From IMG/VR virus record IMGVR_UViG_3300032286_001748: DNA of 64,000 nucleotides; one strand, given 5' to 3'. Each line of letters opens with the position of its first letter. Within the stretch, counting starts at the first letter, position 1. The DNA is from an uncultured virus (IMG/VR IMGVR_UViG_3300032286_001748). Taxonomy: Duplodnaviria; Heunggongvirae; Uroviricota; Caudoviricetes. Of the stretch, positions 1 through 64,000 are shown piece after piece. Below the pieces are notes generated by a model. It saw only the letters and a program-made list of their open reading frames with translations, did not search any database and was not told the DNA's origin. The translations under genes were made by a program, and so were the position numbers.

Positions 1-377
1 TAGAGGAACTGGAGCACGGCCGGGGTGGGGGCGGCTCCGATCCCGCGGAGGAGGGCGCGGTAGAAGGGGTCGTCCGCGCGGCCGGCGCGCACGGGGGCCG
101 GCTCTGGGGCGGGAGCCGCCTCCGGCGGGGCCTCCGGAGCGGAGATCGCCTCGGGCGGTGCGGGGGGCGGGGTGTCCGTGCGCGGCGGGGCCACGGCGGC
201 CTGCGCGCGCTTCGGCCAGAGGACGGCCGCGGTAGCGGCGGCGGTCACGAGCAGCACAAAACCGAGGCGCTGGCCGCTCGACGCGCTCCCCGTGGCGCCC
301 GGCCGCGCCGGTCGGCCGCGCAGCTCGGACGCGACCGCGAGCGAGCCGAGGGCCGCGATGGGGAGGAGAGCGCTCAT
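1..377 (-). CDS. Membrane-anchored Pro-rich protein, possibly a cell-wall hydrolase (runs off the window edge)
   Basis: Not in the ORF track. Manual translation from ATG 377 (ATGA overlap with the upstream stop): MSALLPIAALGSLAVASELRG...GFVLLVTAAATAAVLWPKR...DDPFYRALLRGIGAAPTPAVLQFL. The last segment resembles the start of phage lytic-enzyme-like domains (recall only). Confidence 0.55.
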   Translation of the reverse strand, partial: MSALLPIAALGSLAVASELRGRPARPGATGSASSGQRLGFVLLVTAAATAAVLWPKRAQAAVAPPRTDTPPPAPPEAISAPEAPPEAAPAPEPAPVRAGRADDPFYRALLRGIGAAPTPAVLQFL

Positions 378-607
378 CCGGGGATCGGAAGGCGGGGGTA
401 GCGCGGGCGACGGACGGGCGTGGGTGCGCGCGGCGTCTGGGCGTCCACATAGAACGCGCCCGCCAGGACCGCGACGATGGAGCCCACGAGGACGTAGCCT
501 AGAACCGGGATACGGGAGGGTGCGGGATCTTCCCCGACCGTCGCACGCCGGGTCGGGTCGGCGGTGACCGCCGTCAGCACGTCGAGGTCAAGGCGGGTGT
601 CATTCAT
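374..607 (-). CDS. Small single-TM membrane protein
   Basis: 77 aa with hydrophobic stretch VLGYVLVGSIVAVLAGAFYV; 4-bp overlaps with both neighbours. Confidence 0.7.
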   Translation of the reverse strand: MNDTRLDLDVLTAVTADPTRRATVGEDPAPSRIPVLGYVLVGSIVAVLAGAFYVDAQTPRAPTPVRRPRYPRLPIPG

Positions 608-1488
608 CGGGCACCGGGGGTGGCTCGGATCTCCGTGGCCACCGCGGACGCGGTGACCCCGTCGTACCAGCGGTCGTGGAGGGGGAAATGGGGAAGCGCG
701 CGGGAGAGGGCCGCCCCGCTCCGATAGCCCGCGCGCACGGCCACGTCACGGACCCACGCCGGGAAGGGCGTCCGCCCGGCGCGGGCCGCGCCCCGGAGCG
801 CCTGTCGCGCCACCCGTTTCTGCGGGGAGGGGGTCCGTTTGTTGAAGCTCCCCTCGTCCTCGTAGTCGAGGAGCACGAAGCGCCCGTCGTACCGGCCCCA
901 GTTCTGGGCCCCGTACACGTCCCGCGTCAAGGCGCCCGGCGCCTGCCGCTGGCCCAAGTCCAGCCAGCGTTCCTGCGCGTCCCGCAGGGCCTCTTTGTCG
1001 GCGGCGGAGAGGCGGGCCTCCTCACGACTGTCGCGCGCGACCGGCTCCACCTCGGGGAACACGATCACCCCGGGCGGATAAACGAAGTCGAGCGGGGGCA
1101 GCATCATCCTTCGCACGTCGTCGTCGGCCTCCGACCAAGCGTTGTACTCGCTCTCGCTCCGCAGCGTGCCGTCGTAGCGCCACGGGAGCTTCGCCACGAC
1201 GCCGGGGGCGACGAGGACAGCGACCCGGCTGTAGCCGAAGCCCAGCACCGGAACCCCGAGGGCCTCTTCCAGATCGGCGTGCGAGAAGCTGTAGACGTTG
1301 GGATCGAACTCGACCTCGGTGGGGTCGTCCCCTGCGGCCTCGATCACGTTGCGCGTCCATAGCCTGAGCCGACCGGCGAGGTCGCGCACCCGGGCACGGT
1401 CGAGCGCCTGCGCGCTCCCCAGCCGCTTCCGGACGGTGGAGGCGAGGACGAACCCGCTGAGGATGCCGAAGGTGAGGGGAAGGCTCAT
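604..1488 (-). CDS. Protein kinase-like enzyme with tag A leader
   Basis: Start reassigned to ATG 1488 (ATGA overlap). Gly loop LGFGYSRVAV, VAK lysine, D-x4-NWG catalytic-loop-like segment, LLDY (DFG-like). Confidence 0.7.
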   Translation of the reverse strand: MSLPLTFGILSGFVLASTVRKRLGSAQALDRARVRDLAGRLRLWTRNVIEAAGDDPTEVEFDPNVYSFSHADLEEALGVPVLGFGYSRVAVLVAPGVVAKLPWRYDGTLRSESEYNAWSEADDDVRRMMLPPLDFVYPPGVIVFPEVEPVARDSREEARLSAADKEALRDAQERWLDLGQRQAPGALTRDVYGAQNWGRYDGRFVLLDYEDEGSFNKRTPSPQKRVARQALRGAARAGRTPFPAWVRDVAVRAGYRSGAALSRALPHFPLHDRWYDGVTASAVATEIRATPGAR

Positions 1489-2768
1489 GCGGAGGTCCTG
1501 GAGCGCCAGCTCCACCATCCGATCCCCCCAAGCAACGCGGCGCCCACGATCATCGGGGCCCACGGAAGAGGAGCAGGGAGCGGAGGCGCGGCGGGGGTGG
1601 GATCGAGGTAGGGCTGGGGGATGGCGATCTGCCCCCGCTTCGGGCGGAACAGGCGGCGCAGCCACGGGAGCGGGCCCGAGAGCCGCCGGACGACCGCCGG
1701 GTTGGCGCGCCGCTTCCGGGGCGCGTCGGCCCCGAAGCGCTTCGTGAGCTTCGCGCCCGCCTCATAGGTCGCCGCTCCCTTCGCGGGGAGCGCCGTCTGC
1801 GCGTAGGCGGACAGGTCGAGATCTTGCTTCCGGCCCAGCGTCTTGCTGGCTTCGATCTGCGCCTTCACGCTCGTACTGGCCGGCGCGAACTGCGTGGAGA
1901 GGCCCGCGGACGCCGCGAGGCGCGCGTTCTGGGGGAGGTAGGTCGTGTAGCGGACGCCGCCCGAAGCGTACAGCGGGCCCCCCTTCTTGTACGCGGCGGC
2001 CGCGGTGGCCGAGAGCCCGCTCTTCCCAATCTGCTGGGTGACGCTGCCGGAGAGCGCGCGCAGTTCGTTCGGCGTGAACGTGACGGGGCCCAGATCGAGC
2101 GTGGTGCCCGTCTTCGCCAGCCGGAACGAGGGGGGCGCGGAGAACGTGATCTTCCCGCCGTCCGTCTTCACGCTCGATGCGACCCACGCCGCGCCGCCCG
2201 CTCCGGCGAGCAGGACGGTCGCGACTGCGCGCGCCGTCCCGTCGAGCCGGTAGTACAGGTCGGTCAACGACCGGAACACGGGCGAGGATCGGATGTCCTT
2301 CTGGATCTTCGCCACGAGCGTCTTTCGAGCGAGGCTCACCCCCGCGCTCACCGGGGTCGCGCCGAGGATCTGATCCAAGAGCGCGAAGGCCTTGCTGCTC
2401 GACGGGTCGATGCTGCCCTGCCGGTCGGACAGGGCCTGCTTCATCTCCTTGAGGACCGACTTCGCCTCCTCCCGCTCGGGCGCGAGGAAGGGCGTGTCGA
2501 TGTTGTCCGCGATGTACGCGATCATCGTGTCGTAGATCGAGAGGGTGGCCGCATTGGCCTGCTCGGCGGCGGTGTCCGAGAGCAGCTTGATCGCTTTCGC
2601 CTGGTCGGGCACCTTCGCCTCGAGCGCGCGCCATCCCGCCGAGAGCTGGGCGGTGACCGCATCGCGCCACCCCTCGCTGAGGAAACGGAGGGCCTTCTGG
2701 CCGCGCACAGGATCGACCGCAACCGGCTCCGATCCGAACGACGACGTGAGAAGGGTGAGGGCGTCCAT
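1485..2768 (-). CDS. Hypothetical protein with alternating beta-strand region and C-terminal TM anchor
   Basis: 427 aa; amphipathic strands such as GGVRYTTY, AQIEASK, YEAGAKLTKRF; C-terminal hydrophobic helix MIVGAALLGGIGWW. Confidence 0.7.
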   Translation of the reverse strand: MDALTLLTSSFGSEPVAVDPVRGQKALRFLSEGWRDAVTAQLSAGWRALEAKVPDQAKAIKLLSDTAAEQANAATLSIYDTMIAYIADNIDTPFLAPEREEAKSVLKEMKQALSDRQGSIDPSSSKAFALLDQILGATPVSAGVSLARKTLVAKIQKDIRSSPVFRSLTDLYYRLDGTARAVATVLLAGAGGAAWVASSVKTDGGKITFSAPPSFRLAKTGTTLDLGPVTFTPNELRALSGSVTQQIGKSGLSATAAAAYKKGGPLYASGGVRYTTYLPQNARLAASAGLSTQFAPASTSVKAQIEASKTLGRKQDLDLSAYAQTALPAKGAATYEAGAKLTKRFGADAPRKRRANPAVVRRLSGPLPWLRRLFRPKRGQIAIPQPYLDPTPAAPPLPAPLPWAPMIVGAALLGGIGWWSWRSRTSA

Positions 2769-2901
2769 CGGCGTCCCCTATCGCGCGCGGCGCAGCGTGG
2801 ACAGCGCGCTCCCGCGCCGCCCGGCACGGGAGCCCTGGAGCGCACAAAGCGGAGAGAGGCGCATGAGGAACGATTCTACCGCACCTCTCCCCCGATCGTC
2901 C

Positions 2902-3285
2902 CTACGCCCAGTCGGTCCCGTTCACCGCGTCCATCGGGCCCTCCGTCCCGGTAGCGCACTCCCGCACGGTGTCGATGAACTGGAGCATGACCTCGTCCCG
3001 CAAGAACACGGCGAGCGCGCCGCTGCGCTCCACCGTGTTGTGGCCCACCCAGAGGGTCTCAAACGCGAGCGAGAGCAGGGAGGCCGCGAGGAGCTGGAGG
3101 GCGTCCGCGTAGAGCGTCTCCATGTCCTGCGCCTCGGGCGAGAACGACTCGACGGTGAGGATCACCGCGTCGTCGCAGCAGAGGTCCAGCTCCACCCGGC
3201 GCAGGGCCGGGAAGTCGCGGCGCACCACGGTCAGGTGGTCGTGGAGGGGGAGGACGAGGGGGCGAGGCGAGACGGGGAGAGGCAT
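2902..3285 (-). CDS. Hypothetical protein
   Basis: Globular composition; GGAG upstream of ATG 3285 (MPLPVSPRPLVL). Confidence 0.55.
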   Translation of the reverse strand: MPLPVSPRPLVLPLHDHLTVVRRDFPALRRVELDLCCDDAVILTVESFSPEAQDMETLYADALQLLAASLLSLAFETLWVGHNTVERSGALAVFLRDEVMLQFIDTVRECATGTEGPMDAVNGTDWA

Positions 3286-3361
3286 GGATGCTCCGGGGAG
3301 GTGCGGAAGAAGCCCGCACCCCAGATGTGCCCACGCCTTGTCCAAAGACAAGCACCTCCCT

Positions 3362-3565
3362 TTATTCCTCGTCTTTCGCTGCCTCTTCGGTCGAGGCTGC
3401 GTCCGCGGGCGCGGCCGGGGCGGTCGCGGACGCGGGGGGCGCGGCCTCGGCGGCCGGGGCGGTCACGGCCTCGGGGGCCACGGCCTCGGGGGCCACGGCC
3501 TCGGGGGCCACGGCCTCGGGGGTCGGGAAGATCGAGGGACACGCCATCAAGAGAAGGAAAAGCAT
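3362..3565 (-). CDS. Small putative lipoprotein with (PEAVA)n repeats
   Basis: MLFLLLMAC very short hydrophobic leader ending in Cys; GGAG RBS; four 15-bp repeats at about 3463-3521. Confidence 0.6.
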   Translation of the reverse strand: MLFLLLMACPSIFPTPEAVAPEAVAPEAVAPEAVTAPAAEAAPPASATAPAAPADAASTEEAAKDEE

Positions 3566-3612
3566 GGAAGCTCCACGGGGGAGGCGCGGTGTACCACCGA
3601 GGAGGGGGAGGG

Positions 3613-3870
3613 TCAAGCGCTCCGAAAGGAGACCGCCCGCCACAGCCGGGCCTGGCGTCCCCGCCGGGTGCGCCCGGTCTGGCCGGAGTCCTCAACGAAG
3701 CCCAGCTTGACCAACTCGCCCCGGCGGGGCGTCTGCGTCTGGGAGCCGAGGCCCAGATCGCGCTGCATCTGCTCGTCCGTCGCGCCGAACGGGCGCTCGA
3801 GCAGGTAGAGGTAGATGCGGTGGCGCAGCGAGAAGGGCGAGGGGAGGGGTGCGGCGGGTGTGTCGGGCAT
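3613..3870 (-). CDS. Winged-helix DNA-binding protein
   Basis: GATDEQMQRDLGL..QTPRRGELVKLGFVEDSG..GRTRRGRQARLW matches a common small phage wHTH pattern; GGAG RBS. Confidence 0.7.
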   Translation of the reverse strand: MPDTPAAPLPSPFSLRHRIYLYLLERPFGATDEQMQRDLGLGSQTQTPRRGELVKLGFVEDSGQTGRTRRGRQARLWRAVSFRSA

Positions 3871-3953
3871 GGGGACTCCACGCCCGGCGTAGCCGAAGCC
3901 CTGTCATTCGTCAATGTGTTCGACGGGCCTCCTCACCGAGGAGACGCGCCCGC

Positions 3954-4319
3954 TCAGGAGGCGCTGCCCTGTCGGATCTCCGCCTCGCTCTTCTTCTTCT
4001 GCGCGGCGTAGAGGCTGCTCACGCCGATGAGAATACCGGCGGGGACCGCGTAGGAGAGGGCGCCGACCTTGGCGAACCGCGCGGCGCCCACCTCGGGGTA
4101 CATCACGCGACCCACGAGCGCGCTCACGCCCGAGGCGACACCCGTCGCGAGCGCGAAGCCTGCGAGCGCCATGCCCACGCCGCGCGTGTCGGGCGCCGGG
4201 GCGGGGGCCGCGGGGACCGCCGAAGCAGGCGCGAGGGGGGAGATCGTCCCGTCCTTCGGGGCGGCCCCGTACATCGCGAGGGTGGGGGTGACGAGGGAGG
4301 TGAGGTAGGTTTCCGCCAT
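3954..4319 (-). CDS. Two-TM membrane protein
   Basis: Start MAETYLTS at 4319 after TGGAGTCTTCC; two hydrophobic helices. Confidence 0.7.
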   Translation of the reverse strand: MAETYLTSLVTPTLAMYGAAPKDGTISPLAPASAVPAAPAPAPDTRGVGMALAGFALATGVASGVSALVGRVMYPEVGAARFAKVGALSYAVPAGILIGVSSLYAAQKKKSEAEIRQGSAS

Positions 4320-4354
4320 GGAAGACTCCAGAGACAACAGAGAGGAGGCGCGCG

Positions 4355-5080
4355 TCACGCGCCCAGATCGCGCAGGAGCTTCCGGCGCTGGAGGTTGCGT
4401 TCCTGTCCGACCGCGAGCGCAGACGCCGTGGAGGTGCTGGCAGCGCGGATGGCCGGGCCGACGAGGTAGACGGTCGCCACGATCCCAAGGCCGACGACCC
4501 CGTACTTCACCATCTGGACGTAGTCGGGGGCCGCTGGATCTGTCTTGGGGCTGCGACTGTCGGGCGCGTAGTCGGCCGCCGTGGCGCGGGCCCCCGTGTC
4601 GGTCTGGATCTGGGACACCACGGGGGTCTGGTAGGACGCCTGCCAGGCCTGCCCGATCGCGAGGCGGTCGCTGGTGCTCGCCGCCGCGTACTGCGTGTTC
4701 CACTCCCCGATCCACCGGTCGACCGTCGCGTTGAAGGCGGTCTGCACCTCGGGGGGCATCCCGCCCTGCACCAGCTCGCGCTTCGCGCGCTCGGAGAGGT
4801 CGAGCCACCCCGGCTGCGCGCTCCAACCCTGCGGGCCGTAGTACTGAATGCGAAGGGTTCGGATCTTCGTCCAGACGGCCTTGGCCGCGTCGTTCCACGC
4901 GCCCTTCTGGTACGCGACCATGTAGAACCAGCGCGCGAGGGCCATCCGCACCTCGGGCGGCTTGCCGATGGGCGGGCGCATGGGAATAACCTTCTCCGGC
5001 ACGTCGGTCGGGAGGGTGAAGGTGTCGGTCTCCGCGCCGAAGGCGGGGGCGACGAGCGCCAGGAGCAGGCTATCCGCCAC
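4355..5080 (-). CDS. Protein with C-terminal TM tail shared with 10123..11358
   Basis: GTG start with GGAG; tail KYGVVGLGIVATVYLVGPAIRAASTSTASALAVGQERNLQRRKLLRDL. Confidence 0.7.
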   Translation of the reverse strand: MADSLLLALVAPAFGAETDTFTLPTDVPEKVIPMRPPIGKPPEVRMALARWFYMVAYQKGAWNDAAKAVWTKIRTLRIQYYGPQGWSAQPGWLDLSERAKRELVQGGMPPEVQTAFNATVDRWIGEWNTQYAAASTSDRLAIGQAWQASYQTPVVSQIQTDTGARATAADYAPDSRSPKTDPAAPDYVQMVKYGVVGLGIVATVYLVGPAIRAASTSTASALAVGQERNLQRRKLLRDLGA

Positions 5081-5720
5081 GCGCGCTCCTGGAGAGGAAG
5101 AGGTCCGCCGCGAGCGCAACCGTGCCCGTCGCCGCGCCGAGGGCCGACGCCGCGGTCGCGTTCTTCGCCCCGAGCACCGCCGCGCTGGTCCCGCCCGCCA
5201 CCATGCCGATCTGGCTGCCCAGCTTCCCGCCGTAGACGTAGCCCAGGGTCGCGCCCGCGAGGACCCCGGCGCCCGCCGCCGCGCCGCGCCCCGCGCCGAC
5301 GCCGGTTACCTTGCCGATCGCCGCCCCCGTCACCACCGGGAACGCCAGGATCGAGAGGCTACGCAGCGTGTGCGCCTGCTTCTCTGCGCGCTGGATCTCG
5401 GGCGGGAGGGCCGGCGGCTCCGCGGGGCGCAGGAGGGCGGGCACGAACAGGTGGTCGAACGGGTTCTCCTCGCGCACCCGGGTCGTCCAGTCCTCGGGCG
5501 AGAGGCGCTCGTCCTTCTTCGCCCCGACGACCCGAATCCCCCGGCCCGACACCTCAAAGACCCGCGCGCGGTAGTACGCCACGCCCTGCGGGCCGTAGAC
5601 GTGGACGAGCATGCCCACGCGGGGCTTCGGGGCCACACGGGTCCGGTACTCCGCCGTTGCGAGGGGGGAGAGGTTGGTCGAACCGCGAGGGGCGGCGGTG
5701 AGGGTGTCGAGGAGGGTCAT
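5070..5720 (-). CDS. Glycine-zipper membrane protein
   Basis: C-terminal GxxxG-rich hydrophobic region (GAAAGAGVLAGATLG...). Confidence 0.65.
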   Translation of the reverse strand: MTLLDTLTAAPRGSTNLSPLATAEYRTRVAPKPRVGMLVHVYGPQGVAYYRARVFEVSGRGIRVVGAKKDERLSPEDWTTRVREENPFDHLFVPALLRPAEPPALPPEIQRAEKQAHTLRSLSILAFPVVTGAAIGKVTGVGAGRGAAAGAGVLAGATLGYVYGGKLGSQIGMVAGGTSAAVLGAKNATAASALGAATGTVALAADLFLSRSARGG

Positions 5721-5729
5721 GGGGCTCCG

Positions 5730-6266
5730 TCAGGCCCGGTTCATGGGCGAGCGCTCGTTGGTGGAGATGGCCGGGCCTTGCACCCAGGTCGCACAGGTCC
5801 GCGTGGACGCGCACTTGAAGTTGTGCGCCCAGCAGTAGCCGAGGACGGCCCCCGACGCCATCGCGGCCGCCTCGTAGGCGTCCGGGGCGTAGCTCCGGGG
5901 CATGCAGGCCTTCATCGTGGGCGACACGTCGAAGACCCCGCAGTTGCCGCAGCGCATCGTCTTCGTCTCTGCGATCTGCTCGGCGCTGGGGTTCTGCGAC
6001 CAGCGACTCGCGATCTTCTTCCAGAACCAGAGCGAGGGGATGCCGGGGTTCGGCGGGCCGTAGTCAAACATCCGGATCGCCCGGTCCCGGTTCGACGTGT
6101 TCAGCGCGATGTCCTGCGTCGGGGCCGGGCAGGCCGGGCCCGCCTTCGCGCGGGAACCGCGGCGACGGAGGAGGGGGAGGTAGGGGTTCATGCGCGACTC
6201 CGCGAGGAGGGAAGCGGCGGCGAGGGCGCCGACGGAGAGGAGGGTGAGGGGGAGGCCGTTTTTCAT
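5730..6266 (-). CDS. Cys-rich conserved phage protein with tag A leader
   Basis: CPAPTQDIALN..NR, YGPPNP, RCGNC, LGYC..HNFKC..RTC..W: pattern recalled from uncultured-phage hypothetical proteins. Confidence 0.7.
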   Translation of the reverse strand: MKNGLPLTLLSVGALAAASLLAESRMNPYLPLLRRRGSRAKAGPACPAPTQDIALNTSNRDRAIRMFDYGPPNPGIPSLWFWKKIASRWSQNPSAEQIAETKTMRCGNCGVFDVSPTMKACMPRSYAPDAYEAAAMASGAVLGYCWAHNFKCASTRTCATWVQGPAISTNERSPMNRA

Positions 6267-6940
6267 CGGTACACCGTCCCGTCGAGCACGAAGGCGCGGA
6301 TGGAGACGGCCGGGGCGAACTTCACGCGCGGGTCGGGCTGGATGCGGGCACCCCGGAGCATCGCGGGGGTGAAGTCGCGGGCCCGGAACCCCGAGCGGAA
6401 GAAGATCTGAACCGGCACGCGCACGTCCCCGGCGAAGCGGCGGATCGCCTGCATCCGGTGGCGCCCCTCGTGGCTCCGCACCCGCAGGCCGCCGAACACG
6501 GGCCCAAGATCGTCCTCGATGTCGTAGGGGGAGATCGGAAGGCCGTCCCGGTCGAGGACCTCGACGACGAGGAACGGGGGGCCGAACGCGGCCCCCTCGC
6601 GCAGCTTGGCCTCGAGCCCCTTCACGAGGTCGCTCGCGCCGTCGATGGGCGGGTTCAGCGCCAGCCAGTCGGAGACCGGCATCCAGACGACGAAGCCCTT
6701 GTAGGTGATGTTCGCGTTGTCCGACACCTCTCCGATCCCCTCGCGCGGGTCGAAGGTCACCGTCGCGCCCCGCTCCGAGGTGACGGTGTAGGGGCGCTCG
6801 GGGTCGAAGGCGTCCCCGTCCCGCAGCACACCGAGGGAGGCCTCGGGGAGGGGGGAGCGAGAGCCACGCCGACGCACGGCGCCCGCCACCGCGAGCGCGC
6901 CGACGGAGAGCAGGGCGAGGGGGAGGCCAGAGCGACTCAT
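6263..6940 (-). CDS. ParB/sulfiredoxin-like domain protein with tag A leader
   Basis: HEGRHRMQAI resembles the ParB-N GxxR motif, followed by VPV; ATG 6940 overlaps the upstream stop. Confidence 0.65.
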   Translation of the reverse strand: MSRSGLPLALLSVGALAVAGAVRRRGSRSPLPEASLGVLRDGDAFDPERPYTVTSERGATVTFDPREGIGEVSDNANITYKGFVVWMPVSDWLALNPPIDGASDLVKGLEAKLREGAAFGPPFLVVEVLDRDGLPISPYDIEDDLGPVFGGLRVRSHEGRHRMQAIRRFAGDVRVPVQIFFRSGFRARDFTPAMLRGARIQPDPRVKFAPAVSIRAFVLDGTVYR

Positions 6941-7581
6941 CGGTTCTCCACGCGGCGCGCCAGCTCGACCAGCCACGCCGCGAACGCGGGAGGGGTCAGG
7001 TGACGCTTCGACTTCGCCATCCGCTCGATCACGCCGCGCGAGACGCGCCCCTCGACCCGCGAGGGCGGAGGCGGGACCTGTTCGGGGAGCGGGGGGATCC
7101 GATTCGGCGGAACCCCCACAATGTAGAGCCACGTCCGCTTCTCGGCCGGATGGCCCCACCAGTGCTGCGACACCTCGATCGTGTAGCCGCCCCAGGCGTC
7201 CGGCGGCTCCCCGGGCTTCGGCATCCCCATCGCGCGCCAGAGCTTGCTGCGGCGCGGGTGCTCCAGAACGCCGCCCCAGGTCCGGACCTGATCGACCGCG
7301 ACCGGGCCCGTGCGTCCGTCGTCATGGGCGCGGGCCGAGTAGTTGCCCCAGTGCCCACACGGAGGATGGGCCACGACCGGATCGGGCCCGGCGTAGGTTG
7401 TTGCGTCCTCCTCCGCGCCGTAGGCCGCCACGCCGGGGAGGGCCGCATACGGCCCCCGGCGCAGATCGACGTACAGGGCGGCGACCGTCGCAGAGCGGTT
7501 CGCGGCGCCGTGCGCGCGAAACGCGCCCGCCACCGCGAGCGCCGCGACCGCGCCGAGGGCGAGGGGGAGGCCGCTGTTCAT
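6937..7581 (-). CDS. Minimal DNA cytosine-C5 methyltransferase-like protein with tag A leader
   Basis: VVAHPPC (motif IV), GGVLEHP (motif VI variant), Q..WGH.AEKRTWLY, C-terminal TPPAFA. Confidence 0.7.
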   Translation of the reverse strand: MNSGLPLALGAVAALAVAGAFRAHGAANRSATVAALYVDLRRGPYAALPGVAAYGAEEDATTYAGPDPVVAHPPCGHWGNYSARAHDDGRTGPVAVDQVRTWGGVLEHPRRSKLWRAMGMPKPGEPPDAWGGYTIEVSQHWWGHPAEKRTWLYIVGVPPNRIPPLPEQVPPPPSRVEGRVSRGVIERMAKSKRHLTPPAFAAWLVELARRVENR

Positions 7582-8303
7582 CGAACCTGCTCGGCCGCCA
7601 CGAGTCGCTTCTCGACCACGTCCCACGCGATGCGCGGCAGCACCACCTCGAGGTAGCCCTTTCGGTTGTTTTTGCGGTCGAGGTAGTAGGCGTGTTCCCA
7701 CACGTCGATGATGAGCAGCGGGCGCGCGCCGACGAGCACCTCGTTCTGGTGGTTGCCCACCGGCATGAGGACGAGTTGGCGCAGCTCGGGGCTGTACGCG
7801 AGCACGACCCAGCCGCTCCCTTGGATGCCGAGGCCCACGTCTCGGATCTCCCGCAGCGCTTCCTTCACCGAGCCAAAGTCGCGCAGGAGGGACGCACGCG
7901 TGCGCGGCCCTGGCTGGGTCACCGCCGCGCCGTCCGGACGCAGGTTCTCCCAGTAGAGTTTGTGGAGGATGGAGCCTCCCCCGTTGAACATCGCGTTCCG
8001 CCAGACCGGCATCAGCATCGCCACGCGCTGCGCGTCGTCGTAGGTAGCAGCCCGCGCGTTCCGCAGGGCCTGCATCGCGGTGTTGTAGCCCTTGACGTAG
8101 GACGCCTGGTGGGTGGTGTAGTGCTCGGTCACCGTGGCGGGAGACACCGCCGGCACGAGCGCGTCGGTGGCGTAGGGCAGCGGCGGGAGATCGACGGTCG
8201 GCGCGTTGGCCGAGCCCCGGCGCCGGTCGAGCGCGACCGCAGCCCCGATGAGGCCGAGACCGGCGGCCCCGAAGAGGAGCGCGTTGCGGGTGTTCGTCTC
8301 CAT
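7578..8303 (-). CDS. sod: Fe/Mn superoxide dismutase with tag A leader
   Basis: LPPLPYATDALVP, HYTTHQASYV, NGGGSILHKLYWENL, GSGWVVL, DVWEHAYY signature. Confidence 0.95.
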   Translation of the reverse strand: METNTRNALLFGAAGLGLIGAAVALDRRRGSANAPTVDLPPLPYATDALVPAVSPATVTEHYTTHQASYVKGYNTAMQALRNARAATYDDAQRVAMLMPVWRNAMFNGGGSILHKLYWENLRPDGAAVTQPGPRTRASLLRDFGSVKEALREIRDVGLGIQGSGWVVLAYSPELRQLVLMPVGNHQNEVLVGARPLLIIDVWEHAYYLDRKNNRKGYLEVVLPRIAWDVVEKRLVAAEQVR

Positions 8304-8304
8304 G

Positions 8305-8706
8305 TCATTCCTCCGCAGGGTAGCCGTAGCGGGCTATGATCGCGTCTTCAATCGCCTCGTCCAAGGCGAGCGTATCGGCGTAGGCCTCGGTGTAGCGGGA
8401 GGAGACATCGTAGCCCATGACGCCCGAGAGGGTGCGTGCCGCCGCCCTGTCGGTGTAGTCCGAGGACTGCCAGCGGGAGAACGTGTACCACGGGTGCTCG
8501 CTCCGGCTCCCCGACCGGCGTGCGCCCTCGCTGACGGCAGCGAGCACGCCCACCGCGCCCAGCGTGAGCCAGAGGCCGGCGCTGGGGACGCAGGTACACG
8601 GCTTCCCCGGTTCGACGTTGCGGCACCCGCACGGACGGCGGCACGGGCAGGCGCCCGCGCGACGGCAGCGACAGGGGCAGGAATCGGGGCATCCGCAGGG
8701 GGTCAT
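8305..8706 (-). CDS. Protein with metallothionein-like Cys-rich N-terminus, TM helix and GSR motif
   Basis: MTPCGCPDSCPCRCRRAGACPCRRPCGCRNVEPGKPCTC (11 Cys) then GLWLTLGAVGVLAAVSEGARRSGSRS. Confidence 0.65.
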   Translation of the reverse strand: MTPCGCPDSCPCRCRRAGACPCRRPCGCRNVEPGKPCTCVPSAGLWLTLGAVGVLAAVSEGARRSGSRSEHPWYTFSRWQSSDYTDRAAARTLSGVMGYDVSSRYTEAYADTLALDEAIEDAIIARYGYPAEE

Positions 8707-9338
8707 GCGCTTCTCCGGTGGGCGACGGACTGGTCCTGCTCAAGGCCGGGATCGACCTCCCAGAGGCTCACCGCCCGGTCGTCGCGCCGCACCGAGATCT
8801 TCCCGGGAAGCGAGCCCTCAATGCGGACCCCCTGCTGGGCCAGCATCCGCATCCAGACGTTCCGCGTCGGCGCGTGATGCGGGTCGAGGAGCCCCTCCTT
8901 CTGGAGCTGCGCCTCGGCGTTCAAGAGCTTGTCGTAGGCGCCGCGCGCCATCCGATCTTCCATCTTGAACAGCCGCATCAGCGTGCCGGGGGTGATCACC
9001 CGGCTCGACTGGTGGAGCAGCGGCGGGTCGAGCGGCGGGGCCACGGGGTCCACCTGATCGTTCGCGACGACGAAGCGGAGCCGGTGCTGGAGGACGGGGG
9101 CCAGGTCGCGCCCGAACCCCGCCCACATCTCAAAGTCCACCGTGTGCCACTTCCCGAAGGGGCCGACCAGTCCCATCGTGTGCCAGCGGTGCCAGAGGCC
9201 GCGCTCGTCCGGGTAGCGGTCGAGCCACGCCGCGTAGGCGCGGTCCCGCAGAGCCGCGAGCCGGTCGAACAGGGGGCGCGTGTCCTCGTTCGGGACCTCG
9301 TCCCGCCCGATGCGGATCCAACCGGGGTGCTCGATCAC
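8703..9338 (-). CDS. Hypothetical protein
   Basis: GTG 9338 overlaps the upstream TGA; MIEHPGWIRIG...; normal globular composition. Confidence 0.6.
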   Translation of the reverse strand: MIEHPGWIRIGRDEVPNEDTRPLFDRLAALRDRAYAAWLDRYPDERGLWHRWHTMGLVGPFGKWHTVDFEMWAGFGRDLAPVLQHRLRFVVANDQVDPVAPPLDPPLLHQSSRVITPGTLMRLFKMEDRMARGAYDKLLNAEAQLQKEGLLDPHHAPTRNVWMRMLAQQGVRIEGSLPGKISVRRDDRAVSLWEVDPGLEQDQSVAHRRSA

Positions 9339-10126
9339 GTCATCGCTCCGATCCGAACCGCTATCCCGTTGTGCCCCTGGGCGCGAAGCACCGGTAAAAC
9401 ACGCTTCCGGAGCCGGTCGTAGAGCTTCATCACCTTCCGGTTCCCGCCCTGCATCAGCCGCTCGCGCGGCGCGCGCTGGAACACCGAGCCGCCGCGGTAC
9501 AGCACGCCCTTCTTCGCCTGCACCTTCGGCTTGTCGAACTGGTCGCCCGTGATGTCCACGTCGATCCCGTTCACCCGCACCCAGTAGTGCGGGATCAAAC
9601 CGACCTGGCCCGACATGATCTCCCCGCCGAGCAGGTCCTGCACCATCATTGAGGCGAGGAAGCAGTGCCCCGCCGAGGGGTGGTCGGGCTTGCAGTCCCC
9701 GTAGGCCGTGTCGCACGCGAACACGTCTTCGAGGGCGTGCCGCAAGGGCTGGAGGCGCGCGCAGGCCTCCGTGGGAGTGGTGGGCGCCTGCTGGAGCCCG
9801 ATCAGATCGGCCAGCTTCGGGACGTCGGGCTTCCGGTTCGCGGCGCCGCGGGCCCGCGCGCCGCGCTGGCGACGGTGGACCTTGATGCGCTCCAGCATGC
9901 GCGCGTAGGCCTCCATGGCCTCCGCATGCTCGACCTGCTTCGACAGCTCCACCGAACGCAGGAGCCCCTTGAGCGTCGGCACACGGCCGCGCGCGTCGAG
10001 GTAGCCCTTCTCACGCAGGCTCGCCGTACAGATCGCGAAGGCCGACGAGACGGCCTGTTTGGACGCGCCCCGCTTGCCCGCGACCGACCGCACGCAGCGC
10101 CGGAGCTGGTCGGAGGCGGCGCTCAC
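9335..10126 (-). CDS. YunG-like papain/transglutaminase-fold protein
   Basis: AGHCFLASMMVQDLLGGEI...HYWVRVNG..VDITGDQF gives a Cys-His-Asp triad. Confidence 0.65.
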   Translation of the reverse strand: MSAASDQLRRCVRSVAGKRGASKQAVSSAFAICTASLREKGYLDARGRVPTLKGLLRSVELSKQVEHAEAMEAYARMLERIKVHRRQRGARARGAANRKPDVPKLADLIGLQQAPTTPTEACARLQPLRHALEDVFACDTAYGDCKPDHPSAGHCFLASMMVQDLLGGEIMSGQVGLIPHYWVRVNGIDVDITGDQFDKPKVQAKKGVLYRGGSVFQRAPRERLMQGGNRKVMKLYDRLRKRVLPVLRAQGHNGIAVRIGAMT

Positions 10127-11358
10127 CGCGACAGCTCGCGGATCATCTTCCGGCGCTGGAGGCTCTTCTGCTCCCCCACGGCCAGTGAGGCCGCCGTCGA
10201 GGTGCTGGCGGCGCGGACGGCGGGACCGACGAGGTACACCCCGGCGACGATGCCAACGCCGATGACGCCGTACTTCGCGAGCTGAGCCCAGTCCGTCGTG
10301 CCCCCGCCCGCATCGGGCACCACGTTCCCGGCCAGATCGCCCAGGTTCTTGAGCTGGTCAACGCAGGACTGGCGCTGCGCGGGGCTGCGGTTCACGTCCT
10401 GCGCGCACGCCGTCAGCTCCTGGATCGTCGGGAGCATCGCGTTGAAAATGTCCTTGCGTTGCTGGTTTGCCTGCTCCAGCATCTTGGACTCTGCCAGCCA
10501 CGCCGTCGAGGCTTGATAGGTGGCGATGGCGAGGACGATGACGACAACCGCCGCCAGCACCAAAGGAGCGCCCCCGAACGGGGCGCGGGTCGGGCCGCGA
10601 ACCGGCCGGCGGCGGTTGGGGGAGCCGCTGGGGAACAGGAAGGGGCGCGCCTTCTCGACCGGCTGCGCGTACGTCGCCAAGAACGAACGGGCCGCGTTGA
10701 TCGCGTTCTGCTGGCCGGGCGTGAACGCGCGGCCCGAGATCTTCCGCTGCGCCTCGGTCTGCTCCACCGTACGGAGCAGGCCGTCGTAGGCCAAGATCGT
10801 GTCGCGCGCGCGGACCTTCTGGGCGTCTGAAACGGTGGGGTTTCCGCCGAAGTACCGGTAGCACACGGTCGCCCCGGGAGGCGCGAGACGCTTGGCGGCC
10901 TCGAGCTGGCCCGCACGGATCTCGCCCTCGATGGACTCGGGGAGGCTCTCGATCGAGCAGGGGTTGGAGCCCGGCTTCGGAGCCACCTCGATCATGCCCG
11001 GGATCGGAGGCCCGCCGCACACCGGGAGCCCCTGCACGTCGAGCGTTGCCTCCCCGGGACAGGTCACGAAGTAGAGGAGGCCCGGCTTTCCTGCGGCCAC
11101 CCATCCGTTCGCGTTGGAGGCGAGCCATGTCCCTTCAGCCGGCGTCACCTCGTGCCGGAACGCGCTGAACCCGCGCCGGGACAGCTCCGATACGACGGCT
11201 TCGTCCCACGTCAGGAACCCCTTGCCCTTGAGGAGCGCGTAGAACGCGGGCGGCGTCGTGTTGGCATCGAGCGTGTCGGGATCGAACACCGCGAGCTTCA
11301 ACGCAGCCCCGTAGGAAGCGCGACGAGGAGGGGGGACGAGGGTGCCGAGGAAGTCCAT
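10123..11358 (-). CDS. Two-TM protein with shared C-terminal tail
   Basis: 411 aa; RBS TGGAGTCTCCTCC; tail closely similar to that of 4355..5080. Confidence 0.75.
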   Translation of the reverse strand: MDFLGTLVPPPRRASYGAALKLAVFDPDTLDANTTPPAFYALLKGKGFLTWDEAVVSELSRRGFSAFRHEVTPAEGTWLASNANGWVAAGKPGLLYFVTCPGEATLDVQGLPVCGGPPIPGMIEVAPKPGSNPCSIESLPESIEGEIRAGQLEAAKRLAPPGATVCYRYFGGNPTVSDAQKVRARDTILAYDGLLRTVEQTEAQRKISGRAFTPGQQNAINAARSFLATYAQPVEKARPFLFPSGSPNRRRPVRGPTRAPFGGAPLVLAAVVVIVLAIATYQASTAWLAESKMLEQANQQRKDIFNAMLPTIQELTACAQDVNRSPAQRQSCVDQLKNLGDLAGNVVPDAGGGTTDWAQLAKYGVIGVGIVAGVYLVGPAVRAASTSTAASLAVGEQKSLQRRKMIRELSR

Positions 11359-11373
11359 GGAGGAGACTCCAGA

Positions 11374-11868
11374 TCAGAGGGCGGGAAGAGGGTCGGAACC
11401 GCGTTCCGTGAGGTAGGTCTTGAGCGCCTTTCGCATCGCGAGAAGATCGCCCGTGCTGAGCGGGTGAACCACGAAGCCTGCGCGCTGTAACGCCTCTCTG
11501 TACAGCTTTGACCCCACTACGTCCACCTCGGGGCCCACCTGCCCCTTCTGTCGTTGCAGCAGGGGGAGGATCGTCTCGACCGCGACCTCGTTCTTGGCCT
11601 TCGGGCGCTCGGACAGGACGGCGTCGTAGTCCTTCACACGCTCGGTGACCGACGCGAGGCCGTGCTCGGCCGAGAGGACGTAGACGGGGAAAGGAAGGGT
11701 GCCCCCACGCCGGTCGCGCGCGGCGCGGTAGGTGCTCCAGAACGGCCCGAGGTACAGCTCGCCCACGGGGTGGACCCCGGGTCGCTTCGCCCCTCCGCAC
11801 TGGATCACGAGGGCGCGCGCGCGCCTCTCGGGCGCCGCGTAGCGGGCGAGGAAGTCCGCGAGGTTCAT
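11374..11868 (-). CDS. DUF6884/YaaA-like protein with tag B leader
   Basis: VIQCGGAKR...ELYLGPFW...VLSAEHGL...DYDAVL; starts MNLADFLARY. Confidence 0.7.
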   Translation of the reverse strand: MNLADFLARYAAPERRARALVIQCGGAKRPGVHPVGELYLGPFWSTYRAARDRRGGTLPFPVYVLSAEHGLASVTERVKDYDAVLSERPKAKNEVAVETILPLLQRQKGQVGPEVDVVGSKLYREALQRAGFVVHPLSTGDLLAMRKALKTYLTERGSDPLPAL

Positions 11869-13352
11869 CGGGTCTTCCACGTCGACAGGAAAGACGAGAG
11901 GGAGGCGGCCGCGGGGGCGGGGACGGTGCGCGTGCGCGCCTTCGCGGCCTCCAGCATCTGCACCCGCGCCGCGTTGGCGGGGTTCATCCGGAACAGCTCC
12001 CCCGTCAGCTCGTCCGCTTGCAGCGCATCGTGAAGCCGGCGACGGGCGCCCTCGGGGTTCGATACGCCCCGCGGGTAGTCGAGCACGCCGCGCCGGATCC
12101 CAACGCCCACCCCTGCCATCCACGCGCCCACCCGCGGGTCCGAGAGGGGGAGACCGACCTCCCGCTCCAACCAGCGCAGCAGGCCCTCCTCGGAAGGAGG
12201 CGGAGAAAGAACGCGGCGGGTGGCGAGGTGGCGACGGGTGTCGGGCGCGAAGCGCGCCGCACGGCGCGCCCAGGCTTCGTCCACGGCCTCGTACAGGTAG
12301 TCTCCGCCCCCCGCCTCCTCGCGCGCCTCCAGGAAGTCCTCGATGGGCCCCTCAACGAGGAGGTCAACGAGCGCCTCCTCCAGCCTCGCGTCCTTCGCGA
12401 TGCGGCGGCGCTCCGCAGGTGTCGTCCACGCGAAGAGGTCGAGGAAGTTCTCAGTTTCATCCCCGAGCGAATCCCCCTCTTCATCCGTGATGTCGGCATC
12501 GGCCCCCGACCACGGGTCCAGCTCCAGCGCGCCCGTGTCCACGAGCCGGCCCGCGCGCGTCAACGGACGCCCCTCGGCCCGCATCGCGCCGAAGCGGTTG
12601 CTGTCCCCCTGAAGGACCGTCTCCGGAGACGCGCTCCGCACCGTCCGCGCCAGCCGCTCCCAGTCCGCGTTCTCTGTGCCCACGCCAAGGAAGTGGATGC
12701 GCGCCGGGCGCCGCCCTCGTAGGTACGCCGCCAGATCGTCCATCGACGGCTTGACGGGCACCTTGTTGGTCCAGGGGATGGCGGGGTGGACCTGCGCGAA
12801 GTCGTCGTACCCGACCCCCGCCGCGCACTCCAGCTCGCCCGCATTTTGGGCGAGGGAGTACCCTCCCTTTCGATATTGGATCGGGAGGAGGAGGTGGGCT
12901 CCGAGGTTCAGCAGCGTCCGCAGACGCGGAGCCGCCTTCCGCAGCCGCGCCTCGGTCCCCGCGAAGCTCCCTACCTCGTCGGGCGCCACGAGGAAGATCC
13001 GATCACCACCTGCCTGTGCGAGCGCCTCGTACCGGTCAAGGACCGTGTCCCAGTCCGCATCGGAGAAGCCGCCCGTCGACTCGGAGTAGGCCCCGCTGTC
13101 CACGAAGATCGGAGTCCGGGTCGTGCGGTTTGTCGCGCGCACGAGACGCACGAACTGGTCGAAGACTCGCTCGCTCATGCGCTTGACCGCGATGCCGACG
13201 GGCATCCCCTTCTCCATCAGCGCCTGGTACTCGCCCGCGTAGTCCACCGCGCTCCAGAACACGAGCGAGGGCGCCTGACGCGCAGCCGGGGCCTGCGAGC
13301 GGGCAGTCTGTGCCCCCGCCGGGTACGCCGCGAGGAACTGCGCGAGGGTCAT
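11865..13352 (-). CDS. tRNA-guanine transglycosylase (TGT/DpdA)-like protein with tag B leader
   Basis: IFVDSGAYS, LVAPDEVG, LLPIQ, IHFLGVG and QGDS in TGT-barrel order; starts MTLAQFLAAY at ATG 13352. Confidence 0.7.
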   Translation of the reverse strand: MTLAQFLAAYPAGAQTARSQAPAARQAPSLVFWSAVDYAGEYQALMEKGMPVGIAVKRMSERVFDQFVRLVRATNRTTRTPIFVDSGAYSESTGGFSDADWDTVLDRYEALAQAGGDRIFLVAPDEVGSFAGTEARLRKAAPRLRTLLNLGAHLLLPIQYRKGGYSLAQNAGELECAAGVGYDDFAQVHPAIPWTNKVPVKPSMDDLAAYLRGRRPARIHFLGVGTENADWERLARTVRSASPETVLQGDSNRFGAMRAEGRPLTRAGRLVDTGALELDPWSGADADITDEEGDSLGDETENFLDLFAWTTPAERRRIAKDARLEEALVDLLVEGPIEDFLEAREEAGGGDYLYEAVDEAWARRAARFAPDTRRHLATRRVLSPPPSEEGLLRWLEREVGLPLSDPRVGAWMAGVGVGIRRGVLDYPRGVSNPEGARRRLHDALQADELTGELFRMNPANAARVQMLEAAKARTRTVPAPAAASLSSFLSTWKTR

Positions 13353-15172
13353 CTCCGACGCGCCCGCACGACCGACGTGCCGAGGCCGATGGCGACGGTC
13401 GTCACGAGGATGCCGCCGAGGAGCCACGGGAGGACGCTGGGCTCCGAGGCCGGAGGCGCGACCGCCACCGGCTGCGCCCGCTCCACAACCGGCATCGCGA
13501 CGAAGGCCGCCGCCGCCGTGTCCCCGCGCACCTTCTGCGCCCCGTCCTTGTCGCTCGGCGCCTCGACGTAGCGCGCGAACAGGCCCGTCCACGCCGAGAA
13601 CGGCGTCGATCCGGGCACCTTCACCTCGGTCTCCGCGAGAGAGGTGAAGAACTTCCGCACCTCCCCGAAGCGCCGGGCGATACGCGCCGTGTTGAGGAAT
13701 GCGTCCTTGCGGTCTGCCTTCGACATTCCGATCCCCGCGCCGTCCTCGCGAAGCTGGAACAGGCCCACGGCCTTCGCACTGTCGCCCTCGATAGCCGCGT
13801 CGAGGTTCGACTCGTAGGCCGCGTTCACGACGGCGGCGACCAGGAGCCGCTGGAGGAGCGCGGTGCGCGCCGGCTCCGAAGGGCCCGCGTACCGCAGGGC
13901 GAAGCTGTCCACGAGCGGCCACAGGACGGACGCGATGACGCGGATGTTCTGCCAGGCCGGCGTGCCGGGGACGATCGACAGCACGTCGATCCCCTTCTTG
14001 CGGGTCAACGAGAGCGCGCTCGGCCACGGGATGGCGCGGAAGGTGTCCGAGCCCGACAGGTCGAGGATCGTGTCTGCGAGCGGAACCGAGACGGTGCGCG
14101 GCTTCGGCTCCAGCGTGGTCACCACGAGCGCATCGCCCTGGATCCCCTTGACCTGGCCCTCGGTGATCGTCACCGTTCCGTCCTTGTTGCGGGTCCGGAA
14201 GAAAACCGGGGCCGGGTAGTTCTCCACCCCTTCCGACAGCCGACGCTGGAGCGCCGCCACGACCGAGGACGGAAGCGGAGACGCCGAGACCGGCGTGGCG
14301 CCGAAGGTGGCCGACGACCCCTTGCGCGCGGGGCCCCGCTCCAGCGCGAACACGATGGGCGTGCGGTTGGTCGAGCCCTCGTCCTCAACCGCCGCCTCCA
14401 CGGCCGCCGTCTGCGCGCTCGGCTTGAACGCGAGCGCGTCGAAGCTCTCCTTGGAGAGCACCTTGCGGAGTTGGCGCACCTGCTGCTGGAGCGCGTTGCG
14501 GTCGGCGTTCGCGAGGAAGGCGCGCTGGAGGTTTCGGATCTGGCCCGGGAGGGGCCGCAGCCGATCCTGCTGGCTCCCGTCCTCGTCGAGCTGGACGGCC
14601 TCCTCCGCGAGGGCCTCGGACTTCAACAGGTGCTTGCGAATGCAGTCGGGGCAGTGCTTCGCGGGCTGGGCGAGGTGGTCCTCCAGCAGGATCAGCTCCT
14701 TCGCCATCTCGCGCAGGTTGTGGCGCGGGTCGAACACGTCGAGGAGCCCCTTCGGCTCGGCCGCGAGCGCGGACGCGCGGTTCGCGCCCCCGTCCAGCAC
14801 CATGGCGCGGCGGCGCCGGGCGACGGGGAGGTCTTCGTCGATCAGATCGTCCAGCTCGTCCTCGGTCCACGGTACGTCGGCCAGCAGCAGGGTCGGACCG
14901 CCTCCACGCGTGGCCCACGGGCGCGGGCCCGGCCGACCGGGGCCGCGCCCCGGGCGCCCCCCGCCTCCGCGCCCGCCCCGGCCTGCGGCGTCCTTCTGGA
15001 GGCCCCGGCCCAACTGCTTGGCGACATGTTGCGCGAGCGACTCGAGATCGGCCTTCGCCAGCGGCGTGGCGCGCGGCGAGCGGAGCGGGCGCAGCAGCGT
15101 GTCCGTGTCGCGCAGCAGGCGCTCCACGTCCTCGTTGGGGTCGAAGCGCTCCAGCACGTCGATCGTGTTCAT
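13349..15172 (-). CDS. Multidomain protein: CxxC-H helical domain, lysozyme-like domain, C-terminal TM
   Basis: DPRHNLREMAKELILLEDHL..KHCPDCIRKH; later VNAAYESNL..GD..AVGLFQL...FARYVEAP (lysozyme/transglycosylase-like); TM LPWLLGGILVTTVAIGLG. Confidence 0.7.
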   Translation of the reverse strand: MNTIDVLERFDPNEDVERLLRDTDTLLRPLRSPRATPLAKADLESLAQHVAKQLGRGLQKDAAGRGGRGGGGRPGRGPGRPGPRPWATRGGGPTLLLADVPWTEDELDDLIDEDLPVARRRRAMVLDGGANRASALAAEPKGLLDVFDPRHNLREMAKELILLEDHLAQPAKHCPDCIRKHLLKSEALAEEAVQLDEDGSQQDRLRPLPGQIRNLQRAFLANADRNALQQQVRQLRKVLSKESFDALAFKPSAQTAAVEAAVEDEGSTNRTPIVFALERGPARKGSSATFGATPVSASPLPSSVVAALQRRLSEGVENYPAPVFFRTRNKDGTVTITEGQVKGIQGDALVVTTLEPKPRTVSVPLADTILDLSGSDTFRAIPWPSALSLTRKKGIDVLSIVPGTPAWQNIRVIASVLWPLVDSFALRYAGPSEPARTALLQRLLVAAVVNAAYESNLDAAIEGDSAKAVGLFQLREDGAGIGMSKADRKDAFLNTARIARRFGEVRKFFTSLAETEVKVPGSTPFSAWTGLFARYVEAPSDKDGAQKVRGDTAAAAFVAMPVVERAQPVAVAPPASEPSVLPWLLGGILVTTVAIGLGTSVVRARRR

Positions 15173-15852
15173 GCGGAATCCTGTCCAGAAGGGGCGAAGA
15201 GGAGGAGGGCGCCGGCCGTGAGGAAGGCGGCGCCCACACCGACCGCCCATCCGCTGGCCGCAGAGGGGGGCGTTCGGTTGAGGGAGGGGCGACCCGTGCG
15301 CTGCGGACGCAGCTCGTCCACGAGCGCCGACCGGTTCAGGTCAGGGCGCTTGGCGACGAGCATCTCCGCGAGCTTCCGCGGCGGGTCGTCGGACTTCGCG
15401 AGCACCTGCCCCAGTTGAATGGGGGTCAGGCCGAGGACGGGGAGGAGCGTCTCGCGCACCCAGCGCGTCTCCTCGGGGTAGGTCGGCTGGTGCTCGTCCG
15501 CGCTCTGGCGCAGGTCCGCGGCGATGGCCTCGGTGAGGCCCTCCGCGACGTAGCGGGAGAGCCGGTCGGCGTTGATGCCGGCCTTGTGGACCAGCTCGTG
15601 GAGGACAGACCAGCTCGCTTGCCGCAGCACATAAATATCGTTTCCTACTTGAAACCCAACTACGCCTCGACTATCATCTTGATTCCATCCATGCTTACCC
15701 ATCACCTTCCCCATCTCCGAAGTCTCAACGATGTAGCAGCGCGTCTCCCCTAAGGAGACGCCAAGCGCTTTCTGGATTCGATCCACAAAAATCGCCTGCT
15801 TATGACAAGCCTTGCCTGGAGGAGCGGAACGGGCCGAGGGGGAGGAGACCAT
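15169..15852 (-). CDS. Zincin-like metallopeptidase with C-terminal TM
   Basis: VLHELVH followed by EGLTE (gluzincin-type third ligand). Confidence 0.75.
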   Translation of the reverse strand: MVSSPSARSAPPGKACHKQAIFVDRIQKALGVSLGETRCYIVETSEMGKVMGKHGWNQDDSRGVVGFQVGNDIYVLRQASWSVLHELVHKAGINADRLSRYVAEGLTEAIAADLRQSADEHQPTYPEETRWVRETLLPVLGLTPIQLGQVLAKSDDPPRKLAEMLVAKRPDLNRSALVDELRPQRTGRPSLNRTPPSAASGWAVGVGAAFLTAGALLLFAPSGQDSA

Positions 15853-15881
15853 GAAGGACCTCTAACTGACGAGGCGCTGAG

Positions 15882-17009
15882 ATGACGCCGTGGACACGAA
15901 TCGCATACCGCAGTACCGGCGTCTACGCCATCACCTGTCGAACAACCGGAAAGCGGTACATCGGCAGTGCCCAGCGGTCCTTCGGGGATCGGTGGTCCCG
16001 CCATCTCTTGAACCTGGAGCGCGGAAGCCATCCCAACTCACACCTTCAAAACGCATGGACCAAATACGGTTGCGAAGACTTTGACTTCACGATCCTCGAC
16101 ATCCTATCTGGTAAAGACGCCGTTCAGCGAGAACAGGACTACTTCGATGTCGAGATCGAACTCCGAAAAAACGGAAACGACAAGGGGAACCTATTCAACT
16201 GCTCCCTGATCGCCCGTGGCGAACGACGTCTGTGCAGTCAGGAGACCGCCATGCGAATCCGGGAGTACAAGCGCATCCATCCTGAAAGCGTGAGACGAGG
16301 AGACCAGAGCGGCGCACGCCTTCATCCTGAACGGATGGCATCTGGAGACGACAATGGTTCCCGACTGCATCCGGAGTCTCGACCTCGAGGCGACAATCAC
16401 TGGACACGAAAGATGCCCGAACGGATGCAGAGTGGAAACAGCCACTGGACGCGTCGACTTCCAGAGAAGGTTCCCAGAGGGGAAACTTCCGGACCTCGGC
16501 TGTATCCAGAAAGGAGGCCGCGCGGAGACGCACATCACGCTCGGAGAACCCCAGAAGTCATGTCACGCGGAGACGAGCACTATCTGCGCCTGCACCCCGA
16601 GAAGATACGACGTGGAGTAGATGCGGGAAACGCCAAGATCAACGACGTGATCGCCCAAGAGATACTGTACCGCCATGCTGCCGGAGAGTCCGGAGCCTCC
16701 ATCGAGAGGAGCATGGGCCTCAAAAACAAGTACGCGTACAGTGTGATCCGTCGTAAATCGTGGGCTCATGTGCCTGTTGTTGAAGCTCCGCCAACCTACA
16801 GTCCTCCGGAGTCAAACCTACGAATCGGAGAGAACGCGGCGCATGTCAAGGTAAGCGAGGCCCTCGTGCGCGACATCCTGCAGCGTCACGCGCGCGGAGA
16901 ATCTGGAGCCTTCATCAAGAAGGCGCTCAAACTCGATGAAATGGGCCTCTCCGACAAGTACGTCTATGACGTCATCAAGCGAAAAATCTGGAAGTCTGTC
17001 GTGATCTGA
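15882..17009 (+). CDS. Free-standing GIY-YIG homing endonuclease
   Basis: GVYAI...YIGSA..R...H..N..LQNAWTKYG..E; seven 15-aa repeats; two C-terminal HTH-like repeats; lower GC and opposite strand to its neighbours. Confidence 0.9.
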   Translation: MTPWTRIAYRSTGVYAITCRTTGKRYIGSAQRSFGDRWSRHLLNLERGSHPNSHLQNAWTKYGCEDFDFTILDILSGKDAVQREQDYFDVEIELRKNGNDKGNLFNCSLIARGERRLCSQETAMRIREYKRIHPESVRRGDQSGARLHPERMASGDDNGSRLHPESRPRGDNHWTRKMPERMQSGNSHWTRRLPEKVPRGETSGPRLYPERRPRGDAHHARRTPEVMSRGDEHYLRLHPEKIRRGVDAGNAKINDVIAQEILYRHAAGESGASIERSMGLKNKYAYSVIRRKSWAHVPVVEAPPTYSPPESNLRIGENAAHVKVSEALVRDILQRHARGESGAFIKKALKLDEMGLSDKYVYDVIKRKIWKSVVI

Positions 17010-17013
17010 GCCG

Positions 17014-17835
17014 TCATGCGCGTTCGATCCTCGCGAGCGTGTCCTTCCAGGGGTAGTAGCGCTCGAAGGTGTCTCCGTCGATCGGATCGACCCGGTCCTT
17101 CGCGCTGAGGGGCAGGGAGCCCCCGAGGTCGAACAGGACGAGCTGGGGGCCACGCGTCGTCGCGCGCCACCCGAAGTTGTGCCGGTGGGTGTCCATCAGC
17201 GGGATCCCCAGGTTCCAGAAGACGCGTTGGATCGTCGCGAACGCGGCGAGGTCGGGCTCCGAGTCGAGTGCATCCCACCCGTCAAGGATCTGCATGGACA
17301 CATCGAGCCGCATCTGGGGTGTCTTGGTGCGCTTCTTGCCCAGGTCGAACCACGCGGCCCAGCCGTCGAAGTGCGCGTTGAGCGCCTCCTTCACCGAAGG
17401 AGAGACGTTGGCGGCGTCGGAGACGGGCATCACGTCCTCGCGGAGGAGCGCGAACACCGGCACGTCGTGCCCCTGGTGGCGCACCTTGCCCGGGAGCTTC
17501 ACAATCTTCTCGACCACCACGAAGGCCGCGCGGGAGGCCGCGCGTAGCTCTGGGTCGCTCCCGTTCTGGAGGCGCTGCAGCTCAAAACCGATCACCGGCT
17601 CGGCGTCGTCCGTCGTGAGCTTCACGACCCGGCCGTCGTCCGTGGCGAGCGCCACCCCGAACTCCCCGAAGCCCAGCGGCGGGACGAGGTTGCCCGAGGG
17701 GGTGCGCGCGAGCGACACGCCAAGCCCGCCCTCAATCGCGTCGAGGTGGGTGCGGAGGTAGGGGGCGATCCAGCGCGCCTTGGCGGCGGTGGGAGCCCCC
17801 TTCATCGTGAAGGGCGCGATGCGCTCGGGGGGCAT
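17014..17835 (-). CDS. Protein kinase-like enzyme
   Basis: LGFGEFGVAL, VVKLT..E, MDTHRHNFG, VLFDLG; GAGG RBS before ATG 17835. Confidence 0.75.
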   Translation of the reverse strand: MPPERIAPFTMKGAPTAAKARWIAPYLRTHLDAIEGGLGVSLARTPSGNLVPPLGFGEFGVALATDDGRVVKLTTDDAEPVIGFELQRLQNGSDPELRAASRAAFVVVEKIVKLPGKVRHQGHDVPVFALLREDVMPVSDAANVSPSVKEALNAHFDGWAAWFDLGKKRTKTPQMRLDVSMQILDGWDALDSEPDLAAFATIQRVFWNLGIPLMDTHRHNFGWRATTRGPQLVLFDLGGSLPLSAKDRVDPIDGDTFERYYPWKDTLARIERA

Positions 17836-17869
17836 GGGAACCTCGAGGAGGGGGTAACCGGGGGAGGGG

Positions 17870-20266
17870 TCACCCGCGAGCGAGGATCGCCTCGGCTTGG
17901 CGCAGGAGCGCGCGACGGGAGCGGGGCGTGCGGTTGGGGCTGCCCGTCCCCTGCTTCCGGTAGCCACCCTTCGCGAGGGCCTTCTGCAGGAGGGCGACCG
18001 CCTGAGAGGCGAGCGGGATCAAGGTGGGCACGTCCGCGCGCAGCGCGTTGAGCTGGGCGGGGGTCAAGACCTCCCTCCACTCCGTGCCGTAGAAGCCGGG
18101 CCCCGAGACGTCGTCCTTGTAGAGGGTGAGGACGATCTGCGTGTTGTCTCCGTCGCTGTCTGCGACATCCGTGTAGAGGCGGATCTTGAAGTCCTCCTCG
18201 GGCGTGTGCTCCTCGTCCATCTGGGTCGGGAACCCCGCCTCGGAGAACAGCCGCGCGAACTCGACGGCGAAGCCGTACAGGGGCGACGTCTTCTCGCCGG
18301 CCATGCGATCGAAGATGCGTGCGTCCGCGCGGCCCCAACTCTTCCGCATCTTCACCTTGGCCTCGGGCTTCTTGCGCGGCTTCTTCGGCGCGGCGGGCGT
18401 GGAGGCGCCCTTCATCCCGAGCAGCCGCGCCGTGAGCAGCGTGAGCGGCGCGAGGAGCTGGGCCGTCCGGTCCGCCACCGACTCCCGCTTCGACGCGAAG
18501 GCCTCGTCGTGCTCAGGCAGCCCGAGCGCGTGGGTCACCTCGTGGCAGGCCTTGTTGTGCAGGTAGGCCGCGATGACCGCCGGGTTATCGGGGAGCGCCT
18601 GCGCGAGCTTGAGGACCGGGACCGGGTTGATCGAGAAGAGCCGGTTGTTCTTGGCGTCGTACTCGGCCCGGGTGCTGTCGTCGAAGAGGAAGCCCACCGT
18701 GAAATCCGGCGCGCGGCCGCGCACCTCGGCGTACACGAGCTGCACCGCGAGCCGCCAGAGGGCGAGCAGCGGGAGGAGGGCCGAGGGGTTCTTCAGGTAC
18801 GGCGCGAGCCGCTTCTTGTCCCACTGGGCGTGGTTGATCTTGAGCTTGCCGGCCCCGGCGAAGGGATTGCTGCCCCCGTCCGACCGCTTGGGGCGGGCGG
18901 CCTGGGGCTTCGCTTCCGGGGGCCGCTGCTGGAAGACGACCGTCTCCGCGAGGCGCTGGAAGGCCTCGGGCGTCTGGCCCGCGGTGGAGAGCGAGGTCTG
19001 GCGCTGCGGGGGGATCTGACGCTCGACCTGGCGGAAGGCCTGCCGGATGGCGTCCCCGGTCTGCCCGAGGGTCGCGAGGATCGCCCGGATCGCAGGATCG
19101 TCCGCCGCGAGCTGAAGGAGCGCCGCCATCTGGCCCTCGGTCAGGGCCTTCTTCTGGGGGTCGACCTCGTCCTCCCCGGTCAGCTCGGGCTCGGGCCCGC
19201 GGATGCTGGAGAGCACGTCCACGTTGAACTGGCCGAGGATGCGCGTGAGCGTCCGCTCGGCCGGGCCGCTGAGCGACATGCGGGAGGCCGTGAACGGGTA
19301 GCCGTCCTCCTTGGGCTGGATCTTCGTCGTGAGATCCACGATCACATCGAACTCGGCCTTCCCGTTCGCGAGCGACACGCTGAACTGGGTGAGCCCGACG
19401 AGGCGAACGTAGAGGTTCCCCCCGTCCTGACCCCGCTTGTACACGGTCACCGTCCCGGTCGTCCCGGGGCCCCAGTCGGCCCCCTCCTCGACGACCGTGC
19501 CTTTCCCCGAGAAGGCGTAGGGGACGCGGATGCCGTTGTAGAAGATCGGAAACGCGGTCTGGTTCGTCGCGAGGAAGGAGGTGATGCGCTCGGGGGTGGA
19601 CTGCACCCGCCCCTGGCTCCAGTAATAGTCGTACTTCTTTGCGACGTCGTTCACCGCGAGCCGCAGCCCCTGCCGGTAGGGGGCGCGCCGGATCTGGATG
19701 TCCGTATTGAACCCCTTCGCGATGAAGCGGTGGTCGCGCGTGTCGAGGACCCAGGTGAAGGTCGAGCTGGCCCCAAGCAGGAGCGCCTTGGCGAGCCCGA
19801 ACCCGCCGGCCTGGACGTCCTGACGGGAGGCGGTCAAGAGCTTCGTCGTGTCGCCCAGCGAGAGGAACTTCGTGTCGACGATCTCGCGGGACATTCCGAT
19901 CCCATTGTCGTCCCACACGAGCGTCCGGTTCTCCGGATCCCACTCGACCTTGAAGACGCCCTCCTGGATCTCCCCCGCCTTGATCGCGTCCCGGATGGCG
20001 TCCCGGCTGTTCTGGAGCGCCTCGCGGGTCGCGACCACAGGCACATCGACGTAGCTGCCGTAGAGCTTCTCCGCCGCCAGCGTCCACATCGCCGCCGCGT
20101 TGACCTTCGCGCGGGTCGTCCCGACGACCTGGCCCTGCGGGGACGCGCCGTGCTGCTGGAGGAAATCCGCGAGGGTGGCGCGCGAGCCGCGCCGAGGCGC
20201 GAGCGCGCCCGCCAGGGCCAGCACGCCGACCGCGCCGAGCGCGTAGGGGAGACCGGAGCGAGACAT
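17870..20266 (-). CDS. GHKL (Hsp90/MORC-like) ATPase fused to an HExxH domain; carries tag A followed by tag B
   Basis: REALQNSRDA, DDNGIGM, GGFGLAK Bergerat motifs; CHEVTH...HDEAF. Confidence 0.85.
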   Translation of the reverse strand: MSRSGLPYALGAVGVLALAGALAPRRGSRATLADFLQQHGASPQGQVVGTTRAKVNAAAMWTLAAEKLYGSYVDVPVVATREALQNSRDAIRDAIKAGEIQEGVFKVEWDPENRTLVWDDNGIGMSREIVDTKFLSLGDTTKLLTASRQDVQAGGFGLAKALLLGASSTFTWVLDTRDHRFIAKGFNTDIQIRRAPYRQGLRLAVNDVAKKYDYYWSQGRVQSTPERITSFLATNQTAFPIFYNGIRVPYAFSGKGTVVEEGADWGPGTTGTVTVYKRGQDGGNLYVRLVGLTQFSVSLANGKAEFDVIVDLTTKIQPKEDGYPFTASRMSLSGPAERTLTRILGQFNVDVLSSIRGPEPELTGEDEVDPQKKALTEGQMAALLQLAADDPAIRAILATLGQTGDAIRQAFRQVERQIPPQRQTSLSTAGQTPEAFQRLAETVVFQQRPPEAKPQAARPKRSDGGSNPFAGAGKLKINHAQWDKKRLAPYLKNPSALLPLLALWRLAVQLVYAEVRGRAPDFTVGFLFDDSTRAEYDAKNNRLFSINPVPVLKLAQALPDNPAVIAAYLHNKACHEVTHALGLPEHDEAFASKRESVADRTAQLLAPLTLLTARLLGMKGASTPAAPKKPRKKPEAKVKMRKSWGRADARIFDRMAGEKTSPLYGFAVEFARLFSEAGFPTQMDEEHTPEEDFKIRLYTDVADSDGDNTQIVLTLYKDDVSGPGFYGTEWREVLTPAQLNALRADVPTLIPLASQAVALLQKALAKGGYRKQGTGSPNRTPRSRRALLRQAEAILARG

Positions 20267-20610
20267 CAGCCCTCCAGCAGATCGAACATGTACTCAAACG
20301 GGTCGCCGCGCGTGAAGTGCATGAACACCTCCTCGGCCCGCTGGTTCGCCAAGCTGGCCTCCGCGGCGGTGAAGAGGGGCTCCCCGGTCGAGGTCCGGAC
20401 GATGTCGGATGCGTCGTCCTCGAGGTGGTAGCTGTGCCCGCTCCGCACCAGCTCGCGGAGGTAGGCCTCCGCGTCGGCCTGAGATCGGATCGCGCGGTGG
20501 AGGAGGGGGAAGGCGTGCGCGCGGCTCCCGCGGGACGCGGGGGAGGCGGCGGCGAGCGCGATGGCCCCTGCGCCCAGCGCCAGCAGGCCGATGGCGAGGG
20601 GCTTGCCCAT
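20266..20610 (-). CDS. Hypothetical protein with tag A leader
   Basis: MGKPLAIGLLALGAGAIALAAASPASRGSRA plus a small domain YHLEDDASDI...LFT..EA. Confidence 0.75.
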   Translation of the reverse strand: MGKPLAIGLLALGAGAIALAAASPASRGSRAHAFPLLHRAIRSQADAEAYLRELVRSGHSYHLEDDASDIVRTSTGEPLFTAAEASLANQRAEEVFMHFTRGDPFEYMFDLLEG

Positions 20611-21092
20611 CAAGACAGCGCAGCGAGGAGCTTGTTGGCGAGAGTGAGGTCGCGCAGGCTGTCGTAGCGCTTCCCGAGGACGTCCACGACCTCCTCCTGT
20701 CCCTGCAGGAACACGTCCTGATCGACCCGGTATCCGCCCTGCCCGTCGTCGGTGTAGAGCGTGGCGCCAACGTACGGCATGCGGAGGTTGGAGACGACCA
20801 CCAGGACGTTGTCGCCGTAGACATAGGCGTCCACGTCGTCCCCGCTCCCCGCGGGCGTCACGATGCGCTTCTTCCCGATCCGGATGACCTGCGGCGGGTG
20901 GAACATCCCCTTGGACTCCTCCGCCGTCGCCTTGACGAAGGTGAAGGGGAGGGTGCGGAGGCGGGTGCCGGTGGCGCGGGCGGCGCTGCCGGTGGAGCCG
21001 TACAGGCCCGCCTTGTTCGCGGCCCCCACCGCCGCAACGACGCCGACGAGTCCGAGGGTGACGAGGGCGCCGTTGTCGAGGATCTTGGTCAT
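20610..21092 (-). CDS. Hypothetical protein with tag A leader (DNG subtype)
   Basis: MTKILDNGALVTLGLVGVVAAVGAANKAGLYGS; leader nearly identical to that of 29005..29466. Confidence 0.75.
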   Translation of the reverse strand: MTKILDNGALVTLGLVGVVAAVGAANKAGLYGSTGSAARATGTRLRTLPFTFVKATAEESKGMFHPPQVIRIGKKRIVTPAGSGDDVDAYVYGDNVLVVVSNLRMPYVGATLYTDDGQGGYRVDQDVFLQGQEEVVDVLGKRYDSLRDLTLANKLLAALS

Positions 21093-21229
21093 GCGTGCTT
21101 CCGAGGAGGAGGGAGAGAGGGAAGGGAGGGAGGAGGCGCGCACCGCGCCGCGATGTTCAGATCATACCCGTGCGGGGAGAGCCCGCGAAGGCGGCGACCC
21201 CACGCGGAGGAGCGTGAGGGGCGCGCCGT

Positions 21230-21544
21230 TCACGCCTTGCCCTGCTTCACACGCCAGAGGCGTCCGATCTCCGCCATCGCCTTCGGGCCGTCCATGCCCT
21301 TCGCTTTGAGCAGCGGCATCTGCGCCTTCACGAAGAGGGCGTAGGGGCCGGGAGGGCCCTTCTCCTCGGGGGTCTTCTTGGCCTTGCGGCGCTTCTTGCC
21401 CCGCTTAGCCGGGCTGCCCTCGGTGGAGGCCGGCGCGGCCTTCTTCGCGCCGGGGCGCGTGGTGGCGTAGGCAAGCCCGCCCACGCCCGCCGCGAGGGCG
21501 AGCCAGGGGAGGGCAGTCTCAAAACTGGACTTCTCGTCGGCCAT
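21230..21544 (-). CDS. Basic protein with HMG-box/YABBY-like domain and TM leader
   Basis: Lys-rich linker then PPGPYALFVKAQMPLLKAKGMDGPKAMAEIGRLWR. Confidence 0.7.
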   Translation of the reverse strand: MADEKSSFETALPWLALAAGVGGLAYATTRPGAKKAAPASTEGSPAKRGKKRRKAKKTPEEKGPPGPYALFVKAQMPLLKAKGMDGPKAMAEIGRLWRVKQGKA

Positions 21545-21572
21545 GGTGAACTCCTTCGTGTTCCCCGAAGGG

Positions 21573-22307
21573 CTAACGCATCCGGGCGGCGTGCGCCTCG
21601 ACGAGCGCGCGCAGGCGGCGGGCGAACGAGGTGTCGTTGAAGGGGTTCGCGTTGAAGCTGTCGTGGTCGAGGGTCAGGCCGAGGTCCGAGACGTCCTCGC
21701 CCCGGATGCGAAGCACCCGCACATCCGACCCCGCTCCGCCCACAACCCCGATCACCGCGTCGAACACGCCGTCCCGCTTGAAGTACGGCTCGCCCCAGGC
21801 CTCCAGCACCTTGGCGGCGTAGCCGAGGTCGTCCAGGGACGAAAACGCCGTGAGGGACGAGCGTCCGTACGATCCGTCGAACCCCTGCAGGCTGACCTTC
21901 AGCCGCGGGGCCGAGGCGTGCTCGTAGATCGCCTTCTTCGCGAAGTTCAGGTCGGTCAGATCGTTCTGGTAGATCTCGGCCGAGCCATACGGGTCGGTCT
22001 GCCAGGGAGGGGTCTGCCGGCGCGACGTGGAGCGGTAGCCGGTGCTGGAGGGCGTGCGCGGGGCTTGGCGCTGGGGCGCCGGGGGCGTCATCGTCGCAAG
22101 GAGCCGCTGGGCCATCGCCCGCTCGTTCGCGGTCGCGCCCGAGCTGGGCGCGGCCATGCGCTGCAGATCGCGGTAGCGCTTGGCGGGGTCGACGGCGGCG
22201 CTGCCGCGCCCCGTTGAGCGCGAACCCTGGCCCTCCGACCACGCCGCCGCGCCGACGCCGACCACGCCGACGCCGAGGGCGAGCCAGGGAAAGAGGGGGC
22301 GCGCCAT
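21573..22307 (-). CDS. Hypothetical protein with tag A leader and DUF2786-like helical hairpin
   Basis: RYRDLQRMA...ATANERAMAQRLL after GRGSAA. Confidence 0.7.
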   Translation of the reverse strand: MARPLFPWLALGVGVVGVGAAAWSEGQGSRSTGRGSAAVDPAKRYRDLQRMAAPSSGATANERAMAQRLLATMTPPAPQRQAPRTPSSTGYRSTSRRQTPPWQTDPYGSAEIYQNDLTDLNFAKKAIYEHASAPRLKVSLQGFDGSYGRSSLTAFSSLDDLGYAAKVLEAWGEPYFKRDGVFDAVIGVVGGAGSDVRVLRIRGEDVSDLGLTLDHDSFNANPFNDTSFARRLRALVEAHAARMR

Positions 22308-22308
22308 C

Positions 22309-22629
22309 TCAGTAGCCTTCTTCGTACTCGGCCATCGACTGGAAGTCGTGGGACGCCGTCTCAGCGTTCCCGCCCGCGTAGATCTTCTTGGTCTTCGGGT
22401 AGTAGAACACCCGCTCGCCCTTCTTGAACGCGAGCCCCTTCGCGTCGGTGCCGGCGTACTTCGCGGTCATCCAGTAGGGGTCGCCGCCGTAGGAGGTGTA
22501 GGGGCGATAGGCGGCCGAGCCCTTCCGGCCCTCCTGCACCGCAGCCGCGCCGATGCCGACGACACCGACGCCGAGGGCGATCCAGTAGGCGGGGGAGGAG
22601 AAGACGGGGGACTTCGTGGTTTCGGCCAT
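22309..22629 (-). CDS. Small hypothetical protein with tag A leader
   Basis: TGGAGCCTCCC-ATG; cargo DPYWMTAKYAG...KKGERVFYYP. Confidence 0.75.
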   Translation of the reverse strand: MAETTKSPVFSSPAYWIALGVGVVGIGAAAVQEGRKGSAAYRPYTSYGGDPYWMTAKYAGTDAKGLAFKKGERVFYYPKTKKIYAGGNAETASHDFQSMAEYEEGY

Positions 22630-22652
22630 GGGAGGCTCCAGAGGGAAGACGT

Positions 22653-23144
22653 TCAGGCCGCGCGGCGGGCGCGACCGGTGAGGGAGAGGAGGGCTTCGAT
22701 CTCCGCAGCCGTCTCGGCGCGCTCGCTCGGATCGGTGAGGCGCGGGAGCGCTGCTTGATACTGGTGCAGGGTCGTGCGCCACGAGTTGATGTTCGCGGGG
22801 TCGCGCTTCCCCACGTCCGTCGTGTTCCACCACGCCTGGAGCTTCGGGTAGCGCGCGAACACGGCCTGCATCACCCGGTAGCGCCGGAGCCGGTTCGACG
22901 GCGTGGCGGCGTAGGTGAGCGCGAGCTGGCCGTGCCGGTAGTCGTGGATGGGGTAGCTGCGGTCCTCGGGGAAAACGAAGTCCCCCGCCGGGAGCCGGGC
23001 GCGGGACAGGTCCGTGAAGGCCGCGCGGCTCCCCTCGGGCAGCACCGTCCGCGAGCCCTTCGGGCCCCAGAGCTGGGCTACGACCACGAGCAGGCCCGTC
23101 GCGCCGAGCGCGAGGAGGGTGCCGTTGTCGAGGGCCTTGGTCAT
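22653..23144 (-). CDS. DUF6582-like phage protein with tag A leader
   Basis: RARLPAGDFVFPEDRSYPIHDYRHGQLAL pattern. Confidence 0.65.
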   Translation of the reverse strand: MTKALDNGTLLALGATGLLVVVAQLWGPKGSRTVLPEGSRAAFTDLSRARLPAGDFVFPEDRSYPIHDYRHGQLALTYAATPSNRLRRYRVMQAVFARYPKLQAWWNTTDVGKRDPANINSWRTTLHQYQAALPRLTDPSERAETAAEIEALLSLTGRARRAA

Positions 23145-23145
23145 G

Positions 23146-23640
23146 TCAGTCCTCGTCCCCTTCCCGCGCCATCGAGATCAGGTCGTCGAGCCGGTGCGCG
23201 AGGCGGGAGATCGCAGGGTTCTTCTTCATCGCGGCGTCGAGCTTCTTGCCCAGCGCGTCTGCCTTGCTCCGGGGGAGGCCCGCCTCGACGAACAGCTCGC
23301 CGTCCCAGAGGCCGATGCCGTGCCCGACGAGGCTTGCGTAGGTGCGGTAGGCGACGGCATCCATGTCGATCCCATCCACCCCCACATCGTTCTGGATGTC
23401 CCATGCGTGGTAGGCCGCCCGGACCTTGTCGGTGAACGCCTCTGCGGCGCGCCGCATCTCCGGCGTGACCTCACCCTCGGGCTCCGTGAAGAACTCGACC
23501 CACTCGCTCGCCGCGTAGCGGCGCCCGCGGCTGCCCGCCTTGCGGCCCTGCATCGCCGCGAGCGTGATGCCGCCGATGCCCACCGCCAGCTCGAGCCAGT
23601 AGGTGGGAGACGTGAAGACGGAGCGGTAGGGGGTGCTCAT
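23146..23640 (-). CDS. Hypothetical protein with tag A leader
   Basis: MSTPYRSVFTSPTYWLELAVGIGGITLAAMQGRKAGSRG; leader related to that of 22309..22629. Confidence 0.7.
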   Translation of the reverse strand: MSTPYRSVFTSPTYWLELAVGIGGITLAAMQGRKAGSRGRRYAASEWVEFFTEPEGEVTPEMRRAAEAFTDKVRAAYHAWDIQNDVGVDGIDMDAVAYRTYASLVGHGIGLWDGELFVEAGLPRSKADALGKKLDAAMKKNPAISRLAHRLDDLISMAREGDED

Positions 23641-24299
23641 CGGGAGCCTCGGTGACGAAGGGAGAAGGCCTGAACAGAGAGGTCGCGCGGGGGTTCGGCC
23701 GTGTGACGGGCGGCAGCGGGGCGGCGCGCGGCTGAGCCGGTGCCGGCGGTGCGCTGGCGCAGCAGGTAGCGGTTCGTGTCGTGCGCGTCGGCCATCGCCA
23801 TCAAGAAGTCGTCGAGGCCGAGCGACAGCTCGCCCGAGGCCTTGAGCGCGTCGTAGACCGCGCGGAGCGCGAGCTGCAGCGACTCCTCCGCGTGGAGGGC
23901 CTGGGTGATCGGATTCGAGGACGCGGACTGCCAGGCCTCGATGAGCCGCAGGGACTTCTCGGTCACCACCCGGCTGTTCACGAAGGAGGGGCCCGCGTAG
24001 GCCACGATGCGCTCGCCCAGCGTGTCGATCTCGTCCTGGAGGGCCGGGGAGCCGTCCCCGCCCGCGTAGAGGCGCTGGAGGAGCTGGTGGTCGCCGTAGA
24101 AGGTCGACCCCGATACGATCCAGTGGCCCTCGTGGATGGAGATCTGCATCGCGCGCAGCACCGCGAGGAGGCCCTGGAGCGCCTCGCCGGAGGCGGGCGC
24201 GAGAGAGCGCGAGCCCCGGCGCGCAAATGCGCCCGCGGCCGCCGTGAGCCCCACCGCGCCGAGCGCGAGGAGCGTGCCGTTGTCGGTCAAGCGAGCCAT
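23637..24299 (-). CDS. dps: Dps/ferritin-like protein with tag A leader
   Basis: HWIVSGSTFYGDHQLLQRLY...EIDTLGERI ferroxidase pattern; C-terminal H..NRYLL. Confidence 0.8.
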   Translation of the reverse strand: MARLTDNGTLLALGAVGLTAAAGAFARRGSRSLAPASGEALQGLLAVLRAMQISIHEGHWIVSGSTFYGDHQLLQRLYAGGDGSPALQDEIDTLGERIVAYAGPSFVNSRVVTEKSLRLIEAWQSASSNPITQALHAEESLQLALRAVYDALKASGELSLGLDDFLMAMADAHDTNRYLLRQRTAGTGSAARRPAAARHTAEPPRDLSVQAFSLRHRGSR

Positions 24300-24432
24300 G
24301 GGAGAGCGTCCGGACGAAGCGGGAGGACACCTCGTCGGGGTGCAGTCTAACGGTGCGACGTGCAGAAGCAAGGAGCGCGCGCGACACTTGCGGGAGCGTA
24401 AGCGGTCGCATAGAGGGGGCGCGGAGGCCCCC

Positions 24433-24828
24433 ATGTCCGACACCCCGAAGCCCGAATCGTCCCTGAACCCCATCCTCTCCCCCGCCGAGAACGCGATGCT
24501 GCGCCAGGCGGGCGTCGATCCGAGCGCCTACGGCGCGCTCGTGGCGCAGGCGCAGGTGGATGGGCGCCAGAGGATGGCGATGGGGCCGATCCAGACGCCC
24601 GAGGGGCCGGTCGAGTGCCTGATCGTCCCGCTGGTGATGTTCGTCCCGCTTCACCAGCTCGCCCCGCGCACCGGCCTGCTCGACACGAGCGGGCACCCGC
24701 CGAACCCGGTCGAGGGGATGGTCCCGATCGTCTCCGTGCGCGCGGTCCTGCCGCTGGAGCGCCTCCAGCTCCGGCCGAAGCTGAACCTGTTCGAGGGCGC
24801 GAACAGCGGGTTCGGGGAGGAGGGATGA
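24433..24828 (+). CDS. Hypothetical protein
   Basis: GGAGG RBS before ATG 24433; ATGA-coupled to the next gene. Confidence 0.7.
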   Translation: MSDTPKPESSLNPILSPAENAMLRQAGVDPSAYGALVAQAQVDGRQRMAMGPIQTPEGPVECLIVPLVMFVPLHQLAPRTGLLDTSGHPPNPVEGMVPIVSVRAVLPLERLQLRPKLNLFEGANSGFGEEG

Positions 24829-25355
24829 ACAAGCCCCTGTTCGATGCGCTGCTCGGGATGAGCCAAGCGCGAAGCGCGTTCGACGAGCGTGTGCTGAGCG
24901 CGCTGGAAACGTTCATGAAGGGGGAAGAAGAAACGCGGGCCGCAACGCGGACGCCCATCCCCGTCTTGATCCCGAGCGCGCGGGAGGGAGGACTCATCCT
25001 TCTCAAACCCGGACAGCACGCCGGTCCGATCACCGAACAGGTCTCCTGGACGACATGGAAGATGGTCGGCTTCGGCCTGTCGGGAGATCTACCCGAGACG
25101 GTTCAGATCTCGTGCATCCAGTGCCATGGAGGGATGAACCTCCTCTGGCACGAAGACTGGACGCCGCTTCGGGCCTACCAGGAGAACCCCGTGTCCCTCC
25201 GCGAGACTCCGATCGTCAAGGCTCCCAACTGCGTCACGTTCTCCGTGCGCAACGTGGGCACCGATCCCGTCCAGTTCGCCCTCTGGGCGATTGGGGAGCC
25301 GGTAGGGAAACAGGAGTGGGATCTTGGCCAACCGGTGAGCGGAAAGCCGTGGTAG
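24825..25355 (+). CDS. Divergent, shortened paralogue of the putative capsid-protein family
   Basis: EQVSWTTWKMVGF...GGMNLLWHEDW...SLRETPIVKAPN aligns by eye with PQISWATLRIVGF...GGANLFVHEDF...GLRDYPILKSPN. Confidence 0.7.
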   Translation: MNKPLFDALLGMSQARSAFDERVLSALETFMKGEEETRAATRTPIPVLIPSAREGGLILLKPGQHAGPITEQVSWTTWKMVGFGLSGDLPETVQISCIQCHGGMNLLWHEDWTPLRAYQENPVSLRETPIVKAPNCVTFSVRNVGTDPVQFALWAIGEPVGKQEWDLGQPVSGKPW

Positions 25356-25585
25356 ACGGACGCGAAGAGGAAAGCCGACCGACCCCTGACCTCGAATCCT
25401 CCATCGACGGCGTACGCGACCTCCTGGATCGACTCGTCGAGAACCGGCGGTTCTCCCGAGACGCCGTCCTCGACGCGCTGCTCGAGATCGAGACCTACTG
25501 CCAGGAGTGGCGAGAGGCGCTCGCGTGCGATGCGCGGCGGGAAGAGGCGCGGGAGGGTCTTGACGCCCCCGAGGACGGGGAGTAG
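25349..25585 (+). CDS. Small acidic helical protein
   Basis: GTG start overlapping the upstream gene end; DLESSIDGVRDLLDRL...LLEIETYCQEW. Confidence 0.5.
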   Translation: MVDGREEESRPTPDLESSIDGVRDLLDRLVENRRFSRDAVLDALLEIETYCQEWREALACDARREEAREGLDAPEDGE

Positions 25586-25674
25586 AAGAAGGGCATGCGC
25601 TCGCTCGCCCACCATTGACGACCCCGCCCCGACGACCGGGGCTGCGTTCTGTTCGGCTGCGAAGCATCTCTCGT

Positions 25675-25752
25675 GCGTGTGTAGCTCAGTTGGCAGAGCA
25701 TCCGGCGTAATGAACCGGAAGGTCGGCGGTTCGATCCCGTCCGCGCGCACCA
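25675..25752 (+). tRNA. tRNA-like gene 1 with a 9-nt anticodon loop (identity undetermined)
   Basis: Acceptor GCGTGTG/CGCGCGC-A-CCA, D arm GCTC..GAGC, stem TCCGG/CCGGA around CGTAATGAA, T loop TTCGATC. Confidence 0.85.
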
Positions 25753-25758
25753 CCCTTT

Positions 25759-25832
25759 GCGGGGGTAGCTCAGCGAAAGAGCAACGGCCCAAACGCCGTC
25801 GGTCGCTGGTTCACGTCCAGCCCCCCGCACCA
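25759..25832 (+). tRNA. tRNA-like gene 2 with a 6-nt anticodon loop lacking U33
   Basis: Acceptor GCGGGGG/CCCCCGC-A-CCA, stem ACGGC/GCCGT around CCAAAC, T arm GCTGG-TTCACGT-CCAGC. Confidence 0.8.
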
Positions 25833-25836
25833 CTTC

Positions 25837-25915
25837 GCGCGCGTAGCTCAGCGGTCAGAGCACCCGAGGATGAAACCTTGGGAGGTCGGGGGTTCAAGTC
25901 CTTCCGCGCGCTCCA
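25837..25915 (+). tRNA. tRNA-like gene 3 with an extended 7-bp anticodon stem and 6-nt loop (contains T-GAA-A, Phe-like)
   Basis: Acceptor GCGCGCG/CGCGCGC-T-CCA, CCCGAGG-ATGAAA-CCTTGGG, T loop TTCAAGT. Confidence 0.8.
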
Positions 25916-25927
25916 CTTGGAGGCCGC

Positions 25928-26176
25928 GTGAACGAACGCGTCGTCTTCCACTTCAACCGGGCCAGCCTCGGCCGCCCCGACGTTCCGCCGTGGGTGGTGA
26001 AGCACCGCGGCCAGTCCCACTACGTCTGGCACCTCGACGCGCAGGTCGGGTTCTCTACGAAGGAGACCCCGGACAACCCGCACACCCAGGGCGCCCTCCA
26101 GCTCCGCGGCCACCTCCATCTCGTCGAGGTGGAGGGGAGGTTGCACGCCCGCATCGTTTCGGAGATCTCCCCATGA
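25928..26176 (+). CDS. Conserved phage hypothetical protein
   Basis: GGAGG RBS; VFHFNR...PPWVVK...STKETPDNPHTQG. Confidence 0.75.
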   Translation: MNERVVFHFNRASLGRPDVPPWVVKHRGQSHYVWHLDAQVGFSTKETPDNPHTQGALQLRGHLHLVEVEGRLHARIVSEISP

Positions 26177-26472
26177 AGCTCTACATCGTCGTCGACCGCG
26201 CCTTGAACGCAGGAATGAAGGCCGCGCAGGCCTGCCACGCCATGGCCGCGTGGCACCTCGCCCACCCGGAGTGGACGAGGCGCTGGATGGAGAGCAGCAA
26301 CACGCTCGTCGTCCTCCAGCACCCCGCGCTTCCCACGCTCGACGCACACCTCGCGGAACGCGGGCTCACCCGGATCCGCGTGGAGGAGCCCGACCTCGAC
26401 GGCCGACTCACCGCGCTGTGTGTGGAGCCCGGGGCGCGGCGGGAGCTGGCTGGGCTGGAGTTGGCGGGCTGA
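26173..26472 (+). CDS. Pth2-like peptidyl-tRNA hydrolase
   Basis: MKLYIVVDRAL.AG.KAAQACHA...W...SNTLVVL...EPDL.G.LTAL matches the Pth2 fold pattern. Confidence 0.8.
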   Translation: MKLYIVVDRALNAGMKAAQACHAMAAWHLAHPEWTRRWMESSNTLVVLQHPALPTLDAHLAERGLTRIRVEEPDLDGRLTALCVEPGARRELAGLELAG

Positions 26473-26545
26473 CGGTCAGGCCGAGAGCCAGCCGAGGCGC
26501 CAGAGGTCCATTGACTCCTGACAGGATCGGGTTAGACCGGAGGAC

Positions 26546-28963
26546 ATGAACCGCCCCCTCCGCTACGGCTCTGTCTGCTCTGGGATCGAAGCGGCCTCGG
26601 TCGCGTGGGAGCCGCTCGGGTGGACGCCCGCGTGGTTCTGCGAGATCGACCCCTTCGCCTCGGCCCTGCTCGCCCACCGCTTCCCCGGAGTGCCCAACCA
26701 TGGCGACTTCACCCAGCTCCTCGACCCAGCTCACCCTGTTCACGCGGACCCCATCGACATCCTCGTTGGAGGAACCCCCTGCCAGGACTTCTCCGTCGCC
26801 GGCCTCCGCGCCGGAGTCGAAGGCGACCGGGGCTCCCTCACGCTGGACTTCTGCCGACTGGTCGGCGCACTTCGCCCGAAGTGGGTGGTCTGGGAAAACG
26901 TCCCCGGTGTCCTGTCGTCGGACGGAGGACGGGCGCTGGGAGCCTTCCTCGGGGCGCTGGCAGAACTCGGGTATGGGTTCGCCTACCGGGTGCTTGACGC
27001 TCAGTACTTCGGACTGGCCCAGCGACGGAAGCGCGTGTTCGTTGTCGGATGTGCTGGAGGCGAGTCGAGCCGTGCCGGAGCGGTACTCCTTGAGCCCCAA
27101 AGCGTGCGCGGGGATCCTCCGGCGCGCCGAAAAGCGCGGAAAGAAGCTCCCGCCGATGCTGGAGGCCGCGCTGCGGAGCCGGGTGGAGCGGTAGCGTTCA
27201 ACGGTTACCAGCGGACGGTCGGGGAGATCGCCACGCCGCTCATGGCCGAGGATTACAAGAAGGTGGAGATCGGCGTGCTGGTGCCGAGGGTGGCGTTCGG
27301 CTGCGACCTCTCCCAGAAGGCGGAAGGGATCGCCTTTAGCGAGGAGTTCCAGCCGTGCATCGCCGGCCACGACAAGCACCCCGGCCATGGGAGCCATGTC
27401 CTGTCGGTTGACCTCCAGAACGTGGCGCTGGGCGGGGATGTGGCGGGAACGCTCGACACCACCCGCCCCTCCCGTGGAGGTGGGCAGGCCGTCATCGCGC
27501 TCCAAGACACGCGCGGCATGGACAAGAAGCAGAACGGCAAGGGCTGGAGCGAGGACGACTTGGCCTACACCGTGGACGCGATGGCGACACAGGGGGTCGC
27601 GCTCGTCGGGCAGCTCGTCGGTGACCGCCACGATCTGGGCGTGTCTGTGCAAGAGGAGATCCATCCGCCGCTGTGCGCCAACCCGATGAGTGACCGGGCC
27701 CCGTTCGTGGGCGTGATGGCGTTCGACTACAAGCAGAGCGGCGGCGATGCCGTGTTCAATATGGCCCCCACGCTGCGCGCCACGCCGCACGCCAACACCT
27801 GGGCGAACGGGGGTGGGCATGTGGGGATCGTAAACATTGAGCACGGGCTCCACAGCAGCGGGAACCTCGACATCCGCGCGGTGAGCGAGCCGCTCACCGC
27901 ATCGGAATACAAGGGACACTCGGTCGTCCTCCAGGAGGAGCCCATGACGTTTGACTGGCAGGCCGGCGGCGGCCAGTCGGGGGAGTTCCGGGGCGGGACG
28001 CGGGTCTACATCACCGACCCGCCAGGCCGCACGCGAGCCCTCAATGCGTGCAAGACGCTCGCGGTGCTCCAGCCCGAGGCCGAGGCCTTCGCCTTCCAGC
28101 CCCGCATCGGCCGGAACGGTCGCGGCCAGCCGGAGCCCATCAGCCCGACGCTGAACGGGGCCGATGCGGGGGCCACCAGCGACATGCGGCCGTGCGTCGT
28201 GCAGCCTGAAGAGCTGTGGCAGCAGATCTGCGGCTGTGGGCACACCTTCGTGGGCCCGATCCACCAGCCGTGCCCCGCGTGCGGAGAGGTGCGGGATGGG
28301 TGGACGCATGGAGATCCGATCTCGCCCGACACCATCGGGTTCTACCCGACCGGCGGCACCCACGGCGTGTCGGCCATCGAAGACCGGAGCCCGACGCTGA
28401 AGCTGGGGAGCGGACAGGGAGGAAACGCGCCCGGCGTCTGCTTCAAGGCCTCCCACTTCACCCGTGGCAAGGACGGCGCCCCCAGCGAGGTCAGCCCGCC
28501 TCTGTCGGCCGACGCCGACCGAGGCGACCAAGACACGCTGGTGTTCACGGGCGACGGGGTCGTGGCAGATCCGATCTCCGCGAACGAGGGGAAGACCTAC
28601 ACGCACGAGGGGACGACCTTCCGGCTGCACAACTGCGTCGGCCAGACGCCGGTCAGCATGCGCGAGAGCGGGCCGGGCTACTGGCTCGAGGACGAGGTCA
28701 GCGGGACGCTGGACGCGAGTATGGGGATGAGCGGTCACGCCAACCGGGTCGCCACCCTCGCCCAGCCCCCCTCCATGTCCGTCCGCCGTTTGACCCCCCG
28801 TGAGTGCGAGCGGCTCCAGGGCTTCCCCGACGACTGGACCCTCATCCCCTACCGAAAGGGGGAGTCGAGCGACTCCAACCGCTACCGGGCCCTCGGCAAC
28901 TCCATGGCCGTGCCGGTCATGCGCTGGATCGGGGCGCGCATCGCGCGGGTTGACGGGGAGTAG
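26546..28963 (+). CDS. dcm: DNA cytosine-C5 methyltransferase with a very long variable region
   Basis: SVCSGIEA, GGTPCQDFS, WENVPG, QRRKRVF; C-terminal RRLTPRECERLQGFPD and GNSMAVPV. Confidence 0.92.
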   Translation: MNRPLRYGSVCSGIEAASVAWEPLGWTPAWFCEIDPFASALLAHRFPGVPNHGDFTQLLDPAHPVHADPIDILVGGTPCQDFSVAGLRAGVEGDRGSLTLDFCRLVGALRPKWVVWENVPGVLSSDGGRALGAFLGALAELGYGFAYRVLDAQYFGLAQRRKRVFVVGCAGGESSRAGAVLLEPQSVRGDPPARRKARKEAPADAGGRAAEPGGAVAFNGYQRTVGEIATPLMAEDYKKVEIGVLVPRVAFGCDLSQKAEGIAFSEEFQPCIAGHDKHPGHGSHVLSVDLQNVALGGDVAGTLDTTRPSRGGGQAVIALQDTRGMDKKQNGKGWSEDDLAYTVDAMATQGVALVGQLVGDRHDLGVSVQEEIHPPLCANPMSDRAPFVGVMAFDYKQSGGDAVFNMAPTLRATPHANTWANGGGHVGIVNIEHGLHSSGNLDIRAVSEPLTASEYKGHSVVLQEEPMTFDWQAGGGQSGEFRGGTRVYITDPPGRTRALNACKTLAVLQPEAEAFAFQPRIGRNGRGQPEPISPTLNGADAGATSDMRPCVVQPEELWQQICGCGHTFVGPIHQPCPACGEVRDGWTHGDPISPDTIGFYPTGGTHGVSAIEDRSPTLKLGSGQGGNAPGVCFKASHFTRGKDGAPSEVSPPLSADADRGDQDTLVFTGDGVVADPISANEGKTYTHEGTTFRLHNCVGQTPVSMRESGPGYWLEDEVSGTLDASMGMSGHANRVATLAQPPSMSVRRLTPRECERLQGFPDDWTLIPYRKGESSDSNRYRALGNSMAVPVMRWIGARIARVDGE
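26700..27194 (+). CDS. Nested alternative-frame polypeptide resembling the M.EcoHK31I beta subunit
   Basis: WQNSGM..TG.LTLSTSDWPSDGSACSLSDVLE...RYSLSPKACAGILRRAEKRGKKLP in the +1 frame inside dcm; GGAG at 26686-26689. Confidence 0.55.
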   Translation: MATSPSSSTQLTLFTRTPSTSSLEEPPARTSPSPASAPESKATGAPSRWTSADWSAHFARSGWSGKTSPVSCRRTEDGRWEPSSGRWQNSGMGSPTGCLTLSTSDWPSDGSACSLSDVLEASRAVPERYSLSPKACAGILRRAEKRGKKLPPMLEAALRSRVER

Positions 28964-29009
28964 GGGGGGGGGGTAGACTACCCTTCCTCTCTCTGGAGTC
29001 TCCCATGGC
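28952..29009 (+). repeat. Direct repeat copy 1 (dcm 3' end, G-run, GGGTAGACTACCC palindrome, pyrimidine tract, RBS, ATG)
   Basis: Matches 29478..29533 with few differences. Confidence 0.85.
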
Positions 29010-29466
29010 CGGCAAGATCCTCGACAACGGCGCCCTCGTGACCCTCGGAATCGTCGGCGCCGTCGCCGCCGTGGGGGCCGCGAACAAGGCGGGGCTCTAC
29101 GGGAGCCAAAGCAAAATTCAACAAACCTATACAGACAAGGCTGGAGATCGCATCTTCTCCGGGAAGAGCGCAAAACAGAACCATGAGGCGGCTGAAGCCT
29201 TCGCGAGCGGACTTCGTGCGCGTGTGTTCACGTCTCCCGTTTTCAAGCGCTTCATTGAGTCTTCGGGTTCGCGATGGGACGGCGTGGGGCATCACCGGCA
29301 TGCCTTTGAGGTCACCATGATCGGAGACGATGCCATCGTGGATCAAGGTGTTCTCATCGACTTCGGAGAGACGGACGGGAACGTCTACGTCAACGGACGC
29401 ATGCGGAAATACCAAGATCTACTGGAATCCGTCGCGAACATCCACGGATACAGCATCTTTGATTGA
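29005..29466 (+). CDS. Hypothetical protein: tag A leader fused to lower-GC cargo
   Basis: MAGKILDNGALVTLGIVGAVAAVGAANKAGLYGS; the sequence becomes AT-richer right after the leader (caaagcaaaattcaacaaacctataca). Confidence 0.8.
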   Translation: MAGKILDNGALVTLGIVGAVAAVGAANKAGLYGSQSKIQQTYTDKAGDRIFSGKSAKQNHEAAEAFASGLRARVFTSPVFKRFIESSGSRWDGVGHHRHAFEVTMIGDDAIVDQGVLIDFGETDGNVYVNGRMRKYQDLLESVANIHGYSIFD

Positions 29467-29477
29467 TTGGCCTGCTC

Positions 29478-29533
29478 GACGGGAGTAGGGGGGGATAGAC
29501 TACCCTCCCTCTCTCTCTGGAGTCTCTCATGGC
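29478..29533 (+). repeat. Direct repeat copy 2
   Basis: gacgggagtaggggggg-atagactaccct..ctctctggagtctctcatggc. Confidence 0.85.
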
Positions 29534-30050
29534 AACCCTCTCTACGTTCCTCGCCAAGTACCGCACGGGAAGCCGCGCCGTGGGGGCCGCGAACAAGGCG
29601 GGCCTGTACGGGAGCCGAAGCCATGCGGGCCTGCGGACATGTCCCGGATGTGGACAGCCGATCACCTTTGACCAGGGATACACCGAGTGTGGTGGCGAGG
29701 GCGAGGGCATCTGCGCGAATGCCGTGTTTGCGTATGACCAGAAGACGCGCGGTCGTCCGTACGCGGTCGCGGAGTGGAAGGGCATGTGGGACAACGAGCG
29801 CACCATGCCGACGAAGAAGATGTGCGAAGCCATCCTGGCCGCCCACGACTCCGTCGCGTCCGAGCGCTACATCGTCGTCTCGATCCACAACGGGACCGAC
29901 TGGGGCGTGTTCAAGGCCAGCCCGGAGGACATGGATCGAGGAGACGACATGTCGCACGCGGAGGCGATCCAGACCGCGAAAGACGCAGCCGCGGGTCAGA
30001 AGGGGGCGCGCTGGTACGACTTCGGGGATGACGAGTACAACGAGGAGTAG
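29529..30050 (+). CDS. Hypothetical Cys-containing protein with a hybrid tag B/tag A leader
   Basis: MATLSTFLAKYRTGSRAVGAANKAGLYGSRS then CPGC. Confidence 0.8.
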   Translation: MATLSTFLAKYRTGSRAVGAANKAGLYGSRSHAGLRTCPGCGQPITFDQGYTECGGEGEGICANAVFAYDQKTRGRPYAVAEWKGMWDNERTMPTKKMCEAILAAHDSVASERYIVVSIHNGTDWGVFKASPEDMDRGDDMSHAEAIQTAKDAAAGQKGARWYDFGDDEYNEE

Positions 30051-30056
30051 TCGCGC

Positions 30057-32438
30057 TCAGCCCTCCGAAGCTGTCCGATCCTGCTCCTGCAACCGCCGCA
30101 GGATCACGAGCGTCGGAACGGGCACGCCCGCGGACGTGAACGCGCGGCGCGTCTCGTCATCGAGCGAAGGAAGCGTATCCCCCAGCGTGAACCGCTCCCA
30201 CCAGCGGACCTCCCCGTACCGGTCGTACATGTCCTCGGGATACCGCAGCCGCAGGTAGATCCCAAGCACCGTCCCCCACGGGCCCTCATCGCTGTATTGG
30301 AGCGCGGTCGCCCACTCGTCCGTCGCGTCGGACTCTTCCGCGAACGGCATGGCGTCAGGCGGGAACTCAGGCGGGCCGCGATACCCCGAGGCCCACAACG
30401 CCTCCCGGTTGAGCCCGTCGTCGGTGAACAGGTTCGCCGTCTGCTGGGCCCGCGCGATCCGCTGCCCCAGCGCCTGACCGTGGGGAAGCCGGTCGGCCCC
30501 GCGGTCGAGCTTGGAGCGCCCCTCCTGCCGCTGGGCCTGGGCCCCGATGTGCCCCATGCCGAGCAGCTCCTGCCAGTCGTCCTCGGCCCACTGCCCGAGC
30601 ACAAGCCCATGCTGGAGCGGCGGGGGGACCGCGAAGCACATGTCGAACGCGTCCATCGGCCAGAGCCCGTCCGGAACGCCGCGCCCCTCGCCCTTCACCA
30701 GCGGGCCCGCGGGGGCCCGCGCGATCTGCGCGCGGGTCTGAAACCGGATGGCGCGCGGGGACGCAGGCACCTGCGTCTCCCACCACGGGGCCCGCACGGG
30801 GAGCCGCGCCGCCGCACGGACGTGGGCCATCACCCCGCGCCCGAGGTTGACCGGCACGCCCATTCCGATCTGGCTGAACGCGTCCGCGCGCGTCCCCTCG
30901 AACCCGTACCACTGGGGGATGTCCTGGAGCTTGGCTGCGTCCCGCACGCTCATGCGCTGGAGCTGCTCGAGGTTCTTCTGCTGCCAGTCGCGCGTCTTCC
31001 CGTACTCCTCGGGCTCGACGCCGGGCGGGATGAGGAGGCCCTCGGCCTTGTTCTCAAAGCCGGGGACCACCGTACGCGAGAGGTACTCGCTCACCCGCTG
31101 CCCGGCGCGAAGCGCGAGGCTCCGCGCGTCGGCGTCGATCTTCGTCCACGCGCCCGCCATGTCGGCCGGGACGAACTTGTCGAAGCGCGGCTGCTTGTCC
31201 CCGACCGTGTCTCGGATCCACAGGTGCCACGGCTTCGGTCCCCGGAGGGTCTCGATCACCACCCCCTTGACCCCACGCCGGCCGTGCTCACCCTGCGTGT
31301 TCGGCGCCGGAGCGAAGTTGCGCCCGTTGCCGCACCCGCGGCACGCCACGTCGAGCCCCCCGAGGTTCACGCAGTCCACCAGCCCCCAGCCCGCACAGCA
31401 CCCGCTGGTGAGGCGATCCAGCATCGGCATCCACGGGAGCTTGTCCCCACGCGCCACGGAGGCGCTCCCCGGTCGCGCGAAGTTCCCCTCGGGCCGCACC
31501 CGAAGCGCCTCCCCCCACGAGGCCCCCACCGGCCACGCGAACACGAAGGTGCGGCGCCGCATCGTCGGGTTCCCGAAGTCGGCCGCGTCCAGCACATGGG
31601 CGGCCGAGTCGTACCCGATGGCGCGGGCCTGCTTCTGCCACGCCGTGAGCCAGCGCCGGTAGTCGTCTCGCTCCACCAGCGTCGGCGCGTTCTCCCACAC
31701 GACGACGCGGGGTTGCAGATCGCACATCCAGTCGAGCGCGACCGGGAAGAAGTTGTCGGACGCGTTCCAGCCGCGCTCCCGATCGCTCCGGCCCAGCTCG
31801 GCGCCCTTGCTGAACGGGGAGCAGGGCGGGCCACCGAAGAGGAGGTCGAGGCCGTTCGGGGTCGTCGTCGGGGGGCGCCACGTTCGCGCGTCTTTCGTCT
31901 CGGGGGTGAACGCGAGGCGCAGGAGCTTCCGGTTCCTCGCCCGGGTGGCGACCGCAGGCTTGCTCCACTCGCAGTCGTCCACCTCGATGTTCCCCTCCAG
32001 CGCGGACGCGAGGCTGAACAGGCCCCCGCCCGAGAAGGCCTCCATCGCGAGCATCGGCGTTGAGAGGAAACCGCCCTCCCGTGCGGCGTACCCGAAGGCA
32101 GAAGGGTCGCGCGGGACGAAGCGCGTCGGGACCTCGGGAAGGAGGGCCCGGCGACCGGGCGTGGCGCGCATCACCGTGCGGGCCTGAGCAAGCAGCTCGC
32201 CCCGACGCAGGGCCGCATCCCGGTGGGTACGGAGGTAGGCGCGCACCGCGTCCGAGGGGCGCCCTGCGGGGTCGAGCGCCGCTGTGTACGCCAAGGCCTC
32301 CAGTCCACGCTGCTGGGCGGGAACGGCGTGGGCGCGCAGGAAGTCCGCCAGCATGCGCGTCGGCGCGGGCTGGGGGCGGGCCTGGGCGCGCGGGGCCTGC
32401 GTGGCGGCGTAGGTGGTGAGGAAGTCCTTGAGGTTCAC
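30057..32438 (-). CDS. DNA cytosine-C5 methyltransferase with tag B leader
   Basis: EAFSGGG, GGPPCSPFS, WENA, DAADFG.PT.RRR, RMSVRDAAKLQ, QIGMGVP; GTG start 32438 (MNLKDFLTTY). Confidence 0.85.
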   Translation of the reverse strand: MNLKDFLTTYAATQAPRAQARPQPAPTRMLADFLRAHAVPAQQRGLEALAYTAALDPAGRPSDAVRAYLRTHRDAALRRGELLAQARTVMRATPGRRALLPEVPTRFVPRDPSAFGYAAREGGFLSTPMLAMEAFSGGGLFSLASALEGNIEVDDCEWSKPAVATRARNRKLLRLAFTPETKDARTWRPPTTTPNGLDLLFGGPPCSPFSKGAELGRSDRERGWNASDNFFPVALDWMCDLQPRVVVWENAPTLVERDDYRRWLTAWQKQARAIGYDSAAHVLDAADFGNPTMRRRTFVFAWPVGASWGEALRVRPEGNFARPGSASVARGDKLPWMPMLDRLTSGCCAGWGLVDCVNLGGLDVACRGCGNGRNFAPAPNTQGEHGRRGVKGVVIETLRGPKPWHLWIRDTVGDKQPRFDKFVPADMAGAWTKIDADARSLALRAGQRVSEYLSRTVVPGFENKAEGLLIPPGVEPEEYGKTRDWQQKNLEQLQRMSVRDAAKLQDIPQWYGFEGTRADAFSQIGMGVPVNLGRGVMAHVRAAARLPVRAPWWETQVPASPRAIRFQTRAQIARAPAGPLVKGEGRGVPDGLWPMDAFDMCFAVPPPLQHGLVLGQWAEDDWQELLGMGHIGAQAQRQEGRSKLDRGADRLPHGQALGQRIARAQQTANLFTDDGLNREALWASGYRGPPEFPPDAMPFAEESDATDEWATALQYSDEGPWGTVLGIYLRLRYPEDMYDRYGEVRWWERFTLGDTLPSLDDETRRAFTSAGVPVPTLVILRRLQEQDRTASEG

Positions 32439-33772
32439 CGCTTTGCTCCCTTGCCGTACCGCGCCAAGAGGATCGCCCGGCGCTCCGCGACCGTATCCGC
32501 CCCGGCGAAGCCGCGCAGGGGGAACCCCAGCACCCGCGCGAGGTCGCGCAGGGCCTCGGGCGTGTCGAGGCCGCGGAAGTGGCGTGCCTCCAGAGGGCGC
32601 CCGTCCCGCACGACCGCGATGTAGGGCCGGAAGAGCTGGAGGAGGTGGGGCTGGTGGGGCCGCGCCCGCTCCCCGTACTCCCATCGGATCTTCGGCGTCT
32701 CCTTCCGGCCGCCCGAACCACCCCGGCGCGTCCCGCTCGCGGCCTTCGGGATCGTCAGGCCCACCGCGTGGAGCCCCTCTCCGATGAGCGCGCTGTAGGT
32801 CGTCCCCACCTCGGTCAAGAGCGAGAAGGTGATGACCTTCGCCGGCTCCGTGGCGCCCGGCCGGACGAGGCGGTCGGCGTTCCGCATGAACCACCGCATG
32901 ATGGCGCTCGACGCGCCCTTCACACTGCCCCGGCCCTGCGCGTCGTCCGTTGCGATCCGGGAGACCTCGACGATGTGGCGCTGCTGCGTGTCCTCGCCCG
33001 TGCTGGCGGCCCCGCTGGGCGAGGTCGCGATCCCCACCCCCCGGAGCTGCCCGCCCGCCATGAACCCCACGCCCACGAAGAAGCCGCGGTAGTTCGGGTC
33101 AGGCAGCTCCTTGTGCCAGGCCCGCACACGCTCCAGCGCGGTGTCCTTGTCGATCACCCGGATGCGGGTGTCGAAGGGGTCGGGCCCGACCGCGAGGCGC
33201 GCCTGCTGGCGCGCCAGCGGCGAGAGGCCCGCCTTCTCGCGGAGGGTCTGCTGGAGCAGGACGGCGCGCGGAACCGTCTGCTCAAAGACCTCCTCCTGGA
33301 GGCCGTGCCAATCGTACGCCGACTCGGCAGCGCGCGTGAAGATCGCCTCCGCGATGTCGGATCGGTCGGCCTCGGAGAGCGGGGTCGCCGGGTCGAGGCC
33401 GGGGACGTTGCGGGCCGAGTGGATGCCGAGCAGCTCCCACGGGCGCCAGGGGTAGAGGTCGTCGAGGTCGTCCCCGTCGAACTCCCGCAGCACCCGCTGG
33501 CGCAGCGCCTGGTGCCGGGGCTCGTCCAGCTCCTCCGGGGTCACCCCGCCCGTGAACTGGGTGATCTGCTCGCGGGTCGAGAGGGACTGGAACACCTCGG
33601 GCTCCTCGACGAGCGCGAGCGCGCGCTCCGAGAGGGCCTCGAGCCGAGTGGCGGCCCGCGGGGGGAAGGCCTGGGCGAAGTACACCACCCACGGGACGTG
33701 GCCTGCGCGGGCGGGGGCTCGCTTCGGGGTCGGCGCCCTGGCATGGAGGGCGAGGAACTGGGAGAGGGTCAT
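32435..33772 (-). CDS. Protein with C-terminal Mom/XF1762-like GNAT domain and tag B leader
   Basis: VRAWHKEL...LRGVGIA..P...VEVSRIATD...GASSAI...KVITFSL.TEVGT. Confidence 0.6.
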   Translation of the reverse strand: MTLSQFLALHARAPTPKRAPARAGHVPWVVYFAQAFPPRAATRLEALSERALALVEEPEVFQSLSTREQITQFTGGVTPEELDEPRHQALRQRVLREFDGDDLDDLYPWRPWELLGIHSARNVPGLDPATPLSEADRSDIAEAIFTRAAESAYDWHGLQEEVFEQTVPRAVLLQQTLREKAGLSPLARQQARLAVGPDPFDTRIRVIDKDTALERVRAWHKELPDPNYRGFFVGVGFMAGGQLRGVGIATSPSGAASTGEDTQQRHIVEVSRIATDDAQGRGSVKGASSAIMRWFMRNADRLVRPGATEPAKVITFSLLTEVGTTYSALIGEGLHAVGLTIPKAASGTRRGGSGGRKETPKIRWEYGERARPHQPHLLQLFRPYIAVVRDGRPLEARHFRGLDTPEALRDLARVLGFPLRGFAGADTVAERRAILLARYGKGAKR

Positions 33773-35274
33773 CCGGGGAACGCCACCGCGCAGGCGCGGT
33801 ACTCCTTGCGGGCCACCTCTTCCCACTCCGGATCCCGCCCGTTCTTCGTGCGGTAGTCGGCCAGCCAGCGGTCCACGACGTCTGCGACAGGGATCCAGAT
33901 GTGCGCGAAGACGCGCTCGCCATCCGGCCCGTCTTCGTCGGGCCGCGAGACACGCACCCACCGCTTCTTCTCGCGTCCCTCGTCGTCGTAGTCGACCTCC
34001 TGTCGCGCGAAGGTGAGGATCGCGCCCTGCTTGCGGTACGCGTCGAGCAGCGGGTTCTCTCGGTCCTTCCGTAGGTCGAACGCGACGAACTTCTTCGGGA
34101 AGATCGCCTGCCACGGACCTGTACGGCGCACGACCCGTTTCTCGTGCTCCACCCGCTCCTGGAAGTAGTCGGGGTCAAGGTGGCGCAGCATCCACCACTG
34201 GGCCGCGTCCTGATGGATGCAGGAGCGGCACCCGCTCTTCTTCACGTCCGCGAACCCGCCGTTGCGGAGCTTCCCATCGGGTCCGATGCCCGGGAGGCCC
34301 TCAAGGTACGGCGTCTCGCCCTCCTTGGTGATGCCCATGTCCATCAAGGGGTAGGCCTCGCTGTCGAAGCCCTTCGTCCACCCCTCGCGCTTCTTCTCGG
34401 CCTTCCGCGCCTCCACGAGCCGCTTCTGCTCGTCAGCGGCGTACCCGATGAGCATGAGGTGAGGGCGGACGAGGCCGTCCCGCACCTTGTTGCCCCACGA
34501 CTGACCGGAACGGGTGTAGGGGAGGCGCGCGGTGAGATCCCCGTAGACCTGTGGACCGAACCGCTCCTCCATCAAGTCCACCAGCAGCTCGCGGTTGGGC
34601 TTGATCTTGTGGTTGATCGTGCAGGTAGAGTCATCCTTCGCGATCCACGCTTCCTTCGCGGCGTAGTCGTCGAACAGCGGGATGCGGTCGTGGTAGTACC
34701 CAGACGCACACCGGGCCTCGATGGAAGCCGGAGGGTCCTTCCGCCACGACGGCGTGCCGAACGAGGGGACGCGCCCGCGCCCCTGCCGCTTCGCGCGCTC
34801 CCGCTCTGCGATCTGGTACTGCATCCAGCCGAACCACCCCTTCTTCCCCTCCTTCGGGGGCTTCTTCTGCACGAGGAAGCGGATGCCGTAGCGGTCGCAG
34901 AAGGCCTGCACGCGCGGGAGGAGATCGTAGGTAAACTGCCACTCGTGCCCGGGATCGGTGAACACGACCGCGTCGATCTCACCCGGTCCGCGCGGCTTTC
35001 CCTCGACCACGAGCTTGCCCTGCGCGAGCAGGACGAGCATCGTCATTGAGTCGCGCCCGAGGCCCATGCGGAGGACCACGAGCCGGTCACTGTTGAGCTT
35101 CCCCTTCCGATAGCCTCGGCCTTGGGTCTTCGGGATCTGTGGGGCCGCGTTCTGGGCGAGGAAGAGCCCAAGGCTCGACAGCTCTGCGCTCTGCGCGCGC
35201 GCCTGCGCCTCTGCCGTCTGCGCCTTCGGGGCCTGTGCGGGCGGGTACTGGGCGAGGAAGCCTTTGAGGATCAT
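33769..35274 (-). CDS. PAPS-reductase-like (PP-loop) protein with tag B leader
   Basis: GLGRDS, VFTDPGHE, CTINHKIKP, IGYAADE..R, YPL, KSGCRSC. Confidence 0.8.
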   Translation of the reverse strand: MILKGFLAQYPPAQAPKAQTAEAQARAQSAELSSLGLFLAQNAAPQIPKTQGRGYRKGKLNSDRLVVLRMGLGRDSMTMLVLLAQGKLVVEGKPRGPGEIDAVVFTDPGHEWQFTYDLLPRVQAFCDRYGIRFLVQKKPPKEGKKGWFGWMQYQIAERERAKRQGRGRVPSFGTPSWRKDPPASIEARCASGYYHDRIPLFDDYAAKEAWIAKDDSTCTINHKIKPNRELLVDLMEERFGPQVYGDLTARLPYTRSGQSWGNKVRDGLVRPHLMLIGYAADEQKRLVEARKAEKKREGWTKGFDSEAYPLMDMGITKEGETPYLEGLPGIGPDGKLRNGGFADVKKSGCRSCIHQDAAQWWMLRHLDPDYFQERVEHEKRVVRRTGPWQAIFPKKFVAFDLRKDRENPLLDAYRKQGAILTFARQEVDYDDEGREKKRWVRVSRPDEDGPDGERVFAHIWIPVADVVDRWLADYRTKNGRDPEWEEVARKEYRACAVAFPG

Positions 35275-35305
35275 GGTCCGCCCCTAACCGGTCGCGCCGG
35301 GACGT

Positions 35306-35500
35306 TCAGCCCTGCTTGCGCGAGACGGGAAACGGGAAGTAGAGCTGGCGGCTCTGCTTCTGAAGCTGGGCGAGGGTCAAGACCTTGGGGCCCTGCGCCT
35401 TCGCCTGCGCCTTCGCCTGCGCCTTCGCCTGCGCCTTCGCCTGCTGCTTCGTGGTCTGACGCTTCGCACCGTAGGTGGCGAGGAACTGGGCGAGGGTCAT
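35306..35500 (-). CDS. Tag-B-only peptide (leader and KAQ linker without a cargo domain)
   Basis: MTLAQFLATYGAKRQTTKQ(QAKA)4QGPKVLTLAQLQ. Confidence 0.6.
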   Translation of the reverse strand: MTLAQFLATYGAKRQTTKQQAKAQAKAQAKAQAKAQGPKVLTLAQLQKQSRQLYFPFPVSRKQG

Positions 35501-35503
35501 GGT

Positions 35504-35554
35504 CTACTCGTAGTCGCGCACGGCGACGAAGGAGAGGAAGTCGGAGAAACCCAT
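35504..35554 (-). pseudogene. 16-aa remnant ORF ending in the ligase C-terminus
   Basis: MGFSDFLSFVAVRDYE*; SFVAVRDYE* is identical to the ligase end at 37003. Confidence 0.65.
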
Positions 35555-36999
35555 CAGACGTACCCCTCAAACATCGGGAAGGAGATCGCACGATGGCGCG
35601 CGGAGCTGCCCCGCGTGGAGCGCGCCTCCGGGGAGAAGCCCGGATCGGGCCCCTCGGTCTGCTTGGAGCGCCCCGTGTAGACATACCGCTGGCCCTTGAG
35701 GAAGACCTCGACGCCGGGAACCGGTCGATCCCCCATGACCCCGAGGTCGAGCGCACGCATCTCCTGCTTGAACGAAGAGACGGGTCCGCTCCAGTCCGAC
35801 GCGGGGACGACCTCGTAGAGGTTCGCCGCCATGTTCCCGTGCGAGTAGCTGTAGCCGCTCGTGACCCAGAGCCGGCCGTCGAGCGCGAACGCCTGCTTGC
35901 CGGACTCCTTCGTACGCGCGTCATCCGACATGACTCTCGCATCCTGGATCTTCTTCATCTGCCCGGCCGTCAGGGTCTCGGGCGCGTCCACGACGCGCGG
36001 CATCCGGTAGAAGAGGGGGAGGCTCTCCTTCTCGGCCACGCGATGCCGCTCGTCCGTGAGCCGGGCGAGGAACCGACGCAGCGCGGCCTCGATGTTCTTG
36101 TCCCACCGCGTCTGGTCGCTGTGCGCGTAGTCTCCCTGCTTGTGGTGCGCGTACCGGATCATCGGGACGAGCCGGTCGTCCTCCCAGCCGAAGTAGTAGC
36201 GGAAGCCGAACACATCCACGAAGTTGCTCCGCAAGTTGCGCATGCGGCCCGGCGTGTCGAACGCGCGAATGATGTCCTCGGCCGTGACATGGCGAGGAGA
36301 ATACCAGTCTCGACGCGACTCATCGTACTTCTTCCGGGCCAGCTTGCGGGCCCCCACACTCGGGCAGGTCGCCCCCTGCGAGACGAGGTCTGCGAAGTCC
36401 TTGGTGATGGTGTCGGACTTGCCCAGCTCCCGGACCTTCTCGAGGAGCGCGTTGGCGGGGAGGGAGAAGTCGATGGACGGGTGCATCGCCGCGAAGGCGC
36501 GCATGACCCGGATGGCGTCCTGCACCTCCATGTCGAGCCCGGTGGCGAACGCCATTCCGCTCGGCGTGTGGGTGACGGTAAGGATGTGAGGATCCCCGTC
36601 CACTTCCGGATGAACCACGAGGCCCAGAACACCCGTCGGGTACGCCTGCAGGGCACGCTTCTTCTTTCCTTTCTTCACCAAGAGCTGCACGGACACGGAA
36701 ACCGTCTCGGACGGGACGGGCCACAACCCGAACACCGGCTCCTTCGGCTCGGGCCGCTGGACCCGCGCACGGGGGCGAAGGGCGTGGACCGAATCCTGCC
36801 AGAAGACCTGCTTCTTCAGGTCCCGCGCCCTGGACGCCACCGGGGAGGCTTCGCCCACACCGTAGTTGCGGAGGAAGCTCGCAAGCGTCCCCACCGAGAC
36901 AGGCGCCTGCGCCTTCGGGGCCTGCGCCTTCGGGGCCTGCGCCTTCAGGGCCTGCGCCTTCGGGGCACCGTAGGTGGCGAGGAAGTCTGCGAGGTTCAT
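35554..36999 (-). CDS. Hypothetical protein with a double tag B leader
   Basis: MNLADFLATYGAPKAQ...TLASFLRNYG; flanked by about 68-bp direct repeats (35466..35533 and 36965..37032). Confidence 0.8.
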   Translation of the reverse strand: MNLADFLATYGAPKAQALKAQAPKAQAPKAQAPVSVGTLASFLRNYGVGEASPVASRARDLKKQVFWQDSVHALRPRARVQRPEPKEPVFGLWPVPSETVSVSVQLLVKKGKKKRALQAYPTGVLGLVVHPEVDGDPHILTVTHTPSGMAFATGLDMEVQDAIRVMRAFAAMHPSIDFSLPANALLEKVRELGKSDTITKDFADLVSQGATCPSVGARKLARKKYDESRRDWYSPRHVTAEDIIRAFDTPGRMRNLRSNFVDVFGFRYYFGWEDDRLVPMIRYAHHKQGDYAHSDQTRWDKNIEAALRRFLARLTDERHRVAEKESLPLFYRMPRVVDAPETLTAGQMKKIQDARVMSDDARTKESGKQAFALDGRLWVTSGYSYSHGNMAANLYEVVPASDWSGPVSSFKQEMRALDLGVMGDRPVPGVEVFLKGQRYVYTGRSKQTEGPDPGFSPEARSTRGSSARHRAISFPMFEGYV

Positions 37000-37002
37000 G
37001 GC

Positions 37003-38253
37003 CTACTCATAGTCGCGCACGGCGACGAAGGAGGGGAAACGGGGCGCACCCGAGGGCGTCCGCTCTTGATAACGGTACATGATGCGCGTGCCCACCGGAA
37101 ACGGGTTCTCGCGCTGGCGATCGGTGAGGCCCGTTCCCACCCGGAACCGCACCCCCGTCTCCTCGTCCACCGCCTCGTACCCCCCGATGCGGCCCCGGTG
37201 CTTCCCCTCGCCCGCATAGGTGCCCACGACGCGGGCCTCGGCGTCGTGGAAGTCCTTGACCTTGAGCAGGGACGCGGAGCGGCGGCGCTCGTAGGCGCTG
37301 CCCGGCGCCCGCAGCATCGTGCCCTCGATGCCCTGCGCCGTCGCGCTTGCGTGGAACTCCCCGAGGTGCTTGGGCGAGCGGCAGCGGGTCTGGTGGACGC
37401 GCACGATGGGGCAGTCGCCGCGGTAGGCCTCGCAGGCCGCGACCACCACGTCTGCGACCCGCTCCATCCGCGCCTCAAAGGGCGCGCCGGAGGGGGCATC
37501 GAAGATCCTGTACTGGATCGACCTCCAGCGCGTGTCCGGGGTCTTGGAGCGGACAATGGAGACGGCCTCGTTGAACCGGCCCGGCCCCATGTACAGCTCC
37601 CCGTCGAGGGAGGTGTCCGCGGGGAGTAGATCGGTGAACCAGCTTGGCGCGGAGAACCGGTTGCCGTTCCGGCTGTAGAGCCCCTCGCCGTCCCAGTAGG
37701 CCCGAACCCCGTCGAGCTTTTCGCTCATCCAGTAGCCGGTCGGGTCCGTCGCGGGGGTCCACGTCTCCGCGAGCAGCACGCCCCCCTCGAGCGGGTCACC
37801 GCTGCGCGGGGTGCGCTGGGCGCGCGGGGTTTGGGCGCGCGGGGTCTGGGCCTGCGGCGCGGACGCCTGCCCGGCGAGCCGGGCGTTCATCTGGGGGATG
37901 CTCAGGACCGGGATGCCCAGATCCCGCGCCTTCTGCGCCTTGCCCGAGGCCGTGCGCGGGTCCTTCGCCACGAGCAGCCCGAGGTGCTTCGACACCCCGG
38001 ACGCGACGATGCCGCCCGCCGCCACGATGGCCGCCTCCATGGCCGCGTCCCGGAAGCCCGTCATGCAGACCGAGACGCCCGCGAGCGAGGCCTGCGAGCG
38101 CGCCGGGCGCGGGGCCTGCTGGGCAGGCACAGACCTGTGGAGGAAGTCCGCAAGCCGGGGAACGGCTTGCGTCTTCGGGGCCTGCGCCCTCGGAGCCTTC
38201 GGGGCCTGCTGCTTCGCGGCCCCGTAGGTGGTGAGGAACTGGGCGAGGTTCAT
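37003..38253 (-). CDS. lig: ATP-dependent DNA ligase with N-terminal BRCT domain and tag B leader
   Basis: VCMTGFRD...GVSK..LLVAKD...GKAQKARDLGIPVL (BRCT); SEKLDGVRAYW, DGELY, EGTMLR, LLKVK, PRFP. Confidence 0.92.
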   Translation of the reverse strand: MNLAQFLTTYGAAKQQAPKAPRAQAPKTQAVPRLADFLHRSVPAQQAPRPARSQASLAGVSVCMTGFRDAAMEAAIVAAGGIVASGVSKHLGLLVAKDPRTASGKAQKARDLGIPVLSIPQMNARLAGQASAPQAQTPRAQTPRAQRTPRSGDPLEGGVLLAETWTPATDPTGYWMSEKLDGVRAYWDGEGLYSRNGNRFSAPSWFTDLLPADTSLDGELYMGPGRFNEAVSIVRSKTPDTRWRSIQYRIFDAPSGAPFEARMERVADVVVAACEAYRGDCPIVRVHQTRCRSPKHLGEFHASATAQGIEGTMLRAPGSAYERRRSASLLKVKDFHDAEARVVGTYAGEGKHRGRIGGYEAVDEETGVRFRVGTGLTDRQRENPFPVGTRIMYRYQERTPSGAPRFPSFVAVRDYE

Positions 38254-38254
38254 C

Positions 38255-40936
38255 TCAGTGGGCACCGTAGAAGACGGGGAGGTCCTTGGCGAGCCAGCAG
38301 GCGCGGCAGTTGGCCGTACGGCACGACTTCGCCTCCTTCTCCGTGACGCGGCCACCCTCGTCCTTGAAGTCCATCTTCGTGTACACGGGGCACTGGTAGG
38401 CCCGAACTCCGCGGGTGTCGTTCATCACCGGGTACTGACCGTCGATCTTCGCGGCAACCCCGCTACCCGCGTTCAGACCCGCGATGTGCGGGATGGCGAT
38501 GGGCTGCGAGCGCGTCCGACGAACATAGAGGCTCGACGGACGGAGGGTGAAGTTGGGGAGGCTCGCCAGATCCTTGAGCGACGACATGGATCGGCTCGGG
38601 ACGAACAGCTTGAACTTGTCTGAACCGATCTCGTCCGCCAAGAACTCTCCGGGCGAGAGATCCGTCGTACTCGCCTTGGAGATCGGGCTCCCCTCGGGAA
38701 CATCCTTCCAGCACACCCCACTCCCGCGCCTCCACGTCCGGAGGGAGAAAGAAGGGCGGCTCAAAAAGTTGGCGAACGCCCGCATCTTGGCGCTCCACGA
38801 CTTGGCTTCGGCATCGTTCAGAGGAACGAGCTTGCCCCACTGGCGCGTGGGGGCCCAGAACTGGACACCCGGAAGGGACCGTGCCGCAAGAACCCACGCC
38901 TCCTGGTAGGGGCCCCCGATCCCGAAGTCCCCAGAGTCATGCAGACGGAAGAAGCCAGCCACATCCCCGTTTCCGATGACCTTTCTCCGAGCGAGCCCGT
39001 TGAAGAACTCCACGGTGTCGTCCGGAACCGACTGCTGCTTCACCGACTGAGCCTGCGGAACAACCGCATCCCCCTCGACGCGCATCGGATGGATGGAGAG
39101 GCTCTGGATGCGAAGCGGGGTAGAGTCGACCGGCGTCCGCTTGCTCGACCGACCCTGCGGCGTCAAGATGCGACCCCCTTCCCACACCCCGATCTCCTGG
39201 CAGGAGCGCTGGTTGTGCTTGGTGTGCTTGGCGTAGGTCCAGATCATCTGGGCGAGATTCGCGGCACACCCCTCCACGCCCCCCACCCCCTTGAGCAGGT
39301 CCTCGACCCACTTCTTCCGTGCGGCCTGCTGGGTCATGTTGTTCGCGTAGCCGTAGTTCGCGCCCATGGCGTAACAGACGGTGCAGATGTAGCTGGGAAC
39401 CAGCCGATCTCCCTTCCCCTCCTTGCGCGCGACAGGAACGTAGACACCCGACTCCAGCTTCTCGATCTCCTGATTGTTGCGGGAGATCTCACGGCGCTTG
39501 CCCTCGATATTCTTGCGAACATCAAGGATGTAAGCCTGCGTGCGGACCTTCCTCCTTGGAGAGGGACGGAGATCATCCTCCAGCGCCAGGATGCGTGCCT
39601 GCGCGCCCTTGATGAGATTCCGACGACGCTCGATGGCCGACTTGACCTCGGCCGTCATCATCGGGGCCTGCCGGCGCGTCTTGGCGCTCGTCGGAAGCCC
39701 GATGTCACCCGAAGGACATGTCCCGCCTGCGGAGGCGGCTCCCGCCGGGAGGCCGAACGACGGGGAGGCCATCTTGGAGGTGCAGGTCACGAGCGCGATG
39801 GACTTCATCCCATACGGGAAGGCCATCGATCCAGAGACGATAGCGAGAAAGAACACGCCGACCGGATCTTCCCCACGATGAAGGGAGAGGATGGGAGAAC
39901 CGGAGAGACCCTTGAGGAGCTGAGCATCCTCGTCCTCCTCCGCCTCGTCGAGCAGATCGGCTTCCTGCTCTGCGTCCGATGCTACGACACCGTCGACCGA
40001 GTCAGATCCGGTCGCGCCACGCATGGGCGGAGCCGGGAACGCCATGCCCGACCCGCTCGGAGCCACAACGGAGACCGAACGAAGCGAACGCTCCATCTGC
40101 TCGTAGGTGTGGACCGTACCGGCAGCCGAGAGCTTGATGTTGTTCTCTTCTTTGACAAGGGGTACGTCCGGCATCCGCTTCGGAACGACCAGCGTGAAGC
40201 GCAGGTCTGCGAAGAGGGACTGGGAGGTCTTGCCTTCGACCGTTTCGTAGACCGGTTCCCGCTGGGCCTCGGAGAGGAGCGTGACCTTCCTCGGCTTATT
40301 GGCCGGTGGGTCCTCGACCTCGACCACAACCGGATTCCCCGCGTGATACTCCGAATCCCGGGCCTCCTGCTGGAGGAGGTAGATGCACCACGCGCGCTTT
40401 GCATAAAGAGCAGCAAAGTAGCGAGCATAAACCCCGTTCTCTTCTTCAGAAGACGCAGCGCGGTGACGCGACCGCCAGTCCTTGAGCTTCTCGTCCGCAT
40501 ACGACGAGAGCGTCATCAGACCACCCGCACCCTCCTTGTCCTCGGGATCCGGGCAGACATACGCGGCCTCGAGCAGGACGCGCTGATAGGCATCGAGCGC
40601 GCCGATCTTCTCCCGATCTCCCTCGTCCAGAAGCTGACGCATCTCGTTCTGGTAGAAGGCCAAGAAGGCCTTGCCACGCTCATTGGAACGACCGCAGTAC
40701 CCGTAGATACGGGAAAGGGGAACCACGAACCCGGCACGCGAAGAGAAGCGCTGGCGAAACAGATAGCTCCCGCGCGCCTCGTCTTCCTTCTCGACCGCGC
40801 AGTTAGCCGAACCGCACGACGAGCAGGCATGGTGAGAACGCGATCCACTGGACCGACTCGCCACCACCGACCCAAGCGCAAGCGCGCCCACGGCGCCCAG
40901 CGCCCAGAGCATCCCGTTGTCTGCGTTCTTCGCCAT
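38255..40936 (-). CDS. Large protein with GP88-like (radical-SAM-related) domain and tag A leader
   Basis: TSKMASPSFGLPA..TCP...CTVCYA, FRLHDSGDF, FWAPTR, C-terminal CP...CRACW...YGAH; lower GC than its flanks. Confidence 0.7.
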   Translation of the reverse strand: MAKNADNGMLWALGAVGALALGSVVASRSSGSRSHHACSSCGSANCAVEKEDEARGSYLFRQRFSSRAGFVVPLSRIYGYCGRSNERGKAFLAFYQNEMRQLLDEGDREKIGALDAYQRVLLEAAYVCPDPEDKEGAGGLMTLSSYADEKLKDWRSRHRAASSEEENGVYARYFAALYAKRAWCIYLLQQEARDSEYHAGNPVVVEVEDPPANKPRKVTLLSEAQREPVYETVEGKTSQSLFADLRFTLVVPKRMPDVPLVKEENNIKLSAAGTVHTYEQMERSLRSVSVVAPSGSGMAFPAPPMRGATGSDSVDGVVASDAEQEADLLDEAEEDEDAQLLKGLSGSPILSLHRGEDPVGVFFLAIVSGSMAFPYGMKSIALVTCTSKMASPSFGLPAGAASAGGTCPSGDIGLPTSAKTRRQAPMMTAEVKSAIERRRNLIKGAQARILALEDDLRPSPRRKVRTQAYILDVRKNIEGKRREISRNNQEIEKLESGVYVPVARKEGKGDRLVPSYICTVCYAMGANYGYANNMTQQAARKKWVEDLLKGVGGVEGCAANLAQMIWTYAKHTKHNQRSCQEIGVWEGGRILTPQGRSSKRTPVDSTPLRIQSLSIHPMRVEGDAVVPQAQSVKQQSVPDDTVEFFNGLARRKVIGNGDVAGFFRLHDSGDFGIGGPYQEAWVLAARSLPGVQFWAPTRQWGKLVPLNDAEAKSWSAKMRAFANFLSRPSFSLRTWRRGSGVCWKDVPEGSPISKASTTDLSPGEFLADEIGSDKFKLFVPSRSMSSLKDLASLPNFTLRPSSLYVRRTRSQPIAIPHIAGLNAGSGVAAKIDGQYPVMNDTRGVRAYQCPVYTKMDFKDEGGRVTEKEAKSCRTANCRACWLAKDLPVFYGAH

Positions 40937-40945
40937 GGAGGCCCC

Positions 40946-41407
40946 CTACCCGTTGTTCCGGTTGATCCACCAACCCGCGGCCGCCAAGACGCCCACGACG
41001 CCCAGCGTGAGCAGCGCGCCATCCGCGCCCTTCTCAGCCTTCGCAGCGGCCGCAGCGGCGGCCTCGTCCTTCTGGAAGCTGCCCGCGCCCATCGACTGGG
41101 CCTCGGCCATCCCGATCACCACCGGGCCACCCGGCTGGTAGAGCGGGCAGAGCTGGGTGGACTCCATCTGGGGCGTGGCCGCGCCACGCTCGCGCCACTT
41201 CTGGCAGATGCCGCGCACCGGGCCGCCCGAGCAGTGGCTGCCCGGCTGGCACATCGCCATCGGGCGGGCGATCTGGGCGATCTCCACCTCGGGCGGGCGC
41301 ACGGCGAAGAAGCGGCAGGTGCCGCACTTGCGCTCGGCCGCCGCCTCGTTGGCCTGTTGGGCCTTGTCGGCGCGGAGGTCGTCGAACGCGGGCTCGCTGT
41401 ACAGCAT
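40946..41407 (-). CDS. Cys-rich protein with C-terminal TM
   Basis: CGTCRFF...GICQKW...CPLY; tail ADGALLTLGVVGVLAAAGWW resembles the tag A helix. Confidence 0.7.
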   Translation of the reverse strand: MLYSEPAFDDLRADKAQQANEAAAERKCGTCRFFAVRPPEVEIAQIARPMAMCQPGSHCSGGPVRGICQKWRERGAATPQMESTQLCPLYQPGGPVVIGMAEAQSMGAGSFQKDEAAAAAAAKAEKGADGALLTLGVVGVLAAAGWWINRNNG

Positions 41408-41411
41408 CGGG

Positions 41412-41672
41412 TCACACCAGGGAGAAGAGGTTCATCATGCCGCCGTAGGCCTGCATGAGATGGCGCTCGGAGAGGGAGGGAGATCCCCGGCGACCCGGAC
41501 AGAACAGGACGAACAGATAGCCCGCCCAGAGCGAGATGGCGATAGGGGCAAGGTCCGCCTTGAAGGACGGGGACGGCGGCGCCTCCCCGAAGCTCCCGTC
41601 TGGGAGCAGGACGCGACGACGCGGACCCTCGTACAGCACGCCGAGGTAGTCGATCTCCGGTGTCCGCTTCAT
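41412..41672 (-). CDS. Small hypothetical protein
   Basis: ATG 41672 overlaps the upstream stop; MKRTPEIDYLG. Confidence 0.5.
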   Translation of the reverse strand: MKRTPEIDYLGVLYEGPRRRVLLPDGSFGEAPPSPSFKADLAPIAISLWAGYLFVLFCPGRRGSPSLSERHLMQAYGGMMNLFSLV

Positions 41673-42049
41673 CGCTGCCCCTCCCGATCCAGGATGCCGC
41701 GGAGGAGCGCCCGCACGCTGCTCTCGGGGAACACCGAGGACGCCTTGGGCTGCAGCTCGCTCCGGGCCTGGGCCATCGACATCCCATAGCGCTTCGGACA
41801 CCCGACCACGAGGTGAACCTCGTCTCGATCTTCGGGCACGTCCAGCGCCCCCCAGAGCGCGCCGCGCACCGGCTCGTAGCGCACCCCCATGCGCGGCCCG
41901 GCCCCCGAGAACGTCGCCGTGAACGCCATCGGATCTTTCGCGCGGACGCGGTAACGCGCCGTCTTCCCCTCGGGCGACGACTTCACCTCGCCCAGCTCGA
42001 GCGCCGCCATCGTGCCGAGCGCGATGGGGCCCTGCGGGAACACCTTCAT
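41669..42049 (-). CDS. Hypothetical protein
   Basis: GGAGG RBS; ATGA coupling on both sides. Confidence 0.65.
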   Translation of the reverse strand: MKVFPQGPIALGTMAALELGEVKSSPEGKTARYRVRAKDPMAFTATFSGAGPRMGVRYEPVRGALWGALDVPEDRDEVHLVVGCPKRYGMSMAQARSELQPKASSVFPESSVRALLRGILDREGQR

Positions 42050-42549
42050 GCACCCCTCCCGAGCACGTTGAGGAGACGGTTGCGCGTGACGACGCTCTCC
42101 AAGCCCGGAAGCCCCTGGACGACCCGTGACCCCACACCCCGCCTCGAGGCCGCGTTCCGCACGGGCACGATCTTCACGCGGTGCGCGGCCGGCGTGCCCG
42201 CCACCGCGCGACTCCAGATGGGCGTGAGCGCACCCCCCGCGAGGAACACGATCTGATCGTAGGCCGGGCCCTCCGCGTAGAGCCACGCCCGCAGCCGAAG
42301 CGCGCCCTCGTCAATCGCGTTTCGATCGCGCATCAGGCCATGGGCCGCCACGAAGTGGGGAGATCGGAGGGCATCGCGCTCGTGCATGATGCCGACGATC
42401 GGGTAGAGCCCGTACACGTCGAGGCTGGCCGCGCGGAAGCCCTTGAAGAAGGACTCCCAGCGCTCGCTCCCCGGCGAGAGCGACTCGCCCTCCACCGGGA
42501 CAACAAGGGCCGAACGCGGAGGGGACATGAGCGCCTCGAGAACCGACAC
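42046..42549 (-). CDS. Hypothetical protein
   Basis: 167 aa, co-oriented in the operon. Confidence 0.65.
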   Translation of the reverse strand: MSVLEALMSPPRSALVVPVEGESLSPGSERWESFFKGFRAASLDVYGLYPIVGIMHERDALRSPHFVAAHGLMRDRNAIDEGALRLRAWLYAEGPAYDQIVFLAGGALTPIWSRAVAGTPAAHRVKIVPVRNAASRRGVGSRVVQGLPGLESVVTRNRLLNVLGRGA

Positions 42550-42552
42550 CGA

Positions 42553-43566
42553 TCAGCTCTTGCGCGGATAACGCGCCGACTGCAGATCGTACTGGCGCAC
42601 GCCCGCCGGAGAGAGGCCCATGTCCTTGGCGCCGAGCTTGACGTTGGCGCCCGCACGCGCGGCGGGGCTGTTGATGACCGGGTCTCCGAAGACGTAGTCC
42701 TCAACGAGGTCCGCGACGACGTAGCAGGAGAACGGGATGTTCATGTCCACACCGCCCGTCATCGGCTGGCCGATGAAGGCCTGCACCGTCATCGTCACGT
42801 TCGCCGTGCCGAACACGACCGGGTAGTCGCGCAGGCCGGGGAAGAAGCGCGAGCGGCGCGCGAGGTAGTTGTACGGGTTCTCGCGCTGGGAGCCCTTGGA
42901 TCCCCCGGCCGTCGTGAGGAAGTCGGTGCGGAAATCGGGGAGGAGCTGGAAGGTCGAGGCGTCCATGTCCTCGAGCTGGACGAACAACGTCTGCCCGTTG
43001 TAGAGCGAGAGGTTGCCGACCGAGATGCCGACGCCGAGGGGGGAAAGAGGAACAACCGGAGGAACAACTCCACCCGAAGAGCCCGTGTTGTACGAGCCCT
43101 GGTAGTTCGTCTGGAGGCCCAGGATCTTGTAGGCGCCGTAGTCGAACTGGTAGGTCAGCATCGTCAGCTTGTTCGACTTCATCGAACCGGCCGGGATGAT
43201 GAGGTTGAGGATCGGATCGTCCCCCGCCGTCCCGATGCCGTTCCCCCCCGTCCACGCCTCGGTCGGGTTCTGCGGGTAGAACGGGATGCGGACCAGGCGG
43301 CCCGAGCCCGGAGGAGAGAGGGCGCGGAAGCCGAGGCCGCCGATGCCCGAGACGAGCGCCCGATCGGCACGCAGGCCCGCCTGCATCGCGGAGGCCGGGG
43401 GCGGCACCTTCGCGCGGCGCTTCGCGGGGCTCCCCTCCGCGACGACCGGCTGCGCGCCCAGGATCGGCTGGGGGAGGACACCGACGCCCCCCTTCTCTGC
43501 CGTGCGAGACGGGGCGCGACCGAGGATCGGCTGAGGGAGCAGGGGGCTGGAGGGCGAGCGTGCCAA
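42553..43566 (-). CDS. Putative capsid-family paralogue (divergent)
   Basis: GIGGLGFRALSPPGSGRLVRIPFY...GLRDYPVV...DLVEDYVFG...ARAGA. Confidence 0.7.
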   Translation of the reverse strand: MARSPSSPLLPQPILGRAPSRTAEKGGVGVLPQPILGAQPVVAEGSPAKRRAKVPPPASAMQAGLRADRALVSGIGGLGFRALSPPGSGRLVRIPFYPQNPTEAWTGGNGIGTAGDDPILNLIIPAGSMKSNKLTMLTYQFDYGAYKILGLQTNYQGSYNTGSSGGVVPPVVPLSPLGVGISVGNLSLYNGQTLFVQLEDMDASTFQLLPDFRTDFLTTAGGSKGSQRENPYNYLARRSRFFPGLRDYPVVFGTANVTMTVQAFIGQPMTGGVDMNIPFSCYVVADLVEDYVFGDPVINSPAARAGANVKLGAKDMGLSPAGVRQYDLQSARYPRKS

Positions 43567-43639
43567 AAAAACTCCCGATCGGTGCGCGTGTAACGGCCCG
43601 GCGCGTTTCGCGCACCGGGCCGCTTCCGTTACGGGGAGA

Positions 43640-45451
43640 TCACCGGGCGGTGCGACGTTCGCGCGCGCCGCGGATGGCGCCGTGCGCCGTGCCCGTCACC
43701 GCATCGCCCACCGCGAGGCCCGCGTCCACGATGCGCTCCTTGCCCACCAGCGCGCCGACGCCGAAGAGCGCGGTGCCGATGAGGAGGGCCTGGAAGGGGT
43801 GCGACATCACGGCCTGGCCGATGGTGGGCTCGGTCTCGCCCATGAGCGCGCCGAGCATGTCCTCCTCGCCGCGGAGGTTGCCGCGCCGGGCCTCGATCGC
43901 CCGGCGCTGGGCCGCAGGCATGACCGAGAGGCCCGCCGCACGACGGGCCTCGCGCTGCGCGATGACCGCCTTGGACAGGACCGGAAGGCCACGGGCCTGA
44001 CGGGCGGCGCGGATGGGGTGAGCCGCGTCGTAGGCCGCCTTGCGGGCCGCCGCCGCTTCCTGCGCGCGACGGGCCGCGTTGGTCGTGGGGATCGCCGGGC
44101 TCGGACGCGCGGGGGCGCGGGCGGGGGGGCGGTTCACAACCGAGGTGACGGCCTTGGTGGGGGTCGCGTACTTCGCGCTGAACTGCTGGATGCGCGCCAT
44201 CGGGACCGAACGCGTAACCGGGATCATCCCGCCCGCCGGGAGACGGCGAACGACAACCGGCTTGCCCGCGCGCTGACGCGCCAAGCGACGGTTGATCTCC
44301 GCCTTCATCAGCGCGCGCACCCAGGGCTTGCGGACCGGGTTGGACGCGATCTGGCGAAGACGATTCATCGGGAGGTAGGGGATGGACGCGATGAGCTGGT
44401 CGCGGGTGTACTTGGCTCCCTTCGCGGCACGACCGATGAGGAAGGCCACGAGGCCCGGCCCACCGAACGCCAGAGAAGCGAGGAGCGCACCCGGCTTTAC
44501 CGGACCCGCCGCAGCGCCGTACGCGTCCGCGAGGAGAGCCTCGTCCCCGTTGGCCTCGACGAACTCCAGGAAGTCGTCCACGCCCATGCCGTCTTCGATG
44601 TACTCGGAGCCGTAGTCGACGTAGAGGTCCGCACCGTACTCAGAACCGGTCCGATCCTCGCTGTCGGACTCCTCCAGCTCCTTGTCGTCCATCACATCCT
44701 CATCCACGTCGGCAGCCTCGACCCGCGCACGGCGCTTCGCTGCGATCTTCGCCTTCTTCTTCCTACGACGCGCCAGCTCCGCACGCGCCCCGGCGCGGAT
44801 CGAACTCTTCCGGAACGGGTCCTTGGAGATCGCCCGGAGCTTCTTGTCCGTCAGATCCATCAGATCTGCCGTGTCCAGGCCAAGGGCGTCCTCGTCGGCA
44901 CCGTAGTCGACGTAGTCCTCGCCCATGAGGTCGTCGTCGTCGAGGCCGTCCTCCTCGAGGCCGTCCTCCTCAAGTTCGTCGAGTTCGTCCTCGCCCATCT
45001 CGTCGTCCTCGCCCAGCTCGTCCTCGCCGTAGTCAACGTAGTCCTCGCCCAGGTCGTCGTCCTCCCCGAGGTCGTCGTCCTCCCCGAGGTCGTCGTCCTC
45101 CCCGAGGTCGTCGTCCTCCCCGAGGTCGTCGTCCTCGCCCAGGTCGTCGTCTTCCCCGAGGTCGTCGTCTTCCCCGAGGTCGTCGTCCTCGCCCAGGTCG
45201 TCATCTTCCCCGAGGTCGTCGTCCTCCCCGAGATCGTCGTCCTCGCCCAGGTCGTCGTCCTCGCCCAGGTCGTCGTCTTCCCCGAGGTCGTCGTCTTCCC
45301 CGAGATCGTCGTCCTCACCGAGGTCGTCATCCTCGCCAAGATCGTCGTCTTCCCCGAGGTCGTCGTCCTCGCCAAAGGTGTTGAGCAGCTCGTCGAGACC
45401 CATCGAGGAATCGAGTGCGCCGAGGAGGGTACGGTCCAGAGTGTCAGCCAT
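43640..45451 (-). CDS. Very acidic repeat protein with basic C-terminal half (scaffold or core candidate)
   Basis: 18 x GEDDDL, two copies of a roughly 30-aa helical motif, two hydrophobic segments. Confidence 0.8.
   Translation of the reverse strand: MADTLDRTLLGALDSSMGLDELLNTFGEDDDLGEDDDLGEDDDLGEDDDLGEDDDLGEDDDLGEDDDLGEDDDLGEDDDLGEDDDLGEDDDLGEDDDLGEDDDLGEDDDLGEDDDLGEDDDLGEDDDLGEDDDLGEDYVDYGEDELGEDDEMGEDELDELEEDGLEEDGLDDDDLMGEDYVDYGADEDALGLDTADLMDLTDKKLRAISKDPFRKSSIRAGARAELARRRKKKAKIAAKRRARVEAADVDEDVMDDKELEESDSEDRTGSEYGADLYVDYGSEYIEDGMGVDDFLEFVEANGDEALLADAYGAAAGPVKPGALLASLAFGGPGLVAFLIGRAAKGAKYTRDQLIASIPYLPMNRLRQIASNPVRKPWVRALMKAEINRRLARQRAGKPVVVRRLPAGGMIPVTRSVPMARIQQFSAKYATPTKAVTSVVNRPPARAPARPSPAIPTTNAARRAQEAAAARKAAYDAAHPIRAARQARGLPVLSKAVIAQREARRAAGLSVMPAAQRRAIEARRGNLRGEEDMLGALMGETEPTIGQAVMSHPFQALLIGTALFGVGALVGKERIVDAGLAVGDAVTGTAHGAIRGARERRTAR
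45050..45373 (-). repeat. 18 tandem 18-bp coding repeats (GEDDDL)
   Basis: 324 bp; the units differ only at synonymous positions. Confidence 0.95.
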
Positions 45452-45460
45452 GGGAGGCTC

Positions 45461-45745
45461 CTACGAGGGTTTCTTGCCACCAAGGGCTTTGAAGTTGAGA
45501 TCGACTCCACGCTCGCTAATCCGGTCAAGCGATGCGCTCAACTCGGAGGAGACGATGTGGGCTTCCTTGACGAGAGAGGAGAGGAGATCACGATCGACCG
45601 GATCGAAGGAGGCCACAACCCGAATCTTGAGCGCGTCCCGCCGCGAGGCCGACTCAAGGAACCAGAAGGCGCCCCCCAAGACAACGGTAGCCCCGAGCGC
45701 CGAAGCCCCGACAAGGACCATCCGATCACGAAGCCGCGCGTCCAT
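45461..45745 (-). CDS. Small N-terminal TM protein
   Basis: MVLVGASALGATVVLGGAFWFL. Confidence 0.65.
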   Translation of the reverse strand: MDARLRDRMVLVGASALGATVVLGGAFWFLESASRRDALKIRVVASFDPVDRDLLSSLVKEAHIVSSELSASLDRISERGVDLNFKALGGKKPS

Positions 45746-45749
45746 TCGC

Positions 45750-46001
45750 TCAGGCTCTCCGAGAGAGCATGTATCCGATCCCTGCACCCGTACCCAACCC
45801 GAGGAGGGAGACGGCGAGAAGCGGGAGAAGGCCAGCGCCCGGCGGCGGCGGCGGCGGCGGCGGAGGAACCACGATGACCGGAGCGACCGGAGTTGGCTCC
45901 TTCCTCGCGACTACGTCCTTGATCGCCTTGGCCGCGACCAGAGGGACGATCCCGAACGCAGGATCTCCCCCCAGCAGCCGGTCGATCTGGCCGTTCGTCA
46001 T
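45750..46001 (-). CDS. Small poly-Pro protein with C-terminal TM
   Basis: P8 run then LLPLLAVSLLGLGTGAGIGYML. Confidence 0.7.
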   Translation of the reverse strand: MTNGQIDRLLGGDPAFGIVPLVAAKAIKDVVARKEPTPVAPVIVVPPPPPPPPPGAGLLPLLAVSLLGLGTGAGIGYMLSRRA

Positions 46002-46522
46002 CGCGTGCGCCCGAAGGCGTAGCCAATCCCGACGCCGACACCGACCGCGACCAGCCCGACCAACGCGAGCTGGATCGGGGAGGCCCCCGCAGGAGCCGCA
46101 GGGGCCGCAGGCGCCTGCACAACGATGGGGGCGGGGGCGGCAGCCGCCTGCTTCTTCGAGGCCAGCTCCATGGCGCGCGCCGCGACCTTCTCGGCCTTCG
46201 ACGTTCCCGACTCATCCTTCTTGAAGAAGGACGCGATCTGCTTTCCGATGGGACGCCCGTCCGCGGGCGGCTTCGCCCTCTTGACGGGGGCGGGCGGGAC
46301 GGGCGACGAGGCAGGAGCCTGGGCGATCACCTCTGCCCCGTAGAACCCCATGGACATCATGGGCGCAGAGAGGGACGCCATGGCGAGGCTGCCCCTGCGG
46401 GCGTCCTTCCGGCGCGCGTAGGGGCCCGGTGCCGGGTACACCACCTCGAGCATCTCCGCAGGCGGATGCCACGTCGGCGTCGGGGGCCAGGCGGCCTGGT
46501 AGACGGGCGGGTAGGCATACAT
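45998..46522 (-). CDS. Pro/Ala-rich protein with C-terminal TM
   Basis: Ends LALVGLVAVGVGVGIGYAFGRTR, similar to the tail of the next gene. Confidence 0.7.
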   Translation of the reverse strand: MYAYPPVYQAAWPPTPTWHPPAEMLEVVYPAPGPYARRKDARRGSLAMASLSAPMMSMGFYGAEVIAQAPASSPVPPAPVKRAKPPADGRPIGKQIASFFKKDESGTSKAEKVAARAMELASKKQAAAAPAPIVVQAPAAPAAPAGASPIQLALVGLVAVGVGVGIGYAFGRTR

Positions 46523-46523
46523 C

Positions 46524-48536
46524 TCAGACCTTCCATTCGGCGCGCATGACGGCGACCGTATCCGGACCCACCACGCCCTGCGCCTTGAGCCCGCCCACCT
46601 TCTTCTGGAACGCGATGACCGCAGCCTGGGTGGCGGGACCGAAGTTCCCATCCTCCTCGATGCCCGCGCCCTCGTTCTGGTTCAAGAGCTGCTGGAGGAA
46701 GCGGATCTCCCCGTTGGGGACCTTCCCGCCGATGCTCGTGTCCTTCATCCCCTTCTTGAGGTAGAGCGCGCCCGTGAGGGGGAACGCGGCGGCCGCGGGG
46801 GCTGCCTTCTGGGAGGCAGAGACCGCCTTCCAGGACGTGCTGTCGAACGCCTTCTCGTAGGCGGCCTTGCCCGCGGCGCGCACCGCGCCGCGCGCGGCGC
46901 GCAGCTCCATGCGCTGATCCGAGATCTCCTTGTCGTACTGCGCGATGAGCGTCGGATCGGAGGTCTTCGCGCGCTTCTGCTCCGCGCGTTGAAGACGCGT
47001 CTGCGCGAGGATCTCCCGCTTCTTCGCAACCCCCTGCACCTCGCGCTCCGCCTTACGCGCGGCGGCCGCCGCCTTGCCAGCCTGCGACATCCGCTTGGAG
47101 TCCCGTGCGCCCGTCGAGAAGAGGTTGCGGAAGAACTCGCCCAGCGACTGGAAGAACCCACCGAACGCATCCTCGGAACGGACGGCGTAGGCCAGCATGG
47201 CCTCGCTGTCCGCGCCGAGCGTAGCCGCGCGGTTCTGGAAGTGACGCACGAAGCGCCGACGCGCCGGGGTCACCCCGTTGTAGCTCTTGAGGTACTCCTC
47301 CTCGTTGTAGGCCTTCGGGGCCGTCGCCACGCCCTCGGTGTCCGACGACGCGCTCTCCGCGTCGGGGGCCGCATCCTCGGACTCCGCGTCCGGGGAGGAG
47401 CCGGCACGACGCGCCAGCTCGGCCTTCGCGGCCGCGCGGACATCCTTGCGGCGCAGCACGTCCTTGGAGATCGCACGGAGGCGAGCCTCGGGGAGGGTCT
47501 TGAACTTCTCCTGCATCGCGCGGAGGCGCTTGGTCTTCGGATCGACCGCCTCCTCGTCGCCCTCTTCCTCGCGGCGCGACAGCTCGGCCCGCGCCGCCTC
47601 GCGGACCTCCTTCTTGCGGAGCGCGTCGTTGGCGATGGCCTTGACCTTCTTCGTCGAGAGGGTCTTGAGCTTCGTGCTCATCACCGCCACGCGCTCTTCG
47701 GCGCCGTAGTCGGTGAGCTGGTCGAAGAGGGCGACCTCGCTCTCCTCCACGTTCACACGCGCGTCTTCGGCGCGCCAGACGGCCCTTGAGCCGGACTGAA
47801 GGGCCTTGGCCTTGGCGATGAGCATCTGGAGGGTCGCGCGGATCTGTGCCCGAACCGGGCCCGGCTTCGTGGTCTCCAGCTTCGCGCGAAGGGCTCGGAT
47901 CTCCTTACGGGCTGCGGTTTCAGAGGCCGAAGCGACAGCCCCCATGCGCTCCGCGCAGTCCGCGCCGAACACGGAGTCGAGGTCGCCCCCGAAGGCGTGA
48001 GACGCCGCGCCGAGGTACGCCAGCGCATCGCTGAAGTCGGTGTCGTCCGCGCCCATGGTGTCGCTGGACGTGTAGAGCTGGGAGAGGAGCTTGTTCATCA
48101 CGTCCTCCCGCTGGGACGCGGAGAGGCTCTCCTCGTACGCCTTGCGGCGGAGCAGACGCGTCTCCTCGGGAGAGTAGTAGCCGAAGCCGTCCGCGGTGTG
48201 CGAGGCCCGCACGGCCCCGATGACGTTGGCCTCGAGCGCGAGGGCCTCGTTCTCTTCCTCGGCGGCCGCCTCCGCGCCCATCCGAGCGAGGGGGTGGTAG
48301 CCGAGGGTCGAAGCCTTCGCGGCCGCGCCGCGGAGGCGGTCCGCACGACGGCGGCGGATGTCGGCCTGCGCGAGCGCCTCCTGGGCCCCCTGCACGAACG
48401 CACGCGCCTCTGGGCTGCCCTGGTCGGCCTTCTTCGCCAGCACGCGGGCTGCGATGAGATCCCGCGCAGCGCCCACCCGAACGATGTCCGTGGGGGACGA
48501 GGGGGAGACGAGGTAGGACAGGAGATCAGACGACAT
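46524..48536 (-). CDS. Large helical protein with C-terminal peptidoglycan-binding domain
   Basis: LKKG...EIRFLQQLLN...DGNFGPATQAAVIAFQ...GVVGPDT (PG_binding_1 pattern). Confidence 0.85.
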   Translation of the reverse strand: MSSDLLSYLVSPSSPTDIVRVGAARDLIAARVLAKKADQGSPEARAFVQGAQEALAQADIRRRRADRLRGAAAKASTLGYHPLARMGAEAAAEEENEALALEANVIGAVRASHTADGFGYYSPEETRLLRRKAYEESLSASQREDVMNKLLSQLYTSSDTMGADDTDFSDALAYLGAASHAFGGDLDSVFGADCAERMGAVASASETAARKEIRALRAKLETTKPGPVRAQIRATLQMLIAKAKALQSGSRAVWRAEDARVNVEESEVALFDQLTDYGAEERVAVMSTKLKTLSTKKVKAIANDALRKKEVREAARAELSRREEEGDEEAVDPKTKRLRAMQEKFKTLPEARLRAISKDVLRRKDVRAAAKAELARRAGSSPDAESEDAAPDAESASSDTEGVATAPKAYNEEEYLKSYNGVTPARRRFVRHFQNRAATLGADSEAMLAYAVRSEDAFGGFFQSLGEFFRNLFSTGARDSKRMSQAGKAAAAARKAEREVQGVAKKREILAQTRLQRAEQKRAKTSDPTLIAQYDKEISDQRMELRAARGAVRAAGKAAYEKAFDSTSWKAVSASQKAAPAAAAFPLTGALYLKKGMKDTSIGGKVPNGEIRFLQQLLNQNEGAGIEEDGNFGPATQAAVIAFQKKVGGLKAQGVVGPDTVAVMRAEWKV

Positions 48537-48638
48537 GCAGCCACCGGGAGAGAGGGGGTGGGGAGAAGAAGAACGGGGGCGTCGGGCGGAGGAGCCTGAC
48601 GCCCCCGGAAGGGTCCTGCGGAGCAGGGCCTGTCGGGA

Positions 48639-49454
48639 CTACCGGTTGGCCGCGCCCTTCTGGGACTTCTTGCTCTGGCGCTTCACGTCCTGGAACTTGA
48701 CCTGGCGGGGAGCGCCCTTCTCGCGCAGCTTCTTCGCCTTGTCGGTGTTCAGGAACGCGACGACGCGCTGCTGCTCCGCAAGGGAGAGCTGGTTGAACGG
48801 GGTCGCGCCCTGACCGGGGACCGCGGCCACGCGCGTCGGGATGCGCTTGGACTTCTTGATCATGTAGGGCATCTTCTGGCCCTGGATCTGCACGAAGACC
48901 TGCTTGACCGACTTGCGGGTCTTGCGGGCCTTGCTGGTGATGCGAGCATCCGCGTAGATCTCCGCGAACTGCTCATAGAGGGTGCGGGTGTCGATCTGCG
49001 GGAAGCCCTTGGGCGCCTTCAAGAGCTTGGGGGACGTGAGCTTGACCCCGCCGCGCGTCTGGCGGGCCACCAGCGTCTTCGCCTTGATGGCACGCTGGAT
49101 CTTGTCGACGCGAGCGCGAAGCGCCTTCGGGATGGTCGTGCTGGCGGCCTTACCGCCCTTGCCGCTGACGCGGCTCCGGCTCTTGCGGCTCGTGCGCGTC
49201 TTCTTGGACTGGCGCTTGGCGCTGGTGCGCTGAGCCTTGGCCTGGGACTGGGCCTTGGCCTGGGCCTTGGCCTGCACCTTCGCCTGGGGGGCGACGCTCT
49301 TCAGCTCGGCGATGAGTTCGGCCTTGGTCATGGACGCGGCGTTGGCGATCATCGCCTGCTTGGCGGCCTGGGGAGCGGGAGCGGACTTGACGAGGGAGAT
49401 GAACTTCTTGCGAAGGGTCTCGACTTTCTGGTTCTGGAGTGCAACAGCGGGCAT
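48639..49454 (-). CDS. Highly basic Lys/Arg-rich protein (DNA-condensing candidate)
   Basis: SAKRQSKKTRTSRKSRSR, QAKAQAKAQ linker, few acidic residues. Confidence 0.75.
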   Translation of the reverse strand: MPAVALQNQKVETLRKKFISLVKSAPAPQAAKQAMIANAASMTKAELIAELKSVAPQAKVQAKAQAKAQSQAKAQRTSAKRQSKKTRTSRKSRSRVSGKGGKAASTTIPKALRARVDKIQRAIKAKTLVARQTRGGVKLTSPKLLKAPKGFPQIDTRTLYEQFAEIYADARITSKARKTRKSVKQVFVQIQGQKMPYMIKKSKRIPTRVAAVPGQGATPFNQLSLAEQQRVVAFLNTDKAKKLREKGAPRQVKFQDVKRQSKKSQKGAANR

Positions 49455-49514
49455 GGGAGAGTCTCCGAGGAGGAGGAAGCGCCAGAGGCGCGAGTGGTGA
49501 AGCGTCCGAGAACG

Positions 49515-49910
49515 CTACGGGACCGGGGCCGTGAGGCACCGGGAGATCAGGTCGGACTTGGTGAGCCGCAGCAACCGGGTGGTCTCCGCGTCTACCTTGT
49601 CCGGGGGGCAGGCCTGCCGAGCCAGGATCTGCTCCACGATCTGCAGCTTCGTCAACGCCGCGAGCGAACCCGCGTCGTACGAAGACGGCTCTGCGGCCGA
49701 AGCCTCAGAGACGGGAGAGACATCCCCCGAAGGGGTGTCCTCGGAGGCCTGCGGCAGCGCCTCCTCCTCCATGGAAGGGGAACCGAGGGAGTGCTCGGAA
49801 CGGTTCCCCTCTTCAACTGGAGAGATCTCCAGCGAAGCGAAATGCGCGCGCAAGCGGGCCGCGGTTTCAGCGGCCTCGCTCAGCGTCAGCGCGAGAAGCT
49901 CTGGATTCAT
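49515..49910 (-). CDS. Hypothetical acidic protein
   Basis: MNPELLALTL, ATGA-coupled; duplicated LTK.(Q/D)(I/L) helix at the C-terminus. Confidence 0.6.
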   Translation of the reverse strand: MNPELLALTLSEAAETAARLRAHFASLEISPVEEGNRSEHSLGSPSMEEEALPQASEDTPSGDVSPVSEASAAEPSSYDAGSLAALTKLQIVEQILARQACPPDKVDAETTRLLRLTKSDLISRCLTAPVP

Positions 49911-50326
49911 CGACGGATGGCTCCGATAAGCGGAAGTAGCATGGAGCCAAGCGCAAGTCCACCCACGGCCACAACCTTCTGACCGGTGTCGGAACGCGCC
50001 ATGTCGAGCGCCGTCTGGAACGCCGGAGCCGCCTGCCCGAACAGCGTCTCCATCACGACGTCCTGCTGGCGCTCCGTGAGCAGAGGCTTCGACGCACGCG
50101 AAGGCGGGGGCGTGCGCGGACGCGACGGAGCCGGAGGCGCTGAACGCGCAGCCGCCGCCTCCTCCTCCTCGATCCACGGGTCGCTGTAGACCGACGCCTG
50201 ACGCTGGGCGCGATGCATGGAACGCACCGCGCGCTGGGCACGCTGGGAACGAAGGTCAACCTCCCCCCGCCGGAGGCCGCGCACGATGGCCGCGTCCTCC
50301 TGCTCCCGCTCGTCTGCGTCCCTCAT
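49907..50326 (-). CDS. Protein with C-terminal TM
   Basis: MRDADEREQED...VVAVGGLALGSMLLPLIGAIRR; ATGA-coupled. Confidence 0.65.
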   Translation of the reverse strand: MRDADEREQEDAAIVRGLRRGEVDLRSQRAQRAVRSMHRAQRQASVYSDPWIEEEEAAAARSAPPAPSRPRTPPPSRASKPLLTERQQDVVMETLFGQAAPAFQTALDMARSDTGQKVVAVGGLALGSMLLPLIGAIRR

Positions 50327-52263
50327 GCGCCGTAGACCTCGGCGCCCACCCGGCGGGGAGGGGGAAGCGGGGAACCCTGCCCGTCCGGGTAGGCGTTCGC
50401 CGCGCCGTAGAAGACCGGCCCGTAGACCGCGTCCTCCGCCTCGTTCATCGTCGCCACCAACGTTGAGGCCGAGCCCTCCACGAGCAGGCCGAGGAGGTCT
50501 TCGTCTGACCCGTAGAGCACGGGTCCGTACAGCGCCTCCTCCACGTTGTTCATGTAGGCAACGTCCGAATCGTCCTGACCGAGGTAGTCCGAGATCGACG
50601 TGTGGGCCGTCATCACGGCGACCGCGTCCGGAACGTCGTACCCGGTCGGGACGCGACGAACCTCCTCTTCGTAGATCAGATCGAGCAGATCGCTGGACGC
50701 GCCCGTCTTGCGCTGGATGCCGATCACGATGACCGGCTCCGCGCCGTAGGTGCCCGAGCACGGGGCGAGGCGCGCGTAGTTCACGCTGCCGTTGGGCGCC
50801 ACCGAACGCAGGGCGTCCGTGATCTGGGTGAGGAGCTTCGTGGCGCGCTGGGTCTTCTCCAGCACGTCCTTGCCCTCCCGCACGGAGCGAAGCTCCGAGA
50901 CGGAGGGGAGAAGGACCCGGCGCTGGAGATTGGCCGCCTTCGCCTGCGCCGTGTCCATCTGCGCGGGCGCAGCCGACGCCTTCGGCTTCTCCTCGTCCTC
51001 GTCCACCTCGTCCTCGTCCACCTCGTCCTCGAGCCCGATCTTGGCGAGGTGAGCCGCGTTCATCTGCGAACGTGCCTTCCGGCGGATCTGGCGGGCAAGC
51101 GCCGGGCGAACCGCGCCCATCTGCTCCGCGAGACCGAGGAGACGCTCGGACGAGACCACCCCGTCGAGCAGATCCACCAGGGCCGGCGCGGAGAGCCCAT
51201 CCATCCCCTCGGCACCGAAGGCCGCGAGACGATCGCCCACGCCGCGCCCGAAGAGCGCGCGGAAGTCGGAGCTGGTGAACTCCACGTCCTCGCCACCGTC
51301 GATCCCGTAGTAGTCGTGCTCCATCGCGCTGAACAGGTAGCCGATGGTCTCCGCGCGGAGATCGGAGGCCAGATCTTCCTGGCCGACCGCGTAGTCCGAG
51401 GCCCCATAGTAGCAGGTGCCCCCGTAGCTCGGGGTAGACGTGGACAGCTCCTCCTCCAACGCAGCCTGGTCACGGAAGTAGGCCTCGCTGACCTTCTTGG
51501 AGACAGGCGTGTACGTCGAAGAGGCCGGCGGGACGACCGGGGCGACCGGAGCCGTCACGGTCGGCGGGGTGACCGTGGGCGCGACGAGCGAAGGCGCGTA
51601 GGCCGGCGTCACCGAAGTCGAGGCGGCCGAAGGAAGGGTAGACGGGTGGCGCGTCAAGATCTGAACGCGCGGAGGTGCAGGAACCCTGCGCGCGCGGGGC
51701 GGCCCGCGGAACCCGAGCAACTCGGCCTCCAGGCGACCCGGAGGGACGAGCCCCTGACGGTTCACGCCCAGCGTGCCCATGCGCGCCCAGATCCGCTTGA
51801 GGCGAAGGAGCGCGCGGCCCGCCACGTTCTTCCGGTTCTGCGTCTCCGAGAGGCCCGCCGTGAAGAGGGCGGCCGCCGCGCGGCCCGCCGTGAACCGGTT
51901 CGAGAGCCAGTACCGGAAGCGCTCGGTGACGCGCGCGTAGCGCGCCCGGAGCCGGGCCGTCTGGCCCGCCGTTGCGCCCAGCGCGTCCGCGCCCAGCGTG
52001 TCCGCGTACAGGCCCATCACGTCCGCGCCCAGCTCCGGAGCCGAATCGGCCGCGTACTCGACCGCGAGCGGGAAGGCGGTGAAGTCGTCCGGGAGCATCG
52101 CCGCCACCTCGGCACCCGAAAAGACCACACCATGCGTGGTTCGGGCGCCGGGCCGGAGAATGAGGGTGCTTCCGTAGTTCACGAGGTTGGAGACCGGGAA
52201 GGCTCCAAACGTACCCGAGAGGGCCGCGGAGATGCGCTCAATGTCGGTGTCAGTCAGTGCCAT
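50323..52263 (-). CDS. Large putative structural (poly)protein rich in [YFML]G[AS] motifs
   Basis: 646 aa; TGGAG RBS; many YG/LG/FG/MG-A sites. Confidence 0.8.
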   Translation of the reverse strand: MALTDTDIERISAALSGTFGAFPVSNLVNYGSTLILRPGARTTHGVVFSGAEVAAMLPDDFTAFPLAVEYAADSAPELGADVMGLYADTLGADALGATAGQTARLRARYARVTERFRYWLSNRFTAGRAAAALFTAGLSETQNRKNVAGRALLRLKRIWARMGTLGVNRQGLVPPGRLEAELLGFRGPPRARRVPAPPRVQILTRHPSTLPSAASTSVTPAYAPSLVAPTVTPPTVTAPVAPVVPPASSTYTPVSKKVSEAYFRDQAALEEELSTSTPSYGGTCYYGASDYAVGQEDLASDLRAETIGYLFSAMEHDYYGIDGGEDVEFTSSDFRALFGRGVGDRLAAFGAEGMDGLSAPALVDLLDGVVSSERLLGLAEQMGAVRPALARQIRRKARSQMNAAHLAKIGLEDEVDEDEVDEDEEKPKASAAPAQMDTAQAKAANLQRRVLLPSVSELRSVREGKDVLEKTQRATKLLTQITDALRSVAPNGSVNYARLAPCSGTYGAEPVIVIGIQRKTGASSDLLDLIYEEEVRRVPTGYDVPDAVAVMTAHTSISDYLGQDDSDVAYMNNVEEALYGPVLYGSDEDLLGLLVEGSASTLVATMNEAEDAVYGPVFYGAANAYPDGQGSPLPPPRRVGAEVYGA

Positions 52264-52299
52264 GCAGGACTCCAGACGCGGACATAGCCCGCGCGACGT

Positions 52300-52917
52300 T
52301 CAGATACCACGGAGGTGGAAGATGAAGGTGTTCGCCACGTTGCAGGACAGGGCAGACCAGAGCGCGTCCACACGCTCCCCGGCGGTCGCCGCATAGGCGA
52401 AGGTCGAGCCGAACTGGGGGATCTGGAAGGTCAAGACGCACGCGTTCTGGACCGTGATCGCCTCGCATCCCTCGGGAAGCTCGATCACCGATGCGGGGGC
52501 CGTGTAGGAGAGGAACGAGAGGAGCGGCGAGCGCCCCAGGATCTCGTAGACCCAGGTGAAGTAGAGCGTGCAGTCCGCGGGGATCGGCGTCACCGCACGC
52601 ACGTTGACGTGGGGATAGGAGCCGACGTGCAGCTCCGCGGAGAGCCCCTCTCCGACCGCAAAGACGCGGCGCGCGATGCCGCCGTAGGCGGTGCCGGCCT
52701 CGGCGTCGATCGTGACCGTGAGGCCGGGGGTGGCGCTCTCGTTCTTGAAGCTGATCGAAAGCCCCATCGGGCCGATACCATCGACGTTGACGGGCGGGCG
52801 CCCCTTCCAGAGGGCCGAGGTGTCAGTCTTAGGGCCTCGGAAGAGGCCGCCATCCCGCGCGCCACCCGCCAGCTCTTGCAGATTGGTCAGCGGGTATCGA
52901 ATCGGGAACTGGCTCAT
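52300..52917 (-). CDS. Beta-rich putative minor structural protein
   Basis: Short hydrophobic strands throughout; located within the structural operon. Confidence 0.65.
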   Translation of the reverse strand: MSQFPIRYPLTNLQELAGGARDGGLFRGPKTDTSALWKGRPPVNVDGIGPMGLSISFKNESATPGLTVTIDAEAGTAYGGIARRVFAVGEGLSAELHVGSYPHVNVRAVTPIPADCTLYFTWVYEILGRSPLLSFLSYTAPASVIELPEGCEAITVQNACVLTFQIPQFGSTFAYAATAGERVDALWSALSCNVANTFIFHLRGI

Positions 52918-53321
52918 CCGTTTCCTCCCATGCCAGCGGCACGGCTCGGGTCAAGAAGGCCCCACCGCTTCGTCTTGACGACGACGTGGTAGAGGTGGGG
53001 CCCGCTCTGGTAGACGTAGGTTCGGGCGTCTTCGCCCGCGAACATCATCTCGGCCGCCACGGCCGAGGACAGATCTTCGCAGTCCCCCTGCGCGGTGCCT
53101 CCGTTCGCGAGCTGGGCGACCAGCTCGTCCCACGTCTGCCAGTGTTCCCGTGGGTCGGCCCGCCTGTAGCGGACACGGCCCGACTGGATCCCGCGCAGGA
53201 TGGGCATCGCCTTCGGATTGGCGTTGACGTGACGCATCTGGCCGAGGTTGGCAGAGACGATCCCGTCCAAGAGGTTGGCGGCATCCCGTGTGGCGACCCG
53301 GATGTAGGGGGTGACAGGCAC
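52914..53321 (-). CDS. Transglutaminase-like cysteine protease (maturation protease candidate)
   Basis: GDCEDLS...YHVVV...LDPS Cys-His-Asp triad. Confidence 0.75.
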   Translation of the reverse strand: MPVTPYIRVATRDAANLLDGIVSANLGQMRHVNANPKAMPILRGIQSGRVRYRRADPREHWQTWDELVAQLANGGTAQGDCEDLSSAVAAEMMFAGEDARTYVYQSGPHLYHVVVKTKRWGLLDPSRAAGMGGNG

Positions 53322-53324
53322 AGG

Positions 53325-54293
53325 CTACCTCGTAACGTAGGAGACGCTGTCGACGCTCGGCGTACGCCCCTGGGCGCCGCGCCGCGCGTACGGACCCGGC
53401 TGGTGACGGCCGAACTCGGTGTCGTCGAGAACATCGACGATGAGCTGGATCGTAAACGTCATCGACGTGTAAGGGACGCCCACCACGGCCGCCGAGAGAT
53501 AGGCCCGGTTGGGGGAAGCGAGGATCGGGTTGTCGCGAAGCCCCGCGTACTCGGGGAGGAGCGTCGAGTAGACGGTCGCATCGACGTACTCGCCCTGCGG
53601 GAAGAGGTTCGCGGAGCCGCCGACGTTGAGGTTCCGAACGAGCAGCGTCGGGCGCTGGTTCGACGTGTAGATCTGTGGGATCAACGAACCGGGGAGGAAG
53701 CCGCCGCCGTTCGGGATCGGGATCCCTGTGGGGAGATCTTGGGTGTAGTCCGGAAGCGGGCAGGCCTTCGTGGAGACTTGAAAGCCCACGATCCGAACCG
53801 TGGCCCACTCCAGGATGGGGCTCCGGAAGTAAAGTCCGCTCACCTTCCGGTTCGCCGTCACCCCGTCCGTCGCGAACGGCGGGATGTTCACGATGACGGT
53901 GGGGTTGACCTCGTCGGGCTGCAAGGCCCCCGCGCCGGTCGTGACCGTCGTCCACCCCGTCTGCGGGTTCTTCGGATCCACACCCGAGGGGAAGGTCGGC
54001 TGGTTGTCCAGCTCATACAGGTACAGGGGAATCGCGACCAGACGCCCGATGCCCGGCGGCGCGTTGACCTCAAAGGCCAGGCCGCCGACCCCGTTCACGC
54101 CCGCCGCAGAGGCGAGCGTGTCCTTCATCAAGGCTACCGGGTCGGGGCGGACCGGGGCCTTGCCGACCTGCGCGTAGAGCTGGTCGAGCGCCTGGCGGAG
54201 ATCGCGCGCACGATCTCCGCTGCTCAAGCGGAGCAGCAGCTCGAGGCGCCGGATGCGGCCTTGGACGATGCGGCGATCGGATGCGTCGGACAT
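53325..54293 (-). CDS. Putative capsid-family paralogue
   Basis: GVGGLAFEVNAPPGIGRLVAIPLY, WATVRIVGF, GGSANLF, GLRDNPILASPN, DDTEFG.H.PGPYAR. Confidence 0.75.
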   Translation of the reverse strand: MSDASDRRIVQGRIRRLELLLRLSSGDRARDLRQALDQLYAQVGKAPVRPDPVALMKDTLASAAGVNGVGGLAFEVNAPPGIGRLVAIPLYLYELDNQPTFPSGVDPKNPQTGWTTVTTGAGALQPDEVNPTVIVNIPPFATDGVTANRKVSGLYFRSPILEWATVRIVGFQVSTKACPLPDYTQDLPTGIPIPNGGGFLPGSLIPQIYTSNQRPTLLVRNLNVGGSANLFPQGEYVDATVYSTLLPEYAGLRDNPILASPNRAYLSAAVVGVPYTSMTFTIQLIVDVLDDTEFGRHQPGPYARRGAQGRTPSVDSVSYVTR

Positions 54294-54412
54294 GGCAGCC
54301 CCTTAGCGCGAAGAAGACGCGGATGCACGAAGGCCCGCCCGCGCCGAGACGCGAGCGGGCCTCACGGGCGTCCGACCGGAGTTTCCCCCGGTCGGAACAG
54401 ACCGAACCGGGA

Positions 54413-55108
54413 CTACCGGTTGACGAACGAACCGCCCTGGCGAACGAGGGCGCCCGCGCGCGCGTAGGCACCGGGGATGTGGGCCCCGTAGTTGTCGTCC
54501 ACCAGGATCTCGCAGACCAGACTGGCGGAGAAGTTGATGCGGGACACGGTGACGCCCACCGGGCCCACGACCTGGGCGTTGAGCTGCGCGACGTTCGGGC
54601 TCTTGAGGATGGGATAGTCGCGGAGGCCCGCGAAGCTGTCCTGACCCGAGAGGTAGATGTCGGCCGGAGCGAAGTCTTCGTGGACGAAGAGGTTCGCGCC
54701 GCCGCCGATCTGGAGCTGCGAGAAGCAGAGCTGCGCGACCGGGCCGTTCGGGAGAACGGGGTAGCGCACGGCGGCCTCGAAGCCCACGATGCGGAGGGTG
54801 GCCCAGGAGATCTGGGGGGTCTGGAGCTGGACGGTGCCGGTCACCGCGGTGGCGGAGCCCGCCTCGTTGGGCGACTCGGCGCAGATGGCCGGGACGGTGG
54901 TCGAGGTGCCAAAGCCGCCCGCGGCAACCGGGGTCGTGCTCAGGGGCTTGAAGCCCGCGACCGACGTGGTGACGTAGAACGGGATGCGGATGAGGCGGCC
55001 GATGCCCGGGGGCGCCTGCGCGGTGAACTGGAGACCGCCCACACCGTCAACCATGGCGCGGTTGATGCGGTTGTTGGCGTCGAGGAGGGGGTTTGCAGAG
55101 CGAGCCAT
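54413..55108 (-). CDS. Putative major capsid protein (small form)
   Basis: Beta-rich 231 aa; closest paralogue of 55187..56059, sharing the C-terminus VDDNYGAHIPG.YAR.G.LVRQGGSFVNR. The capsid function is inferred. Confidence 0.7.
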   Translation of the reverse strand: MARSANPLLDANNRINRAMVDGVGGLQFTAQAPPGIGRLIRIPFYVTTSVAGFKPLSTTPVAAGGFGTSTTVPAICAESPNEAGSATAVTGTVQLQTPQISWATLRIVGFEAAVRYPVLPNGPVAQLCFSQLQIGGGANLFVHEDFAPADIYLSGQDSFAGLRDYPILKSPNVAQLNAQVVGPVGVTVSRINFSASLVCEILVDDNYGAHIPGAYARAGALVRQGGSFVNR

Positions 55109-55186
55109 GGAGAACTCCGTAGAGAGGAAGGGAGAAGGGGAGGACATCGCGCCGCGCGGGATGAGCCGCGCGGCGCGACAGCGGGA

Positions 55187-56059
55187 CTACCGGTTGACGA
55201 ACGAGCCGCCCTGGCGGACGAGGCTGCCGCCGCGCGCGTAGGGGCCGGGGATGTGCGCGCCGTAGTTGTCGTCCACGAGCACCTCGCAGAGCAGCGAGCA
55301 GCTCACGGTCATCGACTCGCCCACCACGTCATCGAGCATCTGGACGGTCACGACCGCCGTGTTCGGGGACTTGAGGATGGGGTAGTCGCGAAGACCGCAG
55401 AACTCGGGCTGATCCGCGCTGTAGATGTCGGCGTCCGCGAAGTCTTCGTGGGTGAAGAGGTTCGCGCCGCCGCCGATCTTCAGATCCTGCACGAGCAGGA
55501 TGGGACCGGGGTTCTGGATCGCGCAGTTGAGCTTCTGCGCCACCTCGAAGCCGACGATCCGCAGGGTAGCCCAGGAGATCTGGGGGGTCTGCAGGATGTG
55601 GGCCGCGTTGCCCGAGGTGCCCACGCCGGGGATCTCGATGAACACCGGGTTGACGGTGCTGGCCGTGTTGCCCGTCGCCGCGGTCGACGTGGAGGTGACC
55701 ACGTTGAGGGTCGCGTTGACCGGGTAGAACGGGAGACGAACGAGGCGACCGATGCCCGGGGGCGACATGGCCTGGAAGGACAGACCACCGACGCCCTCGA
55801 TGCCGGAGGCAGCGAGCGCGGTCGCCGCAGCCTGCTTCTGCGCGGTGTAGCCGCTCTTGGCGAGGATGCGGTCGATCTGCATGAGCTTCTGCTTGATCGC
55901 CTTCTGGCGGGCCGGGCCGACCAGCGGGAGCTGGGCAACCAGCTTGCTGCGGAGGCGGAGGAGGCGGGCGAGCTTGCGCTCGCTCATCGCGCCCAGCTCA
56001 TCCGTGCCGTCGTCGTCAGCGCCAAAGTCATCATCGAGGCCGAAATCGTCGTAAGCCAT
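55187..56059 (-). CDS. Putative major capsid protein (large form, acidic propeptide-like N-terminus)
   Basis: MAYDDFGLDDDFGADDDGTDELGA, a helical hairpin, then the same beta-rich core. Confidence 0.7.
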   Translation of the reverse strand: MAYDDFGLDDDFGADDDGTDELGAMSERKLARLLRLRSKLVAQLPLVGPARQKAIKQKLMQIDRILAKSGYTAQKQAAATALAASGIEGVGGLSFQAMSPPGIGRLVRLPFYPVNATLNVVTSTSTAATGNTASTVNPVFIEIPGVGTSGNAAHILQTPQISWATLRIVGFEVAQKLNCAIQNPGPILLVQDLKIGGGANLFTHEDFADADIYSADQPEFCGLRDYPILKSPNTAVVTVQMLDDVVGESMTVSCSLLCEVLVDDNYGAHIPGPYARGGSLVRQGGSFVNR

Positions 56060-56110
56060 TGGAAACTCCAAGGAAGGGGAGAGAGGGAGAGGAGGAACGG
56101 GAAGGAGGGA

Positions 56111-56560
56111 CTACCAGCCGTAGGAGCTGTTCATCGAGCCGCGGGCGTAGTTCTGGGCGCCGCCCTTGGCCTTGGCGCCACCGCGAGGCGCGCTGGCAGG
56201 AGCGGACTCGGTGAGCTGGGGAGCCTCGGCGCTGGAGGAAGCCGCCGCCGCCTTCTTGGACTCAGCCGCCTTGCGGCAGGTCTCGGTGGCGACGAAGGAG
56301 CCGAGGAGGCCGGTCGCCACGTCGTGACCGACGCGACGGGCCATCGGGGGGCCGAACTGGCCGACGAGGGCGGCGGTGAGACCACCGAGGAAGCGGGCGT
56401 CCGTGAGCGCCATCACTTCCTTCACGCCACTATTCTTGTTGAGGACCTTGAAGCCGGTGCGAAGCGTGCCGTCCCGGCAAGCGAAGTGGGTGGCCGCGGC
56501 GTTGAGGCCGAGCGAGCCGAGCAGATCGAGCGGAGTGAAGTCAGAAGCGTCACCGAGCAT
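56111..56560 (-). CDS. Membrane-associated protein heading the structural operon
   Basis: TGGAG RBS; two moderately hydrophobic segments. Confidence 0.7.
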   Translation of the reverse strand: MLGDASDFTPLDLLGSLGLNAAATHFACRDGTLRTGFKVLNKNSGVKEVMALTDARFLGGLTAALVGQFGPPMARRVGHDVATGLLGSFVATETCRKAAESKKAAAASSSAEAPQLTESAPASAPRGGAKAKGGAQNYARGSMNSSYGW

Positions 56561-56641
56561 GGGGGGACTCCAAAGGGTGGAAGGATTCGCAGGGTCGTTC
56601 CCCGCCGTCCTCTTCTACCGGGCTTGCAACGACGACGGAAG

Positions 56642-56690
56642 ACCGTTACGGTGGTCGCGAAAGTTCATATTCACGTTCACGCGTGAACAT
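56642..56690. promoter_or_regulatory. Palindromic putative operator in the divergent intergenic region
   Basis: Perfect 14-bp palindrome GTTCACGCGTGAAC (56675..56688), preceded by related 6-mers GTTCAT and ATTCAC; also ACCGTTACGGT at 56642. Confidence 0.4.
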
Positions 56691-56727
56691 GGCGTTGAAG
56701 CGGCAAGACCAAAAGAACAGGCAGTGC

Positions 56728-57843
56728 ATGAACAGACCCCCTCCTCGCACCCGCTCCCAGGCCCCGATCACGGGCGGGTCGCCAGATCGCGGAGAGGAGG
56801 AACCCGAGGAGGGGACGGCGACCCCGCGCGCGAACCCGCGGCTGACCGGAGACGCGCGCTACTACTGCTACGCCTGCGGGAGCCCCTGGCCGAAGGAGGC
56901 CGTGGTGTGCCCGGCCTGCAAAGGCAGCGACCGCGCCCGCGGCGCCGCACGACCGATCCGGCCCGCGCAGAACGACACCGCCCTCTTCGACGGCCCGTGG
57001 AAGCTGCTCCCGTGGCCGAAGCAGGGGACGGTCGCCATGTACGGGGGGCCGGGAGCCGGGAAATCGAGTCTCGCGGGCCTCCTGCGCCCCACCCGCTGGC
57101 TGACGCGCGAGCAGGAGCCGAAACCGGTGGGCGACATGTTCCGGCGCATCCTCCCCGACTTCATGCCGAGCGTCGAGACCGTCGAGACACCTGAAGACGT
57201 AAAGCGCGTGCTGTCCGAGACGCAGCGCGGACCCGTCGTCATGGACTCGCTGACCGCGTTCGGCCTCCGTGAAGCGCTGGTCGTCGCCCACATGCTCGTC
57301 CACTGGGCCCAGCGCAACAACGACCGGGCGCTGGCGATCATCCAGCTCAACAAGGACGGCCAAGCGGCCGGCTACATGGAGATCCCCCACCTCTTCGACG
57401 CCATCGCGAACGTGAGCCCCGACCCGTGGGGGGTGCGCGCCTTCCGCATCACGAAGTCCCGGTGGTCGGCGCTGGAGTCGATCTACTGGACCTTCGACAA
57501 GGAAGGGAAGCTCACGATCCCTGAGTTCCCCGCCGCCTACAGCGTCGAGGGCGGGCCCGGAGAGTACTGGCTCCACCCCTACCCGCTCAAGGGGGCGAAA
57601 TGGACGGGCGTGCTCGGCGCGCTCCACGCCGCAGAGCTGCTGCGCCCCGGATGCGCCAGCTCCGCCATCGTCGCCGGGTACATGCCGACCGGGTTCCTCG
57701 AGCCGATGGACATTGAGGAGCGCCGCCGTTTCGCGGAGCGAAACGGGCTGTCGTGGGTGAGCGCGGACGACGCCGCCGATCAACTGAAAGACACCGCCCC
57801 GAACGCCGATACGAACAACCCTTTCCCTGACGACGAGGAATAG
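56728..57843 (+). CDS. RadA/Sms-like protein (Zn ribbon plus RecA-fold ATPase, no recognisable Lon domain)
   Basis: YYCYACG....VCPACK, GGPGAGKSS, VVMDSL, QLNKDGQAAG..IPHLFD, KSRW in place of KNRF; start uncertain. Confidence 0.75.
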   Translation: MNRPPPRTRSQAPITGGSPDRGEEEPEEGTATPRANPRLTGDARYYCYACGSPWPKEAVVCPACKGSDRARGAARPIRPAQNDTALFDGPWKLLPWPKQGTVAMYGGPGAGKSSLAGLLRPTRWLTREQEPKPVGDMFRRILPDFMPSVETVETPEDVKRVLSETQRGPVVMDSLTAFGLREALVVAHMLVHWAQRNNDRALAIIQLNKDGQAAGYMEIPHLFDAIANVSPDPWGVRAFRITKSRWSALESIYWTFDKEGKLTIPEFPAAYSVEGGPGEYWLHPYPLKGAKWTGVLGALHAAELLRPGCASSAIVAGYMPTGFLEPMDIEERRRFAERNGLSWVSADDAADQLKDTAPNADTNNPFPDDEE

Positions 57844-57845
57844 AC

Positions 57846-59033
57846 ATGTACTCTGAGAACTTTGAGAACCTCATCTACGGGGACGACGGGCAGAGCCCGA
57901 TCCGCCCCCTCTTGATCCGGACGCTGGAGACCGCCAAGAAGGAGAACGTCCGCCTCCGAATCGACGTGCGGAGCATCGCCCTCGGGACGTCGAACAGCCG
58001 GAACGAGCACACGCTCTTCATGGACCCGAACGAGAACGACGCGGACGGCCTCATGCGCCTGTTGACCGACCGCCTCAACGACAGCCCGGGAGAGGGCTTC
58101 CTCGGCCAGATCCGGATGAACTTCGCGCCCGCCGGCAGCTCGGGCGAACGGTACGCAAGCTGGACCCGGACCATCAAGGCCCCGACGACCAGCAGCGGCC
58201 GCGCCGCGAGCGCCTCGGACGAAGACGAGGAGAACGAGGACGACGACAACAACGTCGAGAGCTTCAGCCGCGGATCGCGCAGCGTCGGAGGAGGCTTCTC
58301 CGCGCCCGCTGGGGGCGGCGTGATGCTCTCCGACGATCAGGTTCGGCTCTGGATGGAGACGATGATGGGCTACGTCTTCCGCAGCCAGGCCCAGCAGTTC
58401 GCCATGTTCGAGCGCGCCACCCGCATGATGGAGTCCTACACGCTGCGCTTCGGTTTCCCGACCCATGAGGCCGGCATCATCGAGGCCCGCGGAGGGGAGA
58501 TCCCCAGCAGCGCCGCGCCCGGGAGCGCCGGGCCGGGCGGGTTCGGGATCCTGCCCATGCTCCTGCAGGCCGCGACGAAGCTCGCCGCCGGGAACGATGC
58601 GCCGGCCCCGGCGCCGGCCGCCCCCGAAGGCTCGACCCAGCTCGTCCCGAGCGCGCGGGCGAACGGCCGCGCGATGGCGATCTCCGGCGCGGGCCGCATG
58701 GTGCGCGCGCTGCGGAACCAGCCGCCCATCCCGAAGCGCCCCGCGGAAGGGTTCGAGCGCGAGCCCGAGGTGGAGGAGGAGGACGGAGAAGAAGAGTCCC
58801 GCGCTACGACCGCCCGCTGGCGTGAGGAGCCCCAGGAGGACGCGTCCGACGAGGGGGAAGACGCGTACGAAGAGGAGGGCGAGGTCCGTTCGGGAGGGAG
58901 CGAGATGCCCGACTTGAACGGGATGTCCCCCGAAGAGATGAAGAGCACCGTCATCGCCTGGATCCGCGCCGACCCCAGCCGCAAGGCCGACGTGATGAAC
59001 ATGCTGCCCGACCTGTCCCGTGAGATCACTTGA
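57846..59033 (+). CDS. Hypothetical protein with acidic low-complexity linkers
   Basis: 395 aa; GAGG RBS; co-oriented. Confidence 0.75.
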   Translation: MYSENFENLIYGDDGQSPIRPLLIRTLETAKKENVRLRIDVRSIALGTSNSRNEHTLFMDPNENDADGLMRLLTDRLNDSPGEGFLGQIRMNFAPAGSSGERYASWTRTIKAPTTSSGRAASASDEDEENEDDDNNVESFSRGSRSVGGGFSAPAGGGVMLSDDQVRLWMETMMGYVFRSQAQQFAMFERATRMMESYTLRFGFPTHEAGIIEARGGEIPSSAAPGSAGPGGFGILPMLLQAATKLAAGNDAPAPAPAAPEGSTQLVPSARANGRAMAISGAGRMVRALRNQPPIPKRPAEGFEREPEVEEEDGEEESRATTARWREEPQEDASDEGEDAYEEEGEVRSGGSEMPDLNGMSPEEMKSTVIAWIRADPSRKADVMNMLPDLSREIT

Positions 59034-59047
59034 ACAAGGAGAACGAG

Positions 59048-59272
59048 ATGTACCCCATCGACGAAGCAAAGATTGAAGCCTGGGTGTCCGACCCGGAGAA
59101 CCGCGATCGGGCGCGCGCCTTCGGCGCTCGGCTCATCCAGAACCAGGACGCCGGCAAGCTGGCCGCGCTCCCGAGCCTGGGCGAGTTCGAGGATCTCGCC
59201 ACCCTCTGGGCGGCCCGGAACCCGATGAAGGCGCGGCTGCTCGTGATGCGCCTCGCGTCGAAGTTGCTGTAG
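59048..59272 (+). CDS. Small hypothetical protein
   Basis: AAGGAG RBS before ATG 59048. Confidence 0.7.
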   Translation: MYPIDEAKIEAWVSDPENRDRARAFGARLIQNQDAGKLAALPSLGEFEDLATLWAARNPMKARLLVMRLASKLL

Positions 59273-59305
59273 TGCGCGGGGCATGGACGAGATACCCTCT
59301 CGTCC

Positions 59306-60259
59306 ATGCCCCATCCCACACAGCCCTCCGGAGGCGGAGGTGGATCTCCAACCCTCTTGACGGGCTGGACCTACGACGCCGGGCCTCCGGCCACCGTGCG
59401 CCTCACCACCTTGACGAACATCGTCAGCGTGGGGAACAACGCCGGGGTCGCGAACCGCAAGTTCTCTGTATACAACACGGGAACCGATCTGGGCGTGAGC
59501 GTCGTTACGCTCGTAAGCACGGACAACGTGCTGGAGACCTTCGTATCCGGAGAGGCGAACCTCCGCTGGAGCGTGAACGGGAGCGGGGCCACGCGCTGGG
59601 GCGCGGGCGGTGCGTCGGCGCTCGACACCCGACTCTACCGCTCGAGCGCGAACACGTTGACCCTCGACAACGGGGCCGGCGGTTCTGCCACCCTCGTGCC
59701 GGGCGCGGACAGCGTCGGGAGCATCGGGACCAAGAGCCTGCGCTGGACGACGATGGTCGCCAACACGCACGACGTCTACGCAGGCCTCGGAGATCTGAAC
59801 GCGAGCACGACGCTCGCGAGCGGCTCCCTCTCCATGGGCGCAGGTGGAGCGGCGCCGATCGACACGCGGCTGTCGCGAACGGGGCCCAAGACCCTCACGG
59901 TCGATGACTCCGTTGGGGGATCGGCCCTCTTCCGCGTCCTCGGCCAGACCAGCACCCAGCAACGCGTTCACGCGTTCGTCGGGAAGACCTTCGCAGACAG
60001 CGGCTATGTCGTCACGGCGACCGACGATACCGCGTTCTGGAACTGCGGAGGCGGGAACTGCACGACGACGCTTCCGACTCCTGTTGGGGCCGGAGGCCGC
60101 GAGCTGGTGTTCAAGCGCACCGACACGTCTGCGAACACGCTCACCCTCACGCCCGCCGCGGGGCAGATCGAGGGGGCCGCGTCATACATCGTTGTGGGCG
60201 GACCCGGGCGCGCCTCCGTTACCGTGCGCTCCGACAACTCCAACTGGTGGATCATCTGA
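59306..60259 (+). CDS. Fibre/spike-like structural protein
   Basis: G/T/S-rich; duplicated GAGG...DTRL.R...TLT.D...GGSA motif; C-terminal TLP...GRELVFKRTD.SAN.LT domain. Confidence 0.7.
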   Translation: MPHPTQPSGGGGGSPTLLTGWTYDAGPPATVRLTTLTNIVSVGNNAGVANRKFSVYNTGTDLGVSVVTLVSTDNVLETFVSGEANLRWSVNGSGATRWGAGGASALDTRLYRSSANTLTLDNGAGGSATLVPGADSVGSIGTKSLRWTTMVANTHDVYAGLGDLNASTTLASGSLSMGAGGAAPIDTRLSRTGPKTLTVDDSVGGSALFRVLGQTSTQQRVHAFVGKTFADSGYVVTATDDTAFWNCGGGNCTTTLPTPVGAGGRELVFKRTDTSANTLTLTPAAGQIEGAASYIVVGGPGRASVTVRSDNSNWWII

Positions 60260-60714
60260 TGGCGTTTACCACCTTCCCCTCTGCTGCCTTCGCTGCTGCG
60301 CCTGGCGTGAACGACGACAGCACCAAGGGCTACGTCGTCGGTTCCCAGTGGACGGACACCTCGGCGTCTCCGCGACGGATCTACCTCTGTACCGACGCAA
60401 GCGTCGGAGCGGCCGTCTGGGTCAACGCGGGGGGCGTCACCGCGCACACGGCGCTCACGGCCCTGGGCTGGTCGGCCTCAGGCCACACCGGGACCGTCAC
60501 GTCCGTCGCCACTTTTGACGGGACCGGCGCCGCGCAGTCGGTGGCGGCCACGCAGGACGGCACGGTTCTCTCGCGCGTGGGCGGCGTGATCGCGTGGGTG
60601 GCGCTGGCGGCGACGGTGAGCTTCGTCACCGCCGACATGACAGAGTATCTGCTCAGCGGGGCCGTTGTCATGCCCGAAGCCACGGCCGTCGTGCAGACCG
60701 GAGTGATCGCCTAA
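60259..60714 (+). CDS. Fibre-associated structural protein
   Basis: APGVNDDSTKGYVVGSQW...YLCTDASVGAAVW motif typical of phage fibre proteins (recall). Confidence 0.65.
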   Translation: MAFTTFPSAAFAAAPGVNDDSTKGYVVGSQWTDTSASPRRIYLCTDASVGAAVWVNAGGVTAHTALTALGWSASGHTGTVTSVATFDGTGAAQSVAATQDGTVLSRVGGVIAWVALAATVSFVTADMTEYLLSGAVVMPEATAVVQTGVIA

Positions 60715-60715
60715 A

Positions 60716-61693
60716 ATGCCTCTCCCTACGCTCAACTGGAAGTACGTCGGCGCGTTGAACCACACGGTATCCTCGATCAACTCGGCGTTGGACGCCGTTT
60801 ACACGCTCGGGACCGCCGTCACCTACGCGGACGGCTCGGCGCGTGTCCCCGGCACGGGGTCGGCCTGGACGTGGCTTCGCGAGGTCAGCGGCGTGACCGT
60901 CGCAGCTTACGGCGCACCCCCGACGAACGCGCTCAACTTCCGCTACATCCTCGGGGGGACGGTCGGCGCGAGCGCATACACGTTCCTGACGCCCGACACG
61001 GGGACCCTTGCCAACGTGATCGTGTACGGGATGAACCGTAACAGCGGCGCTTACACATCCTGGGTCAACGCCCAGCCGTTCACGTCGGGGTTCAGCGGGT
61101 ACTGGCGCGCAACGCAGAGCTACGTCAACGCCTACGACAGCGTGACGATGTGGGAAAGCCAAGAAGGCTGCGCGATCCAGTTCAACCGCACGGCGACGGG
61201 CGTTCTCTCAGCCGTCAACTTCGGCGCCCTGTTCGATCCGCTCACGGCGAGCACGCTCGTCGCGGAGTCGGACGGTCGCGTCTACTCGATGGCGGGGACG
61301 GGATCCAGCGCCACCGTGCCCGGGAACTGGCTGCTCACCTCCGGGGCATCGAGCGTCGGGCTCTTCGGGTCGGGCAGCTCAACGGCGAGCAACGGGCACG
61401 CGGGTACGCTGGCGCCGGGGAGCACCGTCATGGTCGGAGGAGCCGGCGCGCAGACCCAGCGTTTCGGAGACTTCACCGTCGCGACGACGTTCACGGCGCC
61501 CAACGGCGACATCGTGCGCGTGCCCTTCAGCCAGATCGCATCAACCGGGAACTACCTCGGACAAAGCCGCAACTTCTTCATCATCAAAGATGCGATCTCG
61601 CGGCAAACGTACACGTCGGGCCCGAGCACGGTAGGGTACGTCTTCGGGTCGAGCACGACGGGGACCAGCGACTCCGTTCTCCTGGGAGCGTAG
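60716..61693 (+). CDS. Beta-rich structural protein, tandem paralogue 1
   Basis: Long identical blocks shared with 61697..62665. Confidence 0.8.
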   Translation: MPLPTLNWKYVGALNHTVSSINSALDAVYTLGTAVTYADGSARVPGTGSAWTWLREVSGVTVAAYGAPPTNALNFRYILGGTVGASAYTFLTPDTGTLANVIVYGMNRNSGAYTSWVNAQPFTSGFSGYWRATQSYVNAYDSVTMWESQEGCAIQFNRTATGVLSAVNFGALFDPLTASTLVAESDGRVYSMAGTGSSATVPGNWLLTSGASSVGLFGSGSSTASNGHAGTLAPGSTVMVGGAGAQTQRFGDFTVATTFTAPNGDIVRVPFSQIASTGNYLGQSRNFFIIKDAISRQTYTSGPSTVGYVFGSSTTGTSDSVLLGA

Positions 61694-61696
61694 CCG

Positions 61697-62665
61697 ATGC
61701 CCCTTCCCGCGCTCAACTGGCGGTTCGTGGGCGAGGTCGCCTTCACGCCGGGCTCGATCAACGCCGGGCTCGACGGGCTGTTCACCCTTGGTACGGCAAC
61801 GACCTACGCCGACGGGACCGCGCGCACGCCGGGGACCGGCAGCGCGTGGACGTGGCTCCGTGAGGTCAGTGGCGTCACGGTGGCCGCCTATGGAAACCCG
61901 CCGACGAATGCCCTGAACTTTCGCTACATCATCGGCGGAACCGTCGGCGCCGTCGCCTACCCGTTCCTGACGCCCGACATCGCAACGCAAGTCAACACCC
62001 TGGTCTACGGCATGAACCGCAGCAGCGGGGCGTTTACGACGTGGAGCGCGGCGCAGCCGTTCACGTCTGGTTTCAGCAACTACTGGCGTGCGACCCGCTC
62101 CTTTGCCACGGTCGCCTACGACAGCGTGGCCTTGTGGGAGTCGCAAGAGGGCTGCGTGATTCAGTACGGGGTGATCGCAACCGGGGCCGCCAGCAGCGTT
62201 CAGTTCGGCGCCCTGTTCGATCCACTCTCGTCGGCGGCGGCCAACAGCGAGTCGGATGGACGCCTCTACGCGATGTGCGGTTCCGGCTCTCTGACCACGA
62301 CCGCGAGCAACTGGCTGACCTCGGGCAACGCGATGTTCGGGGAGGGGAGCGTCACGGCGAGCGACTACCACGCAGGCATCTTCGCGCCAGGAACCGCCGT
62401 GATGTTCGGAGGCGCAGGCGTCCAGACCAAGCGTTTCGGCAGCTTCAGCGTCACCTTGGACTACGCTTCCGCGAACGGGGACGTGCCGCGCGTCCCTCTC
62501 TGTGTCACCTCGACGGCGGGCGCGTTCTTGGGGCAGGGGAGGGCGATCTACATCGCCCGCGACACGATGTCGTACACCACCGTGCGAAACGGGGCCACGC
62601 CGGTCGGCTACATCGTCAGCGGGAGCCTCATCGCCCCCCAAGACGCCGTTCTCCTCGGAGCCTGA
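61697..62665 (+). CDS. Beta-rich structural protein, tandem paralogue 2
   Basis: Shares PGTGSAWTWLREVSGVTVAAYG, PPTNALNFRYI, WESQEGC and FGALFDPL. Confidence 0.8.
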   Translation: MPLPALNWRFVGEVAFTPGSINAGLDGLFTLGTATTYADGTARTPGTGSAWTWLREVSGVTVAAYGNPPTNALNFRYIIGGTVGAVAYPFLTPDIATQVNTLVYGMNRSSGAFTTWSAAQPFTSGFSNYWRATRSFATVAYDSVALWESQEGCVIQYGVIATGAASSVQFGALFDPLSSAAANSESDGRLYAMCGSGSLTTTASNWLTSGNAMFGEGSVTASDYHAGIFAPGTAVMFGGAGVQTKRFGSFSVTLDYASANGDVPRVPLCVTSTAGAFLGQGRAIYIARDTMSYTTVRNGATPVGYIVSGSLIAPQDAVLLGA

Positions 62666-62666
62666 C

Positions 62667-62882
62667 GTGACCTACAGCTACCTCAACGCCGTCCTCGACG
62701 CGAACCCCCGCGCGGTGAAGCTCGTCCTCACCCAGGAGGTCTACGCCGTCGCCGTCGGAGACGTGCCGGCGGGCGAGGCGTCGATCCCCGGTCGCGTTGC
62801 CCTCTTCGAGGAGCCGCTGGGTCTACTGGTCAACCGCGGTTACGACGTCGCGAACGGGCTCGTCATCCAGTTCATGTGTTAG
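62667..62882 (+). CDS. Small hypothetical protein
   Basis: GTG after GGAG; MTYSYLNAVLDANP. Confidence 0.6.
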   Translation: MTYSYLNAVLDANPRAVKLVLTQEVYAVAVGDVPAGEASIPGRVALFEEPLGLLVNRGYDVANGLVIQFMC

Positions 62883-62928
62883 CGCAAGGGCCCCTGGATC
62901 GTGATACCGTCCTCGACCCGAGGTCAGG

Positions 62929-63213
62929 ATGGCACTCAACAGCTACCGCCAGTTCACGACGACGCGCACTCCTGTGAACGCAGGCGCATGGAACGCCGTC
63001 CTCCTTCCGGCCGGCGCGCTGGACGGGACCATCACCCTCGAGGACGCGACCGCGACCTTCCGCGTCACGGCCGACAACACGATCGGCCTGGCCCAGGGCG
63101 TGCCCGTGTCGGCGGCCGGGAGCTACATCTTCCCGGGGGTCGCCGCAACGGCCATCACCGTCTACGTCAACCCGAGCGCGGGGACCGTTGCGGTGGTTCA
63201 GTCGCAGCTCTGA
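62929..63213 (+). CDS. Small all-beta protein
   Basis: 94 aa with alternating hydrophobic strands. Confidence 0.7.
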   Translation: MALNSYRQFTTTRTPVNAGAWNAVLLPAGALDGTITLEDATATFRVTADNTIGLAQGVPVSAAGSYIFPGVAATAITVYVNPSAGTVAVVQSQL

Positions 63214-63949
63214 CCGTCGTTCGGATCTCCTCGTCCCGCGCCCTGGCCCGATCCCGCAGGGCCCAGATGGTGCGGTCCAGTGGATCTGCGTTCACCCGCG
63301 CGCGTTCCGTTTCCCGTGCGGAGAGACAGGCGCTGCAGATGCGCGTGTAGCCGGTGAGCGAGCGGACATGCTTCCGGAAGGCGGGGAGGGGAAGCGAGGC
63401 CTGGCAGGCCTCGCACATCTGCTCATCACCGCTGGAGGCCCGGAGCGCATTGAGATCTGCCACACGCGCCTCCCGACCTGCGTTCCGCAGCTCCGCACGC
63501 GCCGCAGCCTCGCAGGCCTTGCAGCGGGGCGCGTGCCCGTTGCGACGACGAGTGTCCACCCGAAAGGCCTCGACCGGATGCGTCTCGCTACAACGAGTGC
63601 AGGTGAGCAACGAGGCCGGGAGGATGGGGCCCGCCTCGACGGCGACGAGGCGCTCCTCGGAGCGGCAGTAGACACAGCGCGCGCGATGGCCCTCGGGCAT
63701 CTGGGCATCCGCGTGGAAGTCGATCCACGGGCGAAATGTGGCGCACCCCGTACACGTCCTGCCAGCGACCCCGTCGACCTCGAGGAGGACGCCCTCCTCG
63801 TCGTTTCCCGAGGCCTGACGGCGCGCGCGGGCGTCGGCGGAGCGGCAGACCCTGCAGCGAGCCTGGCGACCCCGCGGGACGCGGGCGTCGGGGGAGAAGG
63901 CCTCGACCGGGAGGAGCTGGTCACAACCGGCGCAGGAGAGCGTGGTCAC
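63167..63949 (-). CDS. Protein with four CxxC...CxxC zinc-finger repeats
   Basis: C..C....P...F..(D/H)....G....C..C repeated four times, like HNH-associated fingers, but no nuclease motif was seen. Confidence 0.8.
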   Translation of the reverse strand: MTTLSCAGCDQLLPVEAFSPDARVPRGRQARCRVCRSADARARRQASGNDEEGVLLEVDGVAGRTCTGCATFRPWIDFHADAQMPEGHRARCVYCRSEERLVAVEAGPILPASLLTCTRCSETHPVEAFRVDTRRRNGHAPRCKACEAAARAELRNAGREARVADLNALRASSGDEQMCEACQASLPLPAFRKHVRSLTGYTRICSACLSARETERARVNADPLDRTIWALRDRARARDEEIRTTVRAATEPPQRSPRSG

Positions 63950-64000
63950 GCGACCCTCGACAGGCGAGCTGCGAGCTGCTGGCCGCGCCGCGGGAGGTCC

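Follow-up and report, generated by a model that had tools for sequence, protein, structure and literature searches.

A related N-terminal module on fifteen genes

The DNA analysed here (the window, 64,000 nucleotides, 70% GC) comes from an uncultured bacterial virus, and 15 of its genes carry one related form of an N-terminal module of about 30 residues, Tag A. The module consists of a short polar cap, often K-x-L-D-N-G, followed by a Gly/Ala-rich hydrophobic helix of 18-20 residues with fixed small residues, two to four basic residues, and G-S-[R/A]. Two subtypes have aromatic residues at the helix start. Coordinates are reported in Table 1.

A first profile, built from the 15 clearest leaders, was run on the 765 six-frame open reading frames (at least 40 aa) of the window. 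The leaders scored 23 to 45 bits, the next frame 13.9 bits (the C-terminal helix of gene 40946-41407), and all remaining ones less than 6 bits. In a leave-one-out test, 13 of the 15 leaders scored above 15 bits, and the other two 8.5 and 6.1 bits. A second profile was made from 150 library matches, some being the window's own proteins. About 18 genes had been listed as carrying the leader in an earlier, sequence-only reading; both profiles recovered 15 of them (starts 6266, 6940, 7581, 8303, 8706 with an internal copy, 20266, 20613, 21092, 22307, 22629, 23144, 23640, 24299, 29005 on the + strand, and 40936), two being weak with the second profile (20613 at 12.4 bits, 8303 at 9.7 bits). The motif is missing from the three others (starts 377, 1488 and 21544; below 6 bits with the second profile), although their N-termini are hydrophobic. 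One start, placed at 20610 by that reading, is taken here as 20613. Many starts were also thought to be fixed by ATGA overlaps: a 4-base overlap with the upstream stop exists in 6 of the 15 genes (ATGA, once TTGA), and a 1-base overlap in one.

Table 1. Tag A leaders and other features of the window (bits: first profile, unless stated).
Feature	Position	Strand	Score or remark
Leader aa 1-39, 12-aa insert before RRRGSR, gene 5730-6266	6150..6266	-	42.0 bits
Leader aa 1-28, gene 6263-6940	6857..6940	-	36.2 bits
Leader aa 1-27, degenerate end HGAAN, gene 6937-7581 (phrog_12600 cargo)	7501..7581	-	31.5 bits
Leader aa 1-32, end RRRGSA, Fe/Mn superoxide dismutase gene 7578-8303	8208..8303	-	28.0 bits
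Internal Tag A aa ~41-68 after Cys- and Arg-rich 40-aa N-terminal piece, gene 8305-8706	8503..8586	-	45.5 bits; layout recurs in P0403
Leader aa 1-29, Tag B-like helix directly after, gene 17870-20266	20180..20266	-	38.2 bits
Leader aa 1-31, start TTG or next ATG, gene 20266-20613	20521..20613	-	23.5 bits; second profile 12.4
Leader aa 1-34, 'DNG...ANKAGLYGS' subtype, gene 20610-21092	20991..21092	-	31.7 bits; second profile 49.8
Leader aa 1-30, second GS[RA] at aa 35, gene 21573-22307	22218..22307	-	31.3 bits
Leader aa 1-39, 'SPxYW' subtype, gene 22309-22629	22513..22629	-	41.5 bits
Leader aa 1-32, second GSR at aa 38-40, gene 22653-23144	23049..23144	-	41.7 bits
Leader aa 1-38, 'SPxYW' subtype, gene 23146-23640	23527..23640	-	39.6 bits
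Leader aa 1-31, Dps-like gene 23637-24299	24207..24299	-	45.1 bits; protein also ends in ...RGSR
Leader aa 1-35, sole + strand leader, gene 29005-29466	29005..29109	+	39.1 bits; second profile 54.2
Leader aa 1-33, 893-aa GP88-like gene 38255-40936	40838..40936	-	39.4 bits
Chimera: Tag B-like start, GSR, C-terminal half of Tag A ('AVGAANKAGLYGSR'), cargo	29529..30050	+	layout recurs inside P0436
C-terminal helix resembling Tag A helix (tail-anchor form)	40946..41407	-	13.9 bits; second profile 17.1; adjoins GP88-like gene also in L004 (conserved)
Tagged 798-aa protein: Hsp90/HtpG-type GHKL ATPase (aa ~50-180), zincin-like metallopeptidase domain (aa ~470-620)	17870..20266	-	
135-aa protein in particle module, possible transglutaminase/papain-fold cysteine peptidase	52914..53321	-	72% identity to L082/L083
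Three adjacent jelly-roll paralogues (322, 244/231, 290 aa), candidate capsid proteins	53325..56059	-	
Fourth jelly-roll paralogue, candidate capsid protein	42553-43566		

A profile search of 760 kb from 80 metagenome loci, many of 68-76% GC, gave 23 Tag A matches, all confined to six close relatives, so that Tag A is not a composition effect. Paralogous leaders use different synonymous codons at 5-10 of 15-31 conserved residues, which indicates conservation at the protein level rather than recent DNA copying. Some leaders lack GS, as in gene 6937-7581 (HGAAN) and in the Dps orthologue of L004 (RRENRS). The RRGS stretch is also compatible with a basophilic-kinase site.

Spread of the tag and nature of the cargo

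Among 1.84 billion proteins, the profile matched 205 protein clusters at E≤1e-3. The match starts within residues 1-9 in 149 of the best 150, a set whose measured properties partly reflect selection by the profile, and the 147 cargoes of the best matches form at least 72 unrelated single-linkage groups. The idea of a portable tag on unrelated cargo thus holds far beyond the window. Within the 150 matches, conservation reaches 97% (G), 89% (V), 96% (A), 84% (G) and 99% (G of GS) in individual columns; information content is 2-4 bits inside Tag A and below 0.8 bit directly past GS[R][A/S]. Such conservation of the helix sequence suggests that it is specifically recognised and is more than a generic anchor.

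Outside the clade, homologues of the superoxide dismutase (SOD), of the Hsp90-like ATPase and of the phage family phrog_12600 do not carry the leader. The Pfam SOD domain begins at aa 38 of the tagged SOD, and cellular SODs begin at the conserved core or bear Tat-type signals, which are frequent among the nearest ones and hint at an extracytoplasmic ancestry of this cargo. The leader persists in homologues of the GHKL protein until identity drops to ~35%; beyond that distance they begin at the core. The phrog_12600 cargo has 14 phage homologues, and in every one the alignment begins only at aa 28-57.

Eight cargo labels had been proposed, and half of them stood: SOD (Pfam, E 8e-26 and 1e-17), Dps (PDB Dps chains, E 5e-5, the body aligning from aa 32), GHKL (Hsp90/HtpG type, E 4.8e-6) and GP88-like (E 2.5e-10, over 42 residues). 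The 'C5-MTase-like' product of 6937-7581 belongs instead to phrog_12600 (E 6.6e-51), which the annotation of some phages calls a methylase; its methyltransferase match is weak (E 2.9e-4). The kinase, ParB-like (gene 6263-6940) and HMG-like labels found no support in Pfam at E≤1 nor in PDB sequence searches. Domains in the best 150 tagged clusters were GP88 (three), ART-PolyVal (three, two with NUDIX), RadC (two), YunG (two) and RelA_SpoT (one). By their type, the cargo enzymes belong in the cytoplasm: SOD, Dps and the Hsp90-like ATPase-peptidase here, ADP-ribosyltransferases, NUDIX, RadC and RelA/SpoT in relatives.

The match of the relatives' cargo to the domains of phage polyvalent proteins is new with respect to the sequence-only reading. 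ART, RadC and RelA/SpoT are polyvalent-protein domains, argued in the account we draw on to enter with the DNA and to be processed by a zincin metallopeptidase (PMC5512222); NUDIX gets a single passing mention in the part of that paper used here. Further likenesses are the presence of several modules per polypeptide and of a zincin-type HExxH after a three-stranded sheet (PMC5512222), methylase-like domains being shared only via weak matches. Polyvalent proteins, as described there, are giant single chains of many domains, frequently anchored by a MuF or portal domain, whereas Tag A cargoes are mostly single modules with the same N-terminal hydrophobic tag and GSR joints. No MuF or portal domain was seen.

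GSR at module joints and candidate proteases

GSR occurs 13 times in the 15 tagged proteins (4007 aa) versus 5 times in the 61 untagged ones (15759 aa); for SGR the counts are 0 and 6. In library cargo bodies, more than 60 residues past the tag, GSR is found at 2.35 per 1000 aa, compared to 0.34-0.67 for its permutations; closer in, over residues 1-60 past the tag, it shows no enrichment (0.83 per 1000). A common context, (R/K)x-GSR-A/S, surrounds the 49 internal sites. Downstream modules between GSR joints have a homologue elsewhere in 23 cases out of 44; 13 of these 23 are flush with both joints and 7 stand at a different rank, while ten random-cut trials gave only 0-6 and 0-3, respectively. 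The presence of GSR between cargo modules, with swapping exactly there, had escaped the first reading and fits a protease site. Release by cleavage near GS, as that reading proposed, is in keeping with these joints; we infer both the cut at GS[R/A] and the enzyme making it.

A first candidate for the processing protease is the zincin-type metallopeptidase domain inside the tagged 'GHKL' protein, also not recognised before. Its residues H575, E576, H579, H586 and E588 are invariant, the HExxH...H..E signature being kept in 31 homologues, and a structure model places HExxH on a helix after a three-stranded sheet. The product of 52914-53321 may be a second candidate, its peptidase assignment coming from a match of its L082 homologue to Transglut_core below the Pfam cut-off (E 4.5e-4). 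In adenoviruses, asfarviruses and poxviruses, virion cysteine proteases encoded within the morphogenesis module cut a short small-residue site reused in many virion precursors. The reuse of a short small-residue site and the position of 52914-53321 in the particle module are reminiscent of this; those are, however, eukaryotic viruses with other site codes.

Membrane-anchor features of the helix

The median length of the uncharged run of Tag A is 19 aa; net charge is about 0 in the N-flank and averages +2.3 in the 12-aa C-flank. Kyte-Doolittle 19-aa means lie between 1.67 and 2.13 in 14 of 15 window leaders (29 of 76 window proteins have at least one segment with a mean of 1.6 or more). Gly, Ala, Ser and Thr make up a median of 56% of the helices, and the summed apparent free energy is estimated at about 0 to +6 kcal/mol, while several other helices in this genome come to -0.5 to +0.8. 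Given this composition and marginal hydrophobicity, stable insertion is uncertain. The proposal of a membrane anchor with cytoplasmic cargo thus agrees with run length and charge asymmetry but less well with hydrophobicity, and we infer insertion with an N-out/C-in topology from the sequence features. SAR domains of phage endolysins are also Gly/Ala/Ser/Thr-rich N-terminal helices, possibly marginal in the membrane; they are Sec-exported N-in/C-out with a periplasmic muralytic domain, whereas in Tag A the basic cluster follows the helix and the cargo is of a cytoplasmic kind.

That Tag A is an export signal, the tagged proteins being secreted or displayed through Sec, Tat or a prepilin-type pathway and cut by host signal peptidase, appears very improbable. 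Tag A does have one basic residue close to its N-terminus; its hydrophobic core ends in small residues (A-G-A), 84% of leaders have a prepilin-like Gly before the core, and the Tat signals of the nearest cellular SODs point the same way. The core is nevertheless longer than a typical signal-peptide h-region, and 2-4 Arg/Lys follow within 1-6 residues; basic residues right after the hydrophobic core block Sec export. Neither a twin-arginine before the core nor a lipobox Cys is present, and position +5 after the Gly is not a Glu. The GHKL ATPase, ART, NUDIX and RelA/SpoT cargoes need cytoplasmic ATP, NAD or nucleotides, and Tag A is conserved far beyond generic signal peptides.

Genome context and particle type

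No Pfam or PHROG match to terminase, portal, HK97 capsid or tail proteins was found among 75 window proteins, and no scaffold or prohead protease was recognised within the window. Four jelly-roll paralogues are present, yet none of these tailed-phage hallmarks, a point that the sequence-only reading had not made. The 244-aa paralogue has 403 homologues, with at least 56% identity among the 120 listed. The window is only part of a genome; relatives lie on contigs of up to 162 kb, so that tailed-phage genes could be located beyond it. The particle module occupies 42-56 kb, and the tagged genes lie outside it, among replication and DNA-modification genes.

This location would suit a tether holding DNA-handling or protective proteins at the inner face of the host membrane, at a replication or assembly site, without virion loading, GS[R/A] serving for timed release or turnover. 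The anchor features apply equally to such a tether, a number of the cargoes have DNA as their target or protect it, or deal with oxidative stress (Dps, SOD, the phrog_12600 protein, the GHKL ATPase), and p16.7 of phage phi29 is a membrane-anchored DNA-binding organiser of replication. We nevertheless hold this to be unlikely, though the likeliest of the alternatives: a plain anchor requires no conservation of helix sequence across more than 70 cargo groups, GSR-coded module joints are left unexplained, and the relatives' cargo (ART-PolyVal, NUDIX, RadC, RelA/SpoT) is of the kind argued to act at entry in the account cited above (PMC5512222).

Another possibility, which we find rather improbable, is a membrane-free capsid-targeting peptide, whose helix would bind scaffold or inner capsid and be removed at GS[R/A] by a head protease. 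The T4 CTS is about 10 residues long and is cleaved by the head protease. According to the account used here, it is one short N-terminal sequence common to diverse unrelated internal proteins, can be transferred to foreign cargo and attaches to the scaffolding core of the tailed-phage prohead; the proteins that bear it are a varying anti-host set that enters with the DNA (PMC3012670). For P1 DarB, a large anti-restriction enzyme, the N-terminal 30 residues are described as sufficient to direct a reporter into the particle (PMC9024508). Loading of unrelated proteins by N-terminal peptides is thus established, Tag A is likewise one peptide on otherwise unrelated proteins, and its sharp end of conservation resembles a propeptide junction. 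Unlike the T4 CTS, which is no hydrophobic helix of membrane length, Tag A has about 30 residues and a GS[R/A] end, and in length, flanks and charge asymmetry it resembles a transmembrane segment. On a soluble protein, an uncharged helix of 19 residues would easily be captured by membranes. Head genes (HK97 capsid, portal, scaffold, prohead protease) are not recognisable in the window, a further difference from T4, and the candidate capsid proteins have no N-terminal GS[R/A] motif. The P1 Dar proteins, in the part of the source cited, have no common consensus (PMC9024508), whereas Tag A has one, on 15 proteins of a single genome and in 205 clusters overall.

A proposed address-and-cut label

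The reading that we prefer, to which we give somewhat less than an even chance, is that Tag A is a sequence-specific membrane anchor by which pro-cargo is sorted into a membrane-lined particle and then released through a cut at GS[R/A]. The helix would insert as an N-out/C-in anchor, keeping the cargo on the cytoplasmic side, and the virus would recognise its conserved sequence, beyond hydrophobicity alone. Tagged proteins would be gathered at a membrane belonging to the virus, which is most likely the lipid layer in a tailless particle with a jelly-roll capsid. PRD1, Sphaerolipoviridae (P23-77, HHIV-2, HCIV-1) and SPV1, prokaryotic viruses with an internal membrane and a jelly-roll capsid, similarly have adjacent jelly-roll capsid-like paralogues and many small membrane-anchored proteins, head-tail genes not being found in them or in the window. 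In PRD1-type assembly the cytoplasmic face of the membrane ends toward the capsid, away from the DNA lumen. Cargo anchored N-out/C-in would then face the capsid, and loading of the interior would need a further step. A viral protease, possibly the tagged zincin domain of 17870-20266 or the cysteine-peptidase-like product of 52914-53321, would cut at GS[R/A], removing the anchor and splitting multi-module cargo into units. The freed proteins would form a ready-made effector set for the next infection. Tag A thus looks like an address-and-cut label, which may sort, and later release, a cocktail of viral proteins.

Recognition of Tag A in the window

The N-termini of the genes listed in the sequence-only reading were aligned. 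Fifteen of these genes share a leader of about 30 residues, Tag A, which consists of a polar cap (subtypes K-I-L-D-N-G, S-G-L-P and S-P-x-Y-W), an uncharged Gly/Ala/Leu/Val-rich helix, basic residues and G-S-[R/A]. When a profile of the 15 leaders was run on the 765 six-frame ORFs of the window, its own members scored 23-45 bits, the best non-member, the C-terminal helix of gene 40946-41407, reached 13.9 bits, and all others stayed below 6. In leave-one-out runs, 13 of the 15 leaders scored above 15 bits, and the remaining two 8.5 and 6.1. A second profile, made from 150 database proteins, some of them from the window itself, picked up these 15 again, although two had low scores (12.4 and 9.7 bits). 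Eighteen tagged genes had been claimed; the three that neither profile recovered, starting at 377, 1488 and 21544, have N-termini that are hydrophobic, but of another kind. A 4-base overlap with the upstream stop was present at 6 of the 15 tagged starts. Paralogous leaders use different synonymous codons at 5-10 of 15-31 conserved residues, meaning that their likeness is kept at the protein level and does not reflect a recent DNA copy. We conclude that Tag A is almost certainly a real, selected and portable module.

By sequence comparison, the leader is an add-on to the protein part behind it, the cargo. In the superoxide dismutase (SOD) gene, Pfam domains begin at residue 38. Apart from one fusion protein and a few fragments that are truncated at the N-terminus, all SOD homologues of the viral clade (at least 56% identity) carry the leader; among cellular SODs, the nearest start at the conserved core or with Tat-type signals. 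In two low-GC relatives, this layout recurs in a form rich in Lys. Homologues of the phrog_12600 cargo (6937-7581) are present in 14 phage records, with all matches beginning at query residue 28-57, and PDB Dps chains align from residue 32 of the tagged Dps. The tagged 798-aa protein (17870-20266), which joins an Hsp90/HtpG-type GHKL ATPase to a zincin-like domain, yielded 48 homologues, the leader being kept down to ∼35% identity, and more distant ones start straight at the conserved core. Leaderless homologues, which the sequence-only reading had suggested looking for, therefore exist among the nearest cellular SODs, the phrog_12600 phage matches and the distant relatives of the 798-aa protein. 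The cargo names it had proposed held for SOD, Dps, the GHKL ATPase (of Hsp90/HtpG type) and GP88 (a 42-residue match); “C5-MTase-like” is weak, and kinase, ParB-like and HMG-like found no support. PDB sequence searches with 6263-6940 and 604-1518 returned nothing.

Spread of Tag A among relatives

Around the homologues of the 798-aa protein, 80 metagenome loci (760 kb, many at 68-76% GC) gave 23 leader matches, confined to 6 loci of close relatives. A composition artefact is ruled out by this restriction to 6 of 80 loci, despite the high GC of many. One of the loci, L004, is syntenic with the window (35-81% protein identity) and bears Tag A on at least 7 genes within 22 kb. Window and loci together supplied 27 leaders for a profile that was then searched against 1.84 billion cluster representatives. 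It retrieved 205 proteins at E≤0.001, none of them at E≤1e-10. The match was N-terminal, starting within residues 1-9, in 149 of the best 150; in the exception, P0403, a Cys-rich piece precedes the tag, as in window gene 8305-8706. The cargo parts of 147 tagged database proteins fall into at least 72 single-linkage groups. With 205 clusters and this many cargo groups, the proposal of a portable tag on unrelated cargo is well borne out.

Few cargoes belong to a known family: a Pfam match (E≤0.001) was found in only 18 of the best 150 tagged proteins. Among these families are GP88 and ART-PolyVal (three each, two of the latter with NUDIX), RadC and YunG (two each) and RelA_SpoT (one). Under lenient cut-offs, Pfam and PHROG yielded nothing above chance level for 16 cargo and 22 structural proteins.

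Anatomy of the tag

The following figures describe the best 150 library matches, which were partly selected by the profile itself. The uncharged run spans 15-28 residues, with a median of 19. In its N-flank, net charge does not exceed +1 and is 0 in 94 of 150; in the 12-aa C-flank it averages +2.3 and is +1 or more in 138 of 150. G-S lies 1-6 residues past the run in 144 of 150, and is followed by R (82), A (24), G (13) or S (8). Conserved helix columns are G (97%), V (89%), G (84%), A (96%), A (84%) and G (75%), and the G of G-S reaches 99%; straight after G-S-R-[A/S], information content is below 0.8 bit. Small residues recur every 3-4 positions, giving one smooth helix face, and Gly, Ala, Ser and Thr make up a median 56% of the run. 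Kyte-Doolittle means over 19 residues are 1.67-2.13 in 14 of the 15 window leaders; their summed apparent insertion energies, roughly estimated, are slightly unfavourable. Judged from these properties, Tag A resembles an N-out/C-in anchor in length, flanks and charge asymmetry, but a marginal one. We consider it probable that it anchors the protein in a membrane, with the cargo facing the cytoplasm.

A hydrophobic N-terminus could also be an export signal. A Sec signal peptide has an h-region of ∼7-15 residues and an uncharged early mature region, as opposed to the median run of 19 and the C-flank of +2.3 seen here. In a Tat signal, the arginines form a twin motif before the core; here they come after it. 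The class III signal of type IV prepilins, proteins that export their globular domain, is approached by the Gly that precedes the core in 84%, but position +5 is Leu in 83%, with no Glu, and the basic cluster lies behind the helix. Lipoprotein signals (no Cys) and C-terminal sortase-type sorting signals (wrong end) were set aside. SAR domains, Gly/Ala-rich N-terminal helices on exported muralytic enzymes, are alike in composition only: no tagged cargo is muralytic, and the peptidoglycan-binding protein 46524-48536 is untagged. We regard an export signal as very improbable.

GSR joints and module exchange

The G-S-R that ends the tag is also found inside the cargoes. It occurs 13 times in the 15 tagged window proteins (4007 aa); the 61 others (15759 aa) have 5 copies, 2 of which belong to the chimeric gene 29529-30050. 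The permutation SGR is absent from the tagged proteins and present 6 times in the others. In library cargo bodies, beyond the first 60 residues past the tag, GSR reaches 2.35 per 1000 residues, and its permutations 0.34-0.67. A surplus of GSR close to the tag is not supported, with 0.83 per 1000 within the first 60 residues. The 49 internal sites have the common context basic-x-G-S-R-[A/S].

Cutting the cargoes at GSR gave 44 downstream modules, which were compared with 10 trials of random cuts. A homologue in another protein was found for 23 of the 44; 13 were flush with both joints, and 7 of these differed in rank: a module may, for instance, follow Tag A immediately in one protein and come after some other module in the next. 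Random cuts gave 0-6 modules flush at both joints and 0-3 at a different rank. At least two GSR-delimited modules are present in 38 of the 147 cargoes. Such a pattern would be expected of a processing site that separates exchangeable modules. Since GS[R/A] ends the tag and recurs in a site-like manner at module joints, we lean towards reading it as a cut site. Against this stand the leaders that lack G-S and the lack of GSR enrichment in the 60 residues past the tag. R-R-G-S would also fit a basophilic-kinase site.

Other shared tags

Several window genes have a different tag at the N-terminus, Tag B (M-[T/N]-L-[A/S/K]-[Q/D/G]-F-L...), followed by Ala/Pro/Lys/Gln-rich linkers. Its pattern has 10 matches in all six frames, which fall in real genes every time. 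Tag B is carried by 8 genes, mostly for DNA modification or repair (C5-MTase, Mom-like, PAPS-reductase-like, DNA ligase, DUF6884, tRNA-ribosyltransferase-like). In the tagged GHKL protein it comes directly behind the GSR of Tag A, as if cleavage there would expose it. Two further genes, 4355-5080 and 10123-11301 (both on the minus strand), have near-identical C-termini of ∼50 residues, with a hydrophobic helix, A-A-S-T-S-T-A and a basic tail; this segment may be a third shared tag, at the C-terminus.

Features of the window located by pattern, motif or model
Feature	Position	Strand	Basis
Tag B, second N-terminal tag	11374-13352 and 30057-38265; also aa 30-38 of 17870-20266	-	pattern match
Four paralogous beta-rich (predicted jelly-roll) proteins	53325-56059 (three adjacent) and 42553-43566	-	
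Zincin-like metallopeptidase domain	17870-20266, aa ∼470-620	-	sequence motif and structure model

Setting and particle type

The 64 kb window (66-72% GC, genes called by third-position GC, most of them on the minus strand) reads as part of a bacterial virus genome. It encodes two C5-cytosine methyltransferases, an ATP-dependent DNA ligase, a PTH2-like hydrolase, an HNH/endonuclease VII-like protein, a peptidoglycan-binding protein and three tRNA-like genes. The latter are neighbours at 25675-25915 (+); one is tRNA-Ile(AAU), and ARAGORN reports irregular anticodon loops (2- and 4-base anticodons) in two of them. No Pfam or PHROG match to terminase, portal, HK97-type capsid, scaffold, head protease or tail parts was found among the 75 predicted proteins of this part of the genome. 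Megablast of 20 kb of the window against the phage collection gave no match, and neither the GHKL protein 17870-20266 nor its alignment found a relative in viral_contigs.

The predicted jelly-roll paralogues and their neighbours form a putative particle module (∼42-56 kb). The 244-aa paralogue has 403 homologues, and the 120 listed are all at least 56% identical and unnamed. Its model (pLDDT 77.7) is an eight-stranded sandwich, for which Foldseek found nothing at E≤1e-3 in the PDB and only unspecific low-TM rows in BFVD. Scanning genome_contigs with the jelly-roll alignment gave three short MAG contigs only (“uncultured bacterium/proteobacterium”), in which the gene order of the module is kept. 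Tag A is absent from the module. Next to it, in divergent orientation, lies the gene for a zinc-ribbon and Walker-A ATPase (56683-57843, +), with no family assigned and chance-level rows only in a PDB sequence search; a packaging ATPase and a repair protein of the RadA/KaiC type are both conceivable.

Internal-membrane viruses, either Helvetiavirae with vertical single jelly-roll capsid proteins or SPV1-like, have adjacent paralogues for the major capsid proteins, an FtsK/HerA-type packaging ATPase beside the capsid genes, and lipid in the particle. Candidate counterparts here are the predicted jelly-roll paralogues and the Walker-A ATPase beside the module. A membrane-lined, tailless particle is plausible from these sequences and the model, and the very high conservation of the jelly-roll proteins across metagenomes, together with the lack of recognised head-tail genes in the window, may point to a large tailless lineage of bacterial viruses. 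Segments of 19 residues with a mean hydropathy of at least 1.6 occur in 29 of 76 window proteins, 15 of which do not carry Tag A. A complex prediction of the leader with the jelly-roll protein, run without controls, gave no answer (score 0.00) and weighs neither way on binding.

Other window genes have unusual architectures. The 587-aa protein 43640-45403 (-) starts with ∼20 tandem acidic hexapeptides (D-D-D-L-G-E) and has hydrophobic segments later. Its neighbour, the 271-aa protein 48639-49454 (-), is very Lys/Arg-rich, with A-K-A-Q repeats, and is possibly a DNA-condensing protein. At 60716-62665 (+), two tandem paralogues (325 and 322 aa) are near-identical over their N-terminal ∼70 residues and diverged in their C-terminal parts, a pattern resembling that of receptor-binding or spike proteins.

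Candidate proteases

If GS[R/A] is cut, two window proteins are candidate cutters. In the C-terminal domain of 17870-20266, H-E-x-x-H, a further His and an Arg are invariant, and a Glu near-invariant, over 31 homologues. The core of the model has pLDDT >90, with the motif on a helix behind a three-stranded sheet. The domain thus has the features of MPTase: a three-stranded sheet, an HExxH helix, then a helix with a further ligand. MPTase has been proposed to process polyvalent proteins, and its described layout matches that of the zincin domain (PMC5512222). The fusion of GHKL ATPase and zincin-like domain is kept in 66 of the 80 metagenome loci, including relatives devoid of Tag A. We rate this zincin as a possible but rather unlikely cutter.

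The second candidate, a 135-aa protein of the particle module (52914-53321, -), is 72% identical to its homologue in contigs L082/L083, in which Transglut_core is sub-threshold (E 4.5e-4). The protein atlas places it in a cluster at 0.96, with Transglut_core on 13% of members, and a PDB sequence search found nothing. Flanked by the jelly-roll genes on one side and a 205-aa beta-rich protein on the other, it is highly conserved, with a Cys...His...Asp pattern. It may be the maturation protease of the particle.

Discussion

The observation made by the sequence-only reading is real and wider than stated; its interpretation stands in part only. That Tag A sorts its cargo into the particle is, from the sequences at hand, a little short of an even chance. 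In such a mechanism, a sequence-specific, glycine-zipper-like N-terminal helix would sort dozens of exchangeable effector modules into the lipid layer of the particle, a co-packaged protease would free them at the three-residue G-S-R code, and the virus would deliver a modular enzyme cocktail at infection. Sorting meets a difficulty, since an N-out/C-in anchor leaves the cargo on the cytoplasmic face. In PRD1-type assembly, this face looks to the capsid, not to the DNA. The main rival, which draws on the same anchor features, holds that Tag A tethers its cargo to the host membrane with no packaging step; we consider it unlikely.

Alternatively, Tag A may be a membrane-free capsid-targeting peptide of the T4 or P1 kind. 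With 15 window genes and 205 clusters, it does share with the T4 capsid targeting sequence (CTS) the property of being a short N-terminal peptide common to unrelated proteins of one virus. Compared with T4 CTS (PMC3012670) and the N-terminal signal of P1 DarB (PMC9024508), Tag A would work alike and differ in physical nature. T4 CTS is removed at a consensus site by the protease that matures the head; the putative counterpart here is the site-like GS[R/A]. The prohead that T4 CTS serves has an HK97 fold, a portal and a scaffold core, none of which was recognised among the 75 proteins of the window, which covers part of the genome. No head-tail context for Tag A was recognised there, and we judge this alternative quite improbable.

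The cargoes recall polyvalent proteins of phages and plasmids, among whose domains are ART, RadC and RelA/SpoT, with NUDIX mentioned once in passing (PMC5512222); that paper argues that polyvalent proteins accompany the DNA and do their work at entry. Both systems have a cargo logic and a zincin in common. Polyvalent proteins have at least two conflict-type effector domains per chain, as do P0376 and P0407 (NUDIX and ART-PolyVal) and 17870-20266 (GHKL and zincin), whereas most window cargoes are single modules: the Tag A virus spreads its modules over many tagged genes. Polyvalent proteins have a virion anchor such as MuF or portal, or else a conjugative context; neither the window nor the 150 tagged proteins gave a match to MuF or portal. 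In open-access papers and bioRxiv, no described shared hydrophobic leader of this kind was found, the T4, P1 and polyvalent systems being the precedents met there.

As a reading that is less likely than not, we propose a lineage of large, tailless bacterial viruses with jelly-roll capsids, membrane-based cargo sorting and G-S-R release, which would be the functional equivalent of polyvalent and T4 internal proteins by another physical principle. Shared loading peptides are known from a few tailed phages, neither as a membrane-type helix nor at a scale of 205 clusters and at least 72 cargo groups, and a loading tag whose three-residue code also marks the joints where modules change places would be new. 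The data add evidence for a group of large bacterial viruses devoid of head-tail genes. If the proposal is true, a simple sequence rule would list the delivered effectors of a whole uncultured virus lineage, pointing to many new anti-host proteins, as most cargoes have no known family, and it might provide a portable tag-and-release system to load proteins into lipid-containing particles.
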